64,000 bases of DNA from an uncultured Nitrososphaeraceae archaeon. Lineage in GTDB: Archaea; Thermoproteota; Nitrososphaeria; Nitrososphaerales; Nitrososphaeraceae. Below the pieces are notes generated by a model. That model saw only the letters and a list, made by a program, of their open reading frames with translations, searched no databases and had not been told where the DNA came from. The DNA is taken from the NCBI GenBank assembly GCA_963779615.1, contig CAVZZA010000004.1:64001-128000 (forward strand). Reading direction: 5' to 3'. The first letter of the stretch is position 1; the number at the start of each line of letters is the position of its first letter. Shown here in pieces: positions 1-64,000 of the stretch. Both the position numbers and the translations under genes were made by a program.

Positions 1-922
1 TGGAAACTATGTTTTTATCTCTTGATTTTCCATTCTCACCGGAAATAAGATATGCCAGGGAGGCAGCGCCGGCTGGTTCGGACACAATTTTGGCTCTTTC
101 CATCAACAAAAACATTGTTTTAACAATTGACAGATCATCTACTAAAACAATATCATCCACATATTCTTTTACCAACTCAAAAGTAAGCTTTCCAGGGGTT
201 TTAACCGAAATTCCATCTGCAATTGTATGCCCATTTTGAATTTTAGTTATTTTGTTTTCTTGTATGGACTTCCTCATGGTGGGAAAGGCGGCAGACTCTA
301 CACCAATTATCTTCACGTCGGGTTTGAGGGACTTGAAAACCATGGCAATTCCTGATATTAAGCCACCTCCACCAACGGGAACGTAAATTTCGTCTATATG
401 TTTCAAGTCTTCCAATATCTCTAAACCAATTGTCCCTTGCCCTGCGATAACGTTCGGATCCTCAAAAGCGGGTATAATTGTTTTTTTTTCTTTTTCTGCT
501 ATTTCTTTTATGGAGGCTGATGATTCGTCGTAATCGTTTCCACATAATAGCACTTTTGCGCCATACGATTTGGTAGCGGATATTTTAGCGGGGGAGGCGG
601 TTTTGGGCATCACAATGGTGCAGGGAATATTGTTCATCGAAGAAGCATAAGCCACTCCCTGCGCATGATTTCCTGCAGAGGCAGCGATCACCCCGTTTTT
701 TTTTAAATCAGGGGGCAAATTGTTTATCTTTGTAATTGCCCCTCTTACCTTGAAGGAGCCGGTTTTTTGAAGACATTCAAGTTTTAGATAAATGTTGTTC
801 CCAGAAATAGTGGAAAACGTATTGGATTTTACCATCTCAGTTTTTCTAATATGTGACTGTGATAATATTTTTTGAGCTTCTTTTATGCTGTTTAAATCTA
901 TTTTGGAAATTTTTTTTCCCAA
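1..922 (-). CDS. ilvA: Threonine ammonia-lyase (dehydratase), 5' part; runs off the window start
   Basis: Not in ORF track. Manual translation from TTG at 922: ...IYLKLECLQKTGSFKVRGA (PLP Lys), ASAGNHAQG, VPVGGGGLISG, TIADGI. Confidence 0.93.
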   Translation of the reverse strand, partial: MGKKISKIDLNSIKEAQKILSQSHIRKTEMVKSNTFSTISGNNIYLKLECLQKTGSFKVRGAITKINNLPPDLKKNGVIAASAGNHAQGVAYASSMNNIPCTIVMPKTASPAKISATKSYGAKVLLCGNDYDESSASIKEIAEKEKKTIIPAFEDPNVIAGQGTIGLEILEDLKHIDEIYVPVGGGGLISGIAMVFKSLKPDVKIIGVESAAFPTMRKSIQENKITKIQNGHTIADGISVKTPGKLTFELVKEYVDDIVLVDDLSIVKTMFLLMERAKIVSEPAGAASLAYLISGENGKSRDKNIVS

Positions 923-1158
923 AATAAAAAAGATTTAAGGTTTATTTAAATATAGTTGTTCAATAGAATACTGATGCATTTTTTAAATCAAAATTTCAAG
1001 AATAGTGGAATCGGAATATCATACCTGTACTCATAGGAAAACAAAGGAAGGGTGAATAAAGGATAACCTGCCCACAAACCTGTTTATGAGGAATTGGACT
1101 TGGAAAATCAATAGATTAGGTTTAAAGAAAGATTGTTTTGTTCTAGTTGGCATTTTCT

Positions 1159-2037
1159 TTAAGAACTATTTTTAAAAAGATTGACAAGTTTTGTAAATAT
1201 TTGCCCGATTTTCAATATGTCCGGATTGTTAATCTTTTCAAAATTAATAACAGATGTTTTTTCCCGAGTTTTCTTGTTTTTTATCAACTCAAAATCCATA
1301 TTGAATGCTATCCCTTCTTCGCCAATCATCAGTTTATTAGAGTCAATTGATGCCTGGTTTATTTGATAAAGTTCGATTGTAAAGTTTTCCAAGTCTTTTT
1401 TTAAGGTTTCTATCAATTTAGAATTCTGTTCTAACTCGGGAAAGTTACTCTCTATTTTGGATGCTTTTTCAGACAGGTCTTTAGAAAGGTCCTGTTTGGT
1501 AAAAAGCTCCTCAAACAATTCAGTATTTCCTATGTCTTTATACCCCAGTTTTTCTAATTCTTGTTTTATTATTTGATCACCTTTTATTGAAACCTCATTT
1601 TTGATATTGATATTTTTTTCTTCTAGTTCCCTAATTTTTTTATTTAGAGTGATGATGTCTTTATCGAGTTTGTAGTATAAAAGAGAGCGAAATTGAATGC
1701 CCATATATACATAGAAGTAGTAATTTTCTATTTCTGTGCTCAGCTGAAAAAAGATTCTGTGCAAATCGTCCGTTTTTGTTGATTGTACGGGGACAACCTT
1801 CCAGGTTTTTAATAATGCAGCTTCCTTTTCTTTATTAAAAAAATAGTTTAATACTCTATTTGGATCAAATGTGTTTGTTTCTATTACAGAAAAATCAGCC
1901 AACATTACCTTTATCTTTGAGGTTTCAAGATTTTTTTTTATGGATTTTTCAAAGCTATCTTTAAGATCTTGGTTTACGTTATTTATAAAACTGATGAATT
2001 CAATATTTTTTCCTTCATCCTTAATGGGCAATCTCAT
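1159..2037 (-). CDS. Hypothetical protein, coiled-coil rich
   Basis: 292 aa ORF with host-like composition; no recognised motif. Confidence 0.75.
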   Translation of the reverse strand: MRLPIKDEGKNIEFISFINNVNQDLKDSFEKSIKKNLETSKIKVMLADFSVIETNTFDPNRVLNYFFNKEKEAALLKTWKVVPVQSTKTDDLHRIFFQLSTEIENYYFYVYMGIQFRSLLYYKLDKDIITLNKKIRELEEKNINIKNEVSIKGDQIIKQELEKLGYKDIGNTELFEELFTKQDLSKDLSEKASKIESNFPELEQNSKLIETLKKDLENFTIELYQINQASIDSNKLMIGEEGIAFNMDFELIKNKKTREKTSVINFEKINNPDILKIGQIFTKLVNLFKNSS

Positions 2038-2214
2038 TAAAATTTATAATTGATTGATCAGATATATTATTTAAGTAATCCATTGTTGTGCATTGGCCCT
2101 TTTACCTATATTTTGCCTCTCTGACGCAATACTCAATGAATAGGCCTTTTCTTAAAACTGAGGCATGTAAACTCCAACAATAGATTAAAATATAATATTA
2201 TAAACTAATATGCA

Positions 2215-2463
2215 ATGCCTACGGCATATATTTTGATAAACAGTATTTTAGGAAAAGAAGAGGAGATAATAAAACAGATTTCGCAACTTAAACAAGTGAA
2301 AGAGGTTCGTGGTACTTATGGAGTTCATGATATCTTCGTCAAAATTCAAACCGAATCTGTAGATGAGATGAATAATACGATTACTTCAAACATCCGAAAA
2401 ATAAATGGCATAACGTCGACTGTAACACTTGTTTCCATACCAGAACAAGGCGGAAGAGATTAG
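2215..2463 (+). CDS. Stand-alone Lrp/AsnC ligand-binding (RAM) domain protein
   Basis: MPTAYILIN...TYGVHDIFVKI...IRKINGITSTVTL; no HTH. Confidence 0.9.
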   Translation: MPTAYILINSILGKEEEIIKQISQLKQVKEVRGTYGVHDIFVKIQTESVDEMNNTITSNIRKINGITSTVTLVSIPEQGGRD

Positions 2464-2479
2464 GTCGGGTTACCTCCTA

Positions 2480-2656
2480 TTATTTTTTCAATACATTGAA
2501 AATCAAAAAAGTTGTTATACCTACGCCTATCCAACCTATAGAACCCACTATGAGAAATATAAAATAAATGGGGATTAAGAGAGCTGCTGCGGCTACTGCT
2601 GCCCCTATGCACCAAATTATAAGTAATGTTTGAACATTAATTTCTGAAATTTTCAT
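2480..2656 (-). CDS. Small membrane protein (58 aa, 2 TM)
   Basis: Below ORF-track cutoff; MKISEINVQTLLIIWCIGAAVAAAALLIPIYFIFLIVGSIGWIGVGITTFLIFNVLKK*. Confidence 0.65.
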   Translation of the reverse strand: MKISEINVQTLLIIWCIGAAVAAAALLIPIYFIFLIVGSIGWIGVGITTFLIFNVLKK

Positions 2657-2664
2657 TTTTTCAT

Positions 2665-2820
2665 TCAGCCTCTGATATCTTCATCAAAACCTTTTAGAAC
2701 ATTCAGGATCGTTCCACAATTATCGCACATCTGGTACTCCACAAAATCGAAATCATTATATTTTCTATAAGAAAATACATTTTTGTGAAGGCAGAAAAAC
2801 TTTTTTATGTTTTTTATCAT
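2665..2820 (-). CDS. Small putative Zn-binding protein (51 aa)
   Basis: Below cutoff; MIKNIKKFFCLHKNVFSYRKYNDFDFVEYQMCDNCGTILNVLKGFDEDIRG* with CxH and CxxCG. Confidence 0.6.
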   Translation of the reverse strand: MIKNIKKFFCLHKNVFSYRKYNDFDFVEYQMCDNCGTILNVLKGFDEDIRG

Positions 2821-2848
2821 ATTATACATTCCTATCTTAATATGTTAG

Positions 2849-2941
2849 TGCCGCCGGTGAGATTTGAGCTCACGACAGCTCGGTCTTCAGCTTCACCCTA
2901 TTTATATAGTCGAGTGCTCTTCCAGGCTGAGCTACGACGGC
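2849..2941 (-). tRNA. tRNA-Phe(GAA) with 19-nt intron (2892-2910) at non-canonical position 30/31
   Basis: GCCGTCG/CGGCGGC acceptor stem; after intron removal anticodon arm CTCGG-CTGAAGA-CCGAG; bulge-helix-bulge at the junctions; 74 nt spliced. Confidence 0.93.
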
Positions 2942-3095
2942 ACAGAATATTTTGTTCAATTTTATAATATATATATTATTGCTTTGCTTCTATTTATACA
3001 AATACAAATTTTAGTTTAGATTTGTATAATTAATTGTATAGGAAAATTTAATCTAAATCCTAATTAATGAATTAGAGTATTTTAAAGAATTAGCT

Positions 3096-3281
3096 ATGAT
3101 AAATAAAGATGAATTAACCAGTTCAGCTAATGAATCATCATCTATATTGGAAAGTCCCGAGGAAAAAAAAAGAAGATTTCTCATAGAGTTTGAAAATCCT
3201 TTTAAATGTGATAAATGCAATGAACGGTTTAAGAAGAAAAAATATTTGAGGGAACACAAGTCTGAGGTGCATGCATATTAA
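3096..3281 (+). CDS. Small C2H2 zinc-finger protein
   Basis: FKCDKCNERFKKKKYLREHKSEVH. Confidence 0.85.
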   Translation: MINKDELTSSANESSSILESPEEKKRRFLIEFENPFKCDKCNERFKKKKYLREHKSEVHAY

Positions 3282-3374
3282 ATTTTTTGCCTGATGAGAT
3301 AAACACAAAACATCTTGTGGTTTATCCCTACTGTGTAAACTTAATAATAAAACATTTTAGAATAATATTTGAAC

Positions 3375-3930
3375 ATGAAGATTTACACCAAGACGGGCGA
3401 CTATGGTGAAACTAGTCTTTTTAATGGTACACGTGTTAAAAAAAATGATTTGCGAATAATAACATATGGAACTGTTGATGAGGTTAATAGCAATATTGGG
3501 TTGTTGCTATATTACTTGCACCAGGATGAAGAATTAAGAGATCTTACAGGTCCTGTTGTCAAGGATTCAAAATCAACTGTTTATTTTGGGTAGTGATTTG
3601 GCCAATCCCGATACAACAGTAAAGGGCTACCCAAGAATTAATGAGGATGATATACTTTACATTGAAAACTCCATAGATAAATTTGAAAATAGCCTTGATC
3701 CATTGAAATCCTTTATTCTACCGGGTGGGTCAATCGAATCTTCATACTGTCACATAATTAGGACAATAATTAGGAGAGCCGAAGTGAACCTTGCTAGTTT
3801 ATTTCTGAACAATGAGGTAAATAAACACTGTTTAATTTTTTTAAACAGGCTGTCAGATCTTTTTTTTATTCTTTCAAGAGTCATTAATAAGCTCAAAGGC
3901 ATCGATGATATTCCATGGAAACCTCATTAA
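3375..3930 (+). pseudogene. pduO: PduO-type ATP:cob(I)alamin adenosyltransferase, split by a frameshift near 3545-3555
   Basis: [13 protein letters not shown]...YGTVDEVNS in one frame; [32 protein letters not shown] in the next. Confidence 0.88.
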
Positions 3931-3980
3931 GACTTGTTTTAGCTTTTGCAAAGAATTAAATTGATTTTAACTTTTGATCA

Positions 3981-4154
3981 ATGAGTGTAATGACCCAAAC
4001 CACTAACGTATTGCTTATTTTAATGGTTACTGTTGTTTTCTCTATTGTTGCATCTTTTTTAACAGTTTTTCTTGACAGGGTATTGGATATACGATCTATT
4101 ATAACAAGTATTCCAAGATTTATTTTCTACAATCACTTGATGTTTGACATTTAA
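3981..4154 (+). CDS. Putative small single-TM protein (57 aa)
   Basis: MSVMTQTTNVLLILMVTVVFSIVASFLTVFLDRVLDIRS...; fills the gap between co-oriented genes. Confidence 0.45.
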   Translation: MSVMTQTTNVLLILMVTVVFSIVASFLTVFLDRVLDIRSIITSIPRFIFYNHLMFDI

Positions 4155-4182
4155 TAAAAAGCACAACCGATGATAAGTATGT

Positions 4183-4812
4183 ATGAACAAAAAAAAGTTT
4201 AGCATACAAGAAATTTCACCATTTTTGAATCATTTTTACAAACTTAAAGAGGTAGAAAGATCGGGTTGGAAAACAAAACTACACATAAACAACCCCGAAT
4301 CAGTTGCAGAACACACTCTGACTATGATCGTTTTGGTCATGATTATTGCAGAGTACAACAAATACCCATCTGCAAAAATCATAAAAATGATTAAAATGAC
4401 ATTAATCCATGACTTGGGAGAATCTATTATCGGTGATTATGTGCCAAACGCAATCAAAATTGAAAAGAAAAAGCAATTGGAAGATAATGCAATTAACAAT
4501 ATAATTTCAAAAATTCCATGGGTTGTGTTAAGAAGTAATTATATAAAATTATGGCTAGAATTTAGTGAAAACAAAACCGGCACCTCCAGGTTAATTCACC
4601 TGATCGATAAACTAGAAATGGCAATCCAAGCCAATTATTACCTGGAGAGTAACAAAAATATAAAAAAAAATGATGTAAAACCATTTTTTGCATCGGCATT
4701 AAGATATGTAGTTGATAATTCCAAATCCAAAAAAAATAAGTCATTCTCAAATAATGATAAAAAACAAAATCTTGATGAAATAGAACAAATATTGCTTTAT
4801 TTAAACAACTAG
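4183..4812 (+). CDS. HD-domain 5'-deoxynucleotidase (HDDC2/YGK1-like)
   Basis: LKEVERSGW, ESVAEH, LIHDLGESIIGD, IDKLEM. Confidence 0.88.
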   Translation: MNKKKFSIQEISPFLNHFYKLKEVERSGWKTKLHINNPESVAEHTLTMIVLVMIIAEYNKYPSAKIIKMIKMTLIHDLGESIIGDYVPNAIKIEKKKQLEDNAINNIISKIPWVVLRSNYIKLWLEFSENKTGTSRLIHLIDKLEMAIQANYYLESNKNIKKNDVKPFFASALRYVVDNSKSKKNKSFSNNDKKQNLDEIEQILLYLNN

Positions 4813-4816
4813 ACAT

Positions 4817-5152
4817 ATGCAATATTTTGTGGCCCTAAAAATTGGGGAAAAAAGGGTAAAAGATGCCCAAGAATTTTTATCAAAATTCATCGATAGCAGC
4901 CAAAATCAAGCAATGCCTGCACTTGCTCTCAAAGACAACAAAACTAACATTTGGGAACCTGTTGGAGAGGAAAACTATTATGCTGTCGTAAGAGGGGAGC
5001 AAGGGTATCTTATTGCAATTTGTGATAAAAACGGGATAGCCAAGTCTATAGCAAATTGGTTTTCAGAGGAAAAAAAAATGGAAATAGAGAATAATTTAAA
5101 ATCAAAGGCAGGGCTGGAGCAATATCTAGGGAAAGTTTCGTTACCTGTTTAA
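4817..5152 (+). CDS. Hypothetical protein
   Basis: 111 aa ORF starting 4 nt after the HD gene. Confidence 0.75.
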   Translation: MQYFVALKIGEKRVKDAQEFLSKFIDSSQNQAMPALALKDNKTNIWEPVGEENYYAVVRGEQGYLIAICDKNGIAKSIANWFSEEKKMEIENNLKSKAGLEQYLGKVSLPV

Positions 5153-5208
5153 CACCTTTTAATAAGGTGGAGAAGAAATTTAAAAAGCATTTGCATAAAT
5201 GATCAAAA

Positions 5209-6447
5209 TTGGAAAAACTTGAACAAGAGGTGGAAGTTAAAGGGCATTTAGTAGATTCATCTATCCTTACTCGCATATTTGACAAGATTATGGATTTAAA
5301 GGGAGACTTTACAGTTACGGAGTTTTCCATCGGAAAGAGGAAACAAGATTACAGCTACGCCCGGCTACTTGTTAAAGGAAAAAATAAAGAGCACCTGGAA
5401 AATATGTTGGAATTTATTTTTCGAGAAGGGGCAACTACAATTTCACTAGATGAGGTGAAATGTACCGCATCACCAAATGACATGGTGTTGCCTGATGATT
5501 TCTATAGCACCACCAACAACACAACACAAATTTTTTTTCATGGTGAATGGATAAATGTTGAAAACATGATGATGGACAAATGTATTGTATTAGATCCTTA
5601 TAACAAATTTGCTCAATGCAAAATCAATAGGGATGTAAAAAAAGGGGAATTGGTGGTTACCGGGGAAAGAGGAGTTAAAATTACTCCACAAGAACGACCT
5701 AGAGAAGGGGTTGACATGTTCCAGTTTATGAGCAGTACAAGTTCAAGTGAGCGCCCATCACAGCAAATAGCAAAAAAAGTTGCAAATGATCTCTACAAGA
5801 CTAAACAGGAAGGGGGAAAAATTGTTGTTGTTTCAGGACCGGTGATTGTTCATTCGGGTTCCTCAGACATTTTAGCAAAATTGATTAGATGTGGTTACGT
5901 GAATGGAATCCTAGCCGGAAACGCATTGGCTGTGCATGATATTGAGAATTCGTTGTTGGGTACATCGTTAGGAATGCATGTTGAAGATGGCACCTTGGCG
6001 GTTCGGGGACATCGCAATCACATGATGATAGTAAATGAGGTTTTCAAAGCCGGTTCAATAAAATCCATGGTGGAAAAAAAAATTCTAAAAAGTGGGATCA
6101 TGTATGAGTGTGTAGCTAACAATGTTCCTTTTGTTTTGTGTGGTTCAATACGGGACGATGGCCCAATACCCGATGTTATCACCGATATTGTTGAAGCCCA
6201 AAGGCAATATAAGGAATTGTTAAAAGACGCAAAATTGGTTTTGATGTTGTCATCTATGCTTCATTCAATAGCGGTTGGTAATATGATACCTGCTTCCGTA
6301 AAGGTAATAGCAGTTGACATAAACCAGCCTGTTGTAACAAAACTGCTTGATAGGGGAACCACCCAAGCTATTGGCATCGTAACAGATATCGGCTCTTTCT
6401 TACCATTAATAATGAAGCATCTGGATTCTTTAATTGATTCTAAATAA
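5209..6447 (+). CDS. TIGR00300 (LOR/SDH-related) protein, probable ornithine cyclodeaminase
   Basis: GHLVDS, PDDFYSTTN, F-x-FMSSTSSSERP, AGNALAVHDIE, GSIRDDGP, MLHSIAVGN. Confidence 0.88.
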   Translation: MEKLEQEVEVKGHLVDSSILTRIFDKIMDLKGDFTVTEFSIGKRKQDYSYARLLVKGKNKEHLENMLEFIFREGATTISLDEVKCTASPNDMVLPDDFYSTTNNTTQIFFHGEWINVENMMMDKCIVLDPYNKFAQCKINRDVKKGELVVTGERGVKITPQERPREGVDMFQFMSSTSSSERPSQQIAKKVANDLYKTKQEGGKIVVVSGPVIVHSGSSDILAKLIRCGYVNGILAGNALAVHDIENSLLGTSLGMHVEDGTLAVRGHRNHMMIVNEVFKAGSIKSMVEKKILKSGIMYECVANNVPFVLCGSIRDDGPIPDVITDIVEAQRQYKELLKDAKLVLMLSSMLHSIAVGNMIPASVKVIAVDINQPVVTKLLDRGTTQAIGIVTDIGSFLPLIMKHLDSLIDSK

Positions 6448-6448
6448 A

Positions 6449-6470
6449 AATTAAATTAATTAATTTAATT
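6449..6470. terminator. Perfect 22-bp AT palindrome between convergent genes
   Basis: AATTAAATTAATTAATTTAATT is its own reverse complement; terminator role inferred from position. Confidence 0.4.
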
Positions 6471-6498
6471 AATTTAAAAAAATATTGTTTGTATTGAA

Positions 6499-8136
6499 TT
6501 AAATTGCTGGTTTTTTATTTTTTTTTATTAAGGATTCCCTGATCAGTTTTAATGTTAGTTGCGGATCAGCCCTTCCGTTTGTTTTTTTCATTATCTTCCC
6601 TAAAATGAAATTATAAACATTTGGATTTGTATTGGATTGCTCAATTAAATGTTTTTCGTCACCCAAAACATTATCAATATGCATGTTTATGACACTTGGA
6701 TCTAAAATTTTCTCTATTTTTGTCTTTTCAATTAACTTAAAGGGGCTTTCTCCAGTCTTGATACTTTTATAAAAGATGTCCTTGGCGGTGTTTCTATTTA
6801 TGGAATTTTCTTCGACCAATTTTGCGATATCTGCAATTTGTTGAGGGGTAACCTGGGTACTCAAAAGCCTGTTTTTATCACCCCGTATGCTATTGAGCCT
6901 GTCTTTGTCTTTTTCACCACCAGCTACTTCACTTTTCCCTTCACCTTCATTGGTTTTAGAAAGAAGTTCATTTATAATCCAGTTTGATATTTCCTTTGGG
7001 GAATTGTATATCTCTAGAGACTCCTCAAAAAAGTCACAAATTTTTTTGTTATTTATTAAAATATTAGAGATGTGGTCTGAAAGTTTATAAATTTCGCGGT
7101 ATCTCTTTAACCTTTCAATTGGCAGTTCAGGCATTTTTTCTTTGATTTTTTCCTTAAAGTCGGTGCCTAAAATAATTCTTGGAATGTCGGGCTCTGGAAA
7201 ATATTTGTACTCGTCTTCTTCTTCCTTTGTCCTTGCTGGAATAGTTATCTTTCTTTTTTCATCCCAGTGACGGGTTTCTGATTTTACGTTTATCTCATGT
7301 AGCGACAGAGTTTTTTGTCGTGTTATTTCATAAAATATTGACCTTTCTACATCTTTGAAGGAGCTAATATTTTTTATTTCTACCTTTTTTCCTCCTTTAA
7401 CAGACACATTTACGTCGCATCTTACGGCACCCTCCAAATCTGGATCAGATACGCCCAAATATTCAAAAACATTGGTTATTTTGTTAAGAAATGACCTTAC
7501 ACCAGTAGCATTGCCAAAATCAGGCTCAGTAACAATTTCGACTAATGCTACCCCTGCCCTATTATAATCTATCAGGCAATAGTTATTTTGCTTTGAATTG
7601 TTATCTTCGTAAATAATTTTTCCTGGATCTTCTTCTAGTTGTATTCTTTTGATGCGTGCTATTTTGTCTGGATGATTCTCTTTTACTTGGATTTCTTCAT
7701 TATTATCAAAATACGACAAAAATCCATCATATCCGATGCTGCTTAGCTCGTATGAATTATATTGGGTTAACTGAAAGTTCTTTGGCAAGTCCGGATAAAA
7801 ATAGTTTTTCCTATAAAATGTAATTTTTTGAGGAATATTACAGTTTAAAGATAAACACACCATTGATGCATACTCAACTGCTTTTTTATTTAACATCGGT
7901 AAGGACCCCGGAAGGCCCAAACAAACTGAACAGGTGTTTTCGTTTGGACTAAAATTCCTGTAATTAGAAAAGCACCCGCAAAACAGCTTTGTCTTCAATC
8001 TTGTTAGTTGGCAATGAATCTCTAGCCCGATCTTTACACTGTCATCCGCCGCCGTGGATGAGTGATCATTGGCGGCAACATCATTATCTAAATGTTGAGA
8101 TTTTGCTTTGATTTGGTTCATATCTTTGGTGTCCAC
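6499..8136 (-). CDS. gatB: Asp/Glu-tRNA amidotransferase subunit B
   Basis: IGLEIHCQL, RKNYFYPDLPK, LEEDPGK, DYNRAGVALVEIVTEPD, YFPEPD. Confidence 0.97.
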   Translation of the reverse strand: MDTKDMNQIKAKSQHLDNDVAANDHSSTAADDSVKIGLEIHCQLTRLKTKLFCGCFSNYRNFSPNENTCSVCLGLPGSLPMLNKKAVEYASMVCLSLNCNIPQKITFYRKNYFYPDLPKNFQLTQYNSYELSSIGYDGFLSYFDNNEEIQVKENHPDKIARIKRIQLEEDPGKIIYEDNNSKQNNYCLIDYNRAGVALVEIVTEPDFGNATGVRSFLNKITNVFEYLGVSDPDLEGAVRCDVNVSVKGGKKVEIKNISSFKDVERSIFYEITRQKTLSLHEINVKSETRHWDEKRKITIPARTKEEEDEYKYFPEPDIPRIILGTDFKEKIKEKMPELPIERLKRYREIYKLSDHISNILINNKKICDFFEESLEIYNSPKEISNWIINELLSKTNEGEGKSEVAGGEKDKDRLNSIRGDKNRLLSTQVTPQQIADIAKLVEENSINRNTAKDIFYKSIKTGESPFKLIEKTKIEKILDPSVINMHIDNVLGDEKHLIEQSNTNPNVYNFILGKIMKKTNGRADPQLTLKLIRESLIKKNKKPAI

Positions 8137-9581
8137 TCGGTGAACTTGTCGTTTATTTCAAAAAAAGTCGCAATATCTATCAACGCTTGTTCGTTGAATT
8201 CATTGGACAATAGTTGCAAACCAATAGGCAACCCTTCTTTACTAAAGCCTGCGGGTATAGATATAGCAGGCAATCCAGCCAAATTAGCCAGGATGGTGTA
8301 AATGTCTAAATTGTACAGATCTAGGGGTTTGGAGCCTTTTTCCCCTATTTTAAATGGTAGTATAGGCATTGTCGGTAATATCAAAACATCAAAAAACTTG
8401 AATAGTTTATTAAACTCGTTTTTTAACATGTTTCTTATTTTTTGGGCTTTCAAATAATATTTGCCATAATACCCTGCAGACAAAACAAAAGAGCCAATCA
8501 ATATCCTTCTTTTTACTTCATCTCCAAAATTTGACCTTGCCTTGGAAAAATAACTGTTCCATTCATATCCTTCTGGGTTAAACCTAAAACCATACCTTAT
8601 ATTGTCAAATCTGGATAAATTACTGCTGGCCTCTGCCATTGCAATAACATAATAGGCAGCCAATGCAAAATCTGAGTGGTCTATTTTGGCTTCTTGAGTA
8701 TCAAAGCCGTATTCTTGCAACGTCGCAATTTTTTTGTACGTTGTTTCAACAACCTGTTTTTCCGAACTATCAATCAAATCATTTATTACACCGATTTTAT
8801 GGTTTGCAGATAAAATGTTATCCATATCATTTATTTTAAATTCCAGTTGTTTATCTACGGTAGTATCGTCATGGGAGTCTTTACCGGTGATGGTATTTAA
8901 GATCATAACAGCGTCTCTAATTGTTCTGGAAATAGGGCCTATCTGCTCAAGTGAATTTGAATAGGATATCAAGCCGTACCTGCTCACTGTACCATAGGTG
9001 GGTTTCATACCCACAACGGAACAAAAACTAGAGGGGCACCGGATAGAGCCACCAGTATCCGAGCCTAATGATATGGGTACCTGAAGGGAGGATACCGCTG
9101 CTGCACTTCCACCCGATGAACCCCCTGCCACATATTCTGTGTTCCAAGGGTTATGGACTGCCCCATAGTGGGAAAACTCGGAAGTGGTACCCATCCCAAA
9201 CTCATCCATGTTCAATTTTCCAATTATTATGGCATCCTGTTTTTCCAGTAGGTCAATTACTGTTGCATTGTAGGGGGGGTTATATTCTTGCAGAATCTTT
9301 GATGCGCATGTGGCTTTTACGCCTAAAACAGAAATGTTGTCCTTGATTCCAATAGGTATTCCTATCAATTTCCCGGTTTTTTCATCATTTTTAATTTTAC
9401 TGTCGAGTTCTTTTGCTTTTACCCGGGACGATTCATAATTTTTTGTTATAAAAGAGTTGATTTTCAAGTCTACCTTGTCAATTCTTTCAAACAATGTATC
9501 AATGTAGTCCACTGCAGATATTTCTTGATTTTTAATTTTTTGAGAAACCTGATAACCTGACAGTTTGTGAAAATCAGACAT
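8118..9581 (-). CDS. gatA: Asp/Glu-tRNA amidotransferase subunit A
   Basis: Amidase signature GGSSGGSAAAV, GSDTGGSIRCP; EVKRRILIG. Confidence 0.97.
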   Translation of the reverse strand: MSDFHKLSGYQVSQKIKNQEISAVDYIDTLFERIDKVDLKINSFITKNYESSRVKAKELDSKIKNDEKTGKLIGIPIGIKDNISVLGVKATCASKILQEYNPPYNATVIDLLEKQDAIIIGKLNMDEFGMGTTSEFSHYGAVHNPWNTEYVAGGSSGGSAAAVSSLQVPISLGSDTGGSIRCPSSFCSVVGMKPTYGTVSRYGLISYSNSLEQIGPISRTIRDAVMILNTITGKDSHDDTTVDKQLEFKINDMDNILSANHKIGVINDLIDSSEKQVVETTYKKIATLQEYGFDTQEAKIDHSDFALAAYYVIAMAEASSNLSRFDNIRYGFRFNPEGYEWNSYFSKARSNFGDEVKRRILIGSFVLSAGYYGKYYLKAQKIRNMLKNEFNKLFKFFDVLILPTMPILPFKIGEKGSKPLDLYNLDIYTILANLAGLPAISIPAGFSKEGLPIGLQLLSNEFNEQALIDIATFFEINDKFTEWTPKI

Positions 9582-9585
9582 GTTG

Positions 9586-9894
9586 CTAAATCCTCGGACC
9601 TATTGCATATCCATTTTTTTTATTCAGAAAATTAAACGGCAAATTGTTACCTGTATCCGTCACTTTTTCGTTCAATTTTGGTACATCGTCTCTTAAATCG
9701 TCAATGCTTTTTTCCATTTTTATGTAGTTATCAGGGATTTCATGATTATCGTCCGTCACTGTGTCAAATTCATCCAATTTATTAAAAAAAGTTATAACTT
9801 CCTTAATCTTGTCAGCGGTTTTTTGAAACTCTGATTCTCCAATTTCTAGCCTGGAGAGACTGCACAATTTTTTTACTTCATAATAATCAGACAT
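9586..9894 (-). CDS. gatC: Asp/Glu-tRNA amidotransferase subunit C
   Basis: LSRLEI, LRDD, C-terminal GPRI; directly upstream of gatA. Confidence 0.85.
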   Translation of the reverse strand: MSDYYEVKKLCSLSRLEIGESEFQKTADKIKEVITFFNKLDEFDTVTDDNHEIPDNYIKMEKSIDDLRDDVPKLNEKVTDTGNNLPFNFLNKKNGYAIGPRI

Positions 9895-10069
9895 TTTTTG
9901 GTATAATTAAAATTGTTCTTTACCTTTGGTATATAATTTTTTGTACTCGCTGTAAAAAGGCAATATAGATGAAAAATGACATGATGAAAACAATTCATGT
10001 CTACATGTCGACTTCAAAAGAAAAATCAAGGTCGTCTATACATGATTTATTCCTTTAAATTGGTATTGA

Positions 10070-11452
10070 TTACGGTGTCAGTCTGTCAATGTCCCTTGGA
10101 TAGAATGTGGCATCCCGTATGTTTTCAATTTTTAGCAATGCCATGATAAGCCTTTCGAGACCCAGTCCAAAACCGGCATGCGGTGGGACACCATAATCAA
10201 ATACGCGCAAATGGTAGTCAAAGGCAGCAAAATTTAATCCCTTTTTTTTCATATTCTCCAATAAAGTATTTTTGTTGTTAATACGGGTGCTTCCGGAAGA
10301 TAACTCCAAGGCGCCATACATCAGATCAAAAGATTCGCTTATACTCCTGTGACTTTCTTTCTCTTCTGAATCTGAAGAATCATACTCTGAAGGGGTTGCA
10401 TCAGGATTGAGTTTGGATTTTACGTAAAACGGTTTGGTAGATGAGGGCCAGTCCACAATATAATAAAAATCATCTACAATCACATCCCTTAAAATCTTTG
10501 GTGAAATGTCGTCTCCCCATCTGATGTATTTGTGATTTTTTTGCAATTTATCCACCAAATCCGTATACGCGTATCTTGGAAAAGGAGGGTTAACGTGTGG
10601 CAACTCTATTTCCAAGTTTTTTAATTCATTTGCATTTTCCTCTTGTATTCTTAAAATGATGTGTGCGATAAGGCCATCGAGTAATTCCATCACATCATTG
10701 TAATCGACAAATGCTTTTTCAATATCTACAGAAATTGCCTCAGAAAGGTGTCTGTTTGTTCTGGAAGGTTCCGCTCTAAATATTGGCGCGATTTCAAAAA
10801 CATTTTCAAATGCCATTGTTAATTGTTCTTTATACAACTGAGGGCTTTGAGCTAAAAACGCCTCTCTGTCGTAATAGAAGATTGGAAAAAGGGCCGCCCC
10901 ACCCTCTGTGGCAGTTGCAATCATTTTTGGCGTATTTACCTCAATAAAATAATTCTTGGTTAGAAATTCTCTTATGGAGTTTAAGGCTGTAAATCTTATT
11001 TTGAAAACATTTTGCAGGTAATTTCTTCTTAAATCAAGTGCCCTCAACTCCAATCTTGTATCAATTCCTATGGTTGAAACTGCTTGAGTCAAAAATGGGG
11101 CAGCTTTAGTAGAAACGGACAATACTTTGATTTCAAGTGGAATCACCTCAACGTTGTTTGAAGAATGTTTCTGTTCAACAACTTTTCCTTTTACCCCAAC
11201 TGAAGAGTGCTCTTTCAAATTTTTTAAAACTTCAAAAATTCCTCTTTCTGAATCTTTTTTTTTCACGACAATCTGGATGTCTCCAAATTTATCTCTTAAC
11301 TGGATAAATAAAACATTGCCATGATCACGTTTGGATGATATCCATCCCATTATTATGACCAATTGATTTATCTGAGAACTATTTACCTGAAAAGAATAGT
11401 GTGTTCTTCGCCAATTGTCAATGTCTTGTTCAATAACTGTTTTTTCTTCCAA
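10070..11452 (-). CDS. aspS: Aspartyl-tRNA synthetase, archaeal type (probably non-discriminating)
   Basis: ATEGGA, LAQSPQLYK, FRAE, PPHAGFGLGLERL, RDIDRLTP; clustered with gatCAB. Confidence 0.96.
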   Translation of the reverse strand: MEEKTVIEQDIDNWRRTHYSFQVNSSQINQLVIIMGWISSKRDHGNVLFIQLRDKFGDIQIVVKKKDSERGIFEVLKNLKEHSSVGVKGKVVEQKHSSNNVEVIPLEIKVLSVSTKAAPFLTQAVSTIGIDTRLELRALDLRRNYLQNVFKIRFTALNSIREFLTKNYFIEVNTPKMIATATEGGAALFPIFYYDREAFLAQSPQLYKEQLTMAFENVFEIAPIFRAEPSRTNRHLSEAISVDIEKAFVDYNDVMELLDGLIAHIILRIQEENANELKNLEIELPHVNPPFPRYAYTDLVDKLQKNHKYIRWGDDISPKILRDVIVDDFYYIVDWPSSTKPFYVKSKLNPDATPSEYDSSDSEEKESHRSISESFDLMYGALELSSGSTRINNKNTLLENMKKKGLNFAAFDYHLRVFDYGVPPHAGFGLGLERLIMALLKIENIRDATFYPRDIDRLTP

Positions 11453-11618
11453 CCTAATACAATGAAATCAAAATTTCATTAAAATATAACCTTTTTTGAA
11501 AGGCGATTTTTTATTTGTTTCTGTTTATTGCTCCCCAACTATTCACCAAACTCCTTTCGCGCAAGCCATATAAACCAATTTTTTATAACAATCTCTACAA
11601 ATATTCAAATATGTTGCA

Positions 11619-11969
11619 TTGGAATTATTAGTTATGGGAAATGAAAACGTACTTCATGTAAATTCCAATAACTGGGAGTCGGAAGTTCTTAAATCAGAAA
11701 AACCTGTATTCGTAGACTTTTGGGCAGAATGGTGTGGTCCATGCAGAATGGTAGGTCCAGTAGTAGAGCAAATAGCACAATCTCATTCGGATAAAATAAA
11801 GGTTGTCAAACTCAATGTGGATGAAAGTCAAGACATCGCCATGAAATATGGCATTCAGTCAATTCCGTCATTAATGGTTTTCAATAAGGGTAAAGAGGTA
11901 AACAGAACCGTTGGCGCAGCACCTAAAGAAACATATTTAAGATTCATAAACGATTCCATATCCAAATAA
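11619..11969 (+). CDS. trxA: Thioredoxin
   Basis: DFWAEWCGPCR; real start probably ATG at 11634. Confidence 0.97.
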   Translation: MELLVMGNENVLHVNSNNWESEVLKSEKPVFVDFWAEWCGPCRMVGPVVEQIAQSHSDKIKVVKLNVDESQDIAMKYGIQSIPSLMVFNKGKEVNRTVGAAPKETYLRFINDSISK

Positions 11970-12038
11970 CATTATTTGAAGTATTGGGTAATTATTGGAT
12001 TAAAAGCATTAATTACCTTAATTATCAGATAATTTCAA

Positions 12039-14828
12039 TTGAATAAAACGGAGATTCTTAACATTTTTTCTTCAGATTATGAAAAGTTTTATAAAGTATC
12101 GCTTTTTGATAGGTTAGGATTTATAAGGCAATCATGCAGTATTTGTGGAAAATTTTACTGGTCTCTTTCTCAACGGTTGTGCTGTCCAGATCATGAAAAT
12201 TATTCGTTTATCGGGAATCCGCCAACCTCACAAAGATTAAGTTATGTTCAATCATGGGAAGAAACCAAAAAATATTTTGAAAAAAATGGACATACTACGG
12301 TAAACCGATATCCTGTTGTATGCAGATGGAGAGAGGACCTCTATTACACAATCGCTTCGATAGTTGACTTTCAGCGAATTATGGAAAACAAGGTTGTCTT
12401 TGAACTGCCCCACAATCCTCTGGTAGTACCTCAAATGTGCCTCAGGTTTAACGACATTGAGAATGTGGGAGTTAGCGGTCGTCATTATACCTCATTTTGC
12501 ATGATAGGCCAAACATGCAATGCCGATAAAGAAGGGGGATATTGGAAAGACCGGTGCATTGATTTGGACTTTGGACTGCTCGTGGACGTTCTAGGCATTT
12601 CCCCAAACGAAATAACTTTTGTAGAAGACGTTTGGTTGGGAGCTGGTGCATTTGGCTGTTCCTTGGAATACTTTGTGAGGGGTTTGGAGTTGGGAAATGC
12701 AGTTTTTACAGAATTTGAGGGTAACGAAAAAAATTACCATACAATGAAAAACAAAATTATTGATATGGGTGCGGGTTTAGAAAGGTTTTCATGGATAACA
12801 AATGGAACACCCACAAGTTACGATTGTACATTTGAGCCTGTATTGAAAAATATTTACAATGCCCTAGGTTTAGAACATTTTTCATCCAAAGATGAAAATA
12901 ATTTCGAAACAACTCTTCTCGCAAATTATTTTGGTAGGGTGTCATCAAAACTCAACTCTAATGCCGACACAAAAATCATAAAGAAACAAATTGCTCAAGA
13001 ATTAAAAGTGGATTTTGAAAAATTGCAAAAGACCGTTGTCCCATATGAATCCCTATACACTATAGTTGACCATGCAAGGACATTAATTTTTGCCATAAGC
13101 GATGGTTCATTGCCATCAAACGTGGGAGGCGGATACAATCTCAGAGTGTTGCTTAGACGTTCTTTATCATTGCTAAAAAAGTTAGGGTTCAGCTTAAAAA
13201 TTTCAGACATTGTGGAAATGCATATAGATCAATTACAAAAATTGTATCCGGAACTGAATGACTTTAAAAATGACATTTTTACCATTTTGGATATAGAGTC
13301 CAAAAGGTTCTATGACACAGAAAATAGGATTAGCACCATTTCTGATAAGATAAAGAAGGAAAACATTAAACCGAACATGGATAATTTGATAAGGCTTTAT
13401 GAATCAGATGGCATCACGCCTGATTATCTTGTCGATGCGGGATTGATAGATTCGGTACCCCAAAATTTTTATACAAAACTCTCAGAATTGCACTCTTCAA
13501 TTAATTTAACTAAAAAAGACAAAAGTGAAATAAACATAGGCGAAGACCTGGATTTAGACTCTATAGCAAAAACTGAATTACTTTATTATGAGTATCCCGC
13601 CAAAAACATTTTTGAAGCCAAAGTGATAAAACGGATTGATGAGGACATCATAATCTTGGATAAAACCTGTTTTTATCCAAGAGGGGGAGGTCAAGAACCT
13701 GATTTTGGATATGTTGGGGCACACAGGATAGACAACGTTATCAAAGTTAAAGACATTGTTTTTCATCATACATCCGAAAAGAATAACTTGAGGGAAGGCG
13801 AAGCGGTTAACTGTATTGTAGAAAAAGAGCGTAGAGATTCGATTACAAAAAACCACACATCCACGCATATTATAAACCACTCATCCAGAAATATTTTAGG
13901 CTCTTGGGTTTGGCAAAATTCAGCATTTAAAGAGGAGAATTACGCACGCCTAGATATAACCCATCACTCGGCATTAAACAAACATGAAATTCAGGAAATA
14001 GAGATAAAGGCAAATGAAGTGATTAGAAAAAACCTGCCGGTTTATATTAATACCTTTGACAGGGGGGTAGCAGAACAAAACTATGGTTTTAGAATTTATC
14101 AGGGAGGGGTGGTTCCATCCAATAATGTTAGAATAGTAAACATAGGGGGTTTAGACATAGAGGCATGCGGGGGCACACACGTTTTCAACACCGGAGAAAT
14201 TGGATTGGTAAAAATCCTAAAAACTGAAAGAATTCAAGATGGTGTAGTTAGACTTGAGTTTGTTTCGGGACAAAATGCATTAAAATACATTCAGAAGCAG
14301 GAAGATCAAATACAGTTTATTGTAAACAGTCTTGGCACAAGTAAAGAAAAAGTCATAGATTCGTTTTCAAAAAATATGGATGACCTTGATAAATCCAAGA
14401 AAAAAATAAAAAGCATCATAAAAAGCATTTCAAGGGTATATTCTCAACATATTCTTAGTAACTCCGCAACAATTGAATCTGAAACCAATAGAGGCAAATT
14501 TGTTAAACTGTACTATGTGATAGAGGATGAACTCGATGAAGAGTTTCATTTGATTGTAGGGAAGAATGCAGTAGATGCGGATCCTGATCTGATTTATGTC
14601 TCTATAGTAGACAATAAAAATTCTGCCAGAGTGATAGTTTACTGCGGCAAAAACTCTTCAAGCATCATAAATGCAGGGGACCTTGCCAAATCCGCATCAC
14701 TAATTTTAAATGGTTCTGGAGGCGGTTCAAGGAATTTCGGTCAGGGGGGCGGAAAGTCAATAGAAGAGTTGAAAGAGATAAAACCATTAATGGAGAACAT
14801 TATAGCAGCAAAATTGGTTAGCCGATAG
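12039..14828 (+). CDS. alaS: Alanyl-tRNA synthetase
   Basis: Archaeal N-terminal CxxC, LELGNAVF, IDMGAGLER, editing HTSTH and CGGTH, GGG-rich C-Ala tail. Confidence 0.97.
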   Translation: MNKTEILNIFSSDYEKFYKVSLFDRLGFIRQSCSICGKFYWSLSQRLCCPDHENYSFIGNPPTSQRLSYVQSWEETKKYFEKNGHTTVNRYPVVCRWREDLYYTIASIVDFQRIMENKVVFELPHNPLVVPQMCLRFNDIENVGVSGRHYTSFCMIGQTCNADKEGGYWKDRCIDLDFGLLVDVLGISPNEITFVEDVWLGAGAFGCSLEYFVRGLELGNAVFTEFEGNEKNYHTMKNKIIDMGAGLERFSWITNGTPTSYDCTFEPVLKNIYNALGLEHFSSKDENNFETTLLANYFGRVSSKLNSNADTKIIKKQIAQELKVDFEKLQKTVVPYESLYTIVDHARTLIFAISDGSLPSNVGGGYNLRVLLRRSLSLLKKLGFSLKISDIVEMHIDQLQKLYPELNDFKNDIFTILDIESKRFYDTENRISTISDKIKKENIKPNMDNLIRLYESDGITPDYLVDAGLIDSVPQNFYTKLSELHSSINLTKKDKSEINIGEDLDLDSIAKTELLYYEYPAKNIFEAKVIKRIDEDIIILDKTCFYPRGGGQEPDFGYVGAHRIDNVIKVKDIVFHHTSEKNNLREGEAVNCIVEKERRDSITKNHTSTHIINHSSRNILGSWVWQNSAFKEENYARLDITHHSALNKHEIQEIEIKANEVIRKNLPVYINTFDRGVAEQNYGFRIYQGGVVPSNNVRIVNIGGLDIEACGGTHVFNTGEIGLVKILKTERIQDGVVRLEFVSGQNALKYIQKQEDQIQFIVNSLGTSKEKVIDSFSKNMDDLDKSKKKIKSIIKSISRVYSQHILSNSATIESETNRGKFVKLYYVIEDELDEEFHLIVGKNAVDADPDLIYVSIVDNKNSARVIVYCGKNSSSIINAGDLAKSASLILNGSGGGSRNFGQGGGKSIEELKEIKPLMENIIAAKLVSR

Positions 14829-15061
14829 GTTGCCAAGTTTACCTATAGTCAATTGGTGTCATAACAGCAATAAATGAACTTTTCAAATCCGTCGCTAAAT
14901 TTTGTTTGCTGTGTTTATGTTTTAAAAAATATGTGTGTAGCAAAAAAGTAATGATCACAAAATGCATGTGGGGATAAATAAAAAATGAAAAGAGAAAATA
15001 TTTGAAATCATATCGAGATTAAAGAATTGGATAGTGTACAATAACTCGATATCTGTTGGTA

Positions 15062-16210
15062 TTATGTCACTATCCTAATAACATCTTTGGGATTTGGTAT
15101 GGACTTTTTGATTTCCATTGCTATACGCCTTCCTACACCAAAAGTTTCACCGTGTTTGTATTTTGTATAAGGTGTGGTAGTGGCGAGTATGGGATTTCCA
15201 GGAACCCTTAAAGAGACATCATAAACAACCATGTTTAAATCAGGTGTAATTACGCTTTGCAATGAAAAGGGCCCAATAACTCCGGGTGGATATTCTTTTT
15301 TTGTGCTGCCTACAAATTGTTCCCCCATTTTAAACACGTTATCTAAAAGCGACTCACGAATGCTTGCAGGTGTATGGCCCACCTCTATATTCTGGAGTTC
15401 AATATCAATTTCAAGCTGATTTTTAGCTGGAATCGATGTTGTATAGTCATGAATGTTTGTTTGTAGTCTCCTCTCAATGCCTAAAAACTCGGTTTCATCC
15501 TCCAGGGGTGAATAAAAAAAATTAAAGTTGAAATATGTTCCTATCATGTATTGCTCTATTACGGAATTGCTTTTCAAGGACTCTGCGTCGATTATTCCTT
15601 TATCCATTTTAGCCTGGGATTTTTTTTTATAATCCTCAAAAGATGTAACAATAAAAAATGCCCGTTCCAATTTTCGCTTGGCCTCTTGAACTTTGACAAT
15701 TGCAGGCCCGTCAATTTCATCGGGATTAGTGTAAATTTTAGGATGGGGGATCTTTGCCTTTTCCAATAAATAGTATTGATTTCTCTCCAGGTTTCTTTCT
15801 TCGGCTTTTAACAACCACCGGTTGCCAAAAATAGGCAGGCAGAAATTATTCTCTATGTTGTCATATCCGATATATACCGAAAATGATCTGTGGGGAACCA
15901 TGATGGTGTTTAGGCTTAAAAGTTTTTCCTGATTTTCCTTAAAAAGGATGTCTGAAAACTTGTCTACAATTATCAACTCATCTGAGAGGCGTCTGTATCT
16001 TAAATACGGCAGCTCTCTTCCCTTTTGGCAAATGCAAACTGTTTTAAGGCTTTCCTCCTTTGCCCCATCCATTATTTCTAACGCAGAATGGCTACCTATC
16101 ACGCCCACCGATATGTTATTTAGGTCATAATCACTCTCTATGTGATTATTAATTGTGGTTTCAACATTTCCCTTACATTGTGAATTAAAGCTGTTAGGCA
16201 TTTCACACAC
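15062..16210 (-). CDS. purP: PurP-family AICAR formate ligase (ATP-grasp)
   Basis: GSHSALEI, PHRSF, ERAFF, GHTPASIRESLL, IGPFSLQ, GRRIAMEIK. Confidence 0.9.
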   Translation of the reverse strand: MCEMPNSFNSQCKGNVETTINNHIESDYDLNNISVGVIGSHSALEIMDGAKEESLKTVCICQKGRELPYLRYRRLSDELIIVDKFSDILFKENQEKLLSLNTIMVPHRSFSVYIGYDNIENNFCLPIFGNRWLLKAEERNLERNQYYLLEKAKIPHPKIYTNPDEIDGPAIVKVQEAKRKLERAFFIVTSFEDYKKKSQAKMDKGIIDAESLKSNSVIEQYMIGTYFNFNFFYSPLEDETEFLGIERRLQTNIHDYTTSIPAKNQLEIDIELQNIEVGHTPASIRESLLDNVFKMGEQFVGSTKKEYPPGVIGPFSLQSVITPDLNMVVYDVSLRVPGNPILATTTPYTKYKHGETFGVGRRIAMEIKKSIPNPKDVIRIVT

Positions 16211-16215
16211 TGTTG

Positions 16216-16554
16216 TTATTCATTATTTTGTTTTTTTAGTTCAGAATCAATAGCATTTTTCAAATCTTGATCATCTTTATTGGAGTAATCCACACCCAAG
16301 GTTTCAGCAATGGATTCCAACTTTTCTCTGTCCACATTTTTTTTGGTGGATGAATCCTTATCACTCTCAATAGTTTTTTTTGCTTCTATTCTTGCCTTTT
16401 GAAACTCAGACGATGCCTTTCCCAAAGACCTGGCTAACTCTGGGATTTTTTTTGCCCCAAAGAAAAGTATAACAATTATCAGAATAATAATAATCCACTC
16501 TGCACCATTTATAAAAGCCATAAAAAGTATCTTACAATCCCCATTTATAAACAC
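16216..16554 (-). CDS. tatA: Twin-arginine translocase TatA/E subunit
   Basis: EWIIIILIIVILFFGAKKIPELARSLGKA; start probably MAFING. Confidence 0.92.
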   Translation of the reverse strand: MFINGDCKILFMAFINGAEWIIIILIIVILFFGAKKIPELARSLGKASSEFQKARIEAKKTIESDKDSSTKKNVDREKLESIAETLGVDYSNKDDQDLKNAIDSELKKQNNE

Positions 16555-16782
16555 TAATACTTGAGGATATGGATAATTTCCTCAAAGTGAGATGGCAATA
16601 ATATTTTTTTTTATAAGGGACTGTGGGTTGAATTGATCCTAAAGAAACAGCATGTTTCAAGGCGATTATCTGCAATAATGCCAAACACCCACACATCATC
16701 CTGTTCTTGTTGCTGTAAAAAGTTTTGAATGAAGGGAAAGGAAACGAAAGGAAAGGAAAAAATAATATGAGAAAAATGGGGT

Positions 16783-17166
16783 GTGAAAGGTGAAGAGAAA
16801 CATCAAGCTAAAATTATATTATTCGGCAAAAAGAGTTGTTTTATAATGAGATATAATGAAGCCGCCTTTATCGGGCAAAAGAATTCAAAAGATGCCCAAA
16901 TAAGGCTGTTTAACTATACGGGTTTTGCAATGTTGACCTATACAATAAAGCAGTCCCCTGATGGAAAGGGATTCCTTCCGGTTGGAGAGAGGACATATGC
17001 AGGCAAGGCGGTTTTTGGTGATAAAATTATTTTGTACTTGACTGATGAAGATGGTTTTGCAAAAGCTCAATCAAAACCCATGAACATTGAAGAAGGGGAA
17101 AAGATATTCATTAAGATGTTGCAAGAGGGAATTGAAAATTATGATGGTCAGGTTAAAACTATATGA
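16783..17166 (+). CDS. Hypothetical protein (start probably ATG 16846)
   Basis: ORF with host-like codon use; no motif recognised. Confidence 0.7.
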   Translation: MKGEEKHQAKIILFGKKSCFIMRYNEAAFIGQKNSKDAQIRLFNYTGFAMLTYTIKQSPDGKGFLPVGERTYAGKAVFGDKIILYLTDEDGFAKAQSKPMNIEEGEKIFIKMLQEGIENYDGQVKTI

Positions 17167-17899
17167 TTATCTCTGTTCCCATTTTTGCATTTTCCATCAC
17201 GACCTTCTGAATGTTTTCCACAGATGACTTGAAAACAACTGTTGGTAAACACGAGCGCTCTATTACTTTTAAGCCGATTAAATCCATCAAATCATAGGTC
17301 CCCGCCATGGAGTTTTCCATTTTTAGGAGATTGATGCATTCTTTAACATCAATAGATTCAAACAATTTTGCATCTGGATTGTGTCGAGGATCGGAATCAA
17401 AAATTCCCTCCACGTCAGTCGCGTTGAAAAATTTTATTGCCTTTATCTTTTCAGCTATCAAAGCAGAAGTGGCGTTTGTGCTTTGTCCAGGGTACAGTCC
17501 ACCCGTAACTATAACCTTGTCTGTGAGGATTGCGGTGGAAATTTCATCCAAATTGCGAGGGGTTAATGGAAAGCATAAATCGCCAAGGCCTGCTATAAAC
17601 AACTTTGCATTGAGGCGAGAAACCTGTATGCCCATCAGGTCCAATCCCGATTCGTCAAAACCCAATTTTCGGGACAAATCGATATAAAACCTTGCTATTT
17701 TTCCACCACCCGTTATAATCACTGGTTGGTAAACCTCATTAATTTTTTTAATTAGGAGGGCGTAATCATGTAATATTTTATAATCTGTCGCAAAATTAAA
17801 GATACTTCCACTAAGTTTTATAACAATCCGTGGCTTGGTCATTTTATTTGCTTTTCTTTTTCCTTTTAACAATATAAATTTCGTTATGCAAAGGATCAA
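17159..17899 (-). CDS. pyrH: UMP kinase
   Basis: VIKLSGS, TGGGKIAR, PGQSTNA, ATDVEGIFDSDP. Confidence 0.95.
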   Translation of the reverse strand: MILCITKFILLKGKRKANKMTKPRIVIKLSGSIFNFATDYKILHDYALLIKKINEVYQPVIITGGGKIARFYIDLSRKLGFDESGLDLMGIQVSRLNAKLFIAGLGDLCFPLTPRNLDEISTAILTDKVIVTGGLYPGQSTNATSALIAEKIKAIKFFNATDVEGIFDSDPRHNPDAKLFESIDVKECINLLKMENSMAGTYDLMDLIGLKVIERSCLPTVVFKSSVENIQKVVMENAKMGTEIII

Positions 17900-19200
17900 T
17901 TAAGAAAGCCATTGAAGATATTTTCAAAAAACTTTCTTTTCTCCTTGGTTGTGTAAATCCTTATCATGTCCAGATACCCGGTAATGGCGTTGATTAAGGG
18001 AATTTGATCAAAAGATTTTTCATATTCTGATTTTTTATCCATTATCATTATTGATGTAACCTCCTCTTTTTTTGGAGCTAATGGAATGGAGGGGGCCCGA
18101 GACACATCCAAAAATATTGGGTATCCCAATTGCTGATACTCATCAACTATCTTCTTTATGTTGTCTATTTGGTGATCAAAATGTGAGTGAACATCAAAAA
18201 GGTTATTCTCCTCATTTTCCATTCTTACCTTATTACTTCTTTGGCTAGTGAGTAAAAAAAACTCATAGATGCATTTTAAGAGGTTTCGGTTTTGATAATC
18301 TTTTGCAAGTGTTATGGATATTTTCATGTTCTTGTTTTTTTCTTTATCGTTATCGTTTAATGCGGTAGATGTCAGTTTTTCTAAAACCATTTCGTCGTGT
18401 AAACCAAAAAAATCTTCCAAAGAGCGAAAATCGGTAAAATGCAATACCTCATCCTGAATTTTCATCGAGTGCAATAGCATTACCTCACCTGAGCGCACTG
18501 TTTTATGAAAGTACACTGCTTTAAACATTTGATACCTTGATATCAGCATTGACTCATACGAATATAATGCCGATTTGCTTATTCCCAAAACATCATTGGA
18601 TGAAACCTCTAAAGAATTTATAATCCTGTGATAGTCTATTTTTCCATATTCGGTACCAGAAAAATAGCTATCCCTTGGGAGGTAATCCATTAAATCTACG
18701 GACAATCCTCCTGAAATAATCTCATTCAGAAAATTTATTTTGTGCTTGCCAAAGCTTAGGGAAGCTATTTCCTGAGAGTTGTAACCATTTTTTGTGATGA
18801 TGTCAGAAACAATTGTTTTGGTAATAATGTCATGCCCTAGGCTCTCATGGGAAAACTTGTCATTGGTTTTTAAAACCTCCTCAAAAAGATGGGAAAAGGG
18901 GCCATGACCTATATCATGCAAGAGTGCTGCAATGCGAAGTTTTTGTATGTAGTCCTGATCCGTAAAGTAATCCTTGCTATATAGTGTTTGACCAGCCAAC
19001 CCCGCCAAAAACATGGAGCCAAGAGAGTGTTCAAAGCGTGAATGCAGCGCACCAGGGTAAACCAGGTGGGCACCGGCCAGTTGCCGTATTCTCCTTAACC
19101 TCTGAAAAACGAAGGTATCAATTAATTCTTTTTCAACGAGTGTAAATTTTATATTTTTATGAATGGGATCTGTAATTTCACCAATGAATCTCAAATTCAT
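17896..19200 (-). CDS. HD-domain phosphohydrolase, SAMHD1/dNTPase-like
   Basis: DPIH, FQRLRRIRQL, HSRFEHSLG, LLHDIGHGPFSH, DLMDYL-RD, VYFHK. Confidence 0.92.
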   Translation of the reverse strand: MNLRFIGEITDPIHKNIKFTLVEKELIDTFVFQRLRRIRQLAGAHLVYPGALHSRFEHSLGSMFLAGLAGQTLYSKDYFTDQDYIQKLRIAALLHDIGHGPFSHLFEEVLKTNDKFSHESLGHDIITKTIVSDIITKNGYNSQEIASLSFGKHKINFLNEIISGGLSVDLMDYLPRDSYFSGTEYGKIDYHRIINSLEVSSNDVLGISKSALYSYESMLISRYQMFKAVYFHKTVRSGEVMLLHSMKIQDEVLHFTDFRSLEDFFGLHDEMVLEKLTSTALNDNDKEKNKNMKISITLAKDYQNRNLLKCIYEFFLLTSQRSNKVRMENEENNLFDVHSHFDHQIDNIKKIVDEYQQLGYPIFLDVSRAPSIPLAPKKEEVTSIMIMDKKSEYEKSFDQIPLINAITGYLDMIRIYTTKEKRKFFENIFNGFLN

Positions 19201-19290
19201 AAGATTTGATTACGGATATGTCTATATATATGATAATTATTGATAATAATGAAAAAAAACAATGCATATTGCTTTTGTTTCATATTGATT

Positions 19291-19941
19291 TTATCTCTCT
19301 ATCTCAATAACATTTGTAATTGAATCCAACAGGGAGTTTACATCAGAATCTGAGTCTATTACAGTCCAATTAAACCTTTTTGCCAGATCAAGATAATTTT
19401 CTCTTGCTTTTTCCAGAAAATCCCTGCTTTTTTCAAACTCATCGAGAACAAACCCGTTGTCAAAGCCCCTTTTGTACGAAATAACGGGCTCAATATCCAA
19501 TACAATAACAATATCTTCCTTTGGTAAACCGTAATCAAGGTTGACCAACCAATCAAAATCCATGCCGTTGGCCAATCCATAAGCCAGGTTTGATTGGTAA
19601 TACCTGTTTATGATGACAATGTTATCCTTTTCTCTTAAACCCTCTATCTCGGTTTTTTTTTCCCACCTGTTTGCAGATAACAACATGTGTTTCACTTCGT
19701 TGTTGTATTTGACCCTGCCTTCCAGAAACAACTTGATTTCCCTTCCTATTCTTGTTGAATAGTCGGGGAAACTCAATAGACTGACATTTCCCGGATAAAT
19801 CTTGTCATAAAAGTTAAAGAGCATCCTTGACTGGGTTGTTTTTCCGGATTTATCCAGACCCTCAATAACAATGAGTTTTCCTTTCGGTTTCCTTTCTTTC
19901 AACAAGCCACACTCCACTACAATATTTATAATTTTATGCAT
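19291..19941 (-). CDS. tmk: Thymidylate kinase
   Basis: IEGLDKSGKTTQ, FPDYSTRIG, SANRWE, NRYYQSNLAYG. Confidence 0.95.
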   Translation of the reverse strand: MHKIINIVVECGLLKERKPKGKLIVIEGLDKSGKTTQSRMLFNFYDKIYPGNVSLLSFPDYSTRIGREIKLFLEGRVKYNNEVKHMLLSANRWEKKTEIEGLREKDNIVIINRYYQSNLAYGLANGMDFDWLVNLDYGLPKEDIVIVLDIEPVISYKRGFDNGFVLDEFEKSRDFLEKARENYLDLAKRFNWTVIDSDSDVNSLLDSITNVIEIER

Positions 19942-19984
19942 GGAAAAAAGTTTTAGTTTATAAATACTTCATAATTTAAAGAGT

Positions 19985-20317
19985 TTGTTGAAAATACGGG
20001 GTATTGGTTTAAACTTAATTTTGGCAAGCATTTACCTAATTGTTTTTTTTGCATTCACTGCTGGGCTAATTAATTCACTCATAGAGGGGCAAAGTTATAG
20101 TATAAGTGGATTCATTCCGTCTAGGGCTGTTCAAAATAACTATGAGACTGTAATTGGTGTTTTCACATTGATTTTTGGTTTTGTGGGGGCGTTGGTAATG
20201 CTCAAGGCATATAACGCTTCAAGGAGAAACGAGAAGTATGGTCTTTTGTCCATAGGGATTGTCATATTTTCAATATCTGTAGTCGCAATGTACAGAATAA
20301 TCGAGGCAAAATCCTGA
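19985..20317 (+). CDS. 3-TM membrane protein, possibly OST3/OST6/DC2-like
   Basis: TM-AGLINSLI-loop-F...QNNYET-TM-TM pattern; family call tentative. Confidence 0.6.
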   Translation: MLKIRGIGLNLILASIYLIVFFAFTAGLINSLIEGQSYSISGFIPSRAVQNNYETVIGVFTLIFGFVGALVMLKAYNASRRNEKYGLLSIGIVIFSISVVAMYRIIEAKS

Positions 20318-20332
20318 TCGTTCATTCTGTGA

Positions 20333-21013
20333 TTACGTGTTGACAAAGTTGTAGTGATGCCATGTTGAGTAGGGATGAAACGTCCCTACACTTTTTTCAG
20401 AAGATCCATCATTTTTGATGATTGTAAACCCGGTCTTTAAATGCTCTTCAATGAATTCCAAAAACAATATGGAACTGGATATCCTTACAAAATGATTTGC
20501 CTGCTCTTCATCTTCCTTGTTTGACAACAGCTCATGGATCATTTTCTTTGATATTTCAGTCGGTTGGTATACCGTAACCACTATTGGGGTGTTAGAACTT
20601 TCAATTTTTTTTAAGAGAAGAAACAAAATATTGAGACTCTGGTGCCCTGCCGACTTGTGTTTTGATGCCTTTTTTCCTTCTCCTTCTTCATTGGATTTTG
20701 AGTTTTTTTTTATCTTTGAGAGGTTTAGCATATTCAAAGAATCCATCAATCCATTCAATGAATCAATTATTACAATTGAATTGCAGGATATTGTACTCAG
20801 TATTTCTTTGAATGCTTTGGCAATGTTTTCCACCCGGGGCAGGATAATCGTAAAGTCGGGAAAATCACTGCTGTCGAACTTTAGTGTTTTGGTATGAAGG
20901 TATGACGAAAACACCGTATCAAAGTCTACAAAAGAGATTTGTTTTTCTTTGGAACCCAAAAGCAGAGAAGATAAAAAATTAATCTTTCCATTTATGTTGT
21001 TAAAGTAAGCCAA
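20333..21013 (-). CDS. Hypothetical protein, degenerate RecA-like fold
   Basis: FVDFD and Walker B-like IVIIDSLNG; no Walker A. Confidence 0.6.
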   Translation of the reverse strand: MAYFNNINGKINFLSSLLLGSKEKQISFVDFDTVFSSYLHTKTLKFDSSDFPDFTIILPRVENIAKAFKEILSTISCNSIVIIDSLNGLMDSLNMLNLSKIKKNSKSNEEGEGKKASKHKSAGHQSLNILFLLLKKIESSNTPIVVTVYQPTEISKKMIHELLSNKEDEEQANHFVRISSSILFLEFIEEHLKTGFTIIKNDGSSEKSVGTFHPYSTWHHYNFVNT

Positions 21014-21144
21014 ATTTATGCCCTTTGAAATGAGTGCAGGAAAATAATACGGGGAAGGGGGAGATGTGGAGAGTGGGGAGGAGGTACTTGAAAAATTATT
21101 GAATTAAAGACACCTTAAATATTCAATAGTTAATCCAATATTTA

Positions 21145-22431
21145 TTGCTAAATAGGGAAACGGCTACGGCAACAACGGCAACAAAGGCTACGGAGTTTGA
21201 TGACACTGAATTGAATGCTAGCATCAAAGGGGATTTTTTGATAACCAAAAAAAAAATCTATTTAAACAATGGGTCCATTGGTCCGGTTCCAGTTTCCACC
21301 ATTAAATCTATTACTGATTTTTACCTGAGATATTCAGAGCAGGGCCCTGATTCAAAGGAATTCAATGACTATCTGGACGATTTAAAAGGAGAGACTAGGA
21401 AAAGAGTGGCTGACTTGATAAACTGTGGCGATGATGAGGTAATCTTTACTCAAAGCACCACAGAGGGAATCAACTTTGTCACCAATGGATTGGCCTGGAA
21501 TAAAGGCAACAGGATATTATTGAGAAACCAAAAAAATGAACACTTTTCAAACTATTTACCTTGGATTAAGGTAGCCAGGGACAAGAACTTGAAAATAGAC
21601 AAGTTCCCCCATACCAATGATAAGGATGGCTTAATTTTAGAGGATTTAAAAGAATCGTTGGAATCTAACGCCCACAGGATTGTGGCCACAAGCCATGTCA
21701 TGTACAACGATGGTTCCATCACCCCTGTAGAAGAAATTGGAAGAATCATCAAAAACAAAAACAGAAAAACATTATTTTTAATAGACGGGGCACAGAGTGT
21801 GGGCGCTGTGGATGTGGATGTAAAAAAAATAAATTGCGACTTTTTAGCCTTTCCGGCCTTCAAATGGATTTGTGGACCTTTGGGAATTGGGGTGTTATAT
21901 GTAAACAAAGAGGTTATGGATGAAATTGAACCAGTGTTTGTAGGGGCGGGATCTGCAAAGGTTGAATTGCATAAAGAAAACAAAACAGCACCGTCCTCCA
22001 AAACAAAGGAAGATCTAAAATATTACAATTACCCTGAAAAATACCACCCCACATTTAGAAATTTTCCGGGTTTGGCCGGGCTTGAATCCTCGATAAGGTA
22101 TTTGCTTCGAATAGGGATGCACAACATTATCCAAAAAAACAAAAAGGTTTCAAATATTTTTAGGGAGGAAATAGCCAAAGTAAAGGATATCGTCATCCAT
22201 GAATCCCCTGAGGAAAATCTGCGTTCATCCATGGTTTGTTTTTCTTTTAGGAGGAACAATAACAGCACAGTCAAGGCGTTGGTTGAAAGACTGCAGGAAA
22301 AGGGGATAATATTGGCTGAGAGGGAGATTGGTTTAAAAAAGATTGCGAGAGCTTCCCCTCACTTTTATAACACACAAGAGGAAATAATCAAAACAGTAAA
22401 TGAAATGAAGTCTATTCTAAACAAAATGTGA
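21145..22431 (+). CDS. Class V PLP-dependent enzyme (desulfurase-like fold, no catalytic Cys motif)
   Basis: YLNNGSIGP, STTEGIN, EHFSN, IDGAQSVG, FKWICGP, RASPHFYN. Confidence 0.9.
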   Translation: MLNRETATATTATKATEFDDTELNASIKGDFLITKKKIYLNNGSIGPVPVSTIKSITDFYLRYSEQGPDSKEFNDYLDDLKGETRKRVADLINCGDDEVIFTQSTTEGINFVTNGLAWNKGNRILLRNQKNEHFSNYLPWIKVARDKNLKIDKFPHTNDKDGLILEDLKESLESNAHRIVATSHVMYNDGSITPVEEIGRIIKNKNRKTLFLIDGAQSVGAVDVDVKKINCDFLAFPAFKWICGPLGIGVLYVNKEVMDEIEPVFVGAGSAKVELHKENKTAPSSKTKEDLKYYNYPEKYHPTFRNFPGLAGLESSIRYLLRIGMHNIIQKNKKVSNIFREEIAKVKDIVIHESPEENLRSSMVCFSFRRNNNSTVKALVERLQEKGIILAEREIGLKKIARASPHFYNTQEEIIKTVNEMKSILNKM

Positions 22432-22457
22432 CATTTGGGTCCATGTTATCTGGGTGA

Positions 22458-22706
22458 TCATTGCTTTTCCCCCTGTCCCTCTATTACAATCATTGTAAGC
22501 GTTGAACGGACTTTATCTATTTTTCTTATGTTCCATGTAATAATTTCCCTTAGTTTATCCATATCATCGGATGAGATTCTCACAATTATATCATAGACCC
22601 CAAAAACACCGTTCACTTCTACTACTTCAGGAACTTGCTTGATTTTTTTTATTATTTCGCTTTCAGAACCTAAATCACAGTTTAATAATACATAGGCAGT
22701 TGGCAT
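22458..22706 (-). CDS. Stand-alone Lrp/AsnC ligand-binding domain protein
   Basis: MPTAYVLLNC...GVYDIIVRI...IRKIDKVRSTLTM; paralog of 2215..2463. Confidence 0.92.
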   Translation of the reverse strand: MPTAYVLLNCDLGSESEIIKKIKQVPEVVEVNGVFGVYDIIVRISSDDMDKLREIITWNIRKIDKVRSTLTMIVIEGQGEKQ

Positions 22707-22896
22707 GAGGAATTTAGTTTAATTAAATTATTAAACTTTTAGAAGCCTTTTTATATATTTTTTTGTTCTTTTCCAAAATTTTATAAATTACAGATAAAAT
22801 AAGAATTATCTTGGAAAAGATCAGGGCCGGTATGCTTTTTAAAAATGGTGTGGTATGCAAATAATTAATAAACCCTTGTAAAAAAATAATTTTAAA

Positions 22897-22980
22897 GCGG
22901 GGGTCGCCTAGCCTGGTAGGGCGTGGGATTGCTAATCCCATGTTCGAAAGAACTCGTGGGTTCGAATCCCACTCCCCGCG
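22897..22980 (+). tRNA. tRNA-Ser(GCT)
   Basis: GCGGGGG/TCCCCGC acceptor, TGGGA-TTGCTAA-TCCCA anticodon arm, long variable arm GTTC-GAAA-GAAC, GGTTCGAATCC T arm. Confidence 0.97.
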
Positions 22981-23216
22981 CTTATCTTGGGAACTATGCA
23001 ATAATGTTAAAAATAATAAAAGCCAAGTTTCTCTTAGAAAAAAAGGGTTGTCTCACAAGCAAGAATATAACGCAGAACAAGACGAAACAGAGCATGATAC
23101 AATATTTAGAAAGACAGATTCCGTAACAAAAACCTGCACCAAAGCCTACTTTAACAAAATTCTAAAAAACCTTGCACAAGAAAGTCCTGAAAATGCAACA
23201 TAATTTGCGATTATAG
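22959..23216 (+). mobile_element. Truncated, frameshifted tyrosine-integrase-like fragment overlapping the tRNA-Ser 3' end
   Basis: GSNPTPRAYLGN/CNNVK...RKTDSVTKTCTKAYFNKILKNLAQESPENAT/ICDY resembles, from memory, the N-terminal region of Nitrososphaeraceae integrases; sits at the core/accessory boundary. Confidence 0.6.
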
Positions 23217-23232
23217 TTTACTCTAGTTGTCA

Positions 23233-23829
23233 TTTACTTTACTTTTGTATTTTGGCTTATAAAGAATCTGTCTGTTTCCTGATCTATAAAAGCAAATATT
23301 ACAAATGTAGTGAAGTCCTTACCAATATCATCTTTATCTGGTACTTTAAACTCAGAATCATATACCTGTTCAAATTCGATTCTATCATCTTCATCAAACT
23401 CCCCTCTTACGATATCTTATGCTTACATCCTTATCTATAAGGTAAATTTCTCTTACTCCTGGATCATCGTCACACTCCAAAACATCACATCTAAAGTCTA
23501 AGTTTATGACATCTCCCCTTTCAGGCGTATCTTGCTATCTGATTCTTCTGAATGTGCTGTTTACTTAAACCCTTCAATATCTCCCTCGTCTTTCACAATC
23601 GACTTCAATTCTGTAATCTTTATGGTTTTGTACAATTACCTTGTTAGGGGCATCAAATTCATCTTTCTCATCATCACTACATTTGTCATTATCGTGGTTT
23701 TCATTATTGCCAACACCATCTGCATATGACTTCACAAAATCAAAATCTATTGATACTGTTGGATAACCGAGATTATCAGTATAGCTATGATGTCGATACT
23801 TTTATTTTCAAGTCGTATTGGCTTTTCAT
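23233..23829 (-). pseudogene. Decayed acidic, probably secreted protein
   Basis: Collinear acidic fragments across several frameshifts/stops: SYADGVGNNENHDNDKC, DVINLDFRCDVLECDDDPG, DIVRGEFDEDDRIEFEQ...TKVK*. Confidence 0.55.
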
Positions 23830-23906
23830 AATATTCAATTATATTTTTCATAATATTTAAAATTATTTAAAATTATCGTAAGATAGTCACAAGATGTGGG
23901 TAAATT

Positions 23907-24374
23907 ATGCATATAAAAGATAATATTTATATATTTTTTCACTATTATATCAATATGTTTAGCATTGTTTTAGCATTGTTAGGATTGTCGGTATTGATGA
24001 CACTGTTAAGCCCAACTATTGCCTTTTCTTCAGAAGATGGCAATGGTGATCATGGAAAAGGATCAGATGTAGATATTCATGTCAACGTAGATTTTTCTAG
24101 TGGTGAGGATAAAAACTGTCTTAACAACTATGTTACTGTTTTCACAATTGAAAATTCAAAAGTACGGTTCACAGATTTTTGTGACACAGAGGAAGAGAAC
24201 GGTGACTTATCATTTGATTTTCAGCTTGGATCAATAGAGAAAGGACAGGTAATCAATGCATGCGCATTTGATGGCAATATACTAGAAGAAGATGGCAATA
24301 ATTTCGGAGGGGTTTGTGATTCCAAAAAGTACCGTGGACAAGAAGAGGTTAAATTTGAATTAGAGTGGAAATAA
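23907..24374 (+). CDS. Secreted acidic Cys-containing hypothetical protein (start probably 23955)
   Basis: Signal peptide MFSIVLALLGLSVLMTLLSPTIAFS; 4 Cys; beta-rich. Confidence 0.75.
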   Translation: MHIKDNIYIFFHYYINMFSIVLALLGLSVLMTLLSPTIAFSSEDGNGDHGKGSDVDIHVNVDFSSGEDKNCLNNYVTVFTIENSKVRFTDFCDTEEENGDLSFDFQLGSIEKGQVINACAFDGNILEEDGNNFGGVCDSKKYRGQEEVKFELEWK

Positions 24375-25049
24375 CGATCCATAAATAATTTTTTCTATAC
24401 GGGCGGCCAATTTAATCAATTGCTTATCTATCTTATCAATTGGCATAACAATAGGTTAAAGATTTAAAAATCGAAAATACAGCATTTTATTTATGACCAA
24501 CATTAGAATGATTTATTCTATTATATAATTTTCATTGAACTATACAATTTAGAGCACTTTCGATCTTTGAACTATGTTATACTCAGCTATTGTATGGGTG
24601 TTTTTTTGATATTGCTGATTTTTTCTTTGCAAAGTTGACTCTAACTTTATCTACTACAAGTATTACCTTACAACAGAAAATAAATTGGATAAAATTGGAA
24701 GTTCGCGTGAGCATTATGAAAAATTAATAGACAACATGAGTTTACATGAATAATAAATTTTTTGTACATATCCACTCTGTTGTTTTTTTGACACCTCAAA
24801 TTTTTATGTGATATTTGATTCTAATACAAAGTGATTGTTTGTTAAAAAATGCAATACAACCACTCTAGCTCAATGATTTCAATCCTTCTCAGTCCCTTGA
24901 AAGCACCGCGAGAAAAAATCCATATAAGTTTTAATCATGTTTCAAGAAAATAGTTAACCAGTTATTTTTTTAATATAAATTAACAAAACAAAATCAGGTG
25001 ACAGTTTTGTTGACCATCTAACAGATCTCTCGATGTTAGTTCTTTATGA

Positions 25050-25079
25050 TAGTCAACTATCGAATCCCATAGTTGACTA
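25050..25079. promoter_or_regulatory. Perfect 11-bp inverted repeat with 8-nt spacer
   Basis: TAGTCAACTAT-cgaatccc-ATAGTTGACTA, about 65 nt upstream of 25145. Confidence 0.5.
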
Positions 25080-25144
25080 GGTAACTTGTATGATCAACAA
25101 TATATTAATTATCTAGTGTTGGTTTATAACATAAAATTATATCG

Positions 25145-25471
25145 ATGAACAAAGGTGAAGACTTAGAGGAAAAGAAATTGTTAGGTTCAGGTGGCTATGC
25201 TTTTGCCAAACTAACAGAGGAAGAGGAAGTCAAAGCCAGTCTCGGGATTAATAAAATATTTTTAGGAAGTGTAGGTAGATTAAATGAAGATAGGTTTTCA
25301 AAGTATTATTGCAATAGATGTGGAAAAGAATATTCAGATTGCCCAATAATAAGTTATGAAAACCCAAATGAAGAGGTAATAGGAGAAGGTATCATTATTA
25401 TTGAAACAGGAGAATACAAATGCAGAATATGCAACAATATAATAGCAATCTATCGTCAATTCAGTAAATAG
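25145..25471 (+). CDS. Zn-ribbon protein
   Basis: YYCNRCGKEY...GEYKCRICNNII. Confidence 0.82.
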   Translation: MNKGEDLEEKKLLGSGGYAFAKLTEEEEVKASLGINKIFLGSVGRLNEDRFSKYYCNRCGKEYSDCPIISYENPNEEVIGEGIIIIETGEYKCRICNNIIAIYRQFSK

Positions 25472-26165
25472 CAAATAACATGATGCATTAAATCTACAAA
25501 TCAACATCTGGACACATTTTCTTTCTCCTGTCGCTTAAGTAAATGAACTTATTAAATTATTTCCTATGGTTTATACTTTTACTTTTTATTTCTTATTTGG
25601 AAGTGCTGCCAAAGCACTATTCTGCAATATTTGTTAAATTATTGTCCTTGATATGCTATCAGATTCAATTAATTGGATGGTGTTGCGAATTAACCTAAAA
25701 TAAATTCGTCATAGATGTAGGGGATGTCACATTTGCCTGTACTGTTATTTTCCATGCTCTTTTTTTGATGCATTTACTATAGAATACAAGTGTTGTTAAT
25801 TTGAAGAGGCAGAAATAACAGTACAGGAAACCCTGATATCCATGATAACCCTGGCATAAAAAATAGGTTTAATTTTCTTTCAATGATAAATAGCATTTAT
25901 CAATTAGTAAAAAATATGCTCCATCAGAATCTATGAGTTATATGCTTCATTAGGTCTGGTAGATTTTTATCATATCTTGTTGTCAAACAATCAATTTTGC
26001 AGTTCAATACCAGTAGCCGATTGGAGTTGCCTAGCCCATTTGGGAGTGGTATTTGAAACAGTTTGACTTTAACAAGGATTTGTCCATAAGAATTAAGGGA
26101 CAAAAACCCTGCTTTGGACTAAGCCTCAAAGGGATTGCGCAAAGTAAAATATCTTGGGACCGTAT

Positions 26166-26799
26166 TTATTCTAGTGTTAGGTTTCCAACAGGCTGAATAT
26201 TTGTAACACACACTACCTCAACATTGTTTTCCGAGTCAAACTTGGGCTCTAGTTTAAATGTTACTACTTTATCTATATTTTTCCCCATTTCAAATGCTAT
26301 AGGTACTATTGCTTAAGCTGCTGGTTGAATTAAAGTTCGTAGGAATTCCAGATAATTCCATGCTTTGATTGGATATGGAAACATTGCCTGGAGATTGGAG
26401 TGTCAAGTCCTTGACCTGAGGATTATTACCGCATTTACTACCATTGCTGTTATCAGATACCAACTTCACAAAGTGATTATGCCAAACGGGGTCACTTGCA
26501 TCCTTTTGTTGCAGGCTATCATAAACACCCATATGAGTCGTAGCTGCAATTACTGACTCAAATCCCTTATCTGAAATAATTGCAACACCCAATGCACCAC
26601 TCGAACCATTCTGATTTATTTCTTTTTCAGATTGCATACTCGAGCTTATTGCCCTATCCATTTTTTTTATTTTAGCGTCAGATAGAGTAAAATTTTCTGA
26701 TGATGCAAATGCAGATATCATCTCTGTATTTTGAAAAGAGATGCACATGATGAGAGTCAATGCAACTCCTGTTGAGTGCATTAATATGCTTTGATACAT
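26166..26799 (-). pseudogene. Secreted hypothetical protein with a frameshift near 26292
   Basis: Signal peptide, ATTHMGVYDS, WHNHFV; continues in another frame as EMGKNIDKVVTFKLEPKFDSENNVEVVCVTNIQPVGNLTLE*. Confidence 0.7.
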
Positions 26800-28112
26800 T
26801 TGAAAACTCTAGGTAAGAATGGATTTATTAACCATGTTTCAATTCTCTAAAGACATTCTCATTAAAGAGAATTGTGGATTTAGTGACCTGTCTCCAATTA
26901 TAATACAATACTTTTGTTGTCTAATGATAAATCCAAAACTTTAAACTTTCTTTTAATTATGAAAAATGGTTTTGATTATTATCAATAAATAAGGTAAAAA
27001 AATAAAATGTTTATCGTTACTCAATGACAGATATTAGTATCAAAGAGACAATAAAGGAGTGATGGTAAGAATGCCAATGTCATTCCCAATAACGGTTACT
27101 CCTTTATTACCGTAGATATGAGTCCCAGTTTACTAACGTTCCAGTGTTTATGACTTGTCCAGGATTTGGCTTGAGTTAGGCTGCGCTTATTTTCTTGTGT
27201 CTATTTGGTTATTTGATAGACATAGTTAGGTAAGCCTAACAATAATATAAAGTTAGCCACAAGTCTCCATTGTTATAATACTGATATAAACCAGAAAAAT
27301 CATACGAATAAAATCAATTCTATAAAGATTTTGTTTATTTGTATGGTTCTGTTCACCCGAGGAAATACTTTTTCTCTGGGTATGTGACAGTGTTATTAAA
27401 CGAAAAAAATATTGTACTTATTCAAAGGTTAGTTTGAGGGGCATTTGTGTTCCATTTAAAGCATCAGATGGTGATGGGGTGGGAGAATATGTCTATAACA
27501 GATTGTCTCCTTTACATATATCAATACCTCTAGAGAATACTATAATCCCTATTGGGAAGAGTGACACATTTTTATATTTTTTGCTCTATAAATTAATTTT
27601 GAAATAAATTATATAGTGAGTATGGCATGTGATCAACAAACAAATGGTTTAACCGATATTCTAAATTCATCAAATAAATAAACTATTTTCAAAAAAACGT
27701 ATTTCTATCAATAGAATCAAAAATGAGAATAGATAGATTATAAATACTGCATATAGTAAATAATAATAAAGATATTCAGACTCATTTGAGTAAATTGGTT
27801 ACTCAAACAATAAGTAATAGAGGTTACATCCGTAGTAATGACAAAAACCTTTATTACTTTTTTAGCTCTTGTACCTTACTGTTCTTTTTGAACAATTGAC
27901 TATAACTCAATTTCTTATTAATGTTTATTCAAATAAGAACTAATTTCCTGTTTAATCGTTGAAGGAGGATTCATTTAATCTGTCATGCTAATCTTTGGGA
28001 CAGTTATAATCAAAATCATTTCCCAAGGGTTGGCTTTAAGCTGTTGTGAATTATACCCAGATATAATTTGAATTATGACCATGCCTCAACTAATTAAATT
28101 GAAATCTAGAAA

Positions 28113-28331
28113 GGCTTGATTGGTGGACTAACCCTATTTCTATATGGAACAATCCCAACGATACACCCACCTAATTTTGGCAGATTATAACCAGCCTATG
28201 AACGAATATTCGTAGTAAGGGCAATAATCGGGGGCTTGGTAATTGATAAAAAAACCGACAAATATAAAATCATCGGTGGAATTACTGTTCTCATAGGCGT
28301 TTCAATAATAATTTACTTTTTCATATCCTAA
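28113..28331 (+). pseudogene. YnfA-family (SMR-like) membrane protein remnant
   Basis: LIGGLTLFLYGTIPTIHPPNFGRL*PAYERIFVV...IDKKTDKYKIIGG matches the YnfA pattern YGxIPTxQPxxFGRVYAAYGGIF; N-terminus lost. Confidence 0.75.
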
Positions 28332-28707
28332 CTATCGTTCTTTTTTGTGTGATTAATTTTAGTAACTTTGTAATTTTTTAAAAGGTTATTATGGCAATAG
28401 CCAGCAATTAGTATGGGTTTCTGACTAATATTATGCAAACAATTTTTGAAGTCATGACATTGACATTAGTAAACGCATTAGGCAAAGTCATAAGAAAACC
28501 GCATTATTTTTATCAGGATAGTTGTAATACCGGATACAAGTGCCTATATTGAAATGAGTATAGCGCAACCCAATACTAATAGGAATTCCGAAAAAGTGAA
28601 TTATATGACATTACATATTCATTTAAATTTAAGAATTATGATGAACAAGGTTATGTTAACTTAGTCAGGATGAAAACTAAAGACATAGAAAATATTTATT
28701 ATTCAAG

Positions 28708-28944
28708 GTGCCTTTATATCTTCTTATGTCTAAAACTACTACAAGTATAGGATGTACTCATTGTGGCCAAATGATTACAATAGGTTCGCCTGACCATACC
28801 CACACAGTAGCTACTCGTACAATGAGATGGGGTTTTGATATGTTTGACTATATTCCTATGAACGTAAAATGTACCAAATGTAATCAGAATAACTTTGTTT
28901 TATGGTATAGGTCGTCGTCAAATCCTTGGTTTAGATTTAACTAG
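28708..28944 (+). CDS. Small Zn-binding protein (start probably ATG 28726)
   Basis: CTHCG...CTKCNQ. Confidence 0.7.
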   Translation: MPLYLLMSKTTTSIGCTHCGQMITIGSPDHTHTVATRTMRWGFDMFDYIPMNVKCTKCNQNNFVLWYRSSSNPWFRFN

Positions 28945-29231
28945 TTTTCTGGTAAAACATCCATCACATTTTTCATCTGTTTAGTGAAATCATAAAGTAC
29001 CTTTTGGCTTTTTTCTGTAATACTTGCAGATGCTTTTAACCTCTTACCATTTAACTCTGAATGACTTTTGACATCGCTCTGTTTCAAGGTTCTTAGATGA
29101 CTTGCCAGGTTACCAGCAGATATTTCTAAAATACAATACAGTTCGGCAAATCGTAATTCTTCATTCCTAAGATGATTGTAACAAATCATACATGAAGTGA
29201 TTTTTTCAGAATTTGAGTGGATTTTAATCAT
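28941..29231 (-). CDS. Winged-helix (HTH_34/ArsR-like) regulator, possibly decayed
   Basis: LRFAELYCILEISAGNLASHLRTLKQ...ITEKSQ; wing appears shortened. Confidence 0.6.
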   Translation of the reverse strand: MIKIHSNSEKITSCMICYNHLRNEELRFAELYCILEISAGNLASHLRTLKQSDVKSHSELNGKRLKASASITEKSQKVLYDFTKQMKNVMDVLPEN

Positions 29232-29479
29232 AAAACAGTAAAAGCGTCAGCAAATGGCGAAGCCAACATCGAATTTACAAACCATGTGTCAAAAGATGGT
29301 GAACAAATTAACTGGATATTCACTAGCAAAAGAATAATAATAAAAACTGTTTTCAAGGAAAAATCATTACTAGGGAATATTCCTGCAATAATATTTTACA
29401 GTAAAGCAAAAGGGTTCAATGACCAAAGTTCTTACTTCCCACTAAATCATCCTCAAATGGAACAGGAGCAAGAGCAGGA

Positions 29480-29775
29480 AACGGAACAAAACAATACCTC
29501 GTCTGTTTCCATGTCCAGGGCGATTGCAACATCCCTAAAATCTTGCCCACTTTGAACAGTTTGAAGGCTCAAGAGTTTATGGATATGCCTTTACCAGACT
29601 ATTCTGAGTTCTCTTCTTCTCCCAGATAGTTTCTGATTATTATCTCGATGTCTTTAGGTGAGAAGTGTGCCCATCTTGGCTGCTATGTCCAATGTATTCT
29701 TTCCCTCTTCGGAGTTTGATTACAAGGTCCGCTTTTTGTTGTGGCTTTAAATTCTTTAGACACCCATACACATAG
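29480..29775 (-). pseudogene. Remnant of a Nitrososphaeraceae double-HTH/coiled-coil hypothetical protein
   Basis: Across frameshifts: KADLVIKL/EEGKNTLDIA/HFSPKDIEIIIRNY...SINS*AFKLFKVGK/DVAIALDMETDEV. Confidence 0.6.
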
Positions 29776-31212
29776 CCAATAAATCTAAAAGGTTTTGATT
29801 CCTTGATTTTTAATGCCAATTTTATGACGCAGTTGATGGACCTAATAACCTCCAATGCCAGTGTGGAGTGATTTGTGTAAGTATGCAAGCCTCATTCAAG
29901 TAAACCCTTTCATATATAGAACTAGGGTGGTATCTCTGCCTTGCCAGCAGCCAAACTACCAGCAACAAAGATACCTTGGCGATAAAAGAGGTTGCTGAAG
30001 GCACTAAACAAGTACTCCTATGTTAGATTTCATTCACTTTTGAATCGCATCCCTAAGGACCCGTCATCCATCGGGTTCAAATAATTTTTCATTTCCAATT
30101 ACCATAGATGGGAAGGAAGGAGACATTTTTTACCTGGAGTTAACAACGAGCATCACAAACAGATAGAGGAGAAGTCAAAGAAACAAGTTGACCGAGAGCG
30201 ACACCGGAATTCTCATTGTCTGACCAGTGTTGACACGACAGAAGGCTACAAAATGGGCTGCCCAGGGTCTTGACAGAATATCCGGAATAGCCTTGTGGTC
30301 TTTTTTAGCCACTGAAAAACATGATGGAGCAGGGAGCTGCTGCTGCTGCTGCCTCCTTTCAGCAATTTGTTGCCAACAGCATGGTACTTTCCTCATCCTG
30401 TTTTATGTACACTATCACCATGCCTCCTCTCAATATGTACGCGCATGATGGTATTTCCTGCTGCCTACTCTTGGATTATGAATGACCGCTGTGTGAGGCA
30501 CCCGCCAAGTATGAGCATCGATCGTCAAAGCAAACGTGGATTGTCTAGATCTCACTCTTCCACGCGAACAAACACCTCCACTTGAATTCCAGGGTGAGGG
30601 GCCTTCGCTTTGGGGTTGCGACGTAACCGTTGTGGGCGTCAAAGGCAGAAAATGCCTCTGTGAGGCAGGGTATGCCTTTCAAAATAAAGGAAAACCCAAC
30701 CATTGCCAAAATGTTTATATATATAAGTATGGGAGGAAGTTGTGTATTTTTATACACCAATGCCCGAGTAATTACCTATTATATATCTATGACTAGAACA
30801 TATATAACGGAATACAGGGAATAGGGCAGGCTTTTGACAAAATCATTCGTTTAGGGATGGGGCGTTTTCTATTGCTACTCACATAGCCCCCTTCCCGGGG
30901 CTGACACAGCATTTTTGGACCTGGCATTCGAAATCCACTCGCCTTGGAGGCAGCAGCAGACCATGCCGCAACTGGTTTGGAGCTGTGATACAGTTATGGT
31001 TGTAAAACTGATCTTTCTGCAATGCACAACATCGACGATGCGGTGGCCGAGAATTTGCATTACTGCTGCAAAAACTTAGGCAAGGCAAGCCCCACTTGCA
31101 AAGATAGCCTGCCTTCAATCCCGGTGACTACCGTATGTGGGTCACTTTCATCGGTAGTGAGTATTATCCATAGCCCCGGCCAAGTGTCTGTCCGAAGATC
31201 CTTCTATTTACG

Positions 31213-31470
31213 TCATACTCTACCGACGAACATCTCAATGCTGGTGATGAGACTGCTGTCTTCTAAGGCGAGGAGTGTGGAGGCTTTGGGGACTTCATCA
31301 GGGATCCCCATCCACCCCAGCGGCGGCGCAGTGATAACGTTGTTTGCCTTTAACTGCTATCTTGGTTCCCCTTTGGATCCATACCGCCGGTCGTCGGTGT
31401 GTCTATCGAACCGGGGCTTAAGGCGTTGACGCGGATCCTGCGCTTGAACACTTCAAACGGGCCAACCGTC
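31213..31470 (-). pseudogene. C-terminal remnant of an SDR oxidoreductase
   Basis: RIRVNALSPGSIDTP.../PLGWMGIPDEVPKASTLLALEDSSLITSIEMFVG. Confidence 0.8.
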
Positions 31471-32022
31471 GGCACGGGGCGAGATAATGAAAGAATAGTG
31501 AAAGGTGGTTGTGGAAGGGAATGACAGCGTGGATTTTGGGACCTGCAATCTACAAGGCCTTGTGGTCTTGCCTCAAGCGGCATGCTCAGTGGTTTATATA
31601 TATATAAGTGAATGCATGCTAGATATACTTATGGGTAATTCATAATAAATTGGTGTCCTTAAAGACACTGCAATTGATTTTGATTTCGGCAGGTCAAAAG
31701 ATGTGGGGCGGTGTCGCGTGCCCTCCTCCACCATAGCCTCTCACTAATGTGCTAATAAGTAAATGGCCCACCGCTTTTGTGCCGCATCCAAAAAGGAAGA
31801 TGTCTCCACTACCAGTCTTTACCATCTGTTGGTTTTGAAATCCTTTTAAAACCATTTAATGGATCTTCTTCAAGGCATTTAAGCTGTTAAAAGTCTCATA
31901 ATAGTCTATCCTCTGAAAAGCCCTAGGCAACTGCTGAAGTGACCGCCTGTCATCACCGCGACACTTTATATTTGCAAAGACACATGAAAGTGCTGAACCA
32001 AAGGTTGTTTATAAGATAAGGT

Positions 32023-32600
32023 TTAGTCACGCGTTTGACTAAAAAATAGGTGCTTATGGGTTTGCCTACAGAGGGTGTGACTATAAAAAATACCATAGGC
32101 ATGCCCTCCATATGCGTTGGATACTGTGCATGTGGGTGTTTGGCCTATGTCATCTATTATGGCGTTGAATCCTTCCAAAAATGTTGTTGTGAGGGACGCT
32201 ATAACGGAGACGGTGTCTCTATTAAGATTTGTCACTTACATGAAGCCGTTGTAGGGGTTGAAGTCAACGCAAGGTGGAAATGATCCCATTACTAGTATGG
32301 TGGTCGCAACCTAGTTTGTTGCTCCGTCTATCACCGAGACGTTGTTGCTATTTTGGTTTGTCACGTACATGAACTCGTTGTACGGGTTGAAGTCAACGCT
32401 AGGTGGAAATAATCCCACCGGTATGGTGGTCACAACAAATACTGGTCGTGCATCACTCTGTTAACTGGTAGGTGACAGGAAACGGCGGGTTTATCCTCGA
32501 AAGTGTCCCAATCTGAGCCATTGAAGGATATACACCCGTTGCTTGTGGTTGCCGTAATGTTGAATTCATCTGCCGTTGGACACTTAAGACCAGAAATTCG
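32023..32600 (-). pseudogene. YVTN beta-propeller surface protein remnant; two ~129-bp repeat units at 32199-32436
   Basis: VTTIPVGLFPPSVDFNPYNEFMYVTNQNSNNVSVIDGATN*VATTILVMGSFPPCVDFNPYNGFM*VTNLNRDTVSVI. Confidence 0.85.
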
Positions 32601-33274
32601 TGGAACCAAAATTAATTACATCTTATTTCAACTAATCGAGATATTTCAATTTTAGTTAGTGATATTTGATTCCTTAAAATTTCAAAATCATAAATCTTGA
32701 TCATTTGTTTGCTCGGCAATATTTATTTATGATGGCGGGTATCAGATTTGGAATTATATTTCATATTTGATTAGATTTAACAAAACTTATTGTGAAATAT
32801 ACATTATTTCAAACTAAAAACCAAAAAATGGATAAATTTGACTCTGCCTGATGACTACTTTATCTGCAAACATGGTACATGATTAAAAGGTTTCATAACT
32901 GTTGAAACCCAAAAAATTATCAAATATACGAAATTGAAAAAAAATCTAAATTCGACTTGATTTTAAATTTTTTCAATTCCCAATAAATCTGATAAGCAAC
33001 ATCCCGATCAAGGTATGCGTGACTATGGAAAGGAGATGTAGAGTTACATGCTATGTCTTTGCTTCCGGTTTGTGCTTGGTAATGGCTAGTATTGGTGTCA
33101 TTACTGTGCCATTAACTAGGACTGTTGGTGACGCTAAATGTTTTTGCTCTGGTTATTGGTTCTATTAAAAACTATCGTGAAATACGCCCAATAAGTTCAA
33201 ACTATTGCCTTAAGCTAACGCAATTTGAGCCTATAGGTGAGTTTCTTGTAAAAATAAAAAAAGGTTTATTGTTC

Positions 33275-33820
33275 TTATTTGCATAGTTCAGGCTGTTCTA
33301 CGCAAATAAGGTGTTGAGTTCCAAATATTGGTGTGGTGCCAAAATGATTCTTTGTGGCTTTCGGGTCAAGAGAAATGGCTATTGCACTGTCATCATATGC
33401 GATAATTTTAGTGGGAACATCTGTCACTGGTTTATCTTTCATCGTCACAGTGGAAGTTCCGTTATATGTTGTGGAATTGTTAGCACTGTCTGTGTTTGGA
33501 TTTCCTGCAATCTTAAAGTCATATATCGAGTGAGTGTGCTTGGCAGTGCCATCCAATTTGACCATGTAGAACGTAGAGTTAAAGACCGGAGATGATGAAT
33601 TTACGTTGGAAAATTTGTAAACTCCGCCTAATATCCATGCGGGATCTGATGAGGTCCCGTTGTTCGTGTTGCTGGTGATAGATCCCTTTATGGTGTTTTT
33701 GTCCGGGTTTGTTGGATTCTGAGCCAATGCTGATTGCATAAAGCTCATGGTAACCAATGATACTGAAATTGCTACTATGAAAACAGATGCAAGTGTGTTA
33801 GAACTTATTCTCATTAACAC
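33275..33820 (-). CDS. Secreted hypothetical protein
   Basis: Signal peptide; WILGG, MVKLDGTAKHTHSI, NHFGTTPIFG; C-terminal CVEQPELC. Confidence 0.82.
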   Translation of the reverse strand: MLMRISSNTLASVFIVAISVSLVTMSFMQSALAQNPTNPDKNTIKGSITSNTNNGTSSDPAWILGGVYKFSNVNSSSPVFNSTFYMVKLDGTAKHTHSIYDFKIAGNPNTDSANNSTTYNGTSTVTMKDKPVTDVPTKIIAYDDSAIAISLDPKATKNHFGTTPIFGTQHLICVEQPELCK

Positions 33821-34345
33821 AAGTAAATAAACAAACTATTTAAGACTCTGCCCATCATGGCCATTTTCACTTGACAGTGTCCATTCCATTCTTATGATGT
33901 CCTAAAATGATGGTTACAAAAATGAGAAGGAATTTAATTGATAGCCAAGTCTTGGGCCGAGCATTTTCTGTTTCCAGGGTTTCCTCTTTTTTTGCCATGA
34001 AATAATAACTCCCTAGGTGTATTTGTTATGGGAGAGCAAACGAACTTTATCCGGGAAAAAGATTATTTGATTGGATATAATACGTCTTCATCTGAATCCA
34101 CTCCATCTGTAATTTAAACATCGCCTTGAGAATTAAGAGCAGTTCCGACAGGGTTTTGCGAATGCACATGCGCTGGATCAATATTTTCAATGGTTCATAC
34201 CCTTATTTTTTAGCGTTACCTTTAATTGGATATAAAGTGCTGAACTATATACATCACCTCAAGATTATATTGTCGGTTGATTGAATTTACCCTGCAATTA
34301 TCAATTGGTAATACGGTTAAATAAAATGGATGGCAGGTTATTTCG

Positions 34346-35350
34346 ATGAAAAAAATTAACACAGAACCAGTAGCATATTCATTAGGCATTCACATTGTTT
34401 TTGTGATTTTGATCATTTCCTTTGCATCAACTAGTTTTGCACAAACATCTAACTCACCAAATCAGGAATCAATACCAAGTCCAATATTCATTACCCATAG
34501 GGCAGACAATAATGTTTTGGCATTGCCCAGTGAAAAAATATGGCCCGCCGGCCTCGACATGACATATACAGATGCAACTGATGATGGAGAAGTTGTTGTT
34601 GCTACAAGCTCCGGCGAAAACCAAGTTTTTGTATTTAATGGCACCAATGGCAGCACAATCAACAAAATAAAAGTAGGTGGTTATCCCACAGGGATTAAAA
34701 TATCCCCTGATAAAAAATACGTGCTTGTTGCTAATCAGATACCAGGTACAGTAAGCGTCATAGACCTGGAAAATATGCAAGATGTTGATGAAATAAAGGT
34801 AGGCGTGGTTCCGCATAACATGGTATTCTCACCCAATGGAACAAAAGCTTATGTGACCATTCAAGGAGAGGATAAAGTCGTGGTTTTGGATGTAAAGGAT
34901 TCCTTCAAGAAGGTAGCCGAAATTAAGGATGCCAAGGGCCCGCACAATTTGGATATAACTAGTGATGGTAAATTACTTTTTGTAGCTAATGCAGCTTCAA
35001 GCGATGTTGCAGTTGTGAATACTACAACTCTTCAAGTCATAAAGAAAATCCCCGTAAGCCTTGGTCATCATGGCATAGATGTATCCCCCGATAACAAGAG
35101 AGCATATGCTTCAGGGATAGGCGATGACAAGATAAGTGTGATTGATGTAGGAAACCTAGACCTGATAAAGCAGGTATCGGTAGGCAAAGGGCCTCATGGC
35201 ATACGTACAAGCTCTGATGGAAAGAATCTTTATGTTGCTGCAAGCGCTACCAATGAGCTAGTTGTGCTCAATACTGATACATTAGATATAACGGAAAAAA
35301 TTCCTGTAGGAAAGGTTCCCTTCTGGATAGCTGTTCCAGGGAATACTTGA
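34346..35350 (+). CDS. Secreted YVTN/YncE-type beta-propeller protein
   Basis: Signal peptide; repeated IxVGxxPxxIxxSPDGKxxYV blades. Confidence 0.9.
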   Translation: MKKINTEPVAYSLGIHIVFVILIISFASTSFAQTSNSPNQESIPSPIFITHRADNNVLALPSEKIWPAGLDMTYTDATDDGEVVVATSSGENQVFVFNGTNGSTINKIKVGGYPTGIKISPDKKYVLVANQIPGTVSVIDLENMQDVDEIKVGVVPHNMVFSPNGTKAYVTIQGEDKVVVLDVKDSFKKVAEIKDAKGPHNLDITSDGKLLFVANAASSDVAVVNTTTLQVIKKIPVSLGHHGIDVSPDNKRAYASGIGDDKISVIDVGNLDLIKQVSVGKGPHGIRTSSDGKNLYVAASATNELVVLNTDTLDITEKIPVGKVPFWIAVPGNT

Positions 35351-35850
35351 TTAATCCCTCTCATTTGAAGATATATTTAACAAATTATCTGCCGCTGATC
35401 TTGTGGCGGCATCTTCTATCATGTGAGAAGTACAGGTTAAACTAGTTCTATAAAATATAATTTAAAAGATTTAGATGAGAGTGGGAGGGTTTTATTCTTT
35501 GAGTCATTGTATTTTTGGTCTTTGGTGTCTAGTGTACCATGCTTTACGAAAGTAAAGCAGCACGGATTGTACTGAATTCCTATTGTTGTGAGGCATATCT
35601 TTCGCATCAGTTGGATGCACTCCCACTAGTTTCTAGGTGGTGAGATCAGGGTCTGCTTTTAGCATGAGGAAACAGATTAAGGATACACATAAACTATCGC
35701 ATTTATTTCAACAATTTAGGTGAAAGTGAACAGATACCTCTTAATGGAACATTATTATTGCTCGGTTTGCAACATGAATTAACCATTTTTATAATGCCTG
35801 CCTGTTGGTTTACAATACATTTAAAAATAACAAATTAGGATATAATTAAA

Positions 35851-36087
35851 ATGCCAAAGTTTCTTGATGTTCACAGTTTAAAAGGCCTTGATGAGGAGTC
35901 CCTAAGAAAGGCACAAAATTCTCCTAAAGATGAGTTTGGTGTTACGCCTGATAACATAATGTATAACATGGAAGAAGACAAGTTTTTTTGTCTGCTTGAT
36001 GCCCCAAGTAAAGAGGCAATTATCAAACATCATGAGAAGTATGGTTTCAAGTGTGATTGGATTACAGAAGTTAAGACAACTGCATGA
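35851..36087 (+). CDS. DUF4242 (SCO4226-like nickel-binding) protein
   Basis: MPKFLDVH...FCLLDAPSKEAIIKHH...CDWITEV. Confidence 0.85.
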   Translation: MPKFLDVHSLKGLDEESLRKAQNSPKDEFGVTPDNIMYNMEEDKFFCLLDAPSKEAIIKHHEKYGFKCDWITEVKTTA

Positions 36088-36821
36088 GATATGCACTAAG
36101 GACACGACCATCTGACTGTATTTATAAAAAAAGAGGCAATTTACTCCATCTTCGTTCTTTACTCGTCTACAAAGAGGATACAAAAGTGAAATGCCGTTAT
36201 TTGGCCATGATGTTTAGAGGTCAAATCATTTATTCGTTCTAGACTTGAGTGATCAATTCCATGATGTAGAAAATATTGTAATCTATTGTGGACATTAACC
36301 AACCAAAAATATGTCAGGTTAAGGCGTGTCTTCAAAATCCGATTTCAAGATAGGTTACAAATTTTGATAATGCAGTTCCAATAAACATGAAGAATTATCT
36401 CCGATGACTCGGTTAACTCCCGATGAGCACAACAATGCAAGGAAAAACCGGGATAATTCATTTATCAGTCAGTTTGCCTCAATCTTAAAAACTGTAGCCT
36501 AATAAGAACACAAATTTGAGCGAGCTTTGCGTTTCGATGGTAACTTACAAAGCTGGGACTTTTTGGCATTCGCTGGAAGGACATTTAGAATATTATAAAT
36601 GCGAGGATTTGAAGAATGCAATCTTTAAAACCATCATCAATGTTAAAAGATATTTAAAATAGGAACATAGATTGTATTGTAAAAATATTGGATGAATGTT
36701 TTGAAAACGGCTTTATCAACTCCACCTAAAAGCCGACATAAAAAAACCAATTTTGATGATAAATAATGTGGAGAAACTTGACTTTTAAGGCGATGCAGCT
36801 TAAAAGGGATATTTTGTGATT

Positions 36822-37847
36822 TTATCCCCTAATTGCCAATGCCCATGGATGTTGAAAGCTATATTCTTTTGGCCAAGGTATGTCCAACATATCCCATGAA
36901 ATTCCTGAATCTTTAGAGCAATAAATTCCTCGATTATTCAAGCAATAAAATTCATCTCTTATTCTTGGGTTGGATTCAAGCATTGAGATTACGGTTCCCC
37001 TTGATCCGGGTAAACCGGTAGTAGCCAAAGTCCGTTCATTATCATCATCATATAAACGCCTATACAGAAAAGATTCTGGATCCTCAATAGAGTATGATTT
37101 CCAAGCATTGCTGGCAGCCGATACAACTAAATTTTGAGGATCATCTGAATTTACTGCAACGCTGAATAAATAGGTGTTACGTCCTAGTCCCTCACCGTAT
37201 CTTTTCCAAGAATTACCGTAGTCTTGACTTTCAAAATAACCATCGCCTGCAGCATAATAGAGTCTTTTTGGTGCTTTTTTGTGAGTTATGAGCGCATGTG
37301 TATCATATGGACTGTTCTCTACTTTGTCTATCCATGTTTGGCCGCCATCGAAACTCTTAATCAGCGCTCCAGCCTCAATTGCAACAAAAACATACTCTTT
37401 TTTATTTACATCAGGTTCTATCCAGCGAACATGATGGGTCCATGGTCTCGGAGGAAATGACCACGAAGAGGATGAGGGTAGTTTGTAAAACCCATTAATT
37501 TTTTCCCAGGTTTGACCACCATCATTTGACGAAAAAATTACACTAGGCTCCATGCCAACAAACAGCCTGTTAAATCCCTCTTTTCCTTTTTCAACAGGAC
37601 TAACAGCAACAGACGTGATATTGGAACCAGAAACGTTTAACGAGGTCCTTTCCCATGTTTGACAATTGTCATCGGTTTTCCAAAGTCCGGCATCAAAAGT
37701 CCCACAGTATGCCCTCACAGGATTTTGAGGATCGTACGCCAGGCTATTGGGATTGTGCTGTTTCATGTGCTCATGAACCTTCCATCCATCTTTTGTCGAG
37801 TCCAACACTAAAAGTGAATTTTGCACTGAAGCAAGAATAGTGGTCAC
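36822..37847 (-). CDS. BNR/Asp-box beta-propeller protein, no signal peptide
   Basis: SNDGGQTW, SFDGGQTW, SQDYGNSW, SKDSGISW; WSFPPRPWTHHVRW. Confidence 0.88.
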   Translation of the reverse strand: MTTILASVQNSLLVLDSTKDGWKVHEHMKQHNPNSLAYDPQNPVRAYCGTFDAGLWKTDDNCQTWERTSLNVSGSNITSVAVSPVEKGKEGFNRLFVGMEPSVIFSSNDGGQTWEKINGFYKLPSSSSWSFPPRPWTHHVRWIEPDVNKKEYVFVAIEAGALIKSFDGGQTWIDKVENSPYDTHALITHKKAPKRLYYAAGDGYFESQDYGNSWKRYGEGLGRNTYLFSVAVNSDDPQNLVVSAASNAWKSYSIEDPESFLYRRLYDDDNERTLATTGLPGSRGTVISMLESNPRIRDEFYCLNNRGIYCSKDSGISWDMLDIPWPKEYSFQHPWALAIRG

Positions 37848-38420
37848 CTTCTATGATCACATTTTACCTACTGATCACATTATTTAAAATGGTAGTGGAC
37901 TTGTAAAGGAAGGCTTTTTTGCTTCTCAATAATGCTGTCTACAACGACTTGGTCTTTTGACTATTCGATCGTTTGTTTTATTTGCTGTGGAGTGATATCA
38001 TGATATTACTTGAGAATATATTGTAACTAAAAAGATCTCTTATTGTAGATGTCTTGAAAAACAAAATTCTGTATGATAATAAAGCAATGAAACATTTTTT
38101 ATTGGACTGTGACGAGAAATCAGATTGGGTTGAAAAACGGATAAATCAGTATATGATAGGGTTGTTGAGTCGCCGGTTGCAAAATGTATCATCATTGTCC
38201 ATGGTATTATGCTATTCAAGCCCACACGATTGTAATTAGCATTACATTAATAATCAAGTTTCATAAGACTAGTGACCGTATGATAAGATTTATTGTATTA
38301 ACGCTTTAGACATCATTACACGATTGCTGTCTACTTGCCAAAAAGGAATCATAACCCGGTATATGTTTTTAAAAATAAATTAAAAAATCACTATTTTCTT
38401 GTAGTAATTGTTAATGGATT

Positions 38421-39041
38421 TTACCACCCTGAATTGTATTTAGATTGACCTCCGCCATAATCACCATGCATACCCTTCATCCCTTTGCCTTGATCATAAT
38501 CACCATGCATATCCATCATTTTCATGCCCTCATGTCCTCCTGAATGCATCATCATCATCCAGTCCATCATTGACAATTCTTTTGATTGCAAGACTTGACC
38601 ATTGCCTGGGTCTACTAGCACCTTATTGAATTTCATATCAGGGGATCCCAAAATTATGGAATACACCAGCACTCCGCCCTTCTCGTCACCATTTGCGGAC
38701 ATGGCATATGAGTTGTTTCCTACGTGCTGCTCAGCAGTAGTTATTGCCTGTGTTAAAGTTGTGTTGACTTTTGATTCAATAGCCTGGTACATTGTATTCA
38801 TAATATTGATGGTTCCATTAATTTTCTCGTGTGTCTTATTCTCCACACCCATCATTGGGTTATCGTATCTATCTTTCATCATCACGTTGTTGCCAGCCAT
38901 ATCTGTTGTATTTGCACTTGGGGTCGCATCTGTTTGTGCAAAAACATTGCTTGAAGTTGAAATGGGTAGAAACCCTATTGTTGCAGTTATCAATGCTGCC
39001 AAAATCACAAAACTCATTGGAAATTTAGTAGTCATTGTCAT
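38421..39041 (-). CDS. Secreted PepSY-like protein with Met/His-rich tail
   Basis: Signal peptide; TLTQAITTAE...LVYSI...VDPGNGQVL; tail MMDWMMMMHSGGHEGMKMMDMHGDY. Confidence 0.82.
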   Translation of the reverse strand: MTMTTKFPMSFVILAALITATIGFLPISTSSNVFAQTDATPSANTTDMAGNNVMMKDRYDNPMMGVENKTHEKINGTINIMNTMYQAIESKVNTTLTQAITTAEQHVGNNSYAMSANGDEKGGVLVYSIILGSPDMKFNKVLVDPGNGQVLQSKELSMMDWMMMMHSGGHEGMKMMDMHGDYDQGKGMKGMHGDYGGGQSKYNSGW

Positions 39042-39523
39042 TTAATGAAAAGCAACAGATAAAAGTTTATACTATATTATTTATGTGGAAAATTACACTC
39101 TAAGATAATATCAAAGGGATTTGCATCAGACTTGGCATCTAGTCACCATGTTTTGTATATCATCACTCATGCATTCCATATGCTGTTATTCTTGGGTGTC
39201 TTGCCTGATATTCGCAATTTTTCCTTTTTTTAACATTGATTGTAATATGAGCGCATATTGTACAAACCCAACCTACCAAATTAATTATTCAAATCTTATC
39301 CATGGTGGTTTTGCTCAATTGGTTATAACAAGTATGTCATAACAGCATATGTATTTGAAGAAGAAGAAGATCAAGGATAAATCAAAATTATGTGAAATAA
39401 TGGCTTAGTCTATTTATTGACCAACAAAATAAACATACGGTGTTAGGTTAAAAGCCTATCGCTTAGAGCACTTCTTTTCAAATAGTTTAGCATTTAATAT
39501 ATAAAGAGAGAATATACAAAAAT

Positions 39524-40281
39524 ATGTCTGGCTTAAATGAGCATACCGAAGAACATTGTCAACAAATATCCCAATTAAAGTAAAAATTGGCCATAGTTAC
39601 AATACATGATGCTTGCCCTGCTTTCTCTACAAAAACATTCCAATTAGCAGATGAACTTGAGGACATGGAAATAAAATTCAATATATCTTTAATCCCCTTT
39701 TACAAGGAAATAGGGATTTGCCAAGGTTTCCTGAATTTGTAGAAAAAATTAAATCATACAGACAGTGTGAAATAGCTTTACATGGCCTCTACCATGAGAG
39801 AAAAAACGGTGAGTCTGATAACTTTCATTCAGTTACAAAGGCAGCTGCAGAAGGGGAAATATGTGCTGGCCTTGAAATATTTCAAGAAGTAAAAATAAAA
39901 ACTAATGTGTTTATACCGCCAGCATGGAAGCTAAATGATGAATCAATCGATATACTGGAAAAAGTAGGATTTGAATTTTCGGAAATGGAAGAAAGACTCC
40001 TATTGAACTCAAATTAAATCATTCAAAAAGATAAAAGTTCTCAAAGTATTTAATTGGGATTCGACAGGATATCCTGAAAAAACACCGTAAACATTAAACG
40101 AGACGGAAAAAGATTTCAAGACTTAATTAAACAATCTCCTCCTAACATTAGGGTTGCCTTGCATCCACGAGATCCAACTGGAGCATTAGATGAACAAAAA
40201 GATATGATAAATTAACAAAAAGGGGAAAACTTTCTTATGCCCTTATATTCTGAGATAATACCAAAATTGCAGGAATTATAG
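39524..40281 (+). pseudogene. DUF2334 / polysaccharide deacetylase family pseudogene
   Basis: IVTIHDACP, EIALHGLYH, FIPPAW, RVALHPRD spread over stops and frameshifts. Confidence 0.8.
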
Positions 40282-40803
40282 CCAATAAAAATAATCTCTG
40301 TAACTAAACAATGCCTATACAAATAAGTGACACATTACATTAAAGGCTGCTCCATCTGAAAAATTAACAATATTTGTTATAATTTCGTTATGAAATTGAG
40401 AAACAAGTTCAAGGCTATTCCCTACGGATTAAGCCCTGAATTCCTTAGGAGAATGAGGTTTTCAGTAGGTGTTATAAAGGCTCTTTGGGATGGAGGATTA
40501 AAGACAGGTCAGAAACTAAAAGGTATCAAAACGAGATAGTCTGCCTAATATCTCATACTGTGAGAGAATGCAATTACTCAAGGCCTAAAATCATGATGCT
40601 GCCTAAAGAATGCCTTGTTGCATGATTATTGCAAATCGCTTTTTGTTGGCCTTTTGGTTATTATCGGAGTATCGAGTCATAATATAATGGAAATTGCTAA
40701 TATAGTGGCATAGTTTTAACCGTTTTCGAATCATGCAACAAGGGACTAAAAAAACAAAAGGAAAACTCTATAGCCTTTGGATTTGCATTGAAGGTGATTT
40801 GCA

Positions 40804-41901
40804 TTGAGTGAGGATTTTATCAAGGTTGCCGATACAAAGGACATCCAACCTTCACAAATGAAAGAAGTCCAAGTTGATGGTGAAAATATCTGCGTAGTTA
40901 ACGTCAATGGAAAATACTACGCTATTGGTAGTATTTGCACTCACGAAGGTGGACCTCTAGCCGATGGAACTCTTGAGGGATATGAGGTTGAATGCCCCTG
41001 GCATAACTCAAAATTTGATGTAAGGACAGGAGAAGTGACAAGCCCTCCTGCAAATGAACCAGAACCGTCCTATGAAGTAAAGGTAGATGGCAATAGCATA
41101 CTGATAAAGAGACAAGGTAAAAGCAAATCATCTCCTCTAACTGAGCTAACATTGCTAGAAAAAAATAAAGTCGAGGGAACCGACGTAATGTCATTTAGGT
41201 TTGGTAATCAGAATAACCAGGAAAAAGACAGAACACCACTACTGGATTATACCGCAGGTCAGTTTGCCTTTTTCGATATAGGTGGTGTATATGCTGACAC
41301 CAAAGGCCCAATCAGGCATTTTACCATTTCATCTTCCCCAACTGAGAATTTTATAATGCTTAGCACCAGAATCAGAGACTCGCCATACAAAAAGAGACTC
41401 TCAACATTAGAGGAGGGTTCTAAAGTCAAGGTGAGGGGCCCTGAGGGGCAATTTGTTTTGCATCAGGATTATTCAAAGCCCGCTGTGTTTATTTCTGGAG
41501 GAATAGGCGTAACTCCATTTAGAAGTATGATAAAGTATGCTACGGATAAGCGGCTGCCATCGCGTATATTCATGTTTGATTCGAACAGGAACAAGGGAAA
41601 CATTCTTTTCAAAAAGGAGTTTGATGATTGGGAAAATACAAATAAAAATCTAAAAATTATCTATACCATTAGTGAAGATCCACACGGACAATCATTACCT
41701 GCTGCAAATGGTTGGAAAGGAGAATACGGAAGAATAGACAAAGCGATGATTTTAAAGTACATGGATAGTAACGCAATAAACAATTCAATGTTCTATGTCT
41801 GTGGTCCTCCTGGCATGCTAAAAGATATGCAGTCTTTGCTCCAAGAGGATATGGGGATTCCAAAAGAAAGAATCAAGGTTGAAGAGTTTACAGGTTACTG
41901 A
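40804..41901 (+). CDS. Rieske [2Fe-2S] ferredoxin fused to an FNR-type FAD/NAD(P) reductase
   Basis: CTHEGGPL...CPWH; RHFTISSSP, GGIGVTP, YVCGPPGM, EEFTGY. Confidence 0.93.
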   Translation: MSEDFIKVADTKDIQPSQMKEVQVDGENICVVNVNGKYYAIGSICTHEGGPLADGTLEGYEVECPWHNSKFDVRTGEVTSPPANEPEPSYEVKVDGNSILIKRQGKSKSSPLTELTLLEKNKVEGTDVMSFRFGNQNNQEKDRTPLLDYTAGQFAFFDIGGVYADTKGPIRHFTISSSPTENFIMLSTRIRDSPYKKRLSTLEEGSKVKVRGPEGQFVLHQDYSKPAVFISGGIGVTPFRSMIKYATDKRLPSRIFMFDSNRNKGNILFKKEFDDWENTNKNLKIIYTISEDPHGQSLPAANGWKGEYGRIDKAMILKYMDSNAINNSMFYVCGPPGMLKDMQSLLQEDMGIPKERIKVEEFTGY

Positions 41902-42810
41902 GGATTAAAGGTCAACTGTTTCCTTTTGGAAATTACTTTTCACTCCCAAGTCTAGGCCAAATATGCTTTAAATGGCTACGAGCTTACAATCCGTTCGATT
42001 TAATGGTATGTCCTAGTGATGCAAGTGATATTTGATTTTTAACCAAGATTAATCCTGCTGTAAAAGGTGTTAATTGATTAGTTAATAACCTGTTTTCACA
42101 TTTTTTGCAATAAAAGTAAAACTGTTTTAAATAAGGACTCCTAACAGTCATCACTATTTAGTAAAGATGTTAATTTCTCGATGTTTTGATTAGTCCCCAA
42201 AGAAAGATCATCCTGATATAAAAAAAATAAATAATGTGATCAAGTCAATTTATATTACTATTTTTTATATCCCGATTAACCAAATTAACTATAACGCAAA
42301 AAGGTTAATACTATTTTAACTTCTGTATAAACTAGATCATCATTTAATACTGATAGTGATAAACGTGATGAAACCCAACTATCAAAAGCAGTAAAATCAA
42401 TTAGACAACTAAAAAATATCGAGAAGGAAATGGTAAAACTAAGGTTCAAGGAAGCTGAATTAAAGGTTTAGGTTCTAATATGACATATATCCAAGAGTAT
42501 CTTCTATATATAACACATTGATATTCAGTTGAAACTCTGGATGAAAAGAAAGAATTAATTTATCATTACCATTTTTGGCATAGGAAATGCAATTAATATG
42601 TTTGTCAATCAGGGTTTCCATCACACATGAAAATATTTTCTAATTGACTCCTATGTTTCAGTAATTCATTTCACATATATTTTCAACAAAAAAACTTTCC
42701 AGAAAACCACTCTTTGCATATAACATGTAAAATCCTGTTTATTTGATTATAATTCTTTGGCAAAAATTATTTGATAGTTATAAAATCCCAAAATAAGAAT
42801 GAAAGCCATC

Positions 42811-43263
42811 TCACAATGAATCCATAAATTGGACAAAATCAGAATTATGGACGTGTTTTGTATTATCCCAAACCTTTTTGAATTTTGGGATATCAATAAG
42901 TGTTTCTGCTAGTGCTTTCCATCTGGGCCAAAGCTTTGTATCCATCATTTTAGTATTATATTGGTGAAAAAGAAACTCAATTAAATCAAGGTATGCAACT
43001 ACAGTGTAATATTCATCAGGGTTATCTACTAGAGCCAGCCGTTCTGCAAATAACGGGCTTTCTTTTGCCATCTTTGTAAATGTTTCATTGTTTTCAAGTT
43101 TCATTCTTGATTCGATTATTCTGGCATATATCTGCTGTTCACTTTGTATACGCATGCTTTTCTTTATTGATGAGGATTGCAACAGTGATAAACCCAATAA
43201 AGATGCAAGTATCCCAACAGTAATTATTGTTGAAATTTCTGAGAAATTCATATCATCTTTCAA
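42811..43263 (-). CDS. Hypothetical protein with N-terminal TM
   Basis: 150 aa; TM followed by helical domain with WPRW...FKKVW. Confidence 0.75.
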   Translation of the reverse strand: MKDDMNFSEISTIITVGILASLLGLSLLQSSSIKKSMRIQSEQQIYARIIESRMKLENNETFTKMAKESPLFAERLALVDNPDEYYTVVAYLDLIEFLFHQYNTKMMDTKLWPRWKALAETLIDIPKFKKVWDNTKHVHNSDFVQFMDSL

Positions 43264-43459
43264 TTACAAGGTACTATGCTTTAGAACTTATTACATTAAT
43301 TTAAAAAAAAATATGGTCCGTTTTCTTAAAAAATTAACTTGATGCTCTTGATTGAAATATGCAAAAGATTTTCTTAACGGGGTGTAAAATTTAGGTAAAA
43401 GGTCCAAGCAACTTGTTTGACTAATAGTTTTGTGCTCAATACGTTAAATTTCCTAAATC

Positions 43460-43625
43460 AAAAGACAAGTGCCGTTCCGATCTTTCTTCCTGCCAAAGCT
43501 TACTCATGGACATTCTATATGTCCATCTTGTGCCAATATTTTCCATAAAACCCTTGACCAATAAATAAAACAAAAAGGCCAATAAAAGGAATTAGGCCAT
43601 TAAATCCAATCAATTGAGTTTATGC
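43460..43625 (-). pseudogene. N-terminal remnant of a sodium:solute symporter
   Basis: FIGLFVLFIGQGFYGKYWHKMDI*NVHE*ALAGRKIGTALVF; usual partner of DUF3311. Confidence 0.7.
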
Positions 43626-43848
43626 ACCCGCTTGCTGCGGCATTTCTGTCTTCCCCCTTTTTCTCTAAATAAGCAAATGCTAAATAAAATCCAGAACAAA
43701 TGACAAGCCAATTCGTTTGGAACCAGTAAAAAAATGGCAACCCAAAAATGCTTGGTATTTCTTTGTCATAAAGAGGAACTAGGAGATTAACTGTAGATGG
43801 AATTAATATCGAGGCGACCAAAAAAATATCTCTAGATTTGATATTCAT
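43600..43848 (-). CDS. DUF3311 small membrane protein
   Basis: VPLYDKEIPSIFGLPFFYWFQTNW. Confidence 0.85.
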   Translation of the reverse strand: MNIKSRDIFLVASILIPSTVNLLVPLYDKEIPSIFGLPFFYWFQTNWLVICSGFYLAFAYLEKKGEDRNAAASGCINSIDWI

Positions 43849-44098
43849 GAATTTTGGGCATTATTGTCAACATACAAATATTTTGGATGTTCTTTCAAAA
43901 TGACTTTCTGTGTTACATAATCATTAAAAGGATTGTTTTCGCAATTTATTTATCTGTTTTGGTAACATTGAAGGTACCGTTTTAATCTGTATTTGCTGTT
44001 ATTATGACCGAGAATCAAGATCAGGTTTATATTTTTGTTAGGCTAACCGAACTGTGTCTACATTCATTCTAAAAATGATTTGTAGAATATCATCCCTT

Positions 44099-44145
44099 AA
44101 GGGACTTGCAATAAGGGTCTAACCCACCTTTTATTGCAAGCCCTT
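44099..44145. repeat. Inverted repeat / hairpin
   Basis: AAGGG-a-CTTGCAATAA...TTATTGCAAG-CCCTT, 15 paired bases with one bulge. Confidence 0.7.
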
Positions 44146-44630
44146 TCACATCTTTTTTAGTGATTCCTGTTTTTCAATATATAATTTCATTCATATAAAT
44201 AACAATCAAATCATAAGCATAACAAGATCAACCTTTATGATAATTGTGATTGCCCAATAGTAGACACCAAATAAATAACTGGCTCTGTTAACTTAATCAT
44301 TTTTAATTCCTTGATTTTCCATAAATATTTAAATTGAATGATTATGCGTTGCTCTGCGTATGGTTATTGGGTTATGGATTATGGTTTACATAATAATGAG
44401 TAGTATCAAACTAATCGGAATTCTCCAGAGGCAGACTATGAAGGTAAAGTAAATCTTATTGTAACTTAAATTCCAAAATAGCATTTTAATATTTTTGGCA
44501 GTGTTTAATCACCGACTGGAATGTATCAGGACAATAATCTGTCCTAAATGTGATAAACTCATATTAACCACACGATGATATACCCATTAACACAAAATTG
44601 CTTAAATATCACCCAAATATCTAAATCATA

Positions 44631-44939
44631 ATGATAAAATCAAATTCTGTTGTAAAACTGTCAGCAATAGCTGCGTTGATTTTTGGAATGGCAGTAGGAC
44701 CCTTGATGTCTGTAAATACTACAGCTAATGCACAGCCTGCTAACTGCCGTGAGAATTGGGGTGTCTATTATTGTGATGGTTATGTTTTAGGTAAATATGA
44801 CTGTGATCAGAAATATTCCTATCGTGACAAAGCTACCGCTTACAAAGAAGCATGGAAGGATAATACATACAAAGAACAATGGTGGAAGGGATACAGCGAG
44901 GGTTGGACTAAATCTGGTTGTGGTGAGCGGACAAAGTAG
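44631..44939 (+). CDS. Small secreted 4-Cys aromatic-rich protein; probable true end at 45000 after a frameshift
   Basis: Signal peptide ending ANA; TATA-like TTAAATA at 44602-44608; (SGQS)5-YGGY* follows in the +1 frame. Confidence 0.75.
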   Translation: MIKSNSVVKLSAIAALIFGMAVGPLMSVNTTANAQPANCRENWGVYYCDGYVLGKYDCDQKYSYRDKATAYKEAWKDNTYKEQWWKGYSEGWTKSGCGERTK

Positions 44940-44985
44940 CGGACAAAGTAGCGGACAAAGTAGCGGACAAAGTAGCGGACAAAGT
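44926..44985 (+). repeat. Perfect tandem repeat, 5 x AGCGGACAAAGT
   Basis: Read directly from the sequence. Confidence 0.97.
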
Positions 44986-45569
44986 TACGGCGGCTATTAA
45001 CCAAATTATATTAATAGAAACTAATTATTTTGCTGTCATCAAATAATTTTTTTGAAAACTGCTTAGAAATTAGAAAATAATTTGTTTTGTTTCATATCTG
45101 AATATTATATCTACTAAGGGAACGATTAGTATTATGATAGAAACGATTGCTGTCCCAATGTTATTGAAAAAAACTTATGGTAATGCTGGAGCCGAACGTT
45201 ATGATGGAGGAGACTAAATAATTTAATTTTTTTAAAGGGCATATTTTATAATACTTTTAGATGAGTGAATTATGTATTTAATTTTTCATTACGTTGGTGA
45301 ATTAAACTTGCCTAACTGAACCAGGCAAATCTTTAAAACACAACTTTGAAACAGGATCAAATTAAAAGGCCAGTTTAGTTGTTTTATTTTGTTTATGCAC
45401 CCAAGAAAATGATGAATCAACATTTCATTATTTAAGAAAGATATTTTCTATTTCATTTGTATAAATTAACAATGCAATGAAATTCCATCTAGTTTGATAT
45501 TCACTTTCATGTTGAAGATGTCAATACCAAAACGGAATCTTCACATGTTTTTGTTTTGTCTGTTTGACC

Positions 45570-46094
45570 CTATTCCTGGTTAGTGTCGATGGCATCATTT
45601 GCTGGAAGATTTAATGTAGGTCCAAAGGTATTTCCGTTATCTTTGCTTATCCTCATGACTGGTTCATTTGATGTTTGATTCTTTTCCCACCATGTAACAA
45701 AGACGTTGTCTCCTGAAGCCACTATTTCAGGATTGATTGAATCAAACATGGTGGAATTACTCAAATTTACCTTCTGTGAGAATAGATTTCCATTATCGTT
45801 ACTAATTCTTATCATTACTTCCCAATTTCCAGTTTTGTTGCTCAACCATACAACGTATACGTTGTCATCCGATACGACCATGGGTGCAAGTAAAAGGGGA
45901 GTTATCTCAAGATCCCCCACATCAAGCTCTCCCGATGCTGATTGTAGGGAGGCCAGGGATGATATTAATACCACTGATAACAGTATTGCTACTAATGAGA
46001 TTGCCAATTGCATTGCACCTCGGATAGAGGTAAATTTATTCATTTGAAAGGGTGAGGGAAAGAGTAATAAAGATATTTTGTTGCTCACATTCAA
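45570..46094 (-). CDS. Secreted BNR/sialidase-like repeat protein
   Basis: Hydrophobic leader; NVYVVW...SNDNGNLF, NVFVTW...SKDNGNTFG. Confidence 0.8.
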   Translation of the reverse strand: MNVSNKISLLLFPSPFQMNKFTSIRGAMQLAISLVAILLSVVLISSLASLQSASGELDVGDLEITPLLLAPMVVSDDNVYVVWLSNKTGNWEVMIRISNDNGNLFSQKVNLSNSTMFDSINPEIVASGDNVFVTWWEKNQTSNEPVMRISKDNGNTFGPTLNLPANDAIDTNQE

Positions 46095-46103
46095 GGTTAT
46101 GTG

Positions 46104-47300
46104 CTACTTTTCAATAGGGGCGCCGCTTTTCTTGCGATTCTTCAGGTAGTCAAAAATGTATGTTGATAATCCACCTACAAAACCGGCCCCCATTAGTGAT
46201 ATTAGAGCACCGTATGCACTCCAGAAATCCTTAATCTGTTCTGCCGTTGTAGGAGGTTTCATTACCGACAACGACAGGTTTGCCTGCTGGGTGATAAACC
46301 CTTGAGTTGGCACTGACAGATTAAAATTTGGGATATCAATGAATTTGGAAGGAAAGAGTGATCCTATTGATACATTCACCATTATAGGGATTGAGTACTG
46401 ACCAACTTGTGCATCATTTGGCACTTGTATCGTAAACTGTGTGGGCGCTACTCCAAATGAAGTAGAGGAGGAGCCGTTTGATGGCCTATCGGGGTTAACA
46501 ATTACTTTTATATCCGAATAATTCTGTGAGGGAATAAAACTCACATCTTGAGGTTGAAGGCCAGAGCTTGATTTCAACTGAACACCTATATCCATCCGTT
46601 CCCCTTGCCTTAGCACTAGAGGGCTTGGCAATGTTGAAAATGTATATGTTGATGGTGGAATGTCTATCCAGCTTGTAAGGTCTACAACACTTTTGGCATT
46701 ATTGTTGTATACCAATAAACTGTAGAACAACACTCTATACTTGGATGGAGATGTCATGGACTCTAAATCTAGTGGCAGGATAACATACTTTTGATTTACC
46801 ATGCTGTGATTTCTTTCCAGTTCTATAACCCTAAAGTGATCTGGGGAGGAGTACTCAAAAGTGTAGCTGCTCCACTTTTGGGTTTTGTTGCTCCATTGGA
46901 TTTCCTTTTGATAGTCAACTCCGAATTTTCCTGTTGTTGGATTGTTGTCTACATCAATCAATACTCCATACACCATATTACTCGCTCCTTCCGCCTTCGG
47001 AATTTTTGATACAACATCACCCAACCACAGCGTTGCGGTGAGATTTTTTCCATCACTAAAATAAGTGACTTTTTGGATGTCAGAAGAGTTATCCAATCTG
47101 TCCTTGTAGTCTGCTTTTGTTTGTGTATTTGCTGTTCCATTTACCTGAAGTCCATCTCTGATACCCACATTAAGTTCTTGGCGCGGGAATGATGCCAATT
47201 GGGCGCTAACATCATAACAAAAGGGAACGTTTATTTTGATCACAACCGCTAAAACAAATAGAGAAACTAAGCTACCGTATGATATCGAGGATTTTGGCAA
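46104..47300 (-). CDS. Surface protein with signal peptide, beta-sandwich domains and C-terminal TM anchor
   Basis: YGVLIDVDNNPTTG motif; Ig-like segment; FWSAYGALISLMGAGFVGG then KNRKK. Confidence 0.8.
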   Translation of the reverse strand: MPKSSISYGSLVSLFVLAVVIKINVPFCYDVSAQLASFPRQELNVGIRDGLQVNGTANTQTKADYKDRLDNSSDIQKVTYFSDGKNLTATLWLGDVVSKIPKAEGASNMVYGVLIDVDNNPTTGKFGVDYQKEIQWSNKTQKWSSYTFEYSSPDHFRVIELERNHSMVNQKYVILPLDLESMTSPSKYRVLFYSLLVYNNNAKSVVDLTSWIDIPPSTYTFSTLPSPLVLRQGERMDIGVQLKSSSGLQPQDVSFIPSQNYSDIKVIVNPDRPSNGSSSTSFGVAPTQFTIQVPNDAQVGQYSIPIMVNVSIGSLFPSKFIDIPNFNLSVPTQGFITQQANLSLSVMKPPTTAEQIKDFWSAYGALISLMGAGFVGGLSTYIFDYLKNRKKSGAPIEK

Positions 47301-47549
47301 AGGCTTATCTTAATACCATATGAATATCATATGCTAGATAACTCTTCTTTTTTCTGATACTTTCTCTTCTGTGAATAACCCGATTCCTTATCTCTATGTG
47401 AAACAAATGATGTCTTATTCCTTCCTGCACTGTATAGTCAAAATGGGAAATTCATATTTATTGATGATTTTTTTTGGTCAATACTTTTTTTATCGTTAAA
47501 AATAGGGCAGAAATTTTTATATGAGAATCCAAAATATACATATGATTTA

Positions 47550-47615
47550 TTCGAATCTCCCTACCTCCTCCCGCTTATCAGGCAGATTATTGCAACAATG
47601 TTAAAGATATCAAAT
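47550..47615 (+). repeat. Diverged copy of the tRNA-Ser 3' end plus downstream flank (att-like)
   Basis: TTCGAATC...CGCTTATC...TGCAACAATGTTAAAGATA versus 22961-23015 TTCGAATC...CGCTTATC...TGCAATAATGTTAAAAATA. Confidence 0.7.
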
Positions 47616-47745
47616 GACCATGAAACAGATAATAAAATTTTGCGATAGCACTCATGCTTACCTATCCAATTTTCATTAAAAGGGGCAGATAAACATTATA
47701 AATCATATGAATAGTATAAAAAATTGTTGAGTACCTCCTACTTTA

Positions 47746-48129
47746 TCATGTACTATTTAAAACTTTGTTAATCCGTTTTATTAATTCCTCGTTTTCTATA
47801 GGTTTTTGTATGAACAAATCCTTGTCTAATTTGTTAAACTCTTCTTTTCTATACTCTTCATAATATAACTCGCTTGCAGTTAAGAAGCATATCTTTATCT
47901 TGCCGTCTATTTTTTTTATCTCGTTGTATAGGGAAAAACCATCAAGTTTTGGCATTTTAATGTCAAACAATGCCAGATCGTAATGATTTGGCTTAAAAGC
48001 AGACAATGCCAAAAGAGGGTCATTAAACGTATCAACCTGAAATCCCTCATACTCCAAAAGCATATCGCAGGCTACAGTGAGGTCAGGCTCATCATCTACA
48101 ACTAAAATTTTTTTCTTTTTATTTTCCAT
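47746..48129 (-). CDS. Single-domain response regulator
   Basis: VVDDEPD, FDIKMPKLDG, LTA, IQKP; overlaps the kinase stop. Confidence 0.95.
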   Translation of the reverse strand: MENKKKKILVVDDEPDLTVACDMLLEYEGFQVDTFNDPLLALSAFKPNHYDLALFDIKMPKLDGFSLYNEIKKIDGKIKICFLTASELYYEEYRKEEFNKLDKDLFIQKPIENEELIKRINKVLNST

Positions 48130-50140
48130 CTTGGGTTACCTCAGAATAGTTATTGTTGTTTTCTATTTTGCTCAATGGTAGGCTTAGCGTAAGTGTGACT
48201 CCTTTGCAATCAGTGTTGTTTTCAGCGTATATTCTACCACCGTGTGCTTCAATAATGCTTTTAGATATATACAGCCCAAGACCTGATCCCGTTATGGATT
48301 TGGTAGTAAACTTGGTAAATAGAATTGGGAGTATTTCCTCGGGTATGCTGATTCCTGTATCCTTTATACTTATTATAACTTGATCCCTGCTATGATCCTC
48401 ATCCTGCATTTCCTTCTCTTTCTCCTCATTTCTTTCTATTTTTACTTTTAGATGAATTGAACCCTCCACTTCAATAAACTTGATAGAGTTATCCAATAGG
48501 TTAGAGATGACCTGAACCATTCTTTCTTTGTCTGCATAAACAAACAGGTCCTTTCCTTTAGGAAAATCAAGATATATCTCTATTTTTTTGGTTAAAGCCG
48601 TTTTTTTTACCTGCTCCCTGTATTCATCTATTGTGGAAGAAAGTAAATTGGTTACATTCAGAGTTTCTTTTTTCAATACCAATCGTTGATTCTCAATTTT
48701 GGTAACATCCAATATGTCGCCTATCAGTCTTTTTAGTCTTCTGGCATTTCTTTGAATTGACTCAATCACTATTTTCTTTTCCGGATGAATTGTCAATAAA
48801 TCTGCAAATGCCAAAATGGCCTGTGTAGGTGTTCTTAGTTCATGAGCTGCAATATTTATAAAGTCGCTTTTAAGTTTGTCCAGAAGACGTAGTTTTTCAT
48901 TAGCTTCCGTTAGGTGTTTTTCCTTTTCTCTTAAATCTTCAATTGCCTTTTCAAGATCCTCTGTTTTTTGATATACTAATTCCTGTAGATTTGTATTTGT
49001 ATAGTTTATTTTTTGCCTCATTTTGTCAAATTGAAACGCTAAATCTTTTATCTCATCCTTGTTGTTTTTTTTACCTTTATTTTCATCCAAGTCCAGATTG
49101 TCATTTTCATTTAAGATGATATCGAGATTGCCGTTTGCTATTTCCTTGGATGCGTCTCTTAACCTTATTATTGGCCTGGAAATTGATTTTCCTATAGCCA
49201 AAGATGCGATAATAACCAATAAGCTAATAATTGTTCCTGTAATTATAATCAAATACCTTAGGTTGTCTAGTGGAGCAAAAGCCTCTTTCTTGTCTACCTT
49301 TACTACTAATCCCCAATCTGGGGATTCCAGATACCTTGTTGCAGCTAAAACTGGCTCTCCTCTGTAGTCTAAAGTGTCTGTGATTATGTTTTCCTTCTTT
49401 AGGATTGTTGATTGAATTATTGGTGTATGGACTTCATTCTTGCTTACTTTGTAATTTAGAGGAGCATCTGGGACAAACCTCAATGGGCTTATCAATATTG
49501 CATCTCCATTTTTATCTTTTTTTGCCACATAAAAATCTCCAGTTTGTCCTAAACCTTCATAATTTTGGTGGGTAGAAAAAAAATTATTGGCTGCATCCGA
49601 TTCTATTGATGCCACTCCTATTGTCCTGCCGTTAAGTATCAACGGCCCTGCAAGGTACTCCATTATCGTGGTTGGGTTTTCCTTATCCTTAAAAATGATT
49701 GTGACTTCATTATGTTTTAGTCCCTTTAGAAAATACTCTTCCTTTGATTTGTTACTGCCTATTTCTGCTTTGTCTGTAGATGCAACTACTTTTCCATTTG
49801 TATCTAATATGGAGATGTCTTTGAAACTTTTTATTTCTGATTTTGCAGCCTCCACTAGATTGTTTATGAAGTGCTGTGATTGATTTGAATTTTTTTTGTT
49901 ATATTGGTCCAATTCTATTTTTAACTGAACCCTATTTGTAAACATAACTAATCTTTCAACGTTTTGGTCTAACATGTTTTGAACTCTGTTCTTTTGGATT
50001 GAGGCAATCGTACTAAGATTATTTAGGGTTTCATTTTTGATGAATTGTTCAGTTTGTAAATATATTAATACCGCAAATATACATAATGGAAGAATTGAAA
50101 TAGTTAAAAATACAACAATTAGTTTTGTTGTAATTAACAT
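48119..50140 (-). CDS. Sensor histidine kinase (TM-Cache-TM-HAMP-HisKA-HATPase)
   Basis: AAHELRTP, NLLDNSIKF, DTGISI, GSGLGLYI. Confidence 0.95.
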   Translation of the reverse strand: MLITTKLIVVFLTISILPLCIFAVLIYLQTEQFIKNETLNNLSTIASIQKNRVQNMLDQNVERLVMFTNRVQLKIELDQYNKKNSNQSQHFINNLVEAAKSEIKSFKDISILDTNGKVVASTDKAEIGSNKSKEEYFLKGLKHNEVTIIFKDKENPTTIMEYLAGPLILNGRTIGVASIESDAANNFFSTHQNYEGLGQTGDFYVAKKDKNGDAILISPLRFVPDAPLNYKVSKNEVHTPIIQSTILKKENIITDTLDYRGEPVLAATRYLESPDWGLVVKVDKKEAFAPLDNLRYLIIITGTIISLLVIIASLAIGKSISRPIIRLRDASKEIANGNLDIILNENDNLDLDENKGKKNNKDEIKDLAFQFDKMRQKINYTNTNLQELVYQKTEDLEKAIEDLREKEKHLTEANEKLRLLDKLKSDFINIAAHELRTPTQAILAFADLLTIHPEKKIVIESIQRNARRLKRLIGDILDVTKIENQRLVLKKETLNVTNLLSSTIDEYREQVKKTALTKKIEIYLDFPKGKDLFVYADKERMVQVISNLLDNSIKFIEVEGSIHLKVKIERNEEKEKEMQDEDHSRDQVIISIKDTGISIPEEILPILFTKFTTKSITGSGLGLYISKSIIEAHGGRIYAENNTDCKGVTLTLSLPLSKIENNNNYSEVTQDGK

Positions 50141-50558
50141 AATTTCAATATAAATTAGAAGTAATTAACTTTTGACACACTCATTAACAAATCGCATAAA
50201 AATATTCTATTCTAATCTGCAGATTCTGAAATGTTATGTGTTTTTTGACAAGTTTATTTTTGTGGCTGTTGCTAAATATTGAAAGAACAGGATAGGGTAG
50301 ATACATTTAATGGCCATAATTACTAAAATTAAATAGGTGGCAATAAAAATTGATATTAGCTAAATTTTTCAAATAAAATAGCGCAAGTCCTGTTTTTTTA
50401 ATTTGTTAGAAAAAAAAGAAGACATTCTTAGGGTGCATATACTGCATGACAAACAATGGCTTTGAATTCTCATTAGGCTCAATGTTGTTAGTAGCTGCCT
50501 AACTTTGAGTGATCAGCATATTAAAAAATCTTAATAGAGTCTTCTGTGTTATTGATGT

Positions 50559-50837
50559 ATGAAACCTGTAGACAATGATTCATGTGAGCATATCCAAAGT
50601 GCCAATCAAGATATTGACGCAAAAACACCTGATGGTTGTGAGGAGTGCTTGCAGATGGGCTCTCCTTGGGTACATCTACGTCTCTGTTTAAACTGTGGAC
50701 ATGTGGGTTGTTGCGATTCTTCTCCAAATAAGCATGCCACAAAACATTTCCATCAAACTAAACATCCCGTGATCAAGTCATACCAGCCTGGTGAAAATTG
50801 GGAATGGTGTTTTATTGATGAAGTATTGGTAGAATAA
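50559..50837 (+). CDS. UBP-type zinc-finger protein
   Basis: CEECL...HLRLCLNCGHVGCCDSSPNKHATKHF...WCFID. Confidence 0.93.
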   Translation: MKPVDNDSCEHIQSANQDIDAKTPDGCEECLQMGSPWVHLRLCLNCGHVGCCDSSPNKHATKHFHQTKHPVIKSYQPGENWEWCFIDEVLVE

Positions 50838-50961
50838 TACAGAATAGCAACTACCCCGCATAGGCCAGTAAAATAATTAAAAAATAAATGACTTTTTATC
50901 GCACATTAATCATTGAATTCAAAATAAAAAATTTGATCAACTGGTAAAATACCTATATACT

Positions 50962-51065
50962 TAGAGCAGGCCCCAAAATTATCTTTCTGTGGATGATGAT
51001 ACAACATGGAAACTGTACCAAACCAAGATAGTTCTCTGCCATCTTTTCACATCCTGTGTACAGGC
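50962..51065 (-). mobile_element. IS5-family transposase C-terminal remnant with probable element end
   Basis: CEKMAENYLGLVQFPCCIIIHRKIILG matches the YEKKAENYLGLVQLACCII pattern; followed by GCTCTAA. Confidence 0.7.
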
Positions 51066-51507
51066 ATGCATCTCATCAGGCTGCAATGTGTCAAACACTT
51101 TGGCAGGTGTATGCCTGAAAGACTATTTTACGAAAACACAAAGACAAGGGATTGATGGAAAATACCTACATATAATCAAAACCTGCAACAACAACAAAGT
51201 CCTCATTCACTATCTCGCCACCGCCTTCTTTCAAGCTGTACCCACAACCGTCTTTTAGTGACTCTTTAGATAGATCTGGCACTTTAATCCCAAAAGCTTT
51301 AAAAGACAGAAAAAAATGGGATAAATTAACAGCATATCTGTTTGCTGTATGGATAATTTAACCTATTGATTCACAAGCCAACAAACAACCATGTTTTAAG
51401 TTAGTGGTGATCACAATTATGAATCAAATAAAAACTACTAATTTGTTACTTATGCGGATATACATTACCACTATGTTACAAACAAAAATTTGCATATGGA
51501 AATATCT

Positions 51508-52008
51508 CTATTGGTTAACATTTATCATTCCCACCATGGATGGATGATATATATACAGTAGTATTCAAAGTTACCCGCACTATTGAAGGTGTGGCTAAAT
51601 GATTGCCCTGGCTCGATATTCCCAGAATCAAATTCTACATTTTGAACTGAAGTGTCTTTGTTAGATCCTGAAGTTACCGTATGTTCTTCACGATGTTCAT
51701 TTGTCCATGTTATCGTATCTCCAATTTTGACATTTAATGGATTTGGACTGAATGACTTGGTTGGCTTTCTTTATTCCTATTATTTTTCCTTTGACGTCAT
51801 ATTTTCCTGCAAAGGCATTTGATCCACCCCTATCATAAAATTAATTGTTTGACTTTGGAGTAGACTTAGAGGTTAAACCAGAATTACTCTCTGCAAATAC
51901 TAGTTGTGACTTGTTTGCTGTTGTTGTTGTTGTAGGTGAAATCGGTGTGGTAAAAATTGTCATAATTATCAAAGACGAGATGAGCATTATTTTTCCATTT
52001 GATTTCAT
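51508..52008 (-). pseudogene. Secreted cupredoxin (plastocyanin-like) pseudogene
   Basis: Signal peptide, in-frame TAA, then FSPNPLNVKIGDTITWTN...HTVTSG...FDSG...YYCIY/HPSMVG with a 2-nt slip in an (AT)n run. Confidence 0.85.
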
Positions 52009-52601
52009 GTCGATGAGTATTTCTATATCTCATTATCATTACCTTATAGAATATCAGTATTTTTAATAAATCAAACCTATCAAAATCATACAATATTAAA
52101 TAAGAAATATACTCTAGGCCCTATTAGTATTTGAGTATTTAACAACACCGAAAAACTTCACAATAAAATCCTGGGAATGCATGGATAGGGAACTTGGAAC
52201 GAAAATAGAATCCGTTACCCTGCTTACCCTGGCAATAGTAGATTCCTTTAGTGCATGGCGACATTGAAACCTAATTTTTATATCATAATCGCAGCACGCA
52301 ATTTAACATATCAGTATATGAACGCATTGAAAATTGTGAAACCATAATACGAATATGGTTACCCAAGGTGTAATTCTTTGAATGTATTGTTTCGCAAATT
52401 TGTTTATGCTGCTGCATTTATATCCATGAATAATTAAAACAGAATGTTATTCTAGATATAAACAAACTAAATAATAAAAAGTTGGCGGCATCTATTCCTA
52501 ATTATTATCCTTTTTTTAGGATCATCTCATGTTAACCTTTGAAAAAAGGAAAATCTAATTTCACATAACGTTGACGATTATTTGGTTTATGTTTAAAATC
52601 A

Positions 52602-54344
52602 TTATAAAAAATTGTCATCGAGCAATACCTTATTTCTCGAATAATCCACATTAACGGATATGATGACAGGAGTTTTCTTTGACATCTTAGCTTTTTCCAA
52701 GATTTCTGGGAATTCATTTGTTGATTTGACTGCATAGCCTATAGCGCCAAAGCTGTCTGCTAACTTTACAAAATCTGGATTGTTGAATTCAGTGAAGGCT
52801 TTTTTGCCAAATTCGTCAACTTGTTTCAAGGATATCATGCCATATTCCTTATCGCACCAAACAACAATAATTATAGGTGTTTGTAATCTTACCGCAGTCT
52901 CTATGTCTTGTACATTCATTAAAAACCCCCCATCACCACACATTGCAACAACTTTTTGATTGGGTGTCACAATTTGAGCTGAAATTGCAGCTGGAAGCGC
53001 AAAACCCATTGAGCAAAAGCCGTTGGGGATTATGCATGTATTTGGAACATATGTCTCATAGAGTTTTGCTATCCATAGTTTGTGTACTCCTACATCAGAA
53101 ATCACTATATCATTTTCTCCAAAAGCATTCCTCACATCAAATACTAATTTCTCTGGCTTTATCGGATATGAAAAGTCATTTTTATATTTTTCTGTGTTTC
53201 TCAGGAAAATGTCTTTTTTTATCTTGTCATAAAGGTCAGATGTTACATGATTATTGATATATGATTTACCCTCATTGCCAGTATCGTCATCAAGGGATAT
53301 TGATCCTTTTTTTCCTTTTTCCAGTTCTTCTGTTATGGATTCTATTGTGTAATCGATGTCTGCAGCTATTTCTACAGTTGGGGGATAATATGTGTCAACT
53401 TCTGCAGAAGTAAAGTCAATGTGAATAATCTTTTTATTTAAATCACCATTCCAATTTTTAGGGCTGTATTCCACAAGGTCATACCCAACCGCAATGATTA
53501 GGTCAGCTTTTTTCATTGCCAACAAAACATGATCTGCTTCCTTGATTCCTATTGTCTGTAAATGCCTTTCTGATTTATCCGAAATTACCCCTTTTGCCAT
53601 AAAAGTGTTTATAGAATAGATCCCTGTTTTTTCCACAAATTTTCTTAAACAATGTGATGCATTTCCTCTTATGCACCCATTTCCTACAAGCAACAAGGGC
53701 GTTTTTGCATCCAGTATCAATTCGATGGCTTTTTCTATCATGTCCCTATTGGGCCTAGATCTCGATACTTCTTGTTTGCCTATTGGTTTTATGTTGGAAT
53801 TTATTTTTGCTATATTTTGCGGCAGTTCTAGATGCACCGATCCGCCTTTTTCTTCTATCGCAATTTTAAACGCCCTTCTGATAATTTCAGGGATATTGTC
53901 GGCATTGAGTATTGACCATCTCCACTTTGTTATGGGTTTAAACATGGTCACTGCATCCATATTCTGATGAGATTCTTTATGTAGCGAGTGGGTATTGGTT
54001 TGACCTGTTATTGCCAACAGTGGAGATCTATCCATATTTGCATTTGCCACCCCCGTGGTCAAATTGGTGGCTCCAGGCCCTAGAGTGGACAGGCATACTC
54101 CAACTTTTTGTGTTAGTCTTCCGTACATATCTGCCATAAAAGCAGCTGCCTGCTCGTGCCTTACCAAAACAAATCGAATACTCTTTGAACCTGACAGTGA
54201 TATCATAAGATCTGCATTCTCTTCACCGGGTAAACCAAAAATGTATTCCACGCCTTCAGCTTCCAAGCATTTTATAAATAGGTCAGCTGCCTTCATTTCA
54301 TCATTAGCCTTGATGTTATCTGGGCGGTTTTGAGAAATAGACAT
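52602..54344 (-). CDS. ilvB: Acetolactate synthase large-subunit family (ThDP enzyme)
   Basis: FGLPGEEN, VRHEQAAAFMA, TLGPGATN, SMGFALP, GDGGFLM. Confidence 0.9.
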   Translation of the reverse strand: MSISQNRPDNIKANDEMKAADLFIKCLEAEGVEYIFGLPGEENADLMISLSGSKSIRFVLVRHEQAAAFMADMYGRLTQKVGVCLSTLGPGATNLTTGVANANMDRSPLLAITGQTNTHSLHKESHQNMDAVTMFKPITKWRWSILNADNIPEIIRRAFKIAIEEKGGSVHLELPQNIAKINSNIKPIGKQEVSRSRPNRDMIEKAIELILDAKTPLLLVGNGCIRGNASHCLRKFVEKTGIYSINTFMAKGVISDKSERHLQTIGIKEADHVLLAMKKADLIIAVGYDLVEYSPKNWNGDLNKKIIHIDFTSAEVDTYYPPTVEIAADIDYTIESITEELEKGKKGSISLDDDTGNEGKSYINNHVTSDLYDKIKKDIFLRNTEKYKNDFSYPIKPEKLVFDVRNAFGENDIVISDVGVHKLWIAKLYETYVPNTCIIPNGFCSMGFALPAAISAQIVTPNQKVVAMCGDGGFLMNVQDIETAVRLQTPIIIVVWCDKEYGMISLKQVDEFGKKAFTEFNNPDFVKLADSFGAIGYAVKSTNEFPEILEKAKMSKKTPVIISVNVDYSRNKVLLDDNFL

Positions 54345-55147
54345 TTAAGTTTACTTGATTGCTGGATTAACATATTGATTTCCCTAGGTGTGAGGACTAC
54401 TATTAACCCTACTGCAATGTAGAGACATTGACCAAAAAAATAAGGAAAAGGTAGTGAATTGCAAAACCTTCATTTACTACTAAAAGGGGATGGTTAAAGA
54501 AATAGGTTCCCCTTAATTCTTGATTTGTCTTAAGCTGCATTAATTCCAGTAACTATACTTTTTTTTGCGTCCCCTGAAAAGAAATTGTTCTCTTACCTGC
54601 TGCAGTTGATTAGTCTTTGGCTAAAATCCATTAAAAAAAAGAGTTCCTATCCGTCACAATGATATTGCGGTTGTCTTGATAAGCGAGCATATAGGTCAGA
54701 AACTATCATTATAAACTTTCCTAAAACTGACTATTTTTAGCTTATTTGAGATATTGACAAGTATGGATAACTCTGGATAAAGTTGTTGAATAGGTGTTTT
54801 ATATGTCTCTGATTAAGCATTTAAAGGTTAATCCTGTAAATGATAAACTAAGGTATTGTAAATCCAAATTTGAAGATATTCCTGAATTAACTTTATAAAA
54901 AGAGGGGTAAAATGAACTGCTGTATATAATTAGGTTCTTCACGGAAGAAAAGCGAAACTTTTCTGCACATGCGTCAAGAGTAGGAATAACAGTTTTCCTA
55001 AAGTTGAGAATTGGTAAAAAAAGAGGAAGTTCCAAATATTCTTGAATTTCTTACGCCAATGGGGTAATCGATATATTTTAAATTAATGTAGATATAATTA
55101 TAATTATAAAGTACACCTGTAAAACTAAAAAGGAACAAGGCTAAATT

Positions 55148-56098
55148 ATGATACAGAAGTATGACTTACAGGGGCTTCTACGAAAAAGAGCCTTAACAAT
55201 AGTAATAGCTATATCTATTTTCTATATATTTCTGGCAGTGCTTTCAGATGTTAATCTATTAGTTCAATATTTTCATAAAGTAAATATCAATTTTTTATTT
55301 TTAATACTTTTGTCATTTACAGCATCGATTTTTTTTAGAAGCCTTCGACAAGGCGTAATTCTAAAAAACCTACACATCGCTCCAAGCTTCAAAGACAATT
55401 TTGTATTGTATCTTTCTGGGCTTTCAATGAGTATCACTCCATTGAGTGTTGGACAAATGATTAAGTCTCATTACCTGCTGAAGTATTACCATCAGCCAAT
55501 ATCAAAGACTTTGCCAATAGTTATAATTGAGCGGTATCATGACGTTCTTGCCATTTTGTCTTTTTCGATGTTATTTGTTATGGTTGAGAATATTCCAATG
55601 CTAAAAATCCCAATTTTTTCAATTGTTGTCGTATTTGCAGCATTAACCTTGGTAACAAGATCGTCAAGGTTAATCAGGTCATTTGAAAGGTTGATAAATA
55701 AAATTAGCCTTTTGAAAAAATTCCAAAACAAACCATCTGATTTCAGTACAACACTGTTTTCAATATATCAGGGGAAGGTTTTTTTTTCTTGTTGGATTAT
55801 AAGCATGATAGCATGGTTTTTTGAGGCGGTTGGTATTTTTTTATGTTTTGAGGCTCTAAATTTAAAGTTCAGTTTTGGTTTTACCGCCGCATTTGGTTTT
55901 TCTTCGATTATTTTTGGGGCAATCTCCCTGCTCCCGGCAGGTATAGGGGTGACAGAAGTTAGCTTCGTACACCTTTTGTCATATTATGGAATCGAGTTTT
56001 CTACATCCACCGCATTAATCTTGTTGATTCGATTATCTAGTCTGTGGTATAGTACCTTTATAGGTATTGTAGCAACGAGATTAATAGCAAGAAAATGA
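55148..56098 (+). CDS. UPF0104 / LPG-synthase-TM flippase-like membrane protein
   Basis: Multi-TM; ITPLSVGQMIK, IERYHD, LPAGIGVTE. Confidence 0.85.
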   Translation: MIQKYDLQGLLRKRALTIVIAISIFYIFLAVLSDVNLLVQYFHKVNINFLFLILLSFTASIFFRSLRQGVILKNLHIAPSFKDNFVLYLSGLSMSITPLSVGQMIKSHYLLKYYHQPISKTLPIVIIERYHDVLAILSFSMLFVMVENIPMLKIPIFSIVVVFAALTLVTRSSRLIRSFERLINKISLLKKFQNKPSDFSTTLFSIYQGKVFFSCWIISMIAWFFEAVGIFLCFEALNLKFSFGFTAAFGFSSIIFGAISLLPAGIGVTEVSFVHLLSYYGIEFSTSTALILLIRLSSLWYSTFIGIVATRLIARK

Positions 56099-56447
56099 AG
56101 CAAATAAACAATAACTTTAATCAAAACAGCCAAATACAACAAACTCTCGATTACAATAAACTTGATGGTGTTTGTAATACGTTTAAATAAAACAAAATAA
56201 AATAATCGCATAATCTGTCTTTTAGTGTTTGATGGATGTTGTGTGTGATGACGATATTATGACCTTGTGTTTGGAATGGGAGAGTTCGTGAATCTTGAAA
56301 TAAAAAGCTTTAATTGTTATATGATAACGGGTTTTGAGAGAAAACAAAAAGGAAGGTGATGATAGGGTTAAAAAATGAAACAATAATACCGTGACTTCTT
56401 TGTCGAATTTGGGCAAAATTGTGTAATGATCGGATTAATGATAATTG

Positions 56448-58292
56448 TCATTGCAAAGGTAGGTAAAATGAAAAAGTGGATCCTTTCTCATCCTTATTGT
56501 TTTCAGCCCATATGTTGCCTCCGTGTGATTCAACTATGTTTTTGCAAATAAACAATCCTAATCCGGTGCCTTGAAAGGATTTTGTGGCAAATTTTTTAAA
56601 TAGCCTGGAGGATATCTCTTCATCAATACCGATACCAGTATCTTTTATTTTGACGACAACCACATCTTTGTCATCAATTCTTCCCTTTTTAATTTCTACT
56701 GATATCGTTCCATCCTTTTTGATAAACTTTACGGAGTTATCTATAATGTTAGAAATTACTTGGGATATTCTGGTTTTATCTGCATTTATCATAATCGGAC
56801 CTTCATTACTGTTACTAACATTGTATTCAAACATTATTTTCTTTTTGCTGGCAAGGTTGTTTTGAAATTCTGTGATAACATTAAGCATTAATTGATTAAA
56901 ATCGAATTTTTCTTTCTTTAGGGTTAACGAATTGCTTTCAATTTTCGAGACATCCAAAAGGTCTTCTGCCAAGTTTTTCAATTTCTTTGTATTTTTGATT
57001 ATTATGTCAAGTAATTCCTTTTGTTCTTTATCATTTGTTTTGTTTTTGACAACTTCTGTTAGGCCCATTATAGGCTGTATTGGAGTTCTCAACTCATGGG
57101 CTGCTATGTTTATGAATTCTTTTTGCATATTGTCATGAACCTTAAGTTGCTCGTTAGCCGTTTCGAGTTTCATATTGGTTAATGAGATGTGCTTGTTCGA
57201 TTCTTCCAATTCTTTAGTTCTTGTTTTCACCTCCTTGTCCAAAATACTGTTCCACCTGATTAAAAAAATGGTTAGCATCATGATTGCGGCGGTAATTCCA
57301 GCAACAAGTGAAAACATCTCTAATCTTTCTATCGATATAACATCATTGATTTTTGAATAAATAACAGATGTTGGGGTTATTACAAAGAGATAATACGCTG
57401 AATTTCCATCCAACTGTATAGGGTAGCCGGTGTTAAAACGTTCCTGGTTTTTAAATACATATGTTGCTAAGGATGGGTTCCCTGTCACTATTATTGTTTT
57501 TAATAGATTGTTGAGTACTTTGTTTTCTCCGGTAATTTTCTGCGATTCATTACCAAAAAAAGGTAACCCTACTAATGAGGGTAGGGGATGAACGACCTGC
57601 ACAGCCTTACTGTCAAGGACTGAAAGATATGATGATTTTAGATCATATATGTTTCCAAAGTGTTTAAAGAATTCAATAGCTGGTATGATAACACCAACAG
57701 ATCCAATAAATCCTTCTTTAGTGTTATTTGCCAGAATTGGGTAAACTAATGCTATCTTAAGTTTGCCATTACTACCGACAAAACTGTCGGAAAATACGGG
57801 AGAAAGGGTATCTTTTGTTTTTTTTATCCATTCTCTGTTTGAAAAATCTTGACCCCTATGGTCTTGCTGTCCTTTTGATATAGAACTCATTTTGGATATT
57901 CCGTTCTTATCAATTAGAAACAGCCTGTCAACAGAGGTAATGTTATTTATTTGATTATAATGGTGTCTTAATATATTATAGGTATTGTTTGATGGGTTGC
58001 CTCCTTCTTGTAAATATTTAGAATAAGACAATGACTGCAGCTTTGCCATTATTAGGTTTAAATCAGACTTTATATTTTCAGCAATAGCTTTGGTAGTTCT
58101 TATTTGATTATCTTGTTGAAGTTCAAATATGCTGTCTCTTATCTGTTTTTCCGTTTCTTGTTGAAAGTGAAAGAATAATCCGAATGAAACAGTGATAATG
58201 GTGAGAGCGGAAATAATGGCAGTTTTTTTTACGGTCAACTTTTGGTTGCCATTTTTTTCTTTTTTGAATATTTTTTTTAGCCTATGAACCAA
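56448..58292 (-). CDS. Sensor histidine kinase (TM-Cache-TM-HisKA-HATPase)
   Basis: AAHELRTPIQP, NIIDNSVKF, DTGIGI, GTGLGLFI. Confidence 0.95.
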   Translation of the reverse strand: MVHRLKKIFKKEKNGNQKLTVKKTAIISALTIITVSFGLFFHFQQETEKQIRDSIFELQQDNQIRTTKAIAENIKSDLNLIMAKLQSLSYSKYLQEGGNPSNNTYNILRHHYNQINNITSVDRLFLIDKNGISKMSSISKGQQDHRGQDFSNREWIKKTKDTLSPVFSDSFVGSNGKLKIALVYPILANNTKEGFIGSVGVIIPAIEFFKHFGNIYDLKSSYLSVLDSKAVQVVHPLPSLVGLPFFGNESQKITGENKVLNNLLKTIIVTGNPSLATYVFKNQERFNTGYPIQLDGNSAYYLFVITPTSVIYSKINDVISIERLEMFSLVAGITAAIMMLTIFLIRWNSILDKEVKTRTKELEESNKHISLTNMKLETANEQLKVHDNMQKEFINIAAHELRTPIQPIMGLTEVVKNKTNDKEQKELLDIIIKNTKKLKNLAEDLLDVSKIESNSLTLKKEKFDFNQLMLNVITEFQNNLASKKKIMFEYNVSNSNEGPIMINADKTRISQVISNIIDNSVKFIKKDGTISVEIKKGRIDDKDVVVVKIKDTGIGIDEEISSRLFKKFATKSFQGTGLGLFICKNIVESHGGNIWAENNKDEKGSTFSFYLPLQ

Positions 58293-58696
58293 ATTTTATC
58301 ACAACCATAAACAATCAACCAATACTATTCGATAAGATTATCCAAATAAAAATATTCAGTAAAAATTTTTTTATTAAAGAATTTAATTCCATTATTTTTG
58401 TGTTCTGTTTATTATGGTTAGATTCTCGGTTTTGGTGTTGGCAATGGCTTTTACGCATATGACAGCACAATCAATTCTTATCAATCCACAAAATTGTATT
58501 CACCCAACAAGTCACACGTGTCACTGAATACTTGATTTACATATAAATACCTTAACTACTCCATATGCGCATCATAATACAGAGAAAAAATCAAGGTCAG
58601 ATTATTTATATATATATTATCGATAGGATTCATCCTATTTTTCAGTTCTACATATAATTTAAGTGATTTATACTTTGTTTACTTTTTTTCTATAGT

Positions 58697-59509
58697 ATGT
58701 TTGAAAGTGATGGCGAAAATAATGATAAAGGAAGGGTCGTCGTTGTTACAGGTTCAGGTAAAGGCATAGGAAAGGCTATTGCCAAAGAATTTGCCAAAAA
58801 TGGTTATTCAGTTATCTTGAATGCAAGAGACCAAGGTGAGCTAAACCAAACAACAAAGGAAATTTCAATAGAAATGGGTGGAGACGAAAGTAGGATTGCT
58901 TCTATACGAGGTGATATTTCACAAGAGCAAGTCTGTAAATCGTTGATAGATGAGGCGATAAACAGATTTGGCAGAGTTGATGTGTTGGTCAACAATGCTG
59001 GAATAGGTGGTTCATCCAAGAAAATAAGCGACCTAACTGAAAACGATTGGAATGAGGTTATTGATGTAAATCTGAAGGGTGCATTTCTTTGCACAAGAGA
59101 AGCGTTAAAGCACATGTTAAAAAATAGTGTGGGGAATGATAACAGTAATACTAATTTCTCAATTATAAATATTTCATCAGTGCATGAGTCTATACCTTCA
59201 CCAGAATCTGCTCCCTATGCCGCATCAAAAGGGGGAATGGCGATGTTGACTAAAACTGTAGCCTTGGAGGTTGCTGACAAGGGGATACGTGTCAACGGGA
59301 TTGCACCGGGTGCTATAGCCACTGAAATGAATAAAGATATACTTGAGAGCGAGGAAAAGAAAAATCAAGAAGAGCAGAATATACCAATGCATAGGATCGG
59401 AAAGCCTGAAGAAATAGGAAAGGTTGCATTGTTTTTGGCTTCTTCAAATGCAAGCTACATAACTGGAACAACCATATATGCGGATGGGGGATTAACTTTG
59501 ACTTCATGA
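58697..59509 (+). CDS. SDR oxidoreductase, glucose 1-dehydrogenase-like
   Basis: TGSGKGIG, NNAG, SSVHE, YAASKGG. Confidence 0.92.
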   Translation: MFESDGENNDKGRVVVVTGSGKGIGKAIAKEFAKNGYSVILNARDQGELNQTTKEISIEMGGDESRIASIRGDISQEQVCKSLIDEAINRFGRVDVLVNNAGIGGSSKKISDLTENDWNEVIDVNLKGAFLCTREALKHMLKNSVGNDNSNTNFSIINISSVHESIPSPESAPYAASKGGMAMLTKTVALEVADKGIRVNGIAPGAIATEMNKDILESEEKKNQEEQNIPMHRIGKPEEIGKVALFLASSNASYITGTTIYADGGLTLTS

Positions 59510-59570
59510 CCTTATTTTCACACAAAAATAACAGGTGCATTAAAATATCCTGGTCCTGGACCAATTGCCG

Positions 59571-60401
59571 CTAATCAATTTCAAAATTTGAAGCATCTAT
59601 CTTGGGATCGGGATACTTAAGTTTCATATTTTCCATAGTTTGGACAATTATTTGGGCAATTGCCCAATTTCTAAAGGATTTTACATTGGCAGGGATTACA
59701 TACCATGGCGCCCATTCAGTACTACACAGTCTCAATACCTCCTCGTATGCTTTCGCATAATTGTCCCAATATTTGTGGTTAACAAAATCACTTTCGGATA
59801 ATTTCCAGCGTTTGGATGGATTTTCTAATCTCTCTTGCAACCTTTTTTTCTGCTCGTTTTTGCTAATGTGCAAAAAAAACTTTAGAATTGTTATGCTGTT
59901 TTCTGACAAATATCTTTCAAAATCATTGATTTGCCTGAACCTTAAACTTGTGTCTTCCTTGGAGTCTTTATAATTAACAAGAACGTTTATCACATCCTCA
60001 TAATGCGAGCGGTTAAAAATAGCTATTTGACCCTTCTGGGGAACCGCAATATGAACACGCCAAAGATAATCATGTGCAGTCTCTTCCGTGTTAGGAAATT
60101 TAAATGGCCTTACATAGCAACTTTGGGGGTTTAATGCACCCATAACCCTGCGAATGGTTCCATCCTTACCTGATGCATCAACCCCTTGGAGTATTATCAA
60201 AATAGATTTGCTACTGTCTGCAAAAAGCTTGTACTGCAGTTCGGACATTTTGGATGAAAGTTTGGCCAATTCACACTCCATGTCTTTTTTACTTTTGTCA
60301 CCAGTGTAGTCAGGGTCCCAATCCTTTAGTTTTAGCATTCGTGTTGATTCTTGGCCGGGCTTTATCAGTAGATTCTTATCCAAATCCATGATATTTAACA
60401 A
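59571..60401 (-). CDS. ppk2: Polyphosphate kinase 2 family (class III-like)
   Basis: QGVDASGKDGTI, HDYLWR, FNRSHYEDV, APWYVIPA. Confidence 0.92.
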   Translation of the reverse strand: MLNIMDLDKNLLIKPGQESTRMLKLKDWDPDYTGDKSKKDMECELAKLSSKMSELQYKLFADSSKSILIILQGVDASGKDGTIRRVMGALNPQSCYVRPFKFPNTEETAHDYLWRVHIAVPQKGQIAIFNRSHYEDVINVLVNYKDSKEDTSLRFRQINDFERYLSENSITILKFFLHISKNEQKKRLQERLENPSKRWKLSESDFVNHKYWDNYAKAYEEVLRLCSTEWAPWYVIPANVKSFRNWAIAQIIVQTMENMKLKYPDPKIDASNFEID

Positions 60402-60643
60402 TCCACATCAGGAATTAAATCAATATCATTATTGACATGGACATTTAAATGACTGCAGAGAAAACATAATTTTGAACCTCAAATAAATTTAGAATTTGTT
60501 TTTCGAGGGTTTTTCTTCAGATGGTTGCAAAATAAGCTTTTCATTACCTTGCTTTCTCAAAAAAATTTAAGTTAGTCTGATTTCCAGTGGGAACAACAAA
60601 ACATTTTATTTTGCCACTTTTAGAGTTGTAGGAGTAGTGAAAT

Positions 60644-60874
60644 TTATTTCTCCTTTGTTTTAATTCTATCCTTAATTAAAAATACCATGCCTTCAACATC
60701 ATTGGGGTTCATGTATAGCTCCCCTCTTGACGATTCTTTGATTCCCACTATGGGTTCTCCACACTCCGGGCAGATTTGATAATATACAAATAAACTGGTG
60801 TTTCTTTTATTTTTTCCAATAAGGGAGTTGTTCATATTTGGATTTAATGGTATTTGACATGTTGGACATTTCAT
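60644..60874 (-). CDS. Small Zn-finger protein
   Basis: MKCPTC...ICPECGEP. Confidence 0.78.
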   Translation of the reverse strand: MKCPTCQIPLNPNMNNSLIGKNKRNTSLFVYYQICPECGEPIVGIKESSRGELYMNPNDVEGMVFLIKDRIKTKEK

Positions 60875-60991
60875 GTTATTTTACATCGCTTTATCAATTT
60901 ATAAGTGCTTTAAGACAACAATAACAAATTTTTTAACAGTTTTGAATCTAGACAAAAAAGATACCCATCTGTAAAATAATAACGGTTTAGA

Positions 60992-62167
60992 TTGTTTCTT
61001 GAAAAATTTGGGAATGGTGCCGAAAAATTAGTTGTTATTTATAACATATATTTTTACAGTACTGATATCATGGAAGTGATAGAAACAGACCGGGATAGAG
61101 AAGACAATGACAACATTTTGGATGATAAGCGAAATAAAGATAATATTGCAGAAGCAGATGGCGATATTTTTGATGTTGCAATAATAGGTGGAGGCTTTGC
61201 GGGCTTATCTGCCGCATTACTACTAGGGAGGTACCTTAGACCAACCATTATTTTCGATGTCAAGAAACATAAAAAGGGCCAAATGCATGGTTATTTAGGA
61301 TTTGAAAAATCCCAGAGAGAAGAGGTAATTCAAAAATCATGGAAGGATGTTCTTCAATACAGTTCCGTAAAAAAAATAGATGGTGAAGTAGAAATAGTGG
61401 AAAGGGATTTTCAAAGCAAACTATTTTCGATAACAACTAAAAAGACAACGAACGATGGTCAGCATCAAGGCAATCCACAAAAAAGAAAGGCAAAATCAAG
61501 ATATTTAATCATTGCAACGGGGATACATCATCAAAAGCCAAGTATAAGGAATTTTGAAGAGTATTATGGTAATGGAATATGGCACTGTCCGCATTGTGAC
61601 GGATTTGAGGCCACTAATAAAAAACTTGTAATCATTGCATCAAATAATATCATCGATGAATCTTTGGATTATGCCAAGTTATTTCTAGGATGGACAAAAG
61701 ACATTACATTGTTCTTACAGCGACTAGAACCTAAAGAAAACGATGATGAGGAAAGAGATGTTAAAAGAATCTCTCACATATATGATAAACAAAGAAACGA
61801 GGCAAAGACACTGGAGTTTAATGTCATTGAAAACGACTATGTAGTAGAAGTTATTGGTGATTCAAAGACAAACAGTATAAAAGGGGTAATTACAAAAAGG
61901 AATGAATTTTATGAAGCTGACGTTTTATTCTATCATTTTGACAAGGTTGTTCGTAACGAAATAGCAATTCAATTGGGATGCGAACTTGATACAGGGTATA
62001 TAAAGGTGAATGAAAAACAACAAACTTCAATTCCAAATGCTTATGCAGCTGGTGACATAGATACAGACAGACATTATGCAGTATTGGCTGCTGCAAGCGG
62101 TTCGTTGGCTGCAATAACTATTTATGAAGAATTATTAAAAGATGCAATCAAGTCAAAAAAGCAATAA
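60992..62167 (+). CDS. Thioredoxin-reductase-like FAD oxidoreductase (start probably ATG 61070)
   Basis: IIGGGFAGLS, IATG, CPHCDG, TSIPNAYAAGD. Confidence 0.9.
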   Translation: MFLEKFGNGAEKLVVIYNIYFYSTDIMEVIETDRDREDNDNILDDKRNKDNIAEADGDIFDVAIIGGGFAGLSAALLLGRYLRPTIIFDVKKHKKGQMHGYLGFEKSQREEVIQKSWKDVLQYSSVKKIDGEVEIVERDFQSKLFSITTKKTTNDGQHQGNPQKRKAKSRYLIIATGIHHQKPSIRNFEEYYGNGIWHCPHCDGFEATNKKLVIIASNNIIDESLDYAKLFLGWTKDITLFLQRLEPKENDDEERDVKRISHIYDKQRNEAKTLEFNVIENDYVVEVIGDSKTNSIKGVITKRNEFYEADVLFYHFDKVVRNEIAIQLGCELDTGYIKVNEKQQTSIPNAYAAGDIDTDRHYAVLAAASGSLAAITIYEELLKDAIKSKKQ

Positions 62168-62552
62168 GCCAAATTTAATACCTAAATCTACTAAGGCAGC
62201 GGCAAAAACATATAATTATAACCATGATTCCAATATTGTTTAGCTTTAGTATGTTATGATGTCTATAGGTTGTTTTATTTAGAGACCTATATTATTCCAA
62301 TGAAAAAAACATGTAGATAATGGTCCGTAATTTCTTTATGGCCTTGCTGCTGAACCCATACACATGGGGCACAGAAGTTAAGCAATAGCCCAAGATTGCA
62401 TTCACAGATTTGTTATAACAACTACTTTAAATAACCCTTTTTTATAGAACTATAATTGGAATTCAAATTTAAGGTCCCGCCAAAGAAGTGCATAAAAGAA
62501 ACTGAGAATTGTTGATATAGAATAGTCGGTTAGTCAATAAAAATTAGCTTAT

Positions 62553-63035
62553 TTGCTTATATATTTTATATTTGATTGTTTAAACGGATTGACCAAAAAA
62601 AAGGATGCACCTTTTAATCCCAGTCGTGCTAACAATATTAAGGAAAAATACCGGCCAGAGAGGAATAAAACAGTTATAAGTATACCTTTAACACAACCAG
62701 TAGTCAAAGAAAAAAAAGAAGGCACAGTAAAACAATGGTTGGCAGATAGGCTGAAAGATAAACTTCAAAAATCATCCATATTGTCAATCCAGACCCACAA
62801 GCCAATCATATTGTATAGAATAGGTATTGAGGAAACCGAAAATGCAGTAGAAGAAGAAATCTGCTATTTAACAGGGTTACATGTTGTTCAAATTATATAT
62901 GCCTATGGAGGATTTGTTCCCTCTACTTTTCAAAAAATAGAGGTATTCACTTTGGAAAAATTTACAAAATGGATATTGCAGGAAAGAAAAAAAGATCTGC
63001 TTTTACAATGCGTAGATAGTCTTGAACAAAATTAA
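62553..63035 (+). CDS. Hypothetical protein
   Basis: 160 aa ORF; no motif recognised. Confidence 0.65.
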   Translation: MLIYFIFDCLNGLTKKKDAPFNPSRANNIKEKYRPERNKTVISIPLTQPVVKEKKEGTVKQWLADRLKDKLQKSSILSIQTHKPIILYRIGIEETENAVEEEICYLTGLHVVQIIYAYGGFVPSTFQKIEVFTLEKFTKWILQERKKDLLLQCVDSLEQN

Positions 63036-63367
63036 TAATTTGTATAAACTAAGTATTGGGGATTTGTGCAAATTCGAATCCTGTAATAACCATTATATTC
63101 TCACCTAAAAATTTTTGTTTTGGTGTTCAAATAATCTATTACAATGTGACAGAAAATTGAATTACATGCAAAACTGTACTGAAGTATAATCATCAGTGAA
63201 ATGTTTTGGCATTCATATAATGTTATTGTCAATTTATGACATTGGTGTTAGTTTACATTCATCATTGAAATGATGGTTTATTGTTTCTCTTATTATTTAA
63301 TGTTTTTTATATTAATATATAATAATCTTATAGTCTAAATTAATATAGCTGAAATACTGTAAAATAT

Positions 63368-63904
63368 TTGGATATGAAGATTCTAGTGGCTGAAGATGAT
63401 CCTGATATTGCATTGACTTATGAAAAGGCATTGGAAAGAAAAAACTACAGGACTACAATCACATCGAATGGCGAAGATTGTCTTAAAATATATAATGATG
63501 AAATGCACAAGAGAACTTTAAACCCTGTTTCTAATCATACCTATTATTCTTCTTTATCGAATGACCCGCCTTTTGATATCGTACTTTTAGATTACCTTAT
63601 GCCGCAGATTAACGGGTTAGATGTGGCAAAAGAAATACTCTCCATCAATCCTCATCAGAGAATAATATTTGCCTCTGCCTATGTTAAAGAGACCCTGGAA
63701 GAATCAGTAAAATGTTTAAATAAAATTGTAGAATTGATTCAAAAGCCATTTACCATTGATAAGTTAATAAGTACAATGGAAGATAAAGAGATATTCGCTG
63801 AACTTCAGGAACTTAATGTGGATATAGACATGGTAAAGGCTGTCAACCCAACACATGAACAAATAATGGATTTATTAGAAAAAGTTAGACCACACAATAA
63901 ATAG
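63368..63904 (+). CDS. Response regulator with short helical C-terminal extension
   Basis: VAEDDPD, LLDYLMPQING, FASAY, IQKPF. Confidence 0.92.
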   Translation: MDMKILVAEDDPDIALTYEKALERKNYRTTITSNGEDCLKIYNDEMHKRTLNPVSNHTYYSSLSNDPPFDIVLLDYLMPQINGLDVAKEILSINPHQRIIFASAYVKETLEESVKCLNKIVELIQKPFTIDKLISTMEDKEIFAELQELNVDIDMVKAVNPTHEQIMDLLEKVRPHNK

Positions 63905-64000
63905 GAACCTTTTGAATTATATTTACTTTCTAAATTAATTACATTAAGGGGCGAAAGCCGTTTATTACTAATTATTCAATCATTGTAAAAGGTTTTTTGT

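Follow-up and report, generated by a model that had tools for sequence, protein, structure and literature searches.

The tRNA-Ser(GCT) gene of this soil archaeon is used repeatedly as a landing site for mobile DNA. In the window (the whole stretch of 64,000 nt that was analysed) the 3' end of this gene is followed by a putative integrase relic, and a short, worn copy of the same junction is found 24.6 kb downstream. This second copy is most likely a fossil of an earlier insertion at tRNA-Ser. The features on which the analysis rests are as follows (window coordinates):

22897–22981, + strand: tRNA-Ser(GCT), attachment target (ARAGORN; Rfam RF00005, 55.4 bits)
22961–22989, + strand: att core of 29 nt, from the T-loop TTCGAAT to 8 nt beyond the tRNA end (second copies in relatives)
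22982–23203, + strand: putative relic of an integrase 5' region (P' arm and roughly 85 initial codons), closed by a stop codon (tblastn, profile)
23204–47549, no strand: gene-poor accessory DNA between the junctions (open-frame density; Pfam, NCBIfam and PHROGs scans)
47550–47611, + strand: decayed second junction, i.e. core with a 4-nt insertion and about 35 nt of integrase-5'-like flank (pairwise tests, nhmmer)
47612–56447, no strand: further variable stretch, possibly an older layer (gene content, missing synteny)
47746–48129, − strand: response regulator
48119–50140, − strand: histidine kinase
52602–54344, − strand: TPP enzyme
56448–59509, no strand: first genes again collinear with the tRNA-Ser contig of relative G018 (two genes only)

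The tRNA-Ser(GCT) gene and the two junctions

An orthologous aminotransferase-AsnC-tRNA-Ser block is present in relatives, and strong synteny with them stops exactly at the tRNA. In relatives, the 5' end of a ~510-codon tyrosine integrase gene comes directly after tRNA-Ser(GCT): open frames of 503–507 aa run out of the tRNA after the core in G012, G007 and G032, and those of G012 and G007 contain PF00589 matches and share 56% identity with a full-length integrase encoded in this genome (C1:517032–518423). When the integrases of G012 (frame of 511 aa) and G007 (507 aa) were used as tblastn queries, their residues 15–85 matched 22991–23197 (35% and 32% identity); overall, the match covers residues 1–85, at 22950–23197. 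The G007 segment alone gave E = 4e-5, and no second match was found in the window at E ≤ 10. Neither PF00589 nor PF16795 matches anywhere in the window, so that a catalytic integrase domain is absent from it. Judged from its sequence, the flank is probably integrase 5' sequence, and tRNA-Ser(GCT) would be the attachment site for a family of tyrosine-integrase elements in the genus Candidatus Nitrosocosmicus; our confidence, which is fairly high, applies to this explanation as a whole. The flank may instead be promoter and leader rather than coding sequence.

Only the 29-nt core stretch recurs downstream of tRNA-Ser in G012 (29/29), G018 (28/29) and G007 (22/22), and two copies of a 26-nt core (at most 2 mismatches) occur in 6 of the 33 other genomes of the genus. 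Both copies of the window (copy 1 at the tRNA, copy 2 at 47.55 kb), the second att copies of G012, G018 and G007 and 12 displaced junctions all begin at the same T-loop base, with TTCGAATC.

The earlier note had described a recurrence of the tRNA 3' end and its flank at 47550–47609, and this was borne out, the alignment beating both shuffled and natural controls. Local alignment of 22950–23220 with 47540–47700 pairs 22961–23015 with 47550–47609 on the same strand (47 of 61 columns identical, or 77%, with 7 mismatched and 7 gapped), the copy starts being 24,589 nt apart. The two stretches that had been reported as shared without change, TTCGAATC and CGCTTATC, occur as exact 8-mers in copy 1 and in copy 2, and the TGCAAyAATGTTAAArATA stretch matches at 17 of its 19 positions. 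For the accompanying statement that the copies translate alike, a frame change is needed in copy 1, whose open frame reads ..PRLSWELCNNVKNNK.., AYLGN being found in a different one; copy 2 reads AYQADYCNNVKDIK and then a stop in one frame. The second copy is short and worn, the repeat being 23% diverged with indels, and it stops short of the tRNA 5' part. No second copy of that part above shuffle level was found; a candidate from the repeat search (26023–26053, 74%) was within shuffle noise. Likeness of copy 2 to later integrase codons past 47611 was limited to scattered 8–9-mers and was not convincing.

The alignment score of 41 was compared with 18.3 ± 2.4 (maximum 31) in dinucleotide shuffles, none of 1000 reaching it. 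Nor was it reached in 100 block-shuffled 64-kb windows (maximum 37) or in 46 further 64-kb chunks of natural sequence from the genome, the top maxima of which (37 and 36) came from the two chunks holding the two other tRNA-Ser-like genes. With 22961–23026 as query, the top non-self match in the window was that at 47.5 kb (score 41; runner-up 28), and no other non-self match, whether in the window or in the genome, equals this pair. The flank beyond the tRNA-like end, taken alone, scored 28 between the two copies (reached by 4 of 2000 shuffles), and comparison of the copy 2 flank alone with the integrase 5' ends of three relatives was marginal (23 of 500 shuffles reached the score).

A separate line of evidence came from an nhmmer profile built on 17 junctions taken from 15 other genomes; the sequence of this genome was left out. 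It ranked 47550–47611 third in the 3.17-Mb genome (E = 0.0048), with model positions 1–58, i.e. core and flank, aligned; copy 1 gave E = 3.6e-16. With a 4-junction profile, this genome again being left out, the same segment had E = 0.044 and also ranked third genome-wide.

That copy 2 stems from another tRNA was rejected, no better-fitting tRNA having been found among 34 genomes of the genus. The blastn matches of copy 2 within its own genome are not at tRNA genes, and its 20-nt core (at most 3 mismatches) has only 2 matches outside tRNAs in the 33 other genomes, a reversed control pattern giving 5. Metagenome contigs scanned with an exact 30-mer for copy 2 or closer strains yielded 0 matches.

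Origin of the second junction

Serial integration at tRNA-Ser, with the older junction pushed downstream, had been put forward in the earlier note; our analysis supports it as the probable history, and of the three refuting checks named there, all of which were run, none told against it. Recombination would take place within the 29-nt core that begins in the T-loop, and an integrated element would have its integrase gene directly behind the tRNA, so that each integration would leave a tRNA end joined to an integrase 5' end as its left junction. A newcomer entering the rebuilt tRNA would then place the earlier left junction, minus the tRNA 5' part, at its own far end. The junction at 22961–23203 would belong to the last arrival, its integrase having later been trimmed to about 85 codons, and that at 47550–47611 to an earlier, related and by now far more decayed element; the intervening 24.3 kb would be what remains of the last arrival after later rearrangements, i.e. 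immobile, gene-poor accessory DNA. Both junctions are homologous to those of the family and share its left boundary; their order, their strand and the loss of the integrase are likewise observed. Beyond this, we infer the order of the events, a start of the interval as one element and a greater age of the inserted DNA to the right of 47.6 kb.

The reading of copy 2 as an older junction is favoured because displaced junctions are common in relatives. A second core copy lies 6–39 kb downstream of tRNA-Ser in four of them: core plus integrase-5' flank is displaced, on the same strand, by 6.3 kb in G018 and by 39 kb in G031, and in G012 and G007 the second core copy is 19 kb downstream. Among 20 core copies examined in relatives, 12 are without an upstream tRNA and 10 of these carry, as assessed by eye, a flank of the integrase-5' type.

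A single integration, in which copy 2 would be an ordinary right-end repeat, the sequence shared by element and chromosome reaching past the tRNA and no earlier element being involved, we consider unlikely. The right-end repeats of G012 and G007 do indicate that some likeness past the core can occur ordinarily, since their flanks faintly resemble the integrase 5' end (8/500 and 4/500 shuffles reach the scores). However, in G015 and G004, which have no integrase behind the tRNA, the flanks are unlike the integrase 5' end (72/500 and 456/500 shuffles reach the scores) and share nothing with it beyond CTTATCTT; the bare target site therefore does not by itself account for the likeness of the flank. 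The second copy of G018 also argues against a single integration, as it is followed by 61 codons that match the N-terminus of this window's integrase (39% identity, E = 1.8e-8) and can only be an older integrase relic. Finally, copies 1 and 2 have in common AATGTTAAA and TGCAA, neither of which, as read from the alignment, occurs in any of the 17 junctions of relatives.

No more probable is that copy 2 is a true junction relic which an unrelated inversion, translocation or segmental copy moved to 47.55 kb, so that the interval never was a bounded element. Rearrangement of this region is heavy across the genus (the tRNA-Ser block of G015, G007 and G017 is inverted with respect to genes located at C4:11–29 kb here), core copies distant from any tRNA-Ser occur in G011 (on C5) and G044, and the left arm of copy 2 is unrecognisable: its 60 nt, compared with the left arms of 12 elements of relatives, gave a best score of 19, which 700 of 1000 shuffles reached. 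This arm may be of a type outside the sample, or decayed. Against such a move, copy 2 is on the same strand and at a distance within the 6–39 kb seen in relatives, the likeness begins exactly at the core boundary, and synteny with relatives, having ended at the tRNA, returns no earlier than 56.4 kb. A fortuitous resemblance within AT-rich intergenic DNA, for which one could cite the genome-wide blastn-short value of the pair (29.2 bits, E = 0.84) and the AT-rich flank with a weak, noise-level third copy of its AT-rich part at 35811–35834 (79%), is very improbable in view of the 0/1000, 0/100 and 0/46 controls, the independent genome-wide profile match and a position, strand and boundary that are all consistent with a junction.

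The interval and the DNA to its right

Open frames of at least 100 aa cover only 41% of 23204–47549, compared with 86% to the left of the tRNA. The genes in the interval encode a wHTH regulator, a lactonase/YNCE beta-propeller, a BNR protein, a Rieske-FNR fusion, a DUF2334 fragment and a 398-aa anchored surface protein. Hallmark genes of mobile elements (replication, conjugation, capsid etc.) were found in the interval by none of PHROGs, Pfam and NCBIfam; with PHROGs, 3 of the 47 frames scanned had matches, all to non-hallmark families, and the Pfam and NCBIfam matches were to ordinary accessory genes. The frame of the 398-aa protein (46104–47300), which lies beside copy 2, was considered as an integrase and rejected: it has a signal peptide and a C-terminal anchor, belongs to a multi-copy surface family and has no family match. 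A GC-rich segment at 30.0–31.9 kb was likewise rejected both as a structured RNA (no Rfam match; RNAalifold result weak, with a covariation term of +1.62; mean fold z-scores between −0.7 and +0.5) and as a dead gene (no 3-nt periodicity; 15 of its 16 frames without a Pfam match, the remaining one with a weak match below the cut-off).

Homologues of the interval genes in relatives are scattered and non-syntenic. The interval has no genes in common with the intact tRNA-Ser elements of G012 and G007, and none of its frames was found downstream of tRNA-Ser in the relatives examined, the region being variable in all of them. Because the nearest genomes are only ~76% identical in DNA, neither an empty site nor an identical element could be demonstrated among these relatives.

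To the right of copy 2, long frames cover 58% of 47612–56447. Besides the response regulator, the histidine kinase and the TPP enzyme, this stretch encodes a zf-UBP protein, a plastocyanin-like fragment and an LPG-synthase-like membrane protein, and none of its genes was found downstream of tRNA-Ser in the relatives examined. A search for unbroken synteny across 47.55 kb in relatives likewise found none: orthologues of the regulator/kinase pair occur in 5 genomes, on contigs other than that of the tRNA-Ser block, and in 0 of the 5 does the same contig carry a homologue of the left-hand gene at 46104–47300. Collinearity is seen again with a histidine kinase (56448–58292) and an SDR (58697–59509), which match G018:C20:204694–207774 in the same orientation, ~40 kb downstream of the G018 tRNA-Ser. 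The variable stretch thus seems to extend to about 56.4 kb. The DNA after 47.6 kb had been proposed to be an older layer of the same hotspot; the missing synteny up to ~56.4 kb agrees with this and is its sole basis, so that we put it no higher than an inferred older layer.

Serial insertion at a tRNA site is a known kind of event, in principle textbook knowledge, and as such ordinary genome history. Here it singles out tRNA-Ser(GCT) as a site at which foreign DNA repeatedly enters Nitrosocosmicus, and it would date two or more insertions in the present genome. It also sets an annotation boundary: the core genome ends at 22981 and is followed by accessory, partly decayed DNA that reaches 47.6 kb at the least and probably extends to 56.4 kb. 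The 20 junctions of relatives could be used for finding more relics and for studying the expression of this integrase family.

Known systems and the type of integrase

The arrangement resembles the arrays of tRNA-site elements of archaea and bacteria, in which direct repeats of a tRNA 3' end are found with the newest element beside the tRNA and older junctions displaced downstream. Unlike in arrays of intact elements, both integrases are gone here, the element genes are unrecognisable and the inner repeat is 23% diverged, i.e. a fossil. Among the thaumarchaeal integrations reported by Krupovic et al., in whose main text the word Nitrosocosmicus is absent, 39 (57%) are in tRNA genes, all but one of them at the 3' part. 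The cryptic integrated elements of Thaumarchaeota listed there measure 2.6–98 kb, with a median of 17 kb (Krupovic et al. 2019). The interval is similar to these in its size, its tRNA target and the lack of signature genes besides the integrase; it differs in that the cryptic elements are defined by an integrase gene, of which only ~85 codons remain here.

A further likeness is to the SSV-type 'suicidal' integrases (PF16795), as described in PMC8371274. In relatives (G012, G007, G032 and G033) the integrase frame is open through the att core, and therefore integration parts the sequence upstream of the core from the gene. Unlike the SSV-type enzymes, the tRNA-Ser integrases of relatives match PF00589 (27.5, 22.8 and 25.9 bits) and not PF16795; matches to the latter in G012, G007, G018, G016 and G015 are elsewhere, not at the tRNA-Ser loci. 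The extent of the split differs as well: an in-frame ATG stands 5 nt before the core in 4 of the 12 left arms of displaced junctions, and at most two codons (ATG GAT) would be lost, in one of several left-arm types. As read from the alignment, over the first 33 codons G012 and G007 show no clustering of their differences at third positions. The gene could instead be self-contained, by means of a TATA-like box and a TTG in frame that lie within the flank. It is conceivable, if rather doubtful, that the Nitrosocosmicus tRNA-Ser integrases are a mesophilic PF00589-type counterpart of the 'suicidal' integrases, with the att core in the first codons, the start codon of one element type (ATG GAT) and the promoter at the other end of the integrated element, and a complete gene only in the excised circle. 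If so, integration would silence the integrase, which would help to explain the accumulation of dead integrase 5' ends behind tRNA-Ser throughout the genus.

The two tRNA-Ser junctions

The earlier note had proposed that elements integrated serially at tRNA-Ser and that an older junction was thereby pushed downstream; our analysis supports this reading, which we consider probable. The window corresponds to C4:64001-128000 of the studied genome (G000), and the gene concerned is:

22897-22981, + strand, tRNA-Ser(GCT), the sole tRNA gene of the window (ARAGORN, Rfam)

Local alignment of the two stretches compared in that note paired 22961-23015 (copy 1) with 47550-47609 (copy 2), over 47 matching, 7 mismatched and 7 gapped columns; the two starts are separated by 24,589 nt. 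The exact 8-mers TTCGAATC and CGCTTATC are indeed common to both copies, as is TGCAAyAATGTTAAArATA (17 of 19 positions match). The two were also said to translate alike, an argument that requires a frame change in copy 1. The score of the pair (41) exceeded all 1000 dinucleotide shuffles (18.3 ± 2.4, maximum 31). None of 100 block-shuffled windows came up to it (best score 37), nor did any of the genome's 46 other natural 64-kb chunks, the top two of which (scores 37 and 36) contain two further tRNA-Ser-like genes. With 22961-23026 as query, the top non-self match in the window was the 47.5-kb site (runner-up score 28). By plain blastn, genome-wide, the pair is weak (29.2 bits, E = 0.84).

The decisive test was provided by junction profiles built from relatives and independent of the studied genome. 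With a 4-junction profile, the copy 2 site ranked third in the genome (E = 0.044). A 17-junction profile (15 genomes) recovered it at E = 0.0048, aligned across the att core (the putative recombination site) and ~35 nt of flank; rank 1 was the tRNA-Ser junction of the window (E = 3.6e-16) and rank 2 a second tRNA-Ser-like gene, located on contig C1. The recurrence of the tRNA end and its flank at 47.5 kb is confirmed. No other tRNA locus fits copy 2 better: its 20-nt core, with at most 3 mismatches, gave just 2 matches in 33 other genomes of the genus (Candidatus Nitrosocosmicus) versus 5 for a reversed control pattern. No second copy of the tRNA 5' part was found above noise.

Integrase remnants and displaced cores in the genus

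Open frames of 511 and 507 codons emerge from the tRNA-Ser 3' end in two relatives (G012 and G007), each with a match to PF00589 (tyrosine recombinase; 27.5 and 22.8 bits, respectively); after the core, G032 has a frame of 504 codons and G033 one of at least 399 codons, reaching the contig end. The relatives' tRNA-Ser integrases are 56% identical to a full-length integrase of the studied genome, located beside tRNA-Val (C1:517032-518423). Window positions 22991-23197 match integrase residues 15-85 only (35% identity to G012, 32% to G007; E = 4e-5 for the G007 segment alone against the window), and the frame of this relic terminates at a stop (23201-23203). The rest of the window has no other match to these integrases at E ≤ 10, and neither PF00589 nor PF16795 matches anywhere in it. 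Judged by the relatives' frames, the restricted match and the lack of a domain in the window, 22982-23203 is the truncated 5' end of an integrase gene. Since the flank contains a TATA-like ATTTATAC and, ~60 nt further on, a conserved in-frame TTG, the ~33 codons directly behind the tRNA may be promoter and leader instead of coding sequence.

The core (29 nt, 22961-22989) begins with TTCGAATCC in the T-loop and ends 8 nt past the tRNA end, as defined by second copies in G012 (29/29 nt), G018 (28/29) and G007 (22/22). Its 26-nt version, with at most 2 mismatches, was found in 21 of 34 genus genomes and twice in 6 of the 33 others; in four of these six the paired copies share contig and strand (6.3 kb apart in G018, 18.8 in G007, 19.0 in G012 and 39.0 in G031). 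We inspected 20 core copies from relatives: 8 lie behind a tRNA and 12 do not, and by eye 10 of these 12 are followed by an integrase-5'-type flank. Behind the displaced core of G018, the next 61 codons match the integrase relic of the window (39% identity, E = 1.8e-8); in G015 and G004, which have no integrase behind the tRNA, the flanks are unrelated to the integrase 5' end. From this survey, a core with an integrase 5' end but no upstream tRNA is what normally remains of an older element once a newer one has displaced it from the tRNA. Copy 2 has this form, and its first base is as in the relatives' cores.

The copy 2 flank is marginal against three relatives' integrase 5' ends (23/500 shuffles reach its score), the 60 nt left of copy 2 resemble no left arm among the 12 known from elements of relatives, the nearest genome is ~76% identical to the studied one and a scan of metagenome contigs gave 0 matches; for these reasons the unity of the interval between the copies and the order of events are what we infer.

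Four displaced junctions in relatives (L013:~575-625; L014:~457-500, - strand; L009:~11402-11450, - strand; L035:~235-285) have a left arm ending in CCTAATGGA, so that an ATG stands 5 nt ahead of the core in the reading frame of the integrase; it is absent from the remaining 8 of 12 left arms. Given this ATG, the integrase frame of such elements would be complete only in the excised circle.

Tyrosine-recombinase elements re-use one site, forming arrays, and thaumarchaeal elements prefer tRNA 3' parts (Krupovic et al. 2019, PMC6563490; Nitrosocosmicus is absent from its main text). Islands flanked by integrases are reported for skin Nitrosocosmicus in a 2026 paper (PMC13245735), whose text lacks the word 'tRNA'. 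SSV-type suicidal integrases are described in PMC8371274; the tRNA-Ser integrases considered here belong to a different Pfam family, which places them outside that group. The finding adds one more case to a process already known.

The interval between the copies and the DNA around it

The 18 kb that precede the tRNA on its left are collinear with G018, G011, G032, G012 and G015, and collinearity ends at the tRNA. Frames of ≥100 aa cover 41% of the interval (23204-47549) versus 86% of the DNA left of the tRNA. The interval carries accessory genes of ordinary kinds (a wHTH regulator, a lactonase/YNCE propeller, a BNR protein, a Rieske-FNR fusion, a DUF2334 fragment and an anchored surface protein), and no mobile-element hallmark was found among them; their homologues are scattered across 33 genus genomes, and the intact elements behind tRNA-Ser in G012 and G007 contain none.

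Unbroken synteny across 47.55 kb, which would speak against a junction there, was not found in relatives. The response regulator and histidine kinase right of copy 2 have orthologues in G004, G010, G005, G009 and G011, in each case on a contig other than that of tRNA-Ser; their neighbours differ in both genomes inspected for this, G004 and G011, and the surface protein encoded to the left of copy 2 has no homologue on the regulator/kinase contig in any of the five. Collinearity with the tRNA-Ser contig of G018 does not return until 56448-59509 (two genes only, for a kinase and an SDR), ~40 kb from the tRNA in G018.

Gene fragments occupy 31930-32600 and 39470-40280. YVTN-type beta-propeller repeats lie on the - strand and include a 129-nt tandem duplication (32199-32417). 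DUF2334 homology extends over ~800 nt in relatives and is open for only ~118 aa in the window. A 12-nt unit, AGCGGACAAAGT, is repeated ~5 times in tandem at 44926-44990, at the end of frame 44631-44939.

Other repeats and loci

The segment 30023-31875 has 45-47% GC (genome 35%) and no frame >146 aa; 9 more genomic copies (70-84% identity, 44-51% GC) also lack long frames. Its central ~300 nt, where a TATA-like box, TTTATATATAAG, is strongly conserved and a GTGTA..TACAC hairpin is present, occur in just 3 of the 33 other genomes of the genus (three copies in G041, one each in G005 and G038). No codon periodicity, Rfam match, fold signal or convincing covariation was detected in the segment, a candidate non-coding mobile or satellite element. 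A ~135-nt repeat (27962-28098), with 3 further genome copies at 76-82% identity and many at 81-88% in G045, G003, G044 and G011, looks like a MITE or small RNA.

Two tRNA-Ser-like genes that carry long inserts and were not reported by ARAGORN lie outside the window (C1:~404918-405100 and C5:~409726-409834). Behind the former comes an integrase-5'-like flank (nhmmer E = 2.8e-5), integrase fragments occur at C1:414.6 kb and C1:426.7 kb, and the locus may be a second hotspot. In G015, G007 and G017 (loci L016, L015 and L017, compared with C4:11-30 kb), the sequence downstream of tRNA-Ser runs into genes that the studied genome has 57-75 kb upstream of the tRNA, at C4:11.7, 19 and 29 kb; one of the lineages therefore has an inverted aminotransferase-AsnC-tRNA-Ser block. 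A 306-aa frame of G011 (L019:14044-14961) has 99.3% protein identity to C5:170813-171730, its neighbours 50-93%, and may reflect recent exchange.
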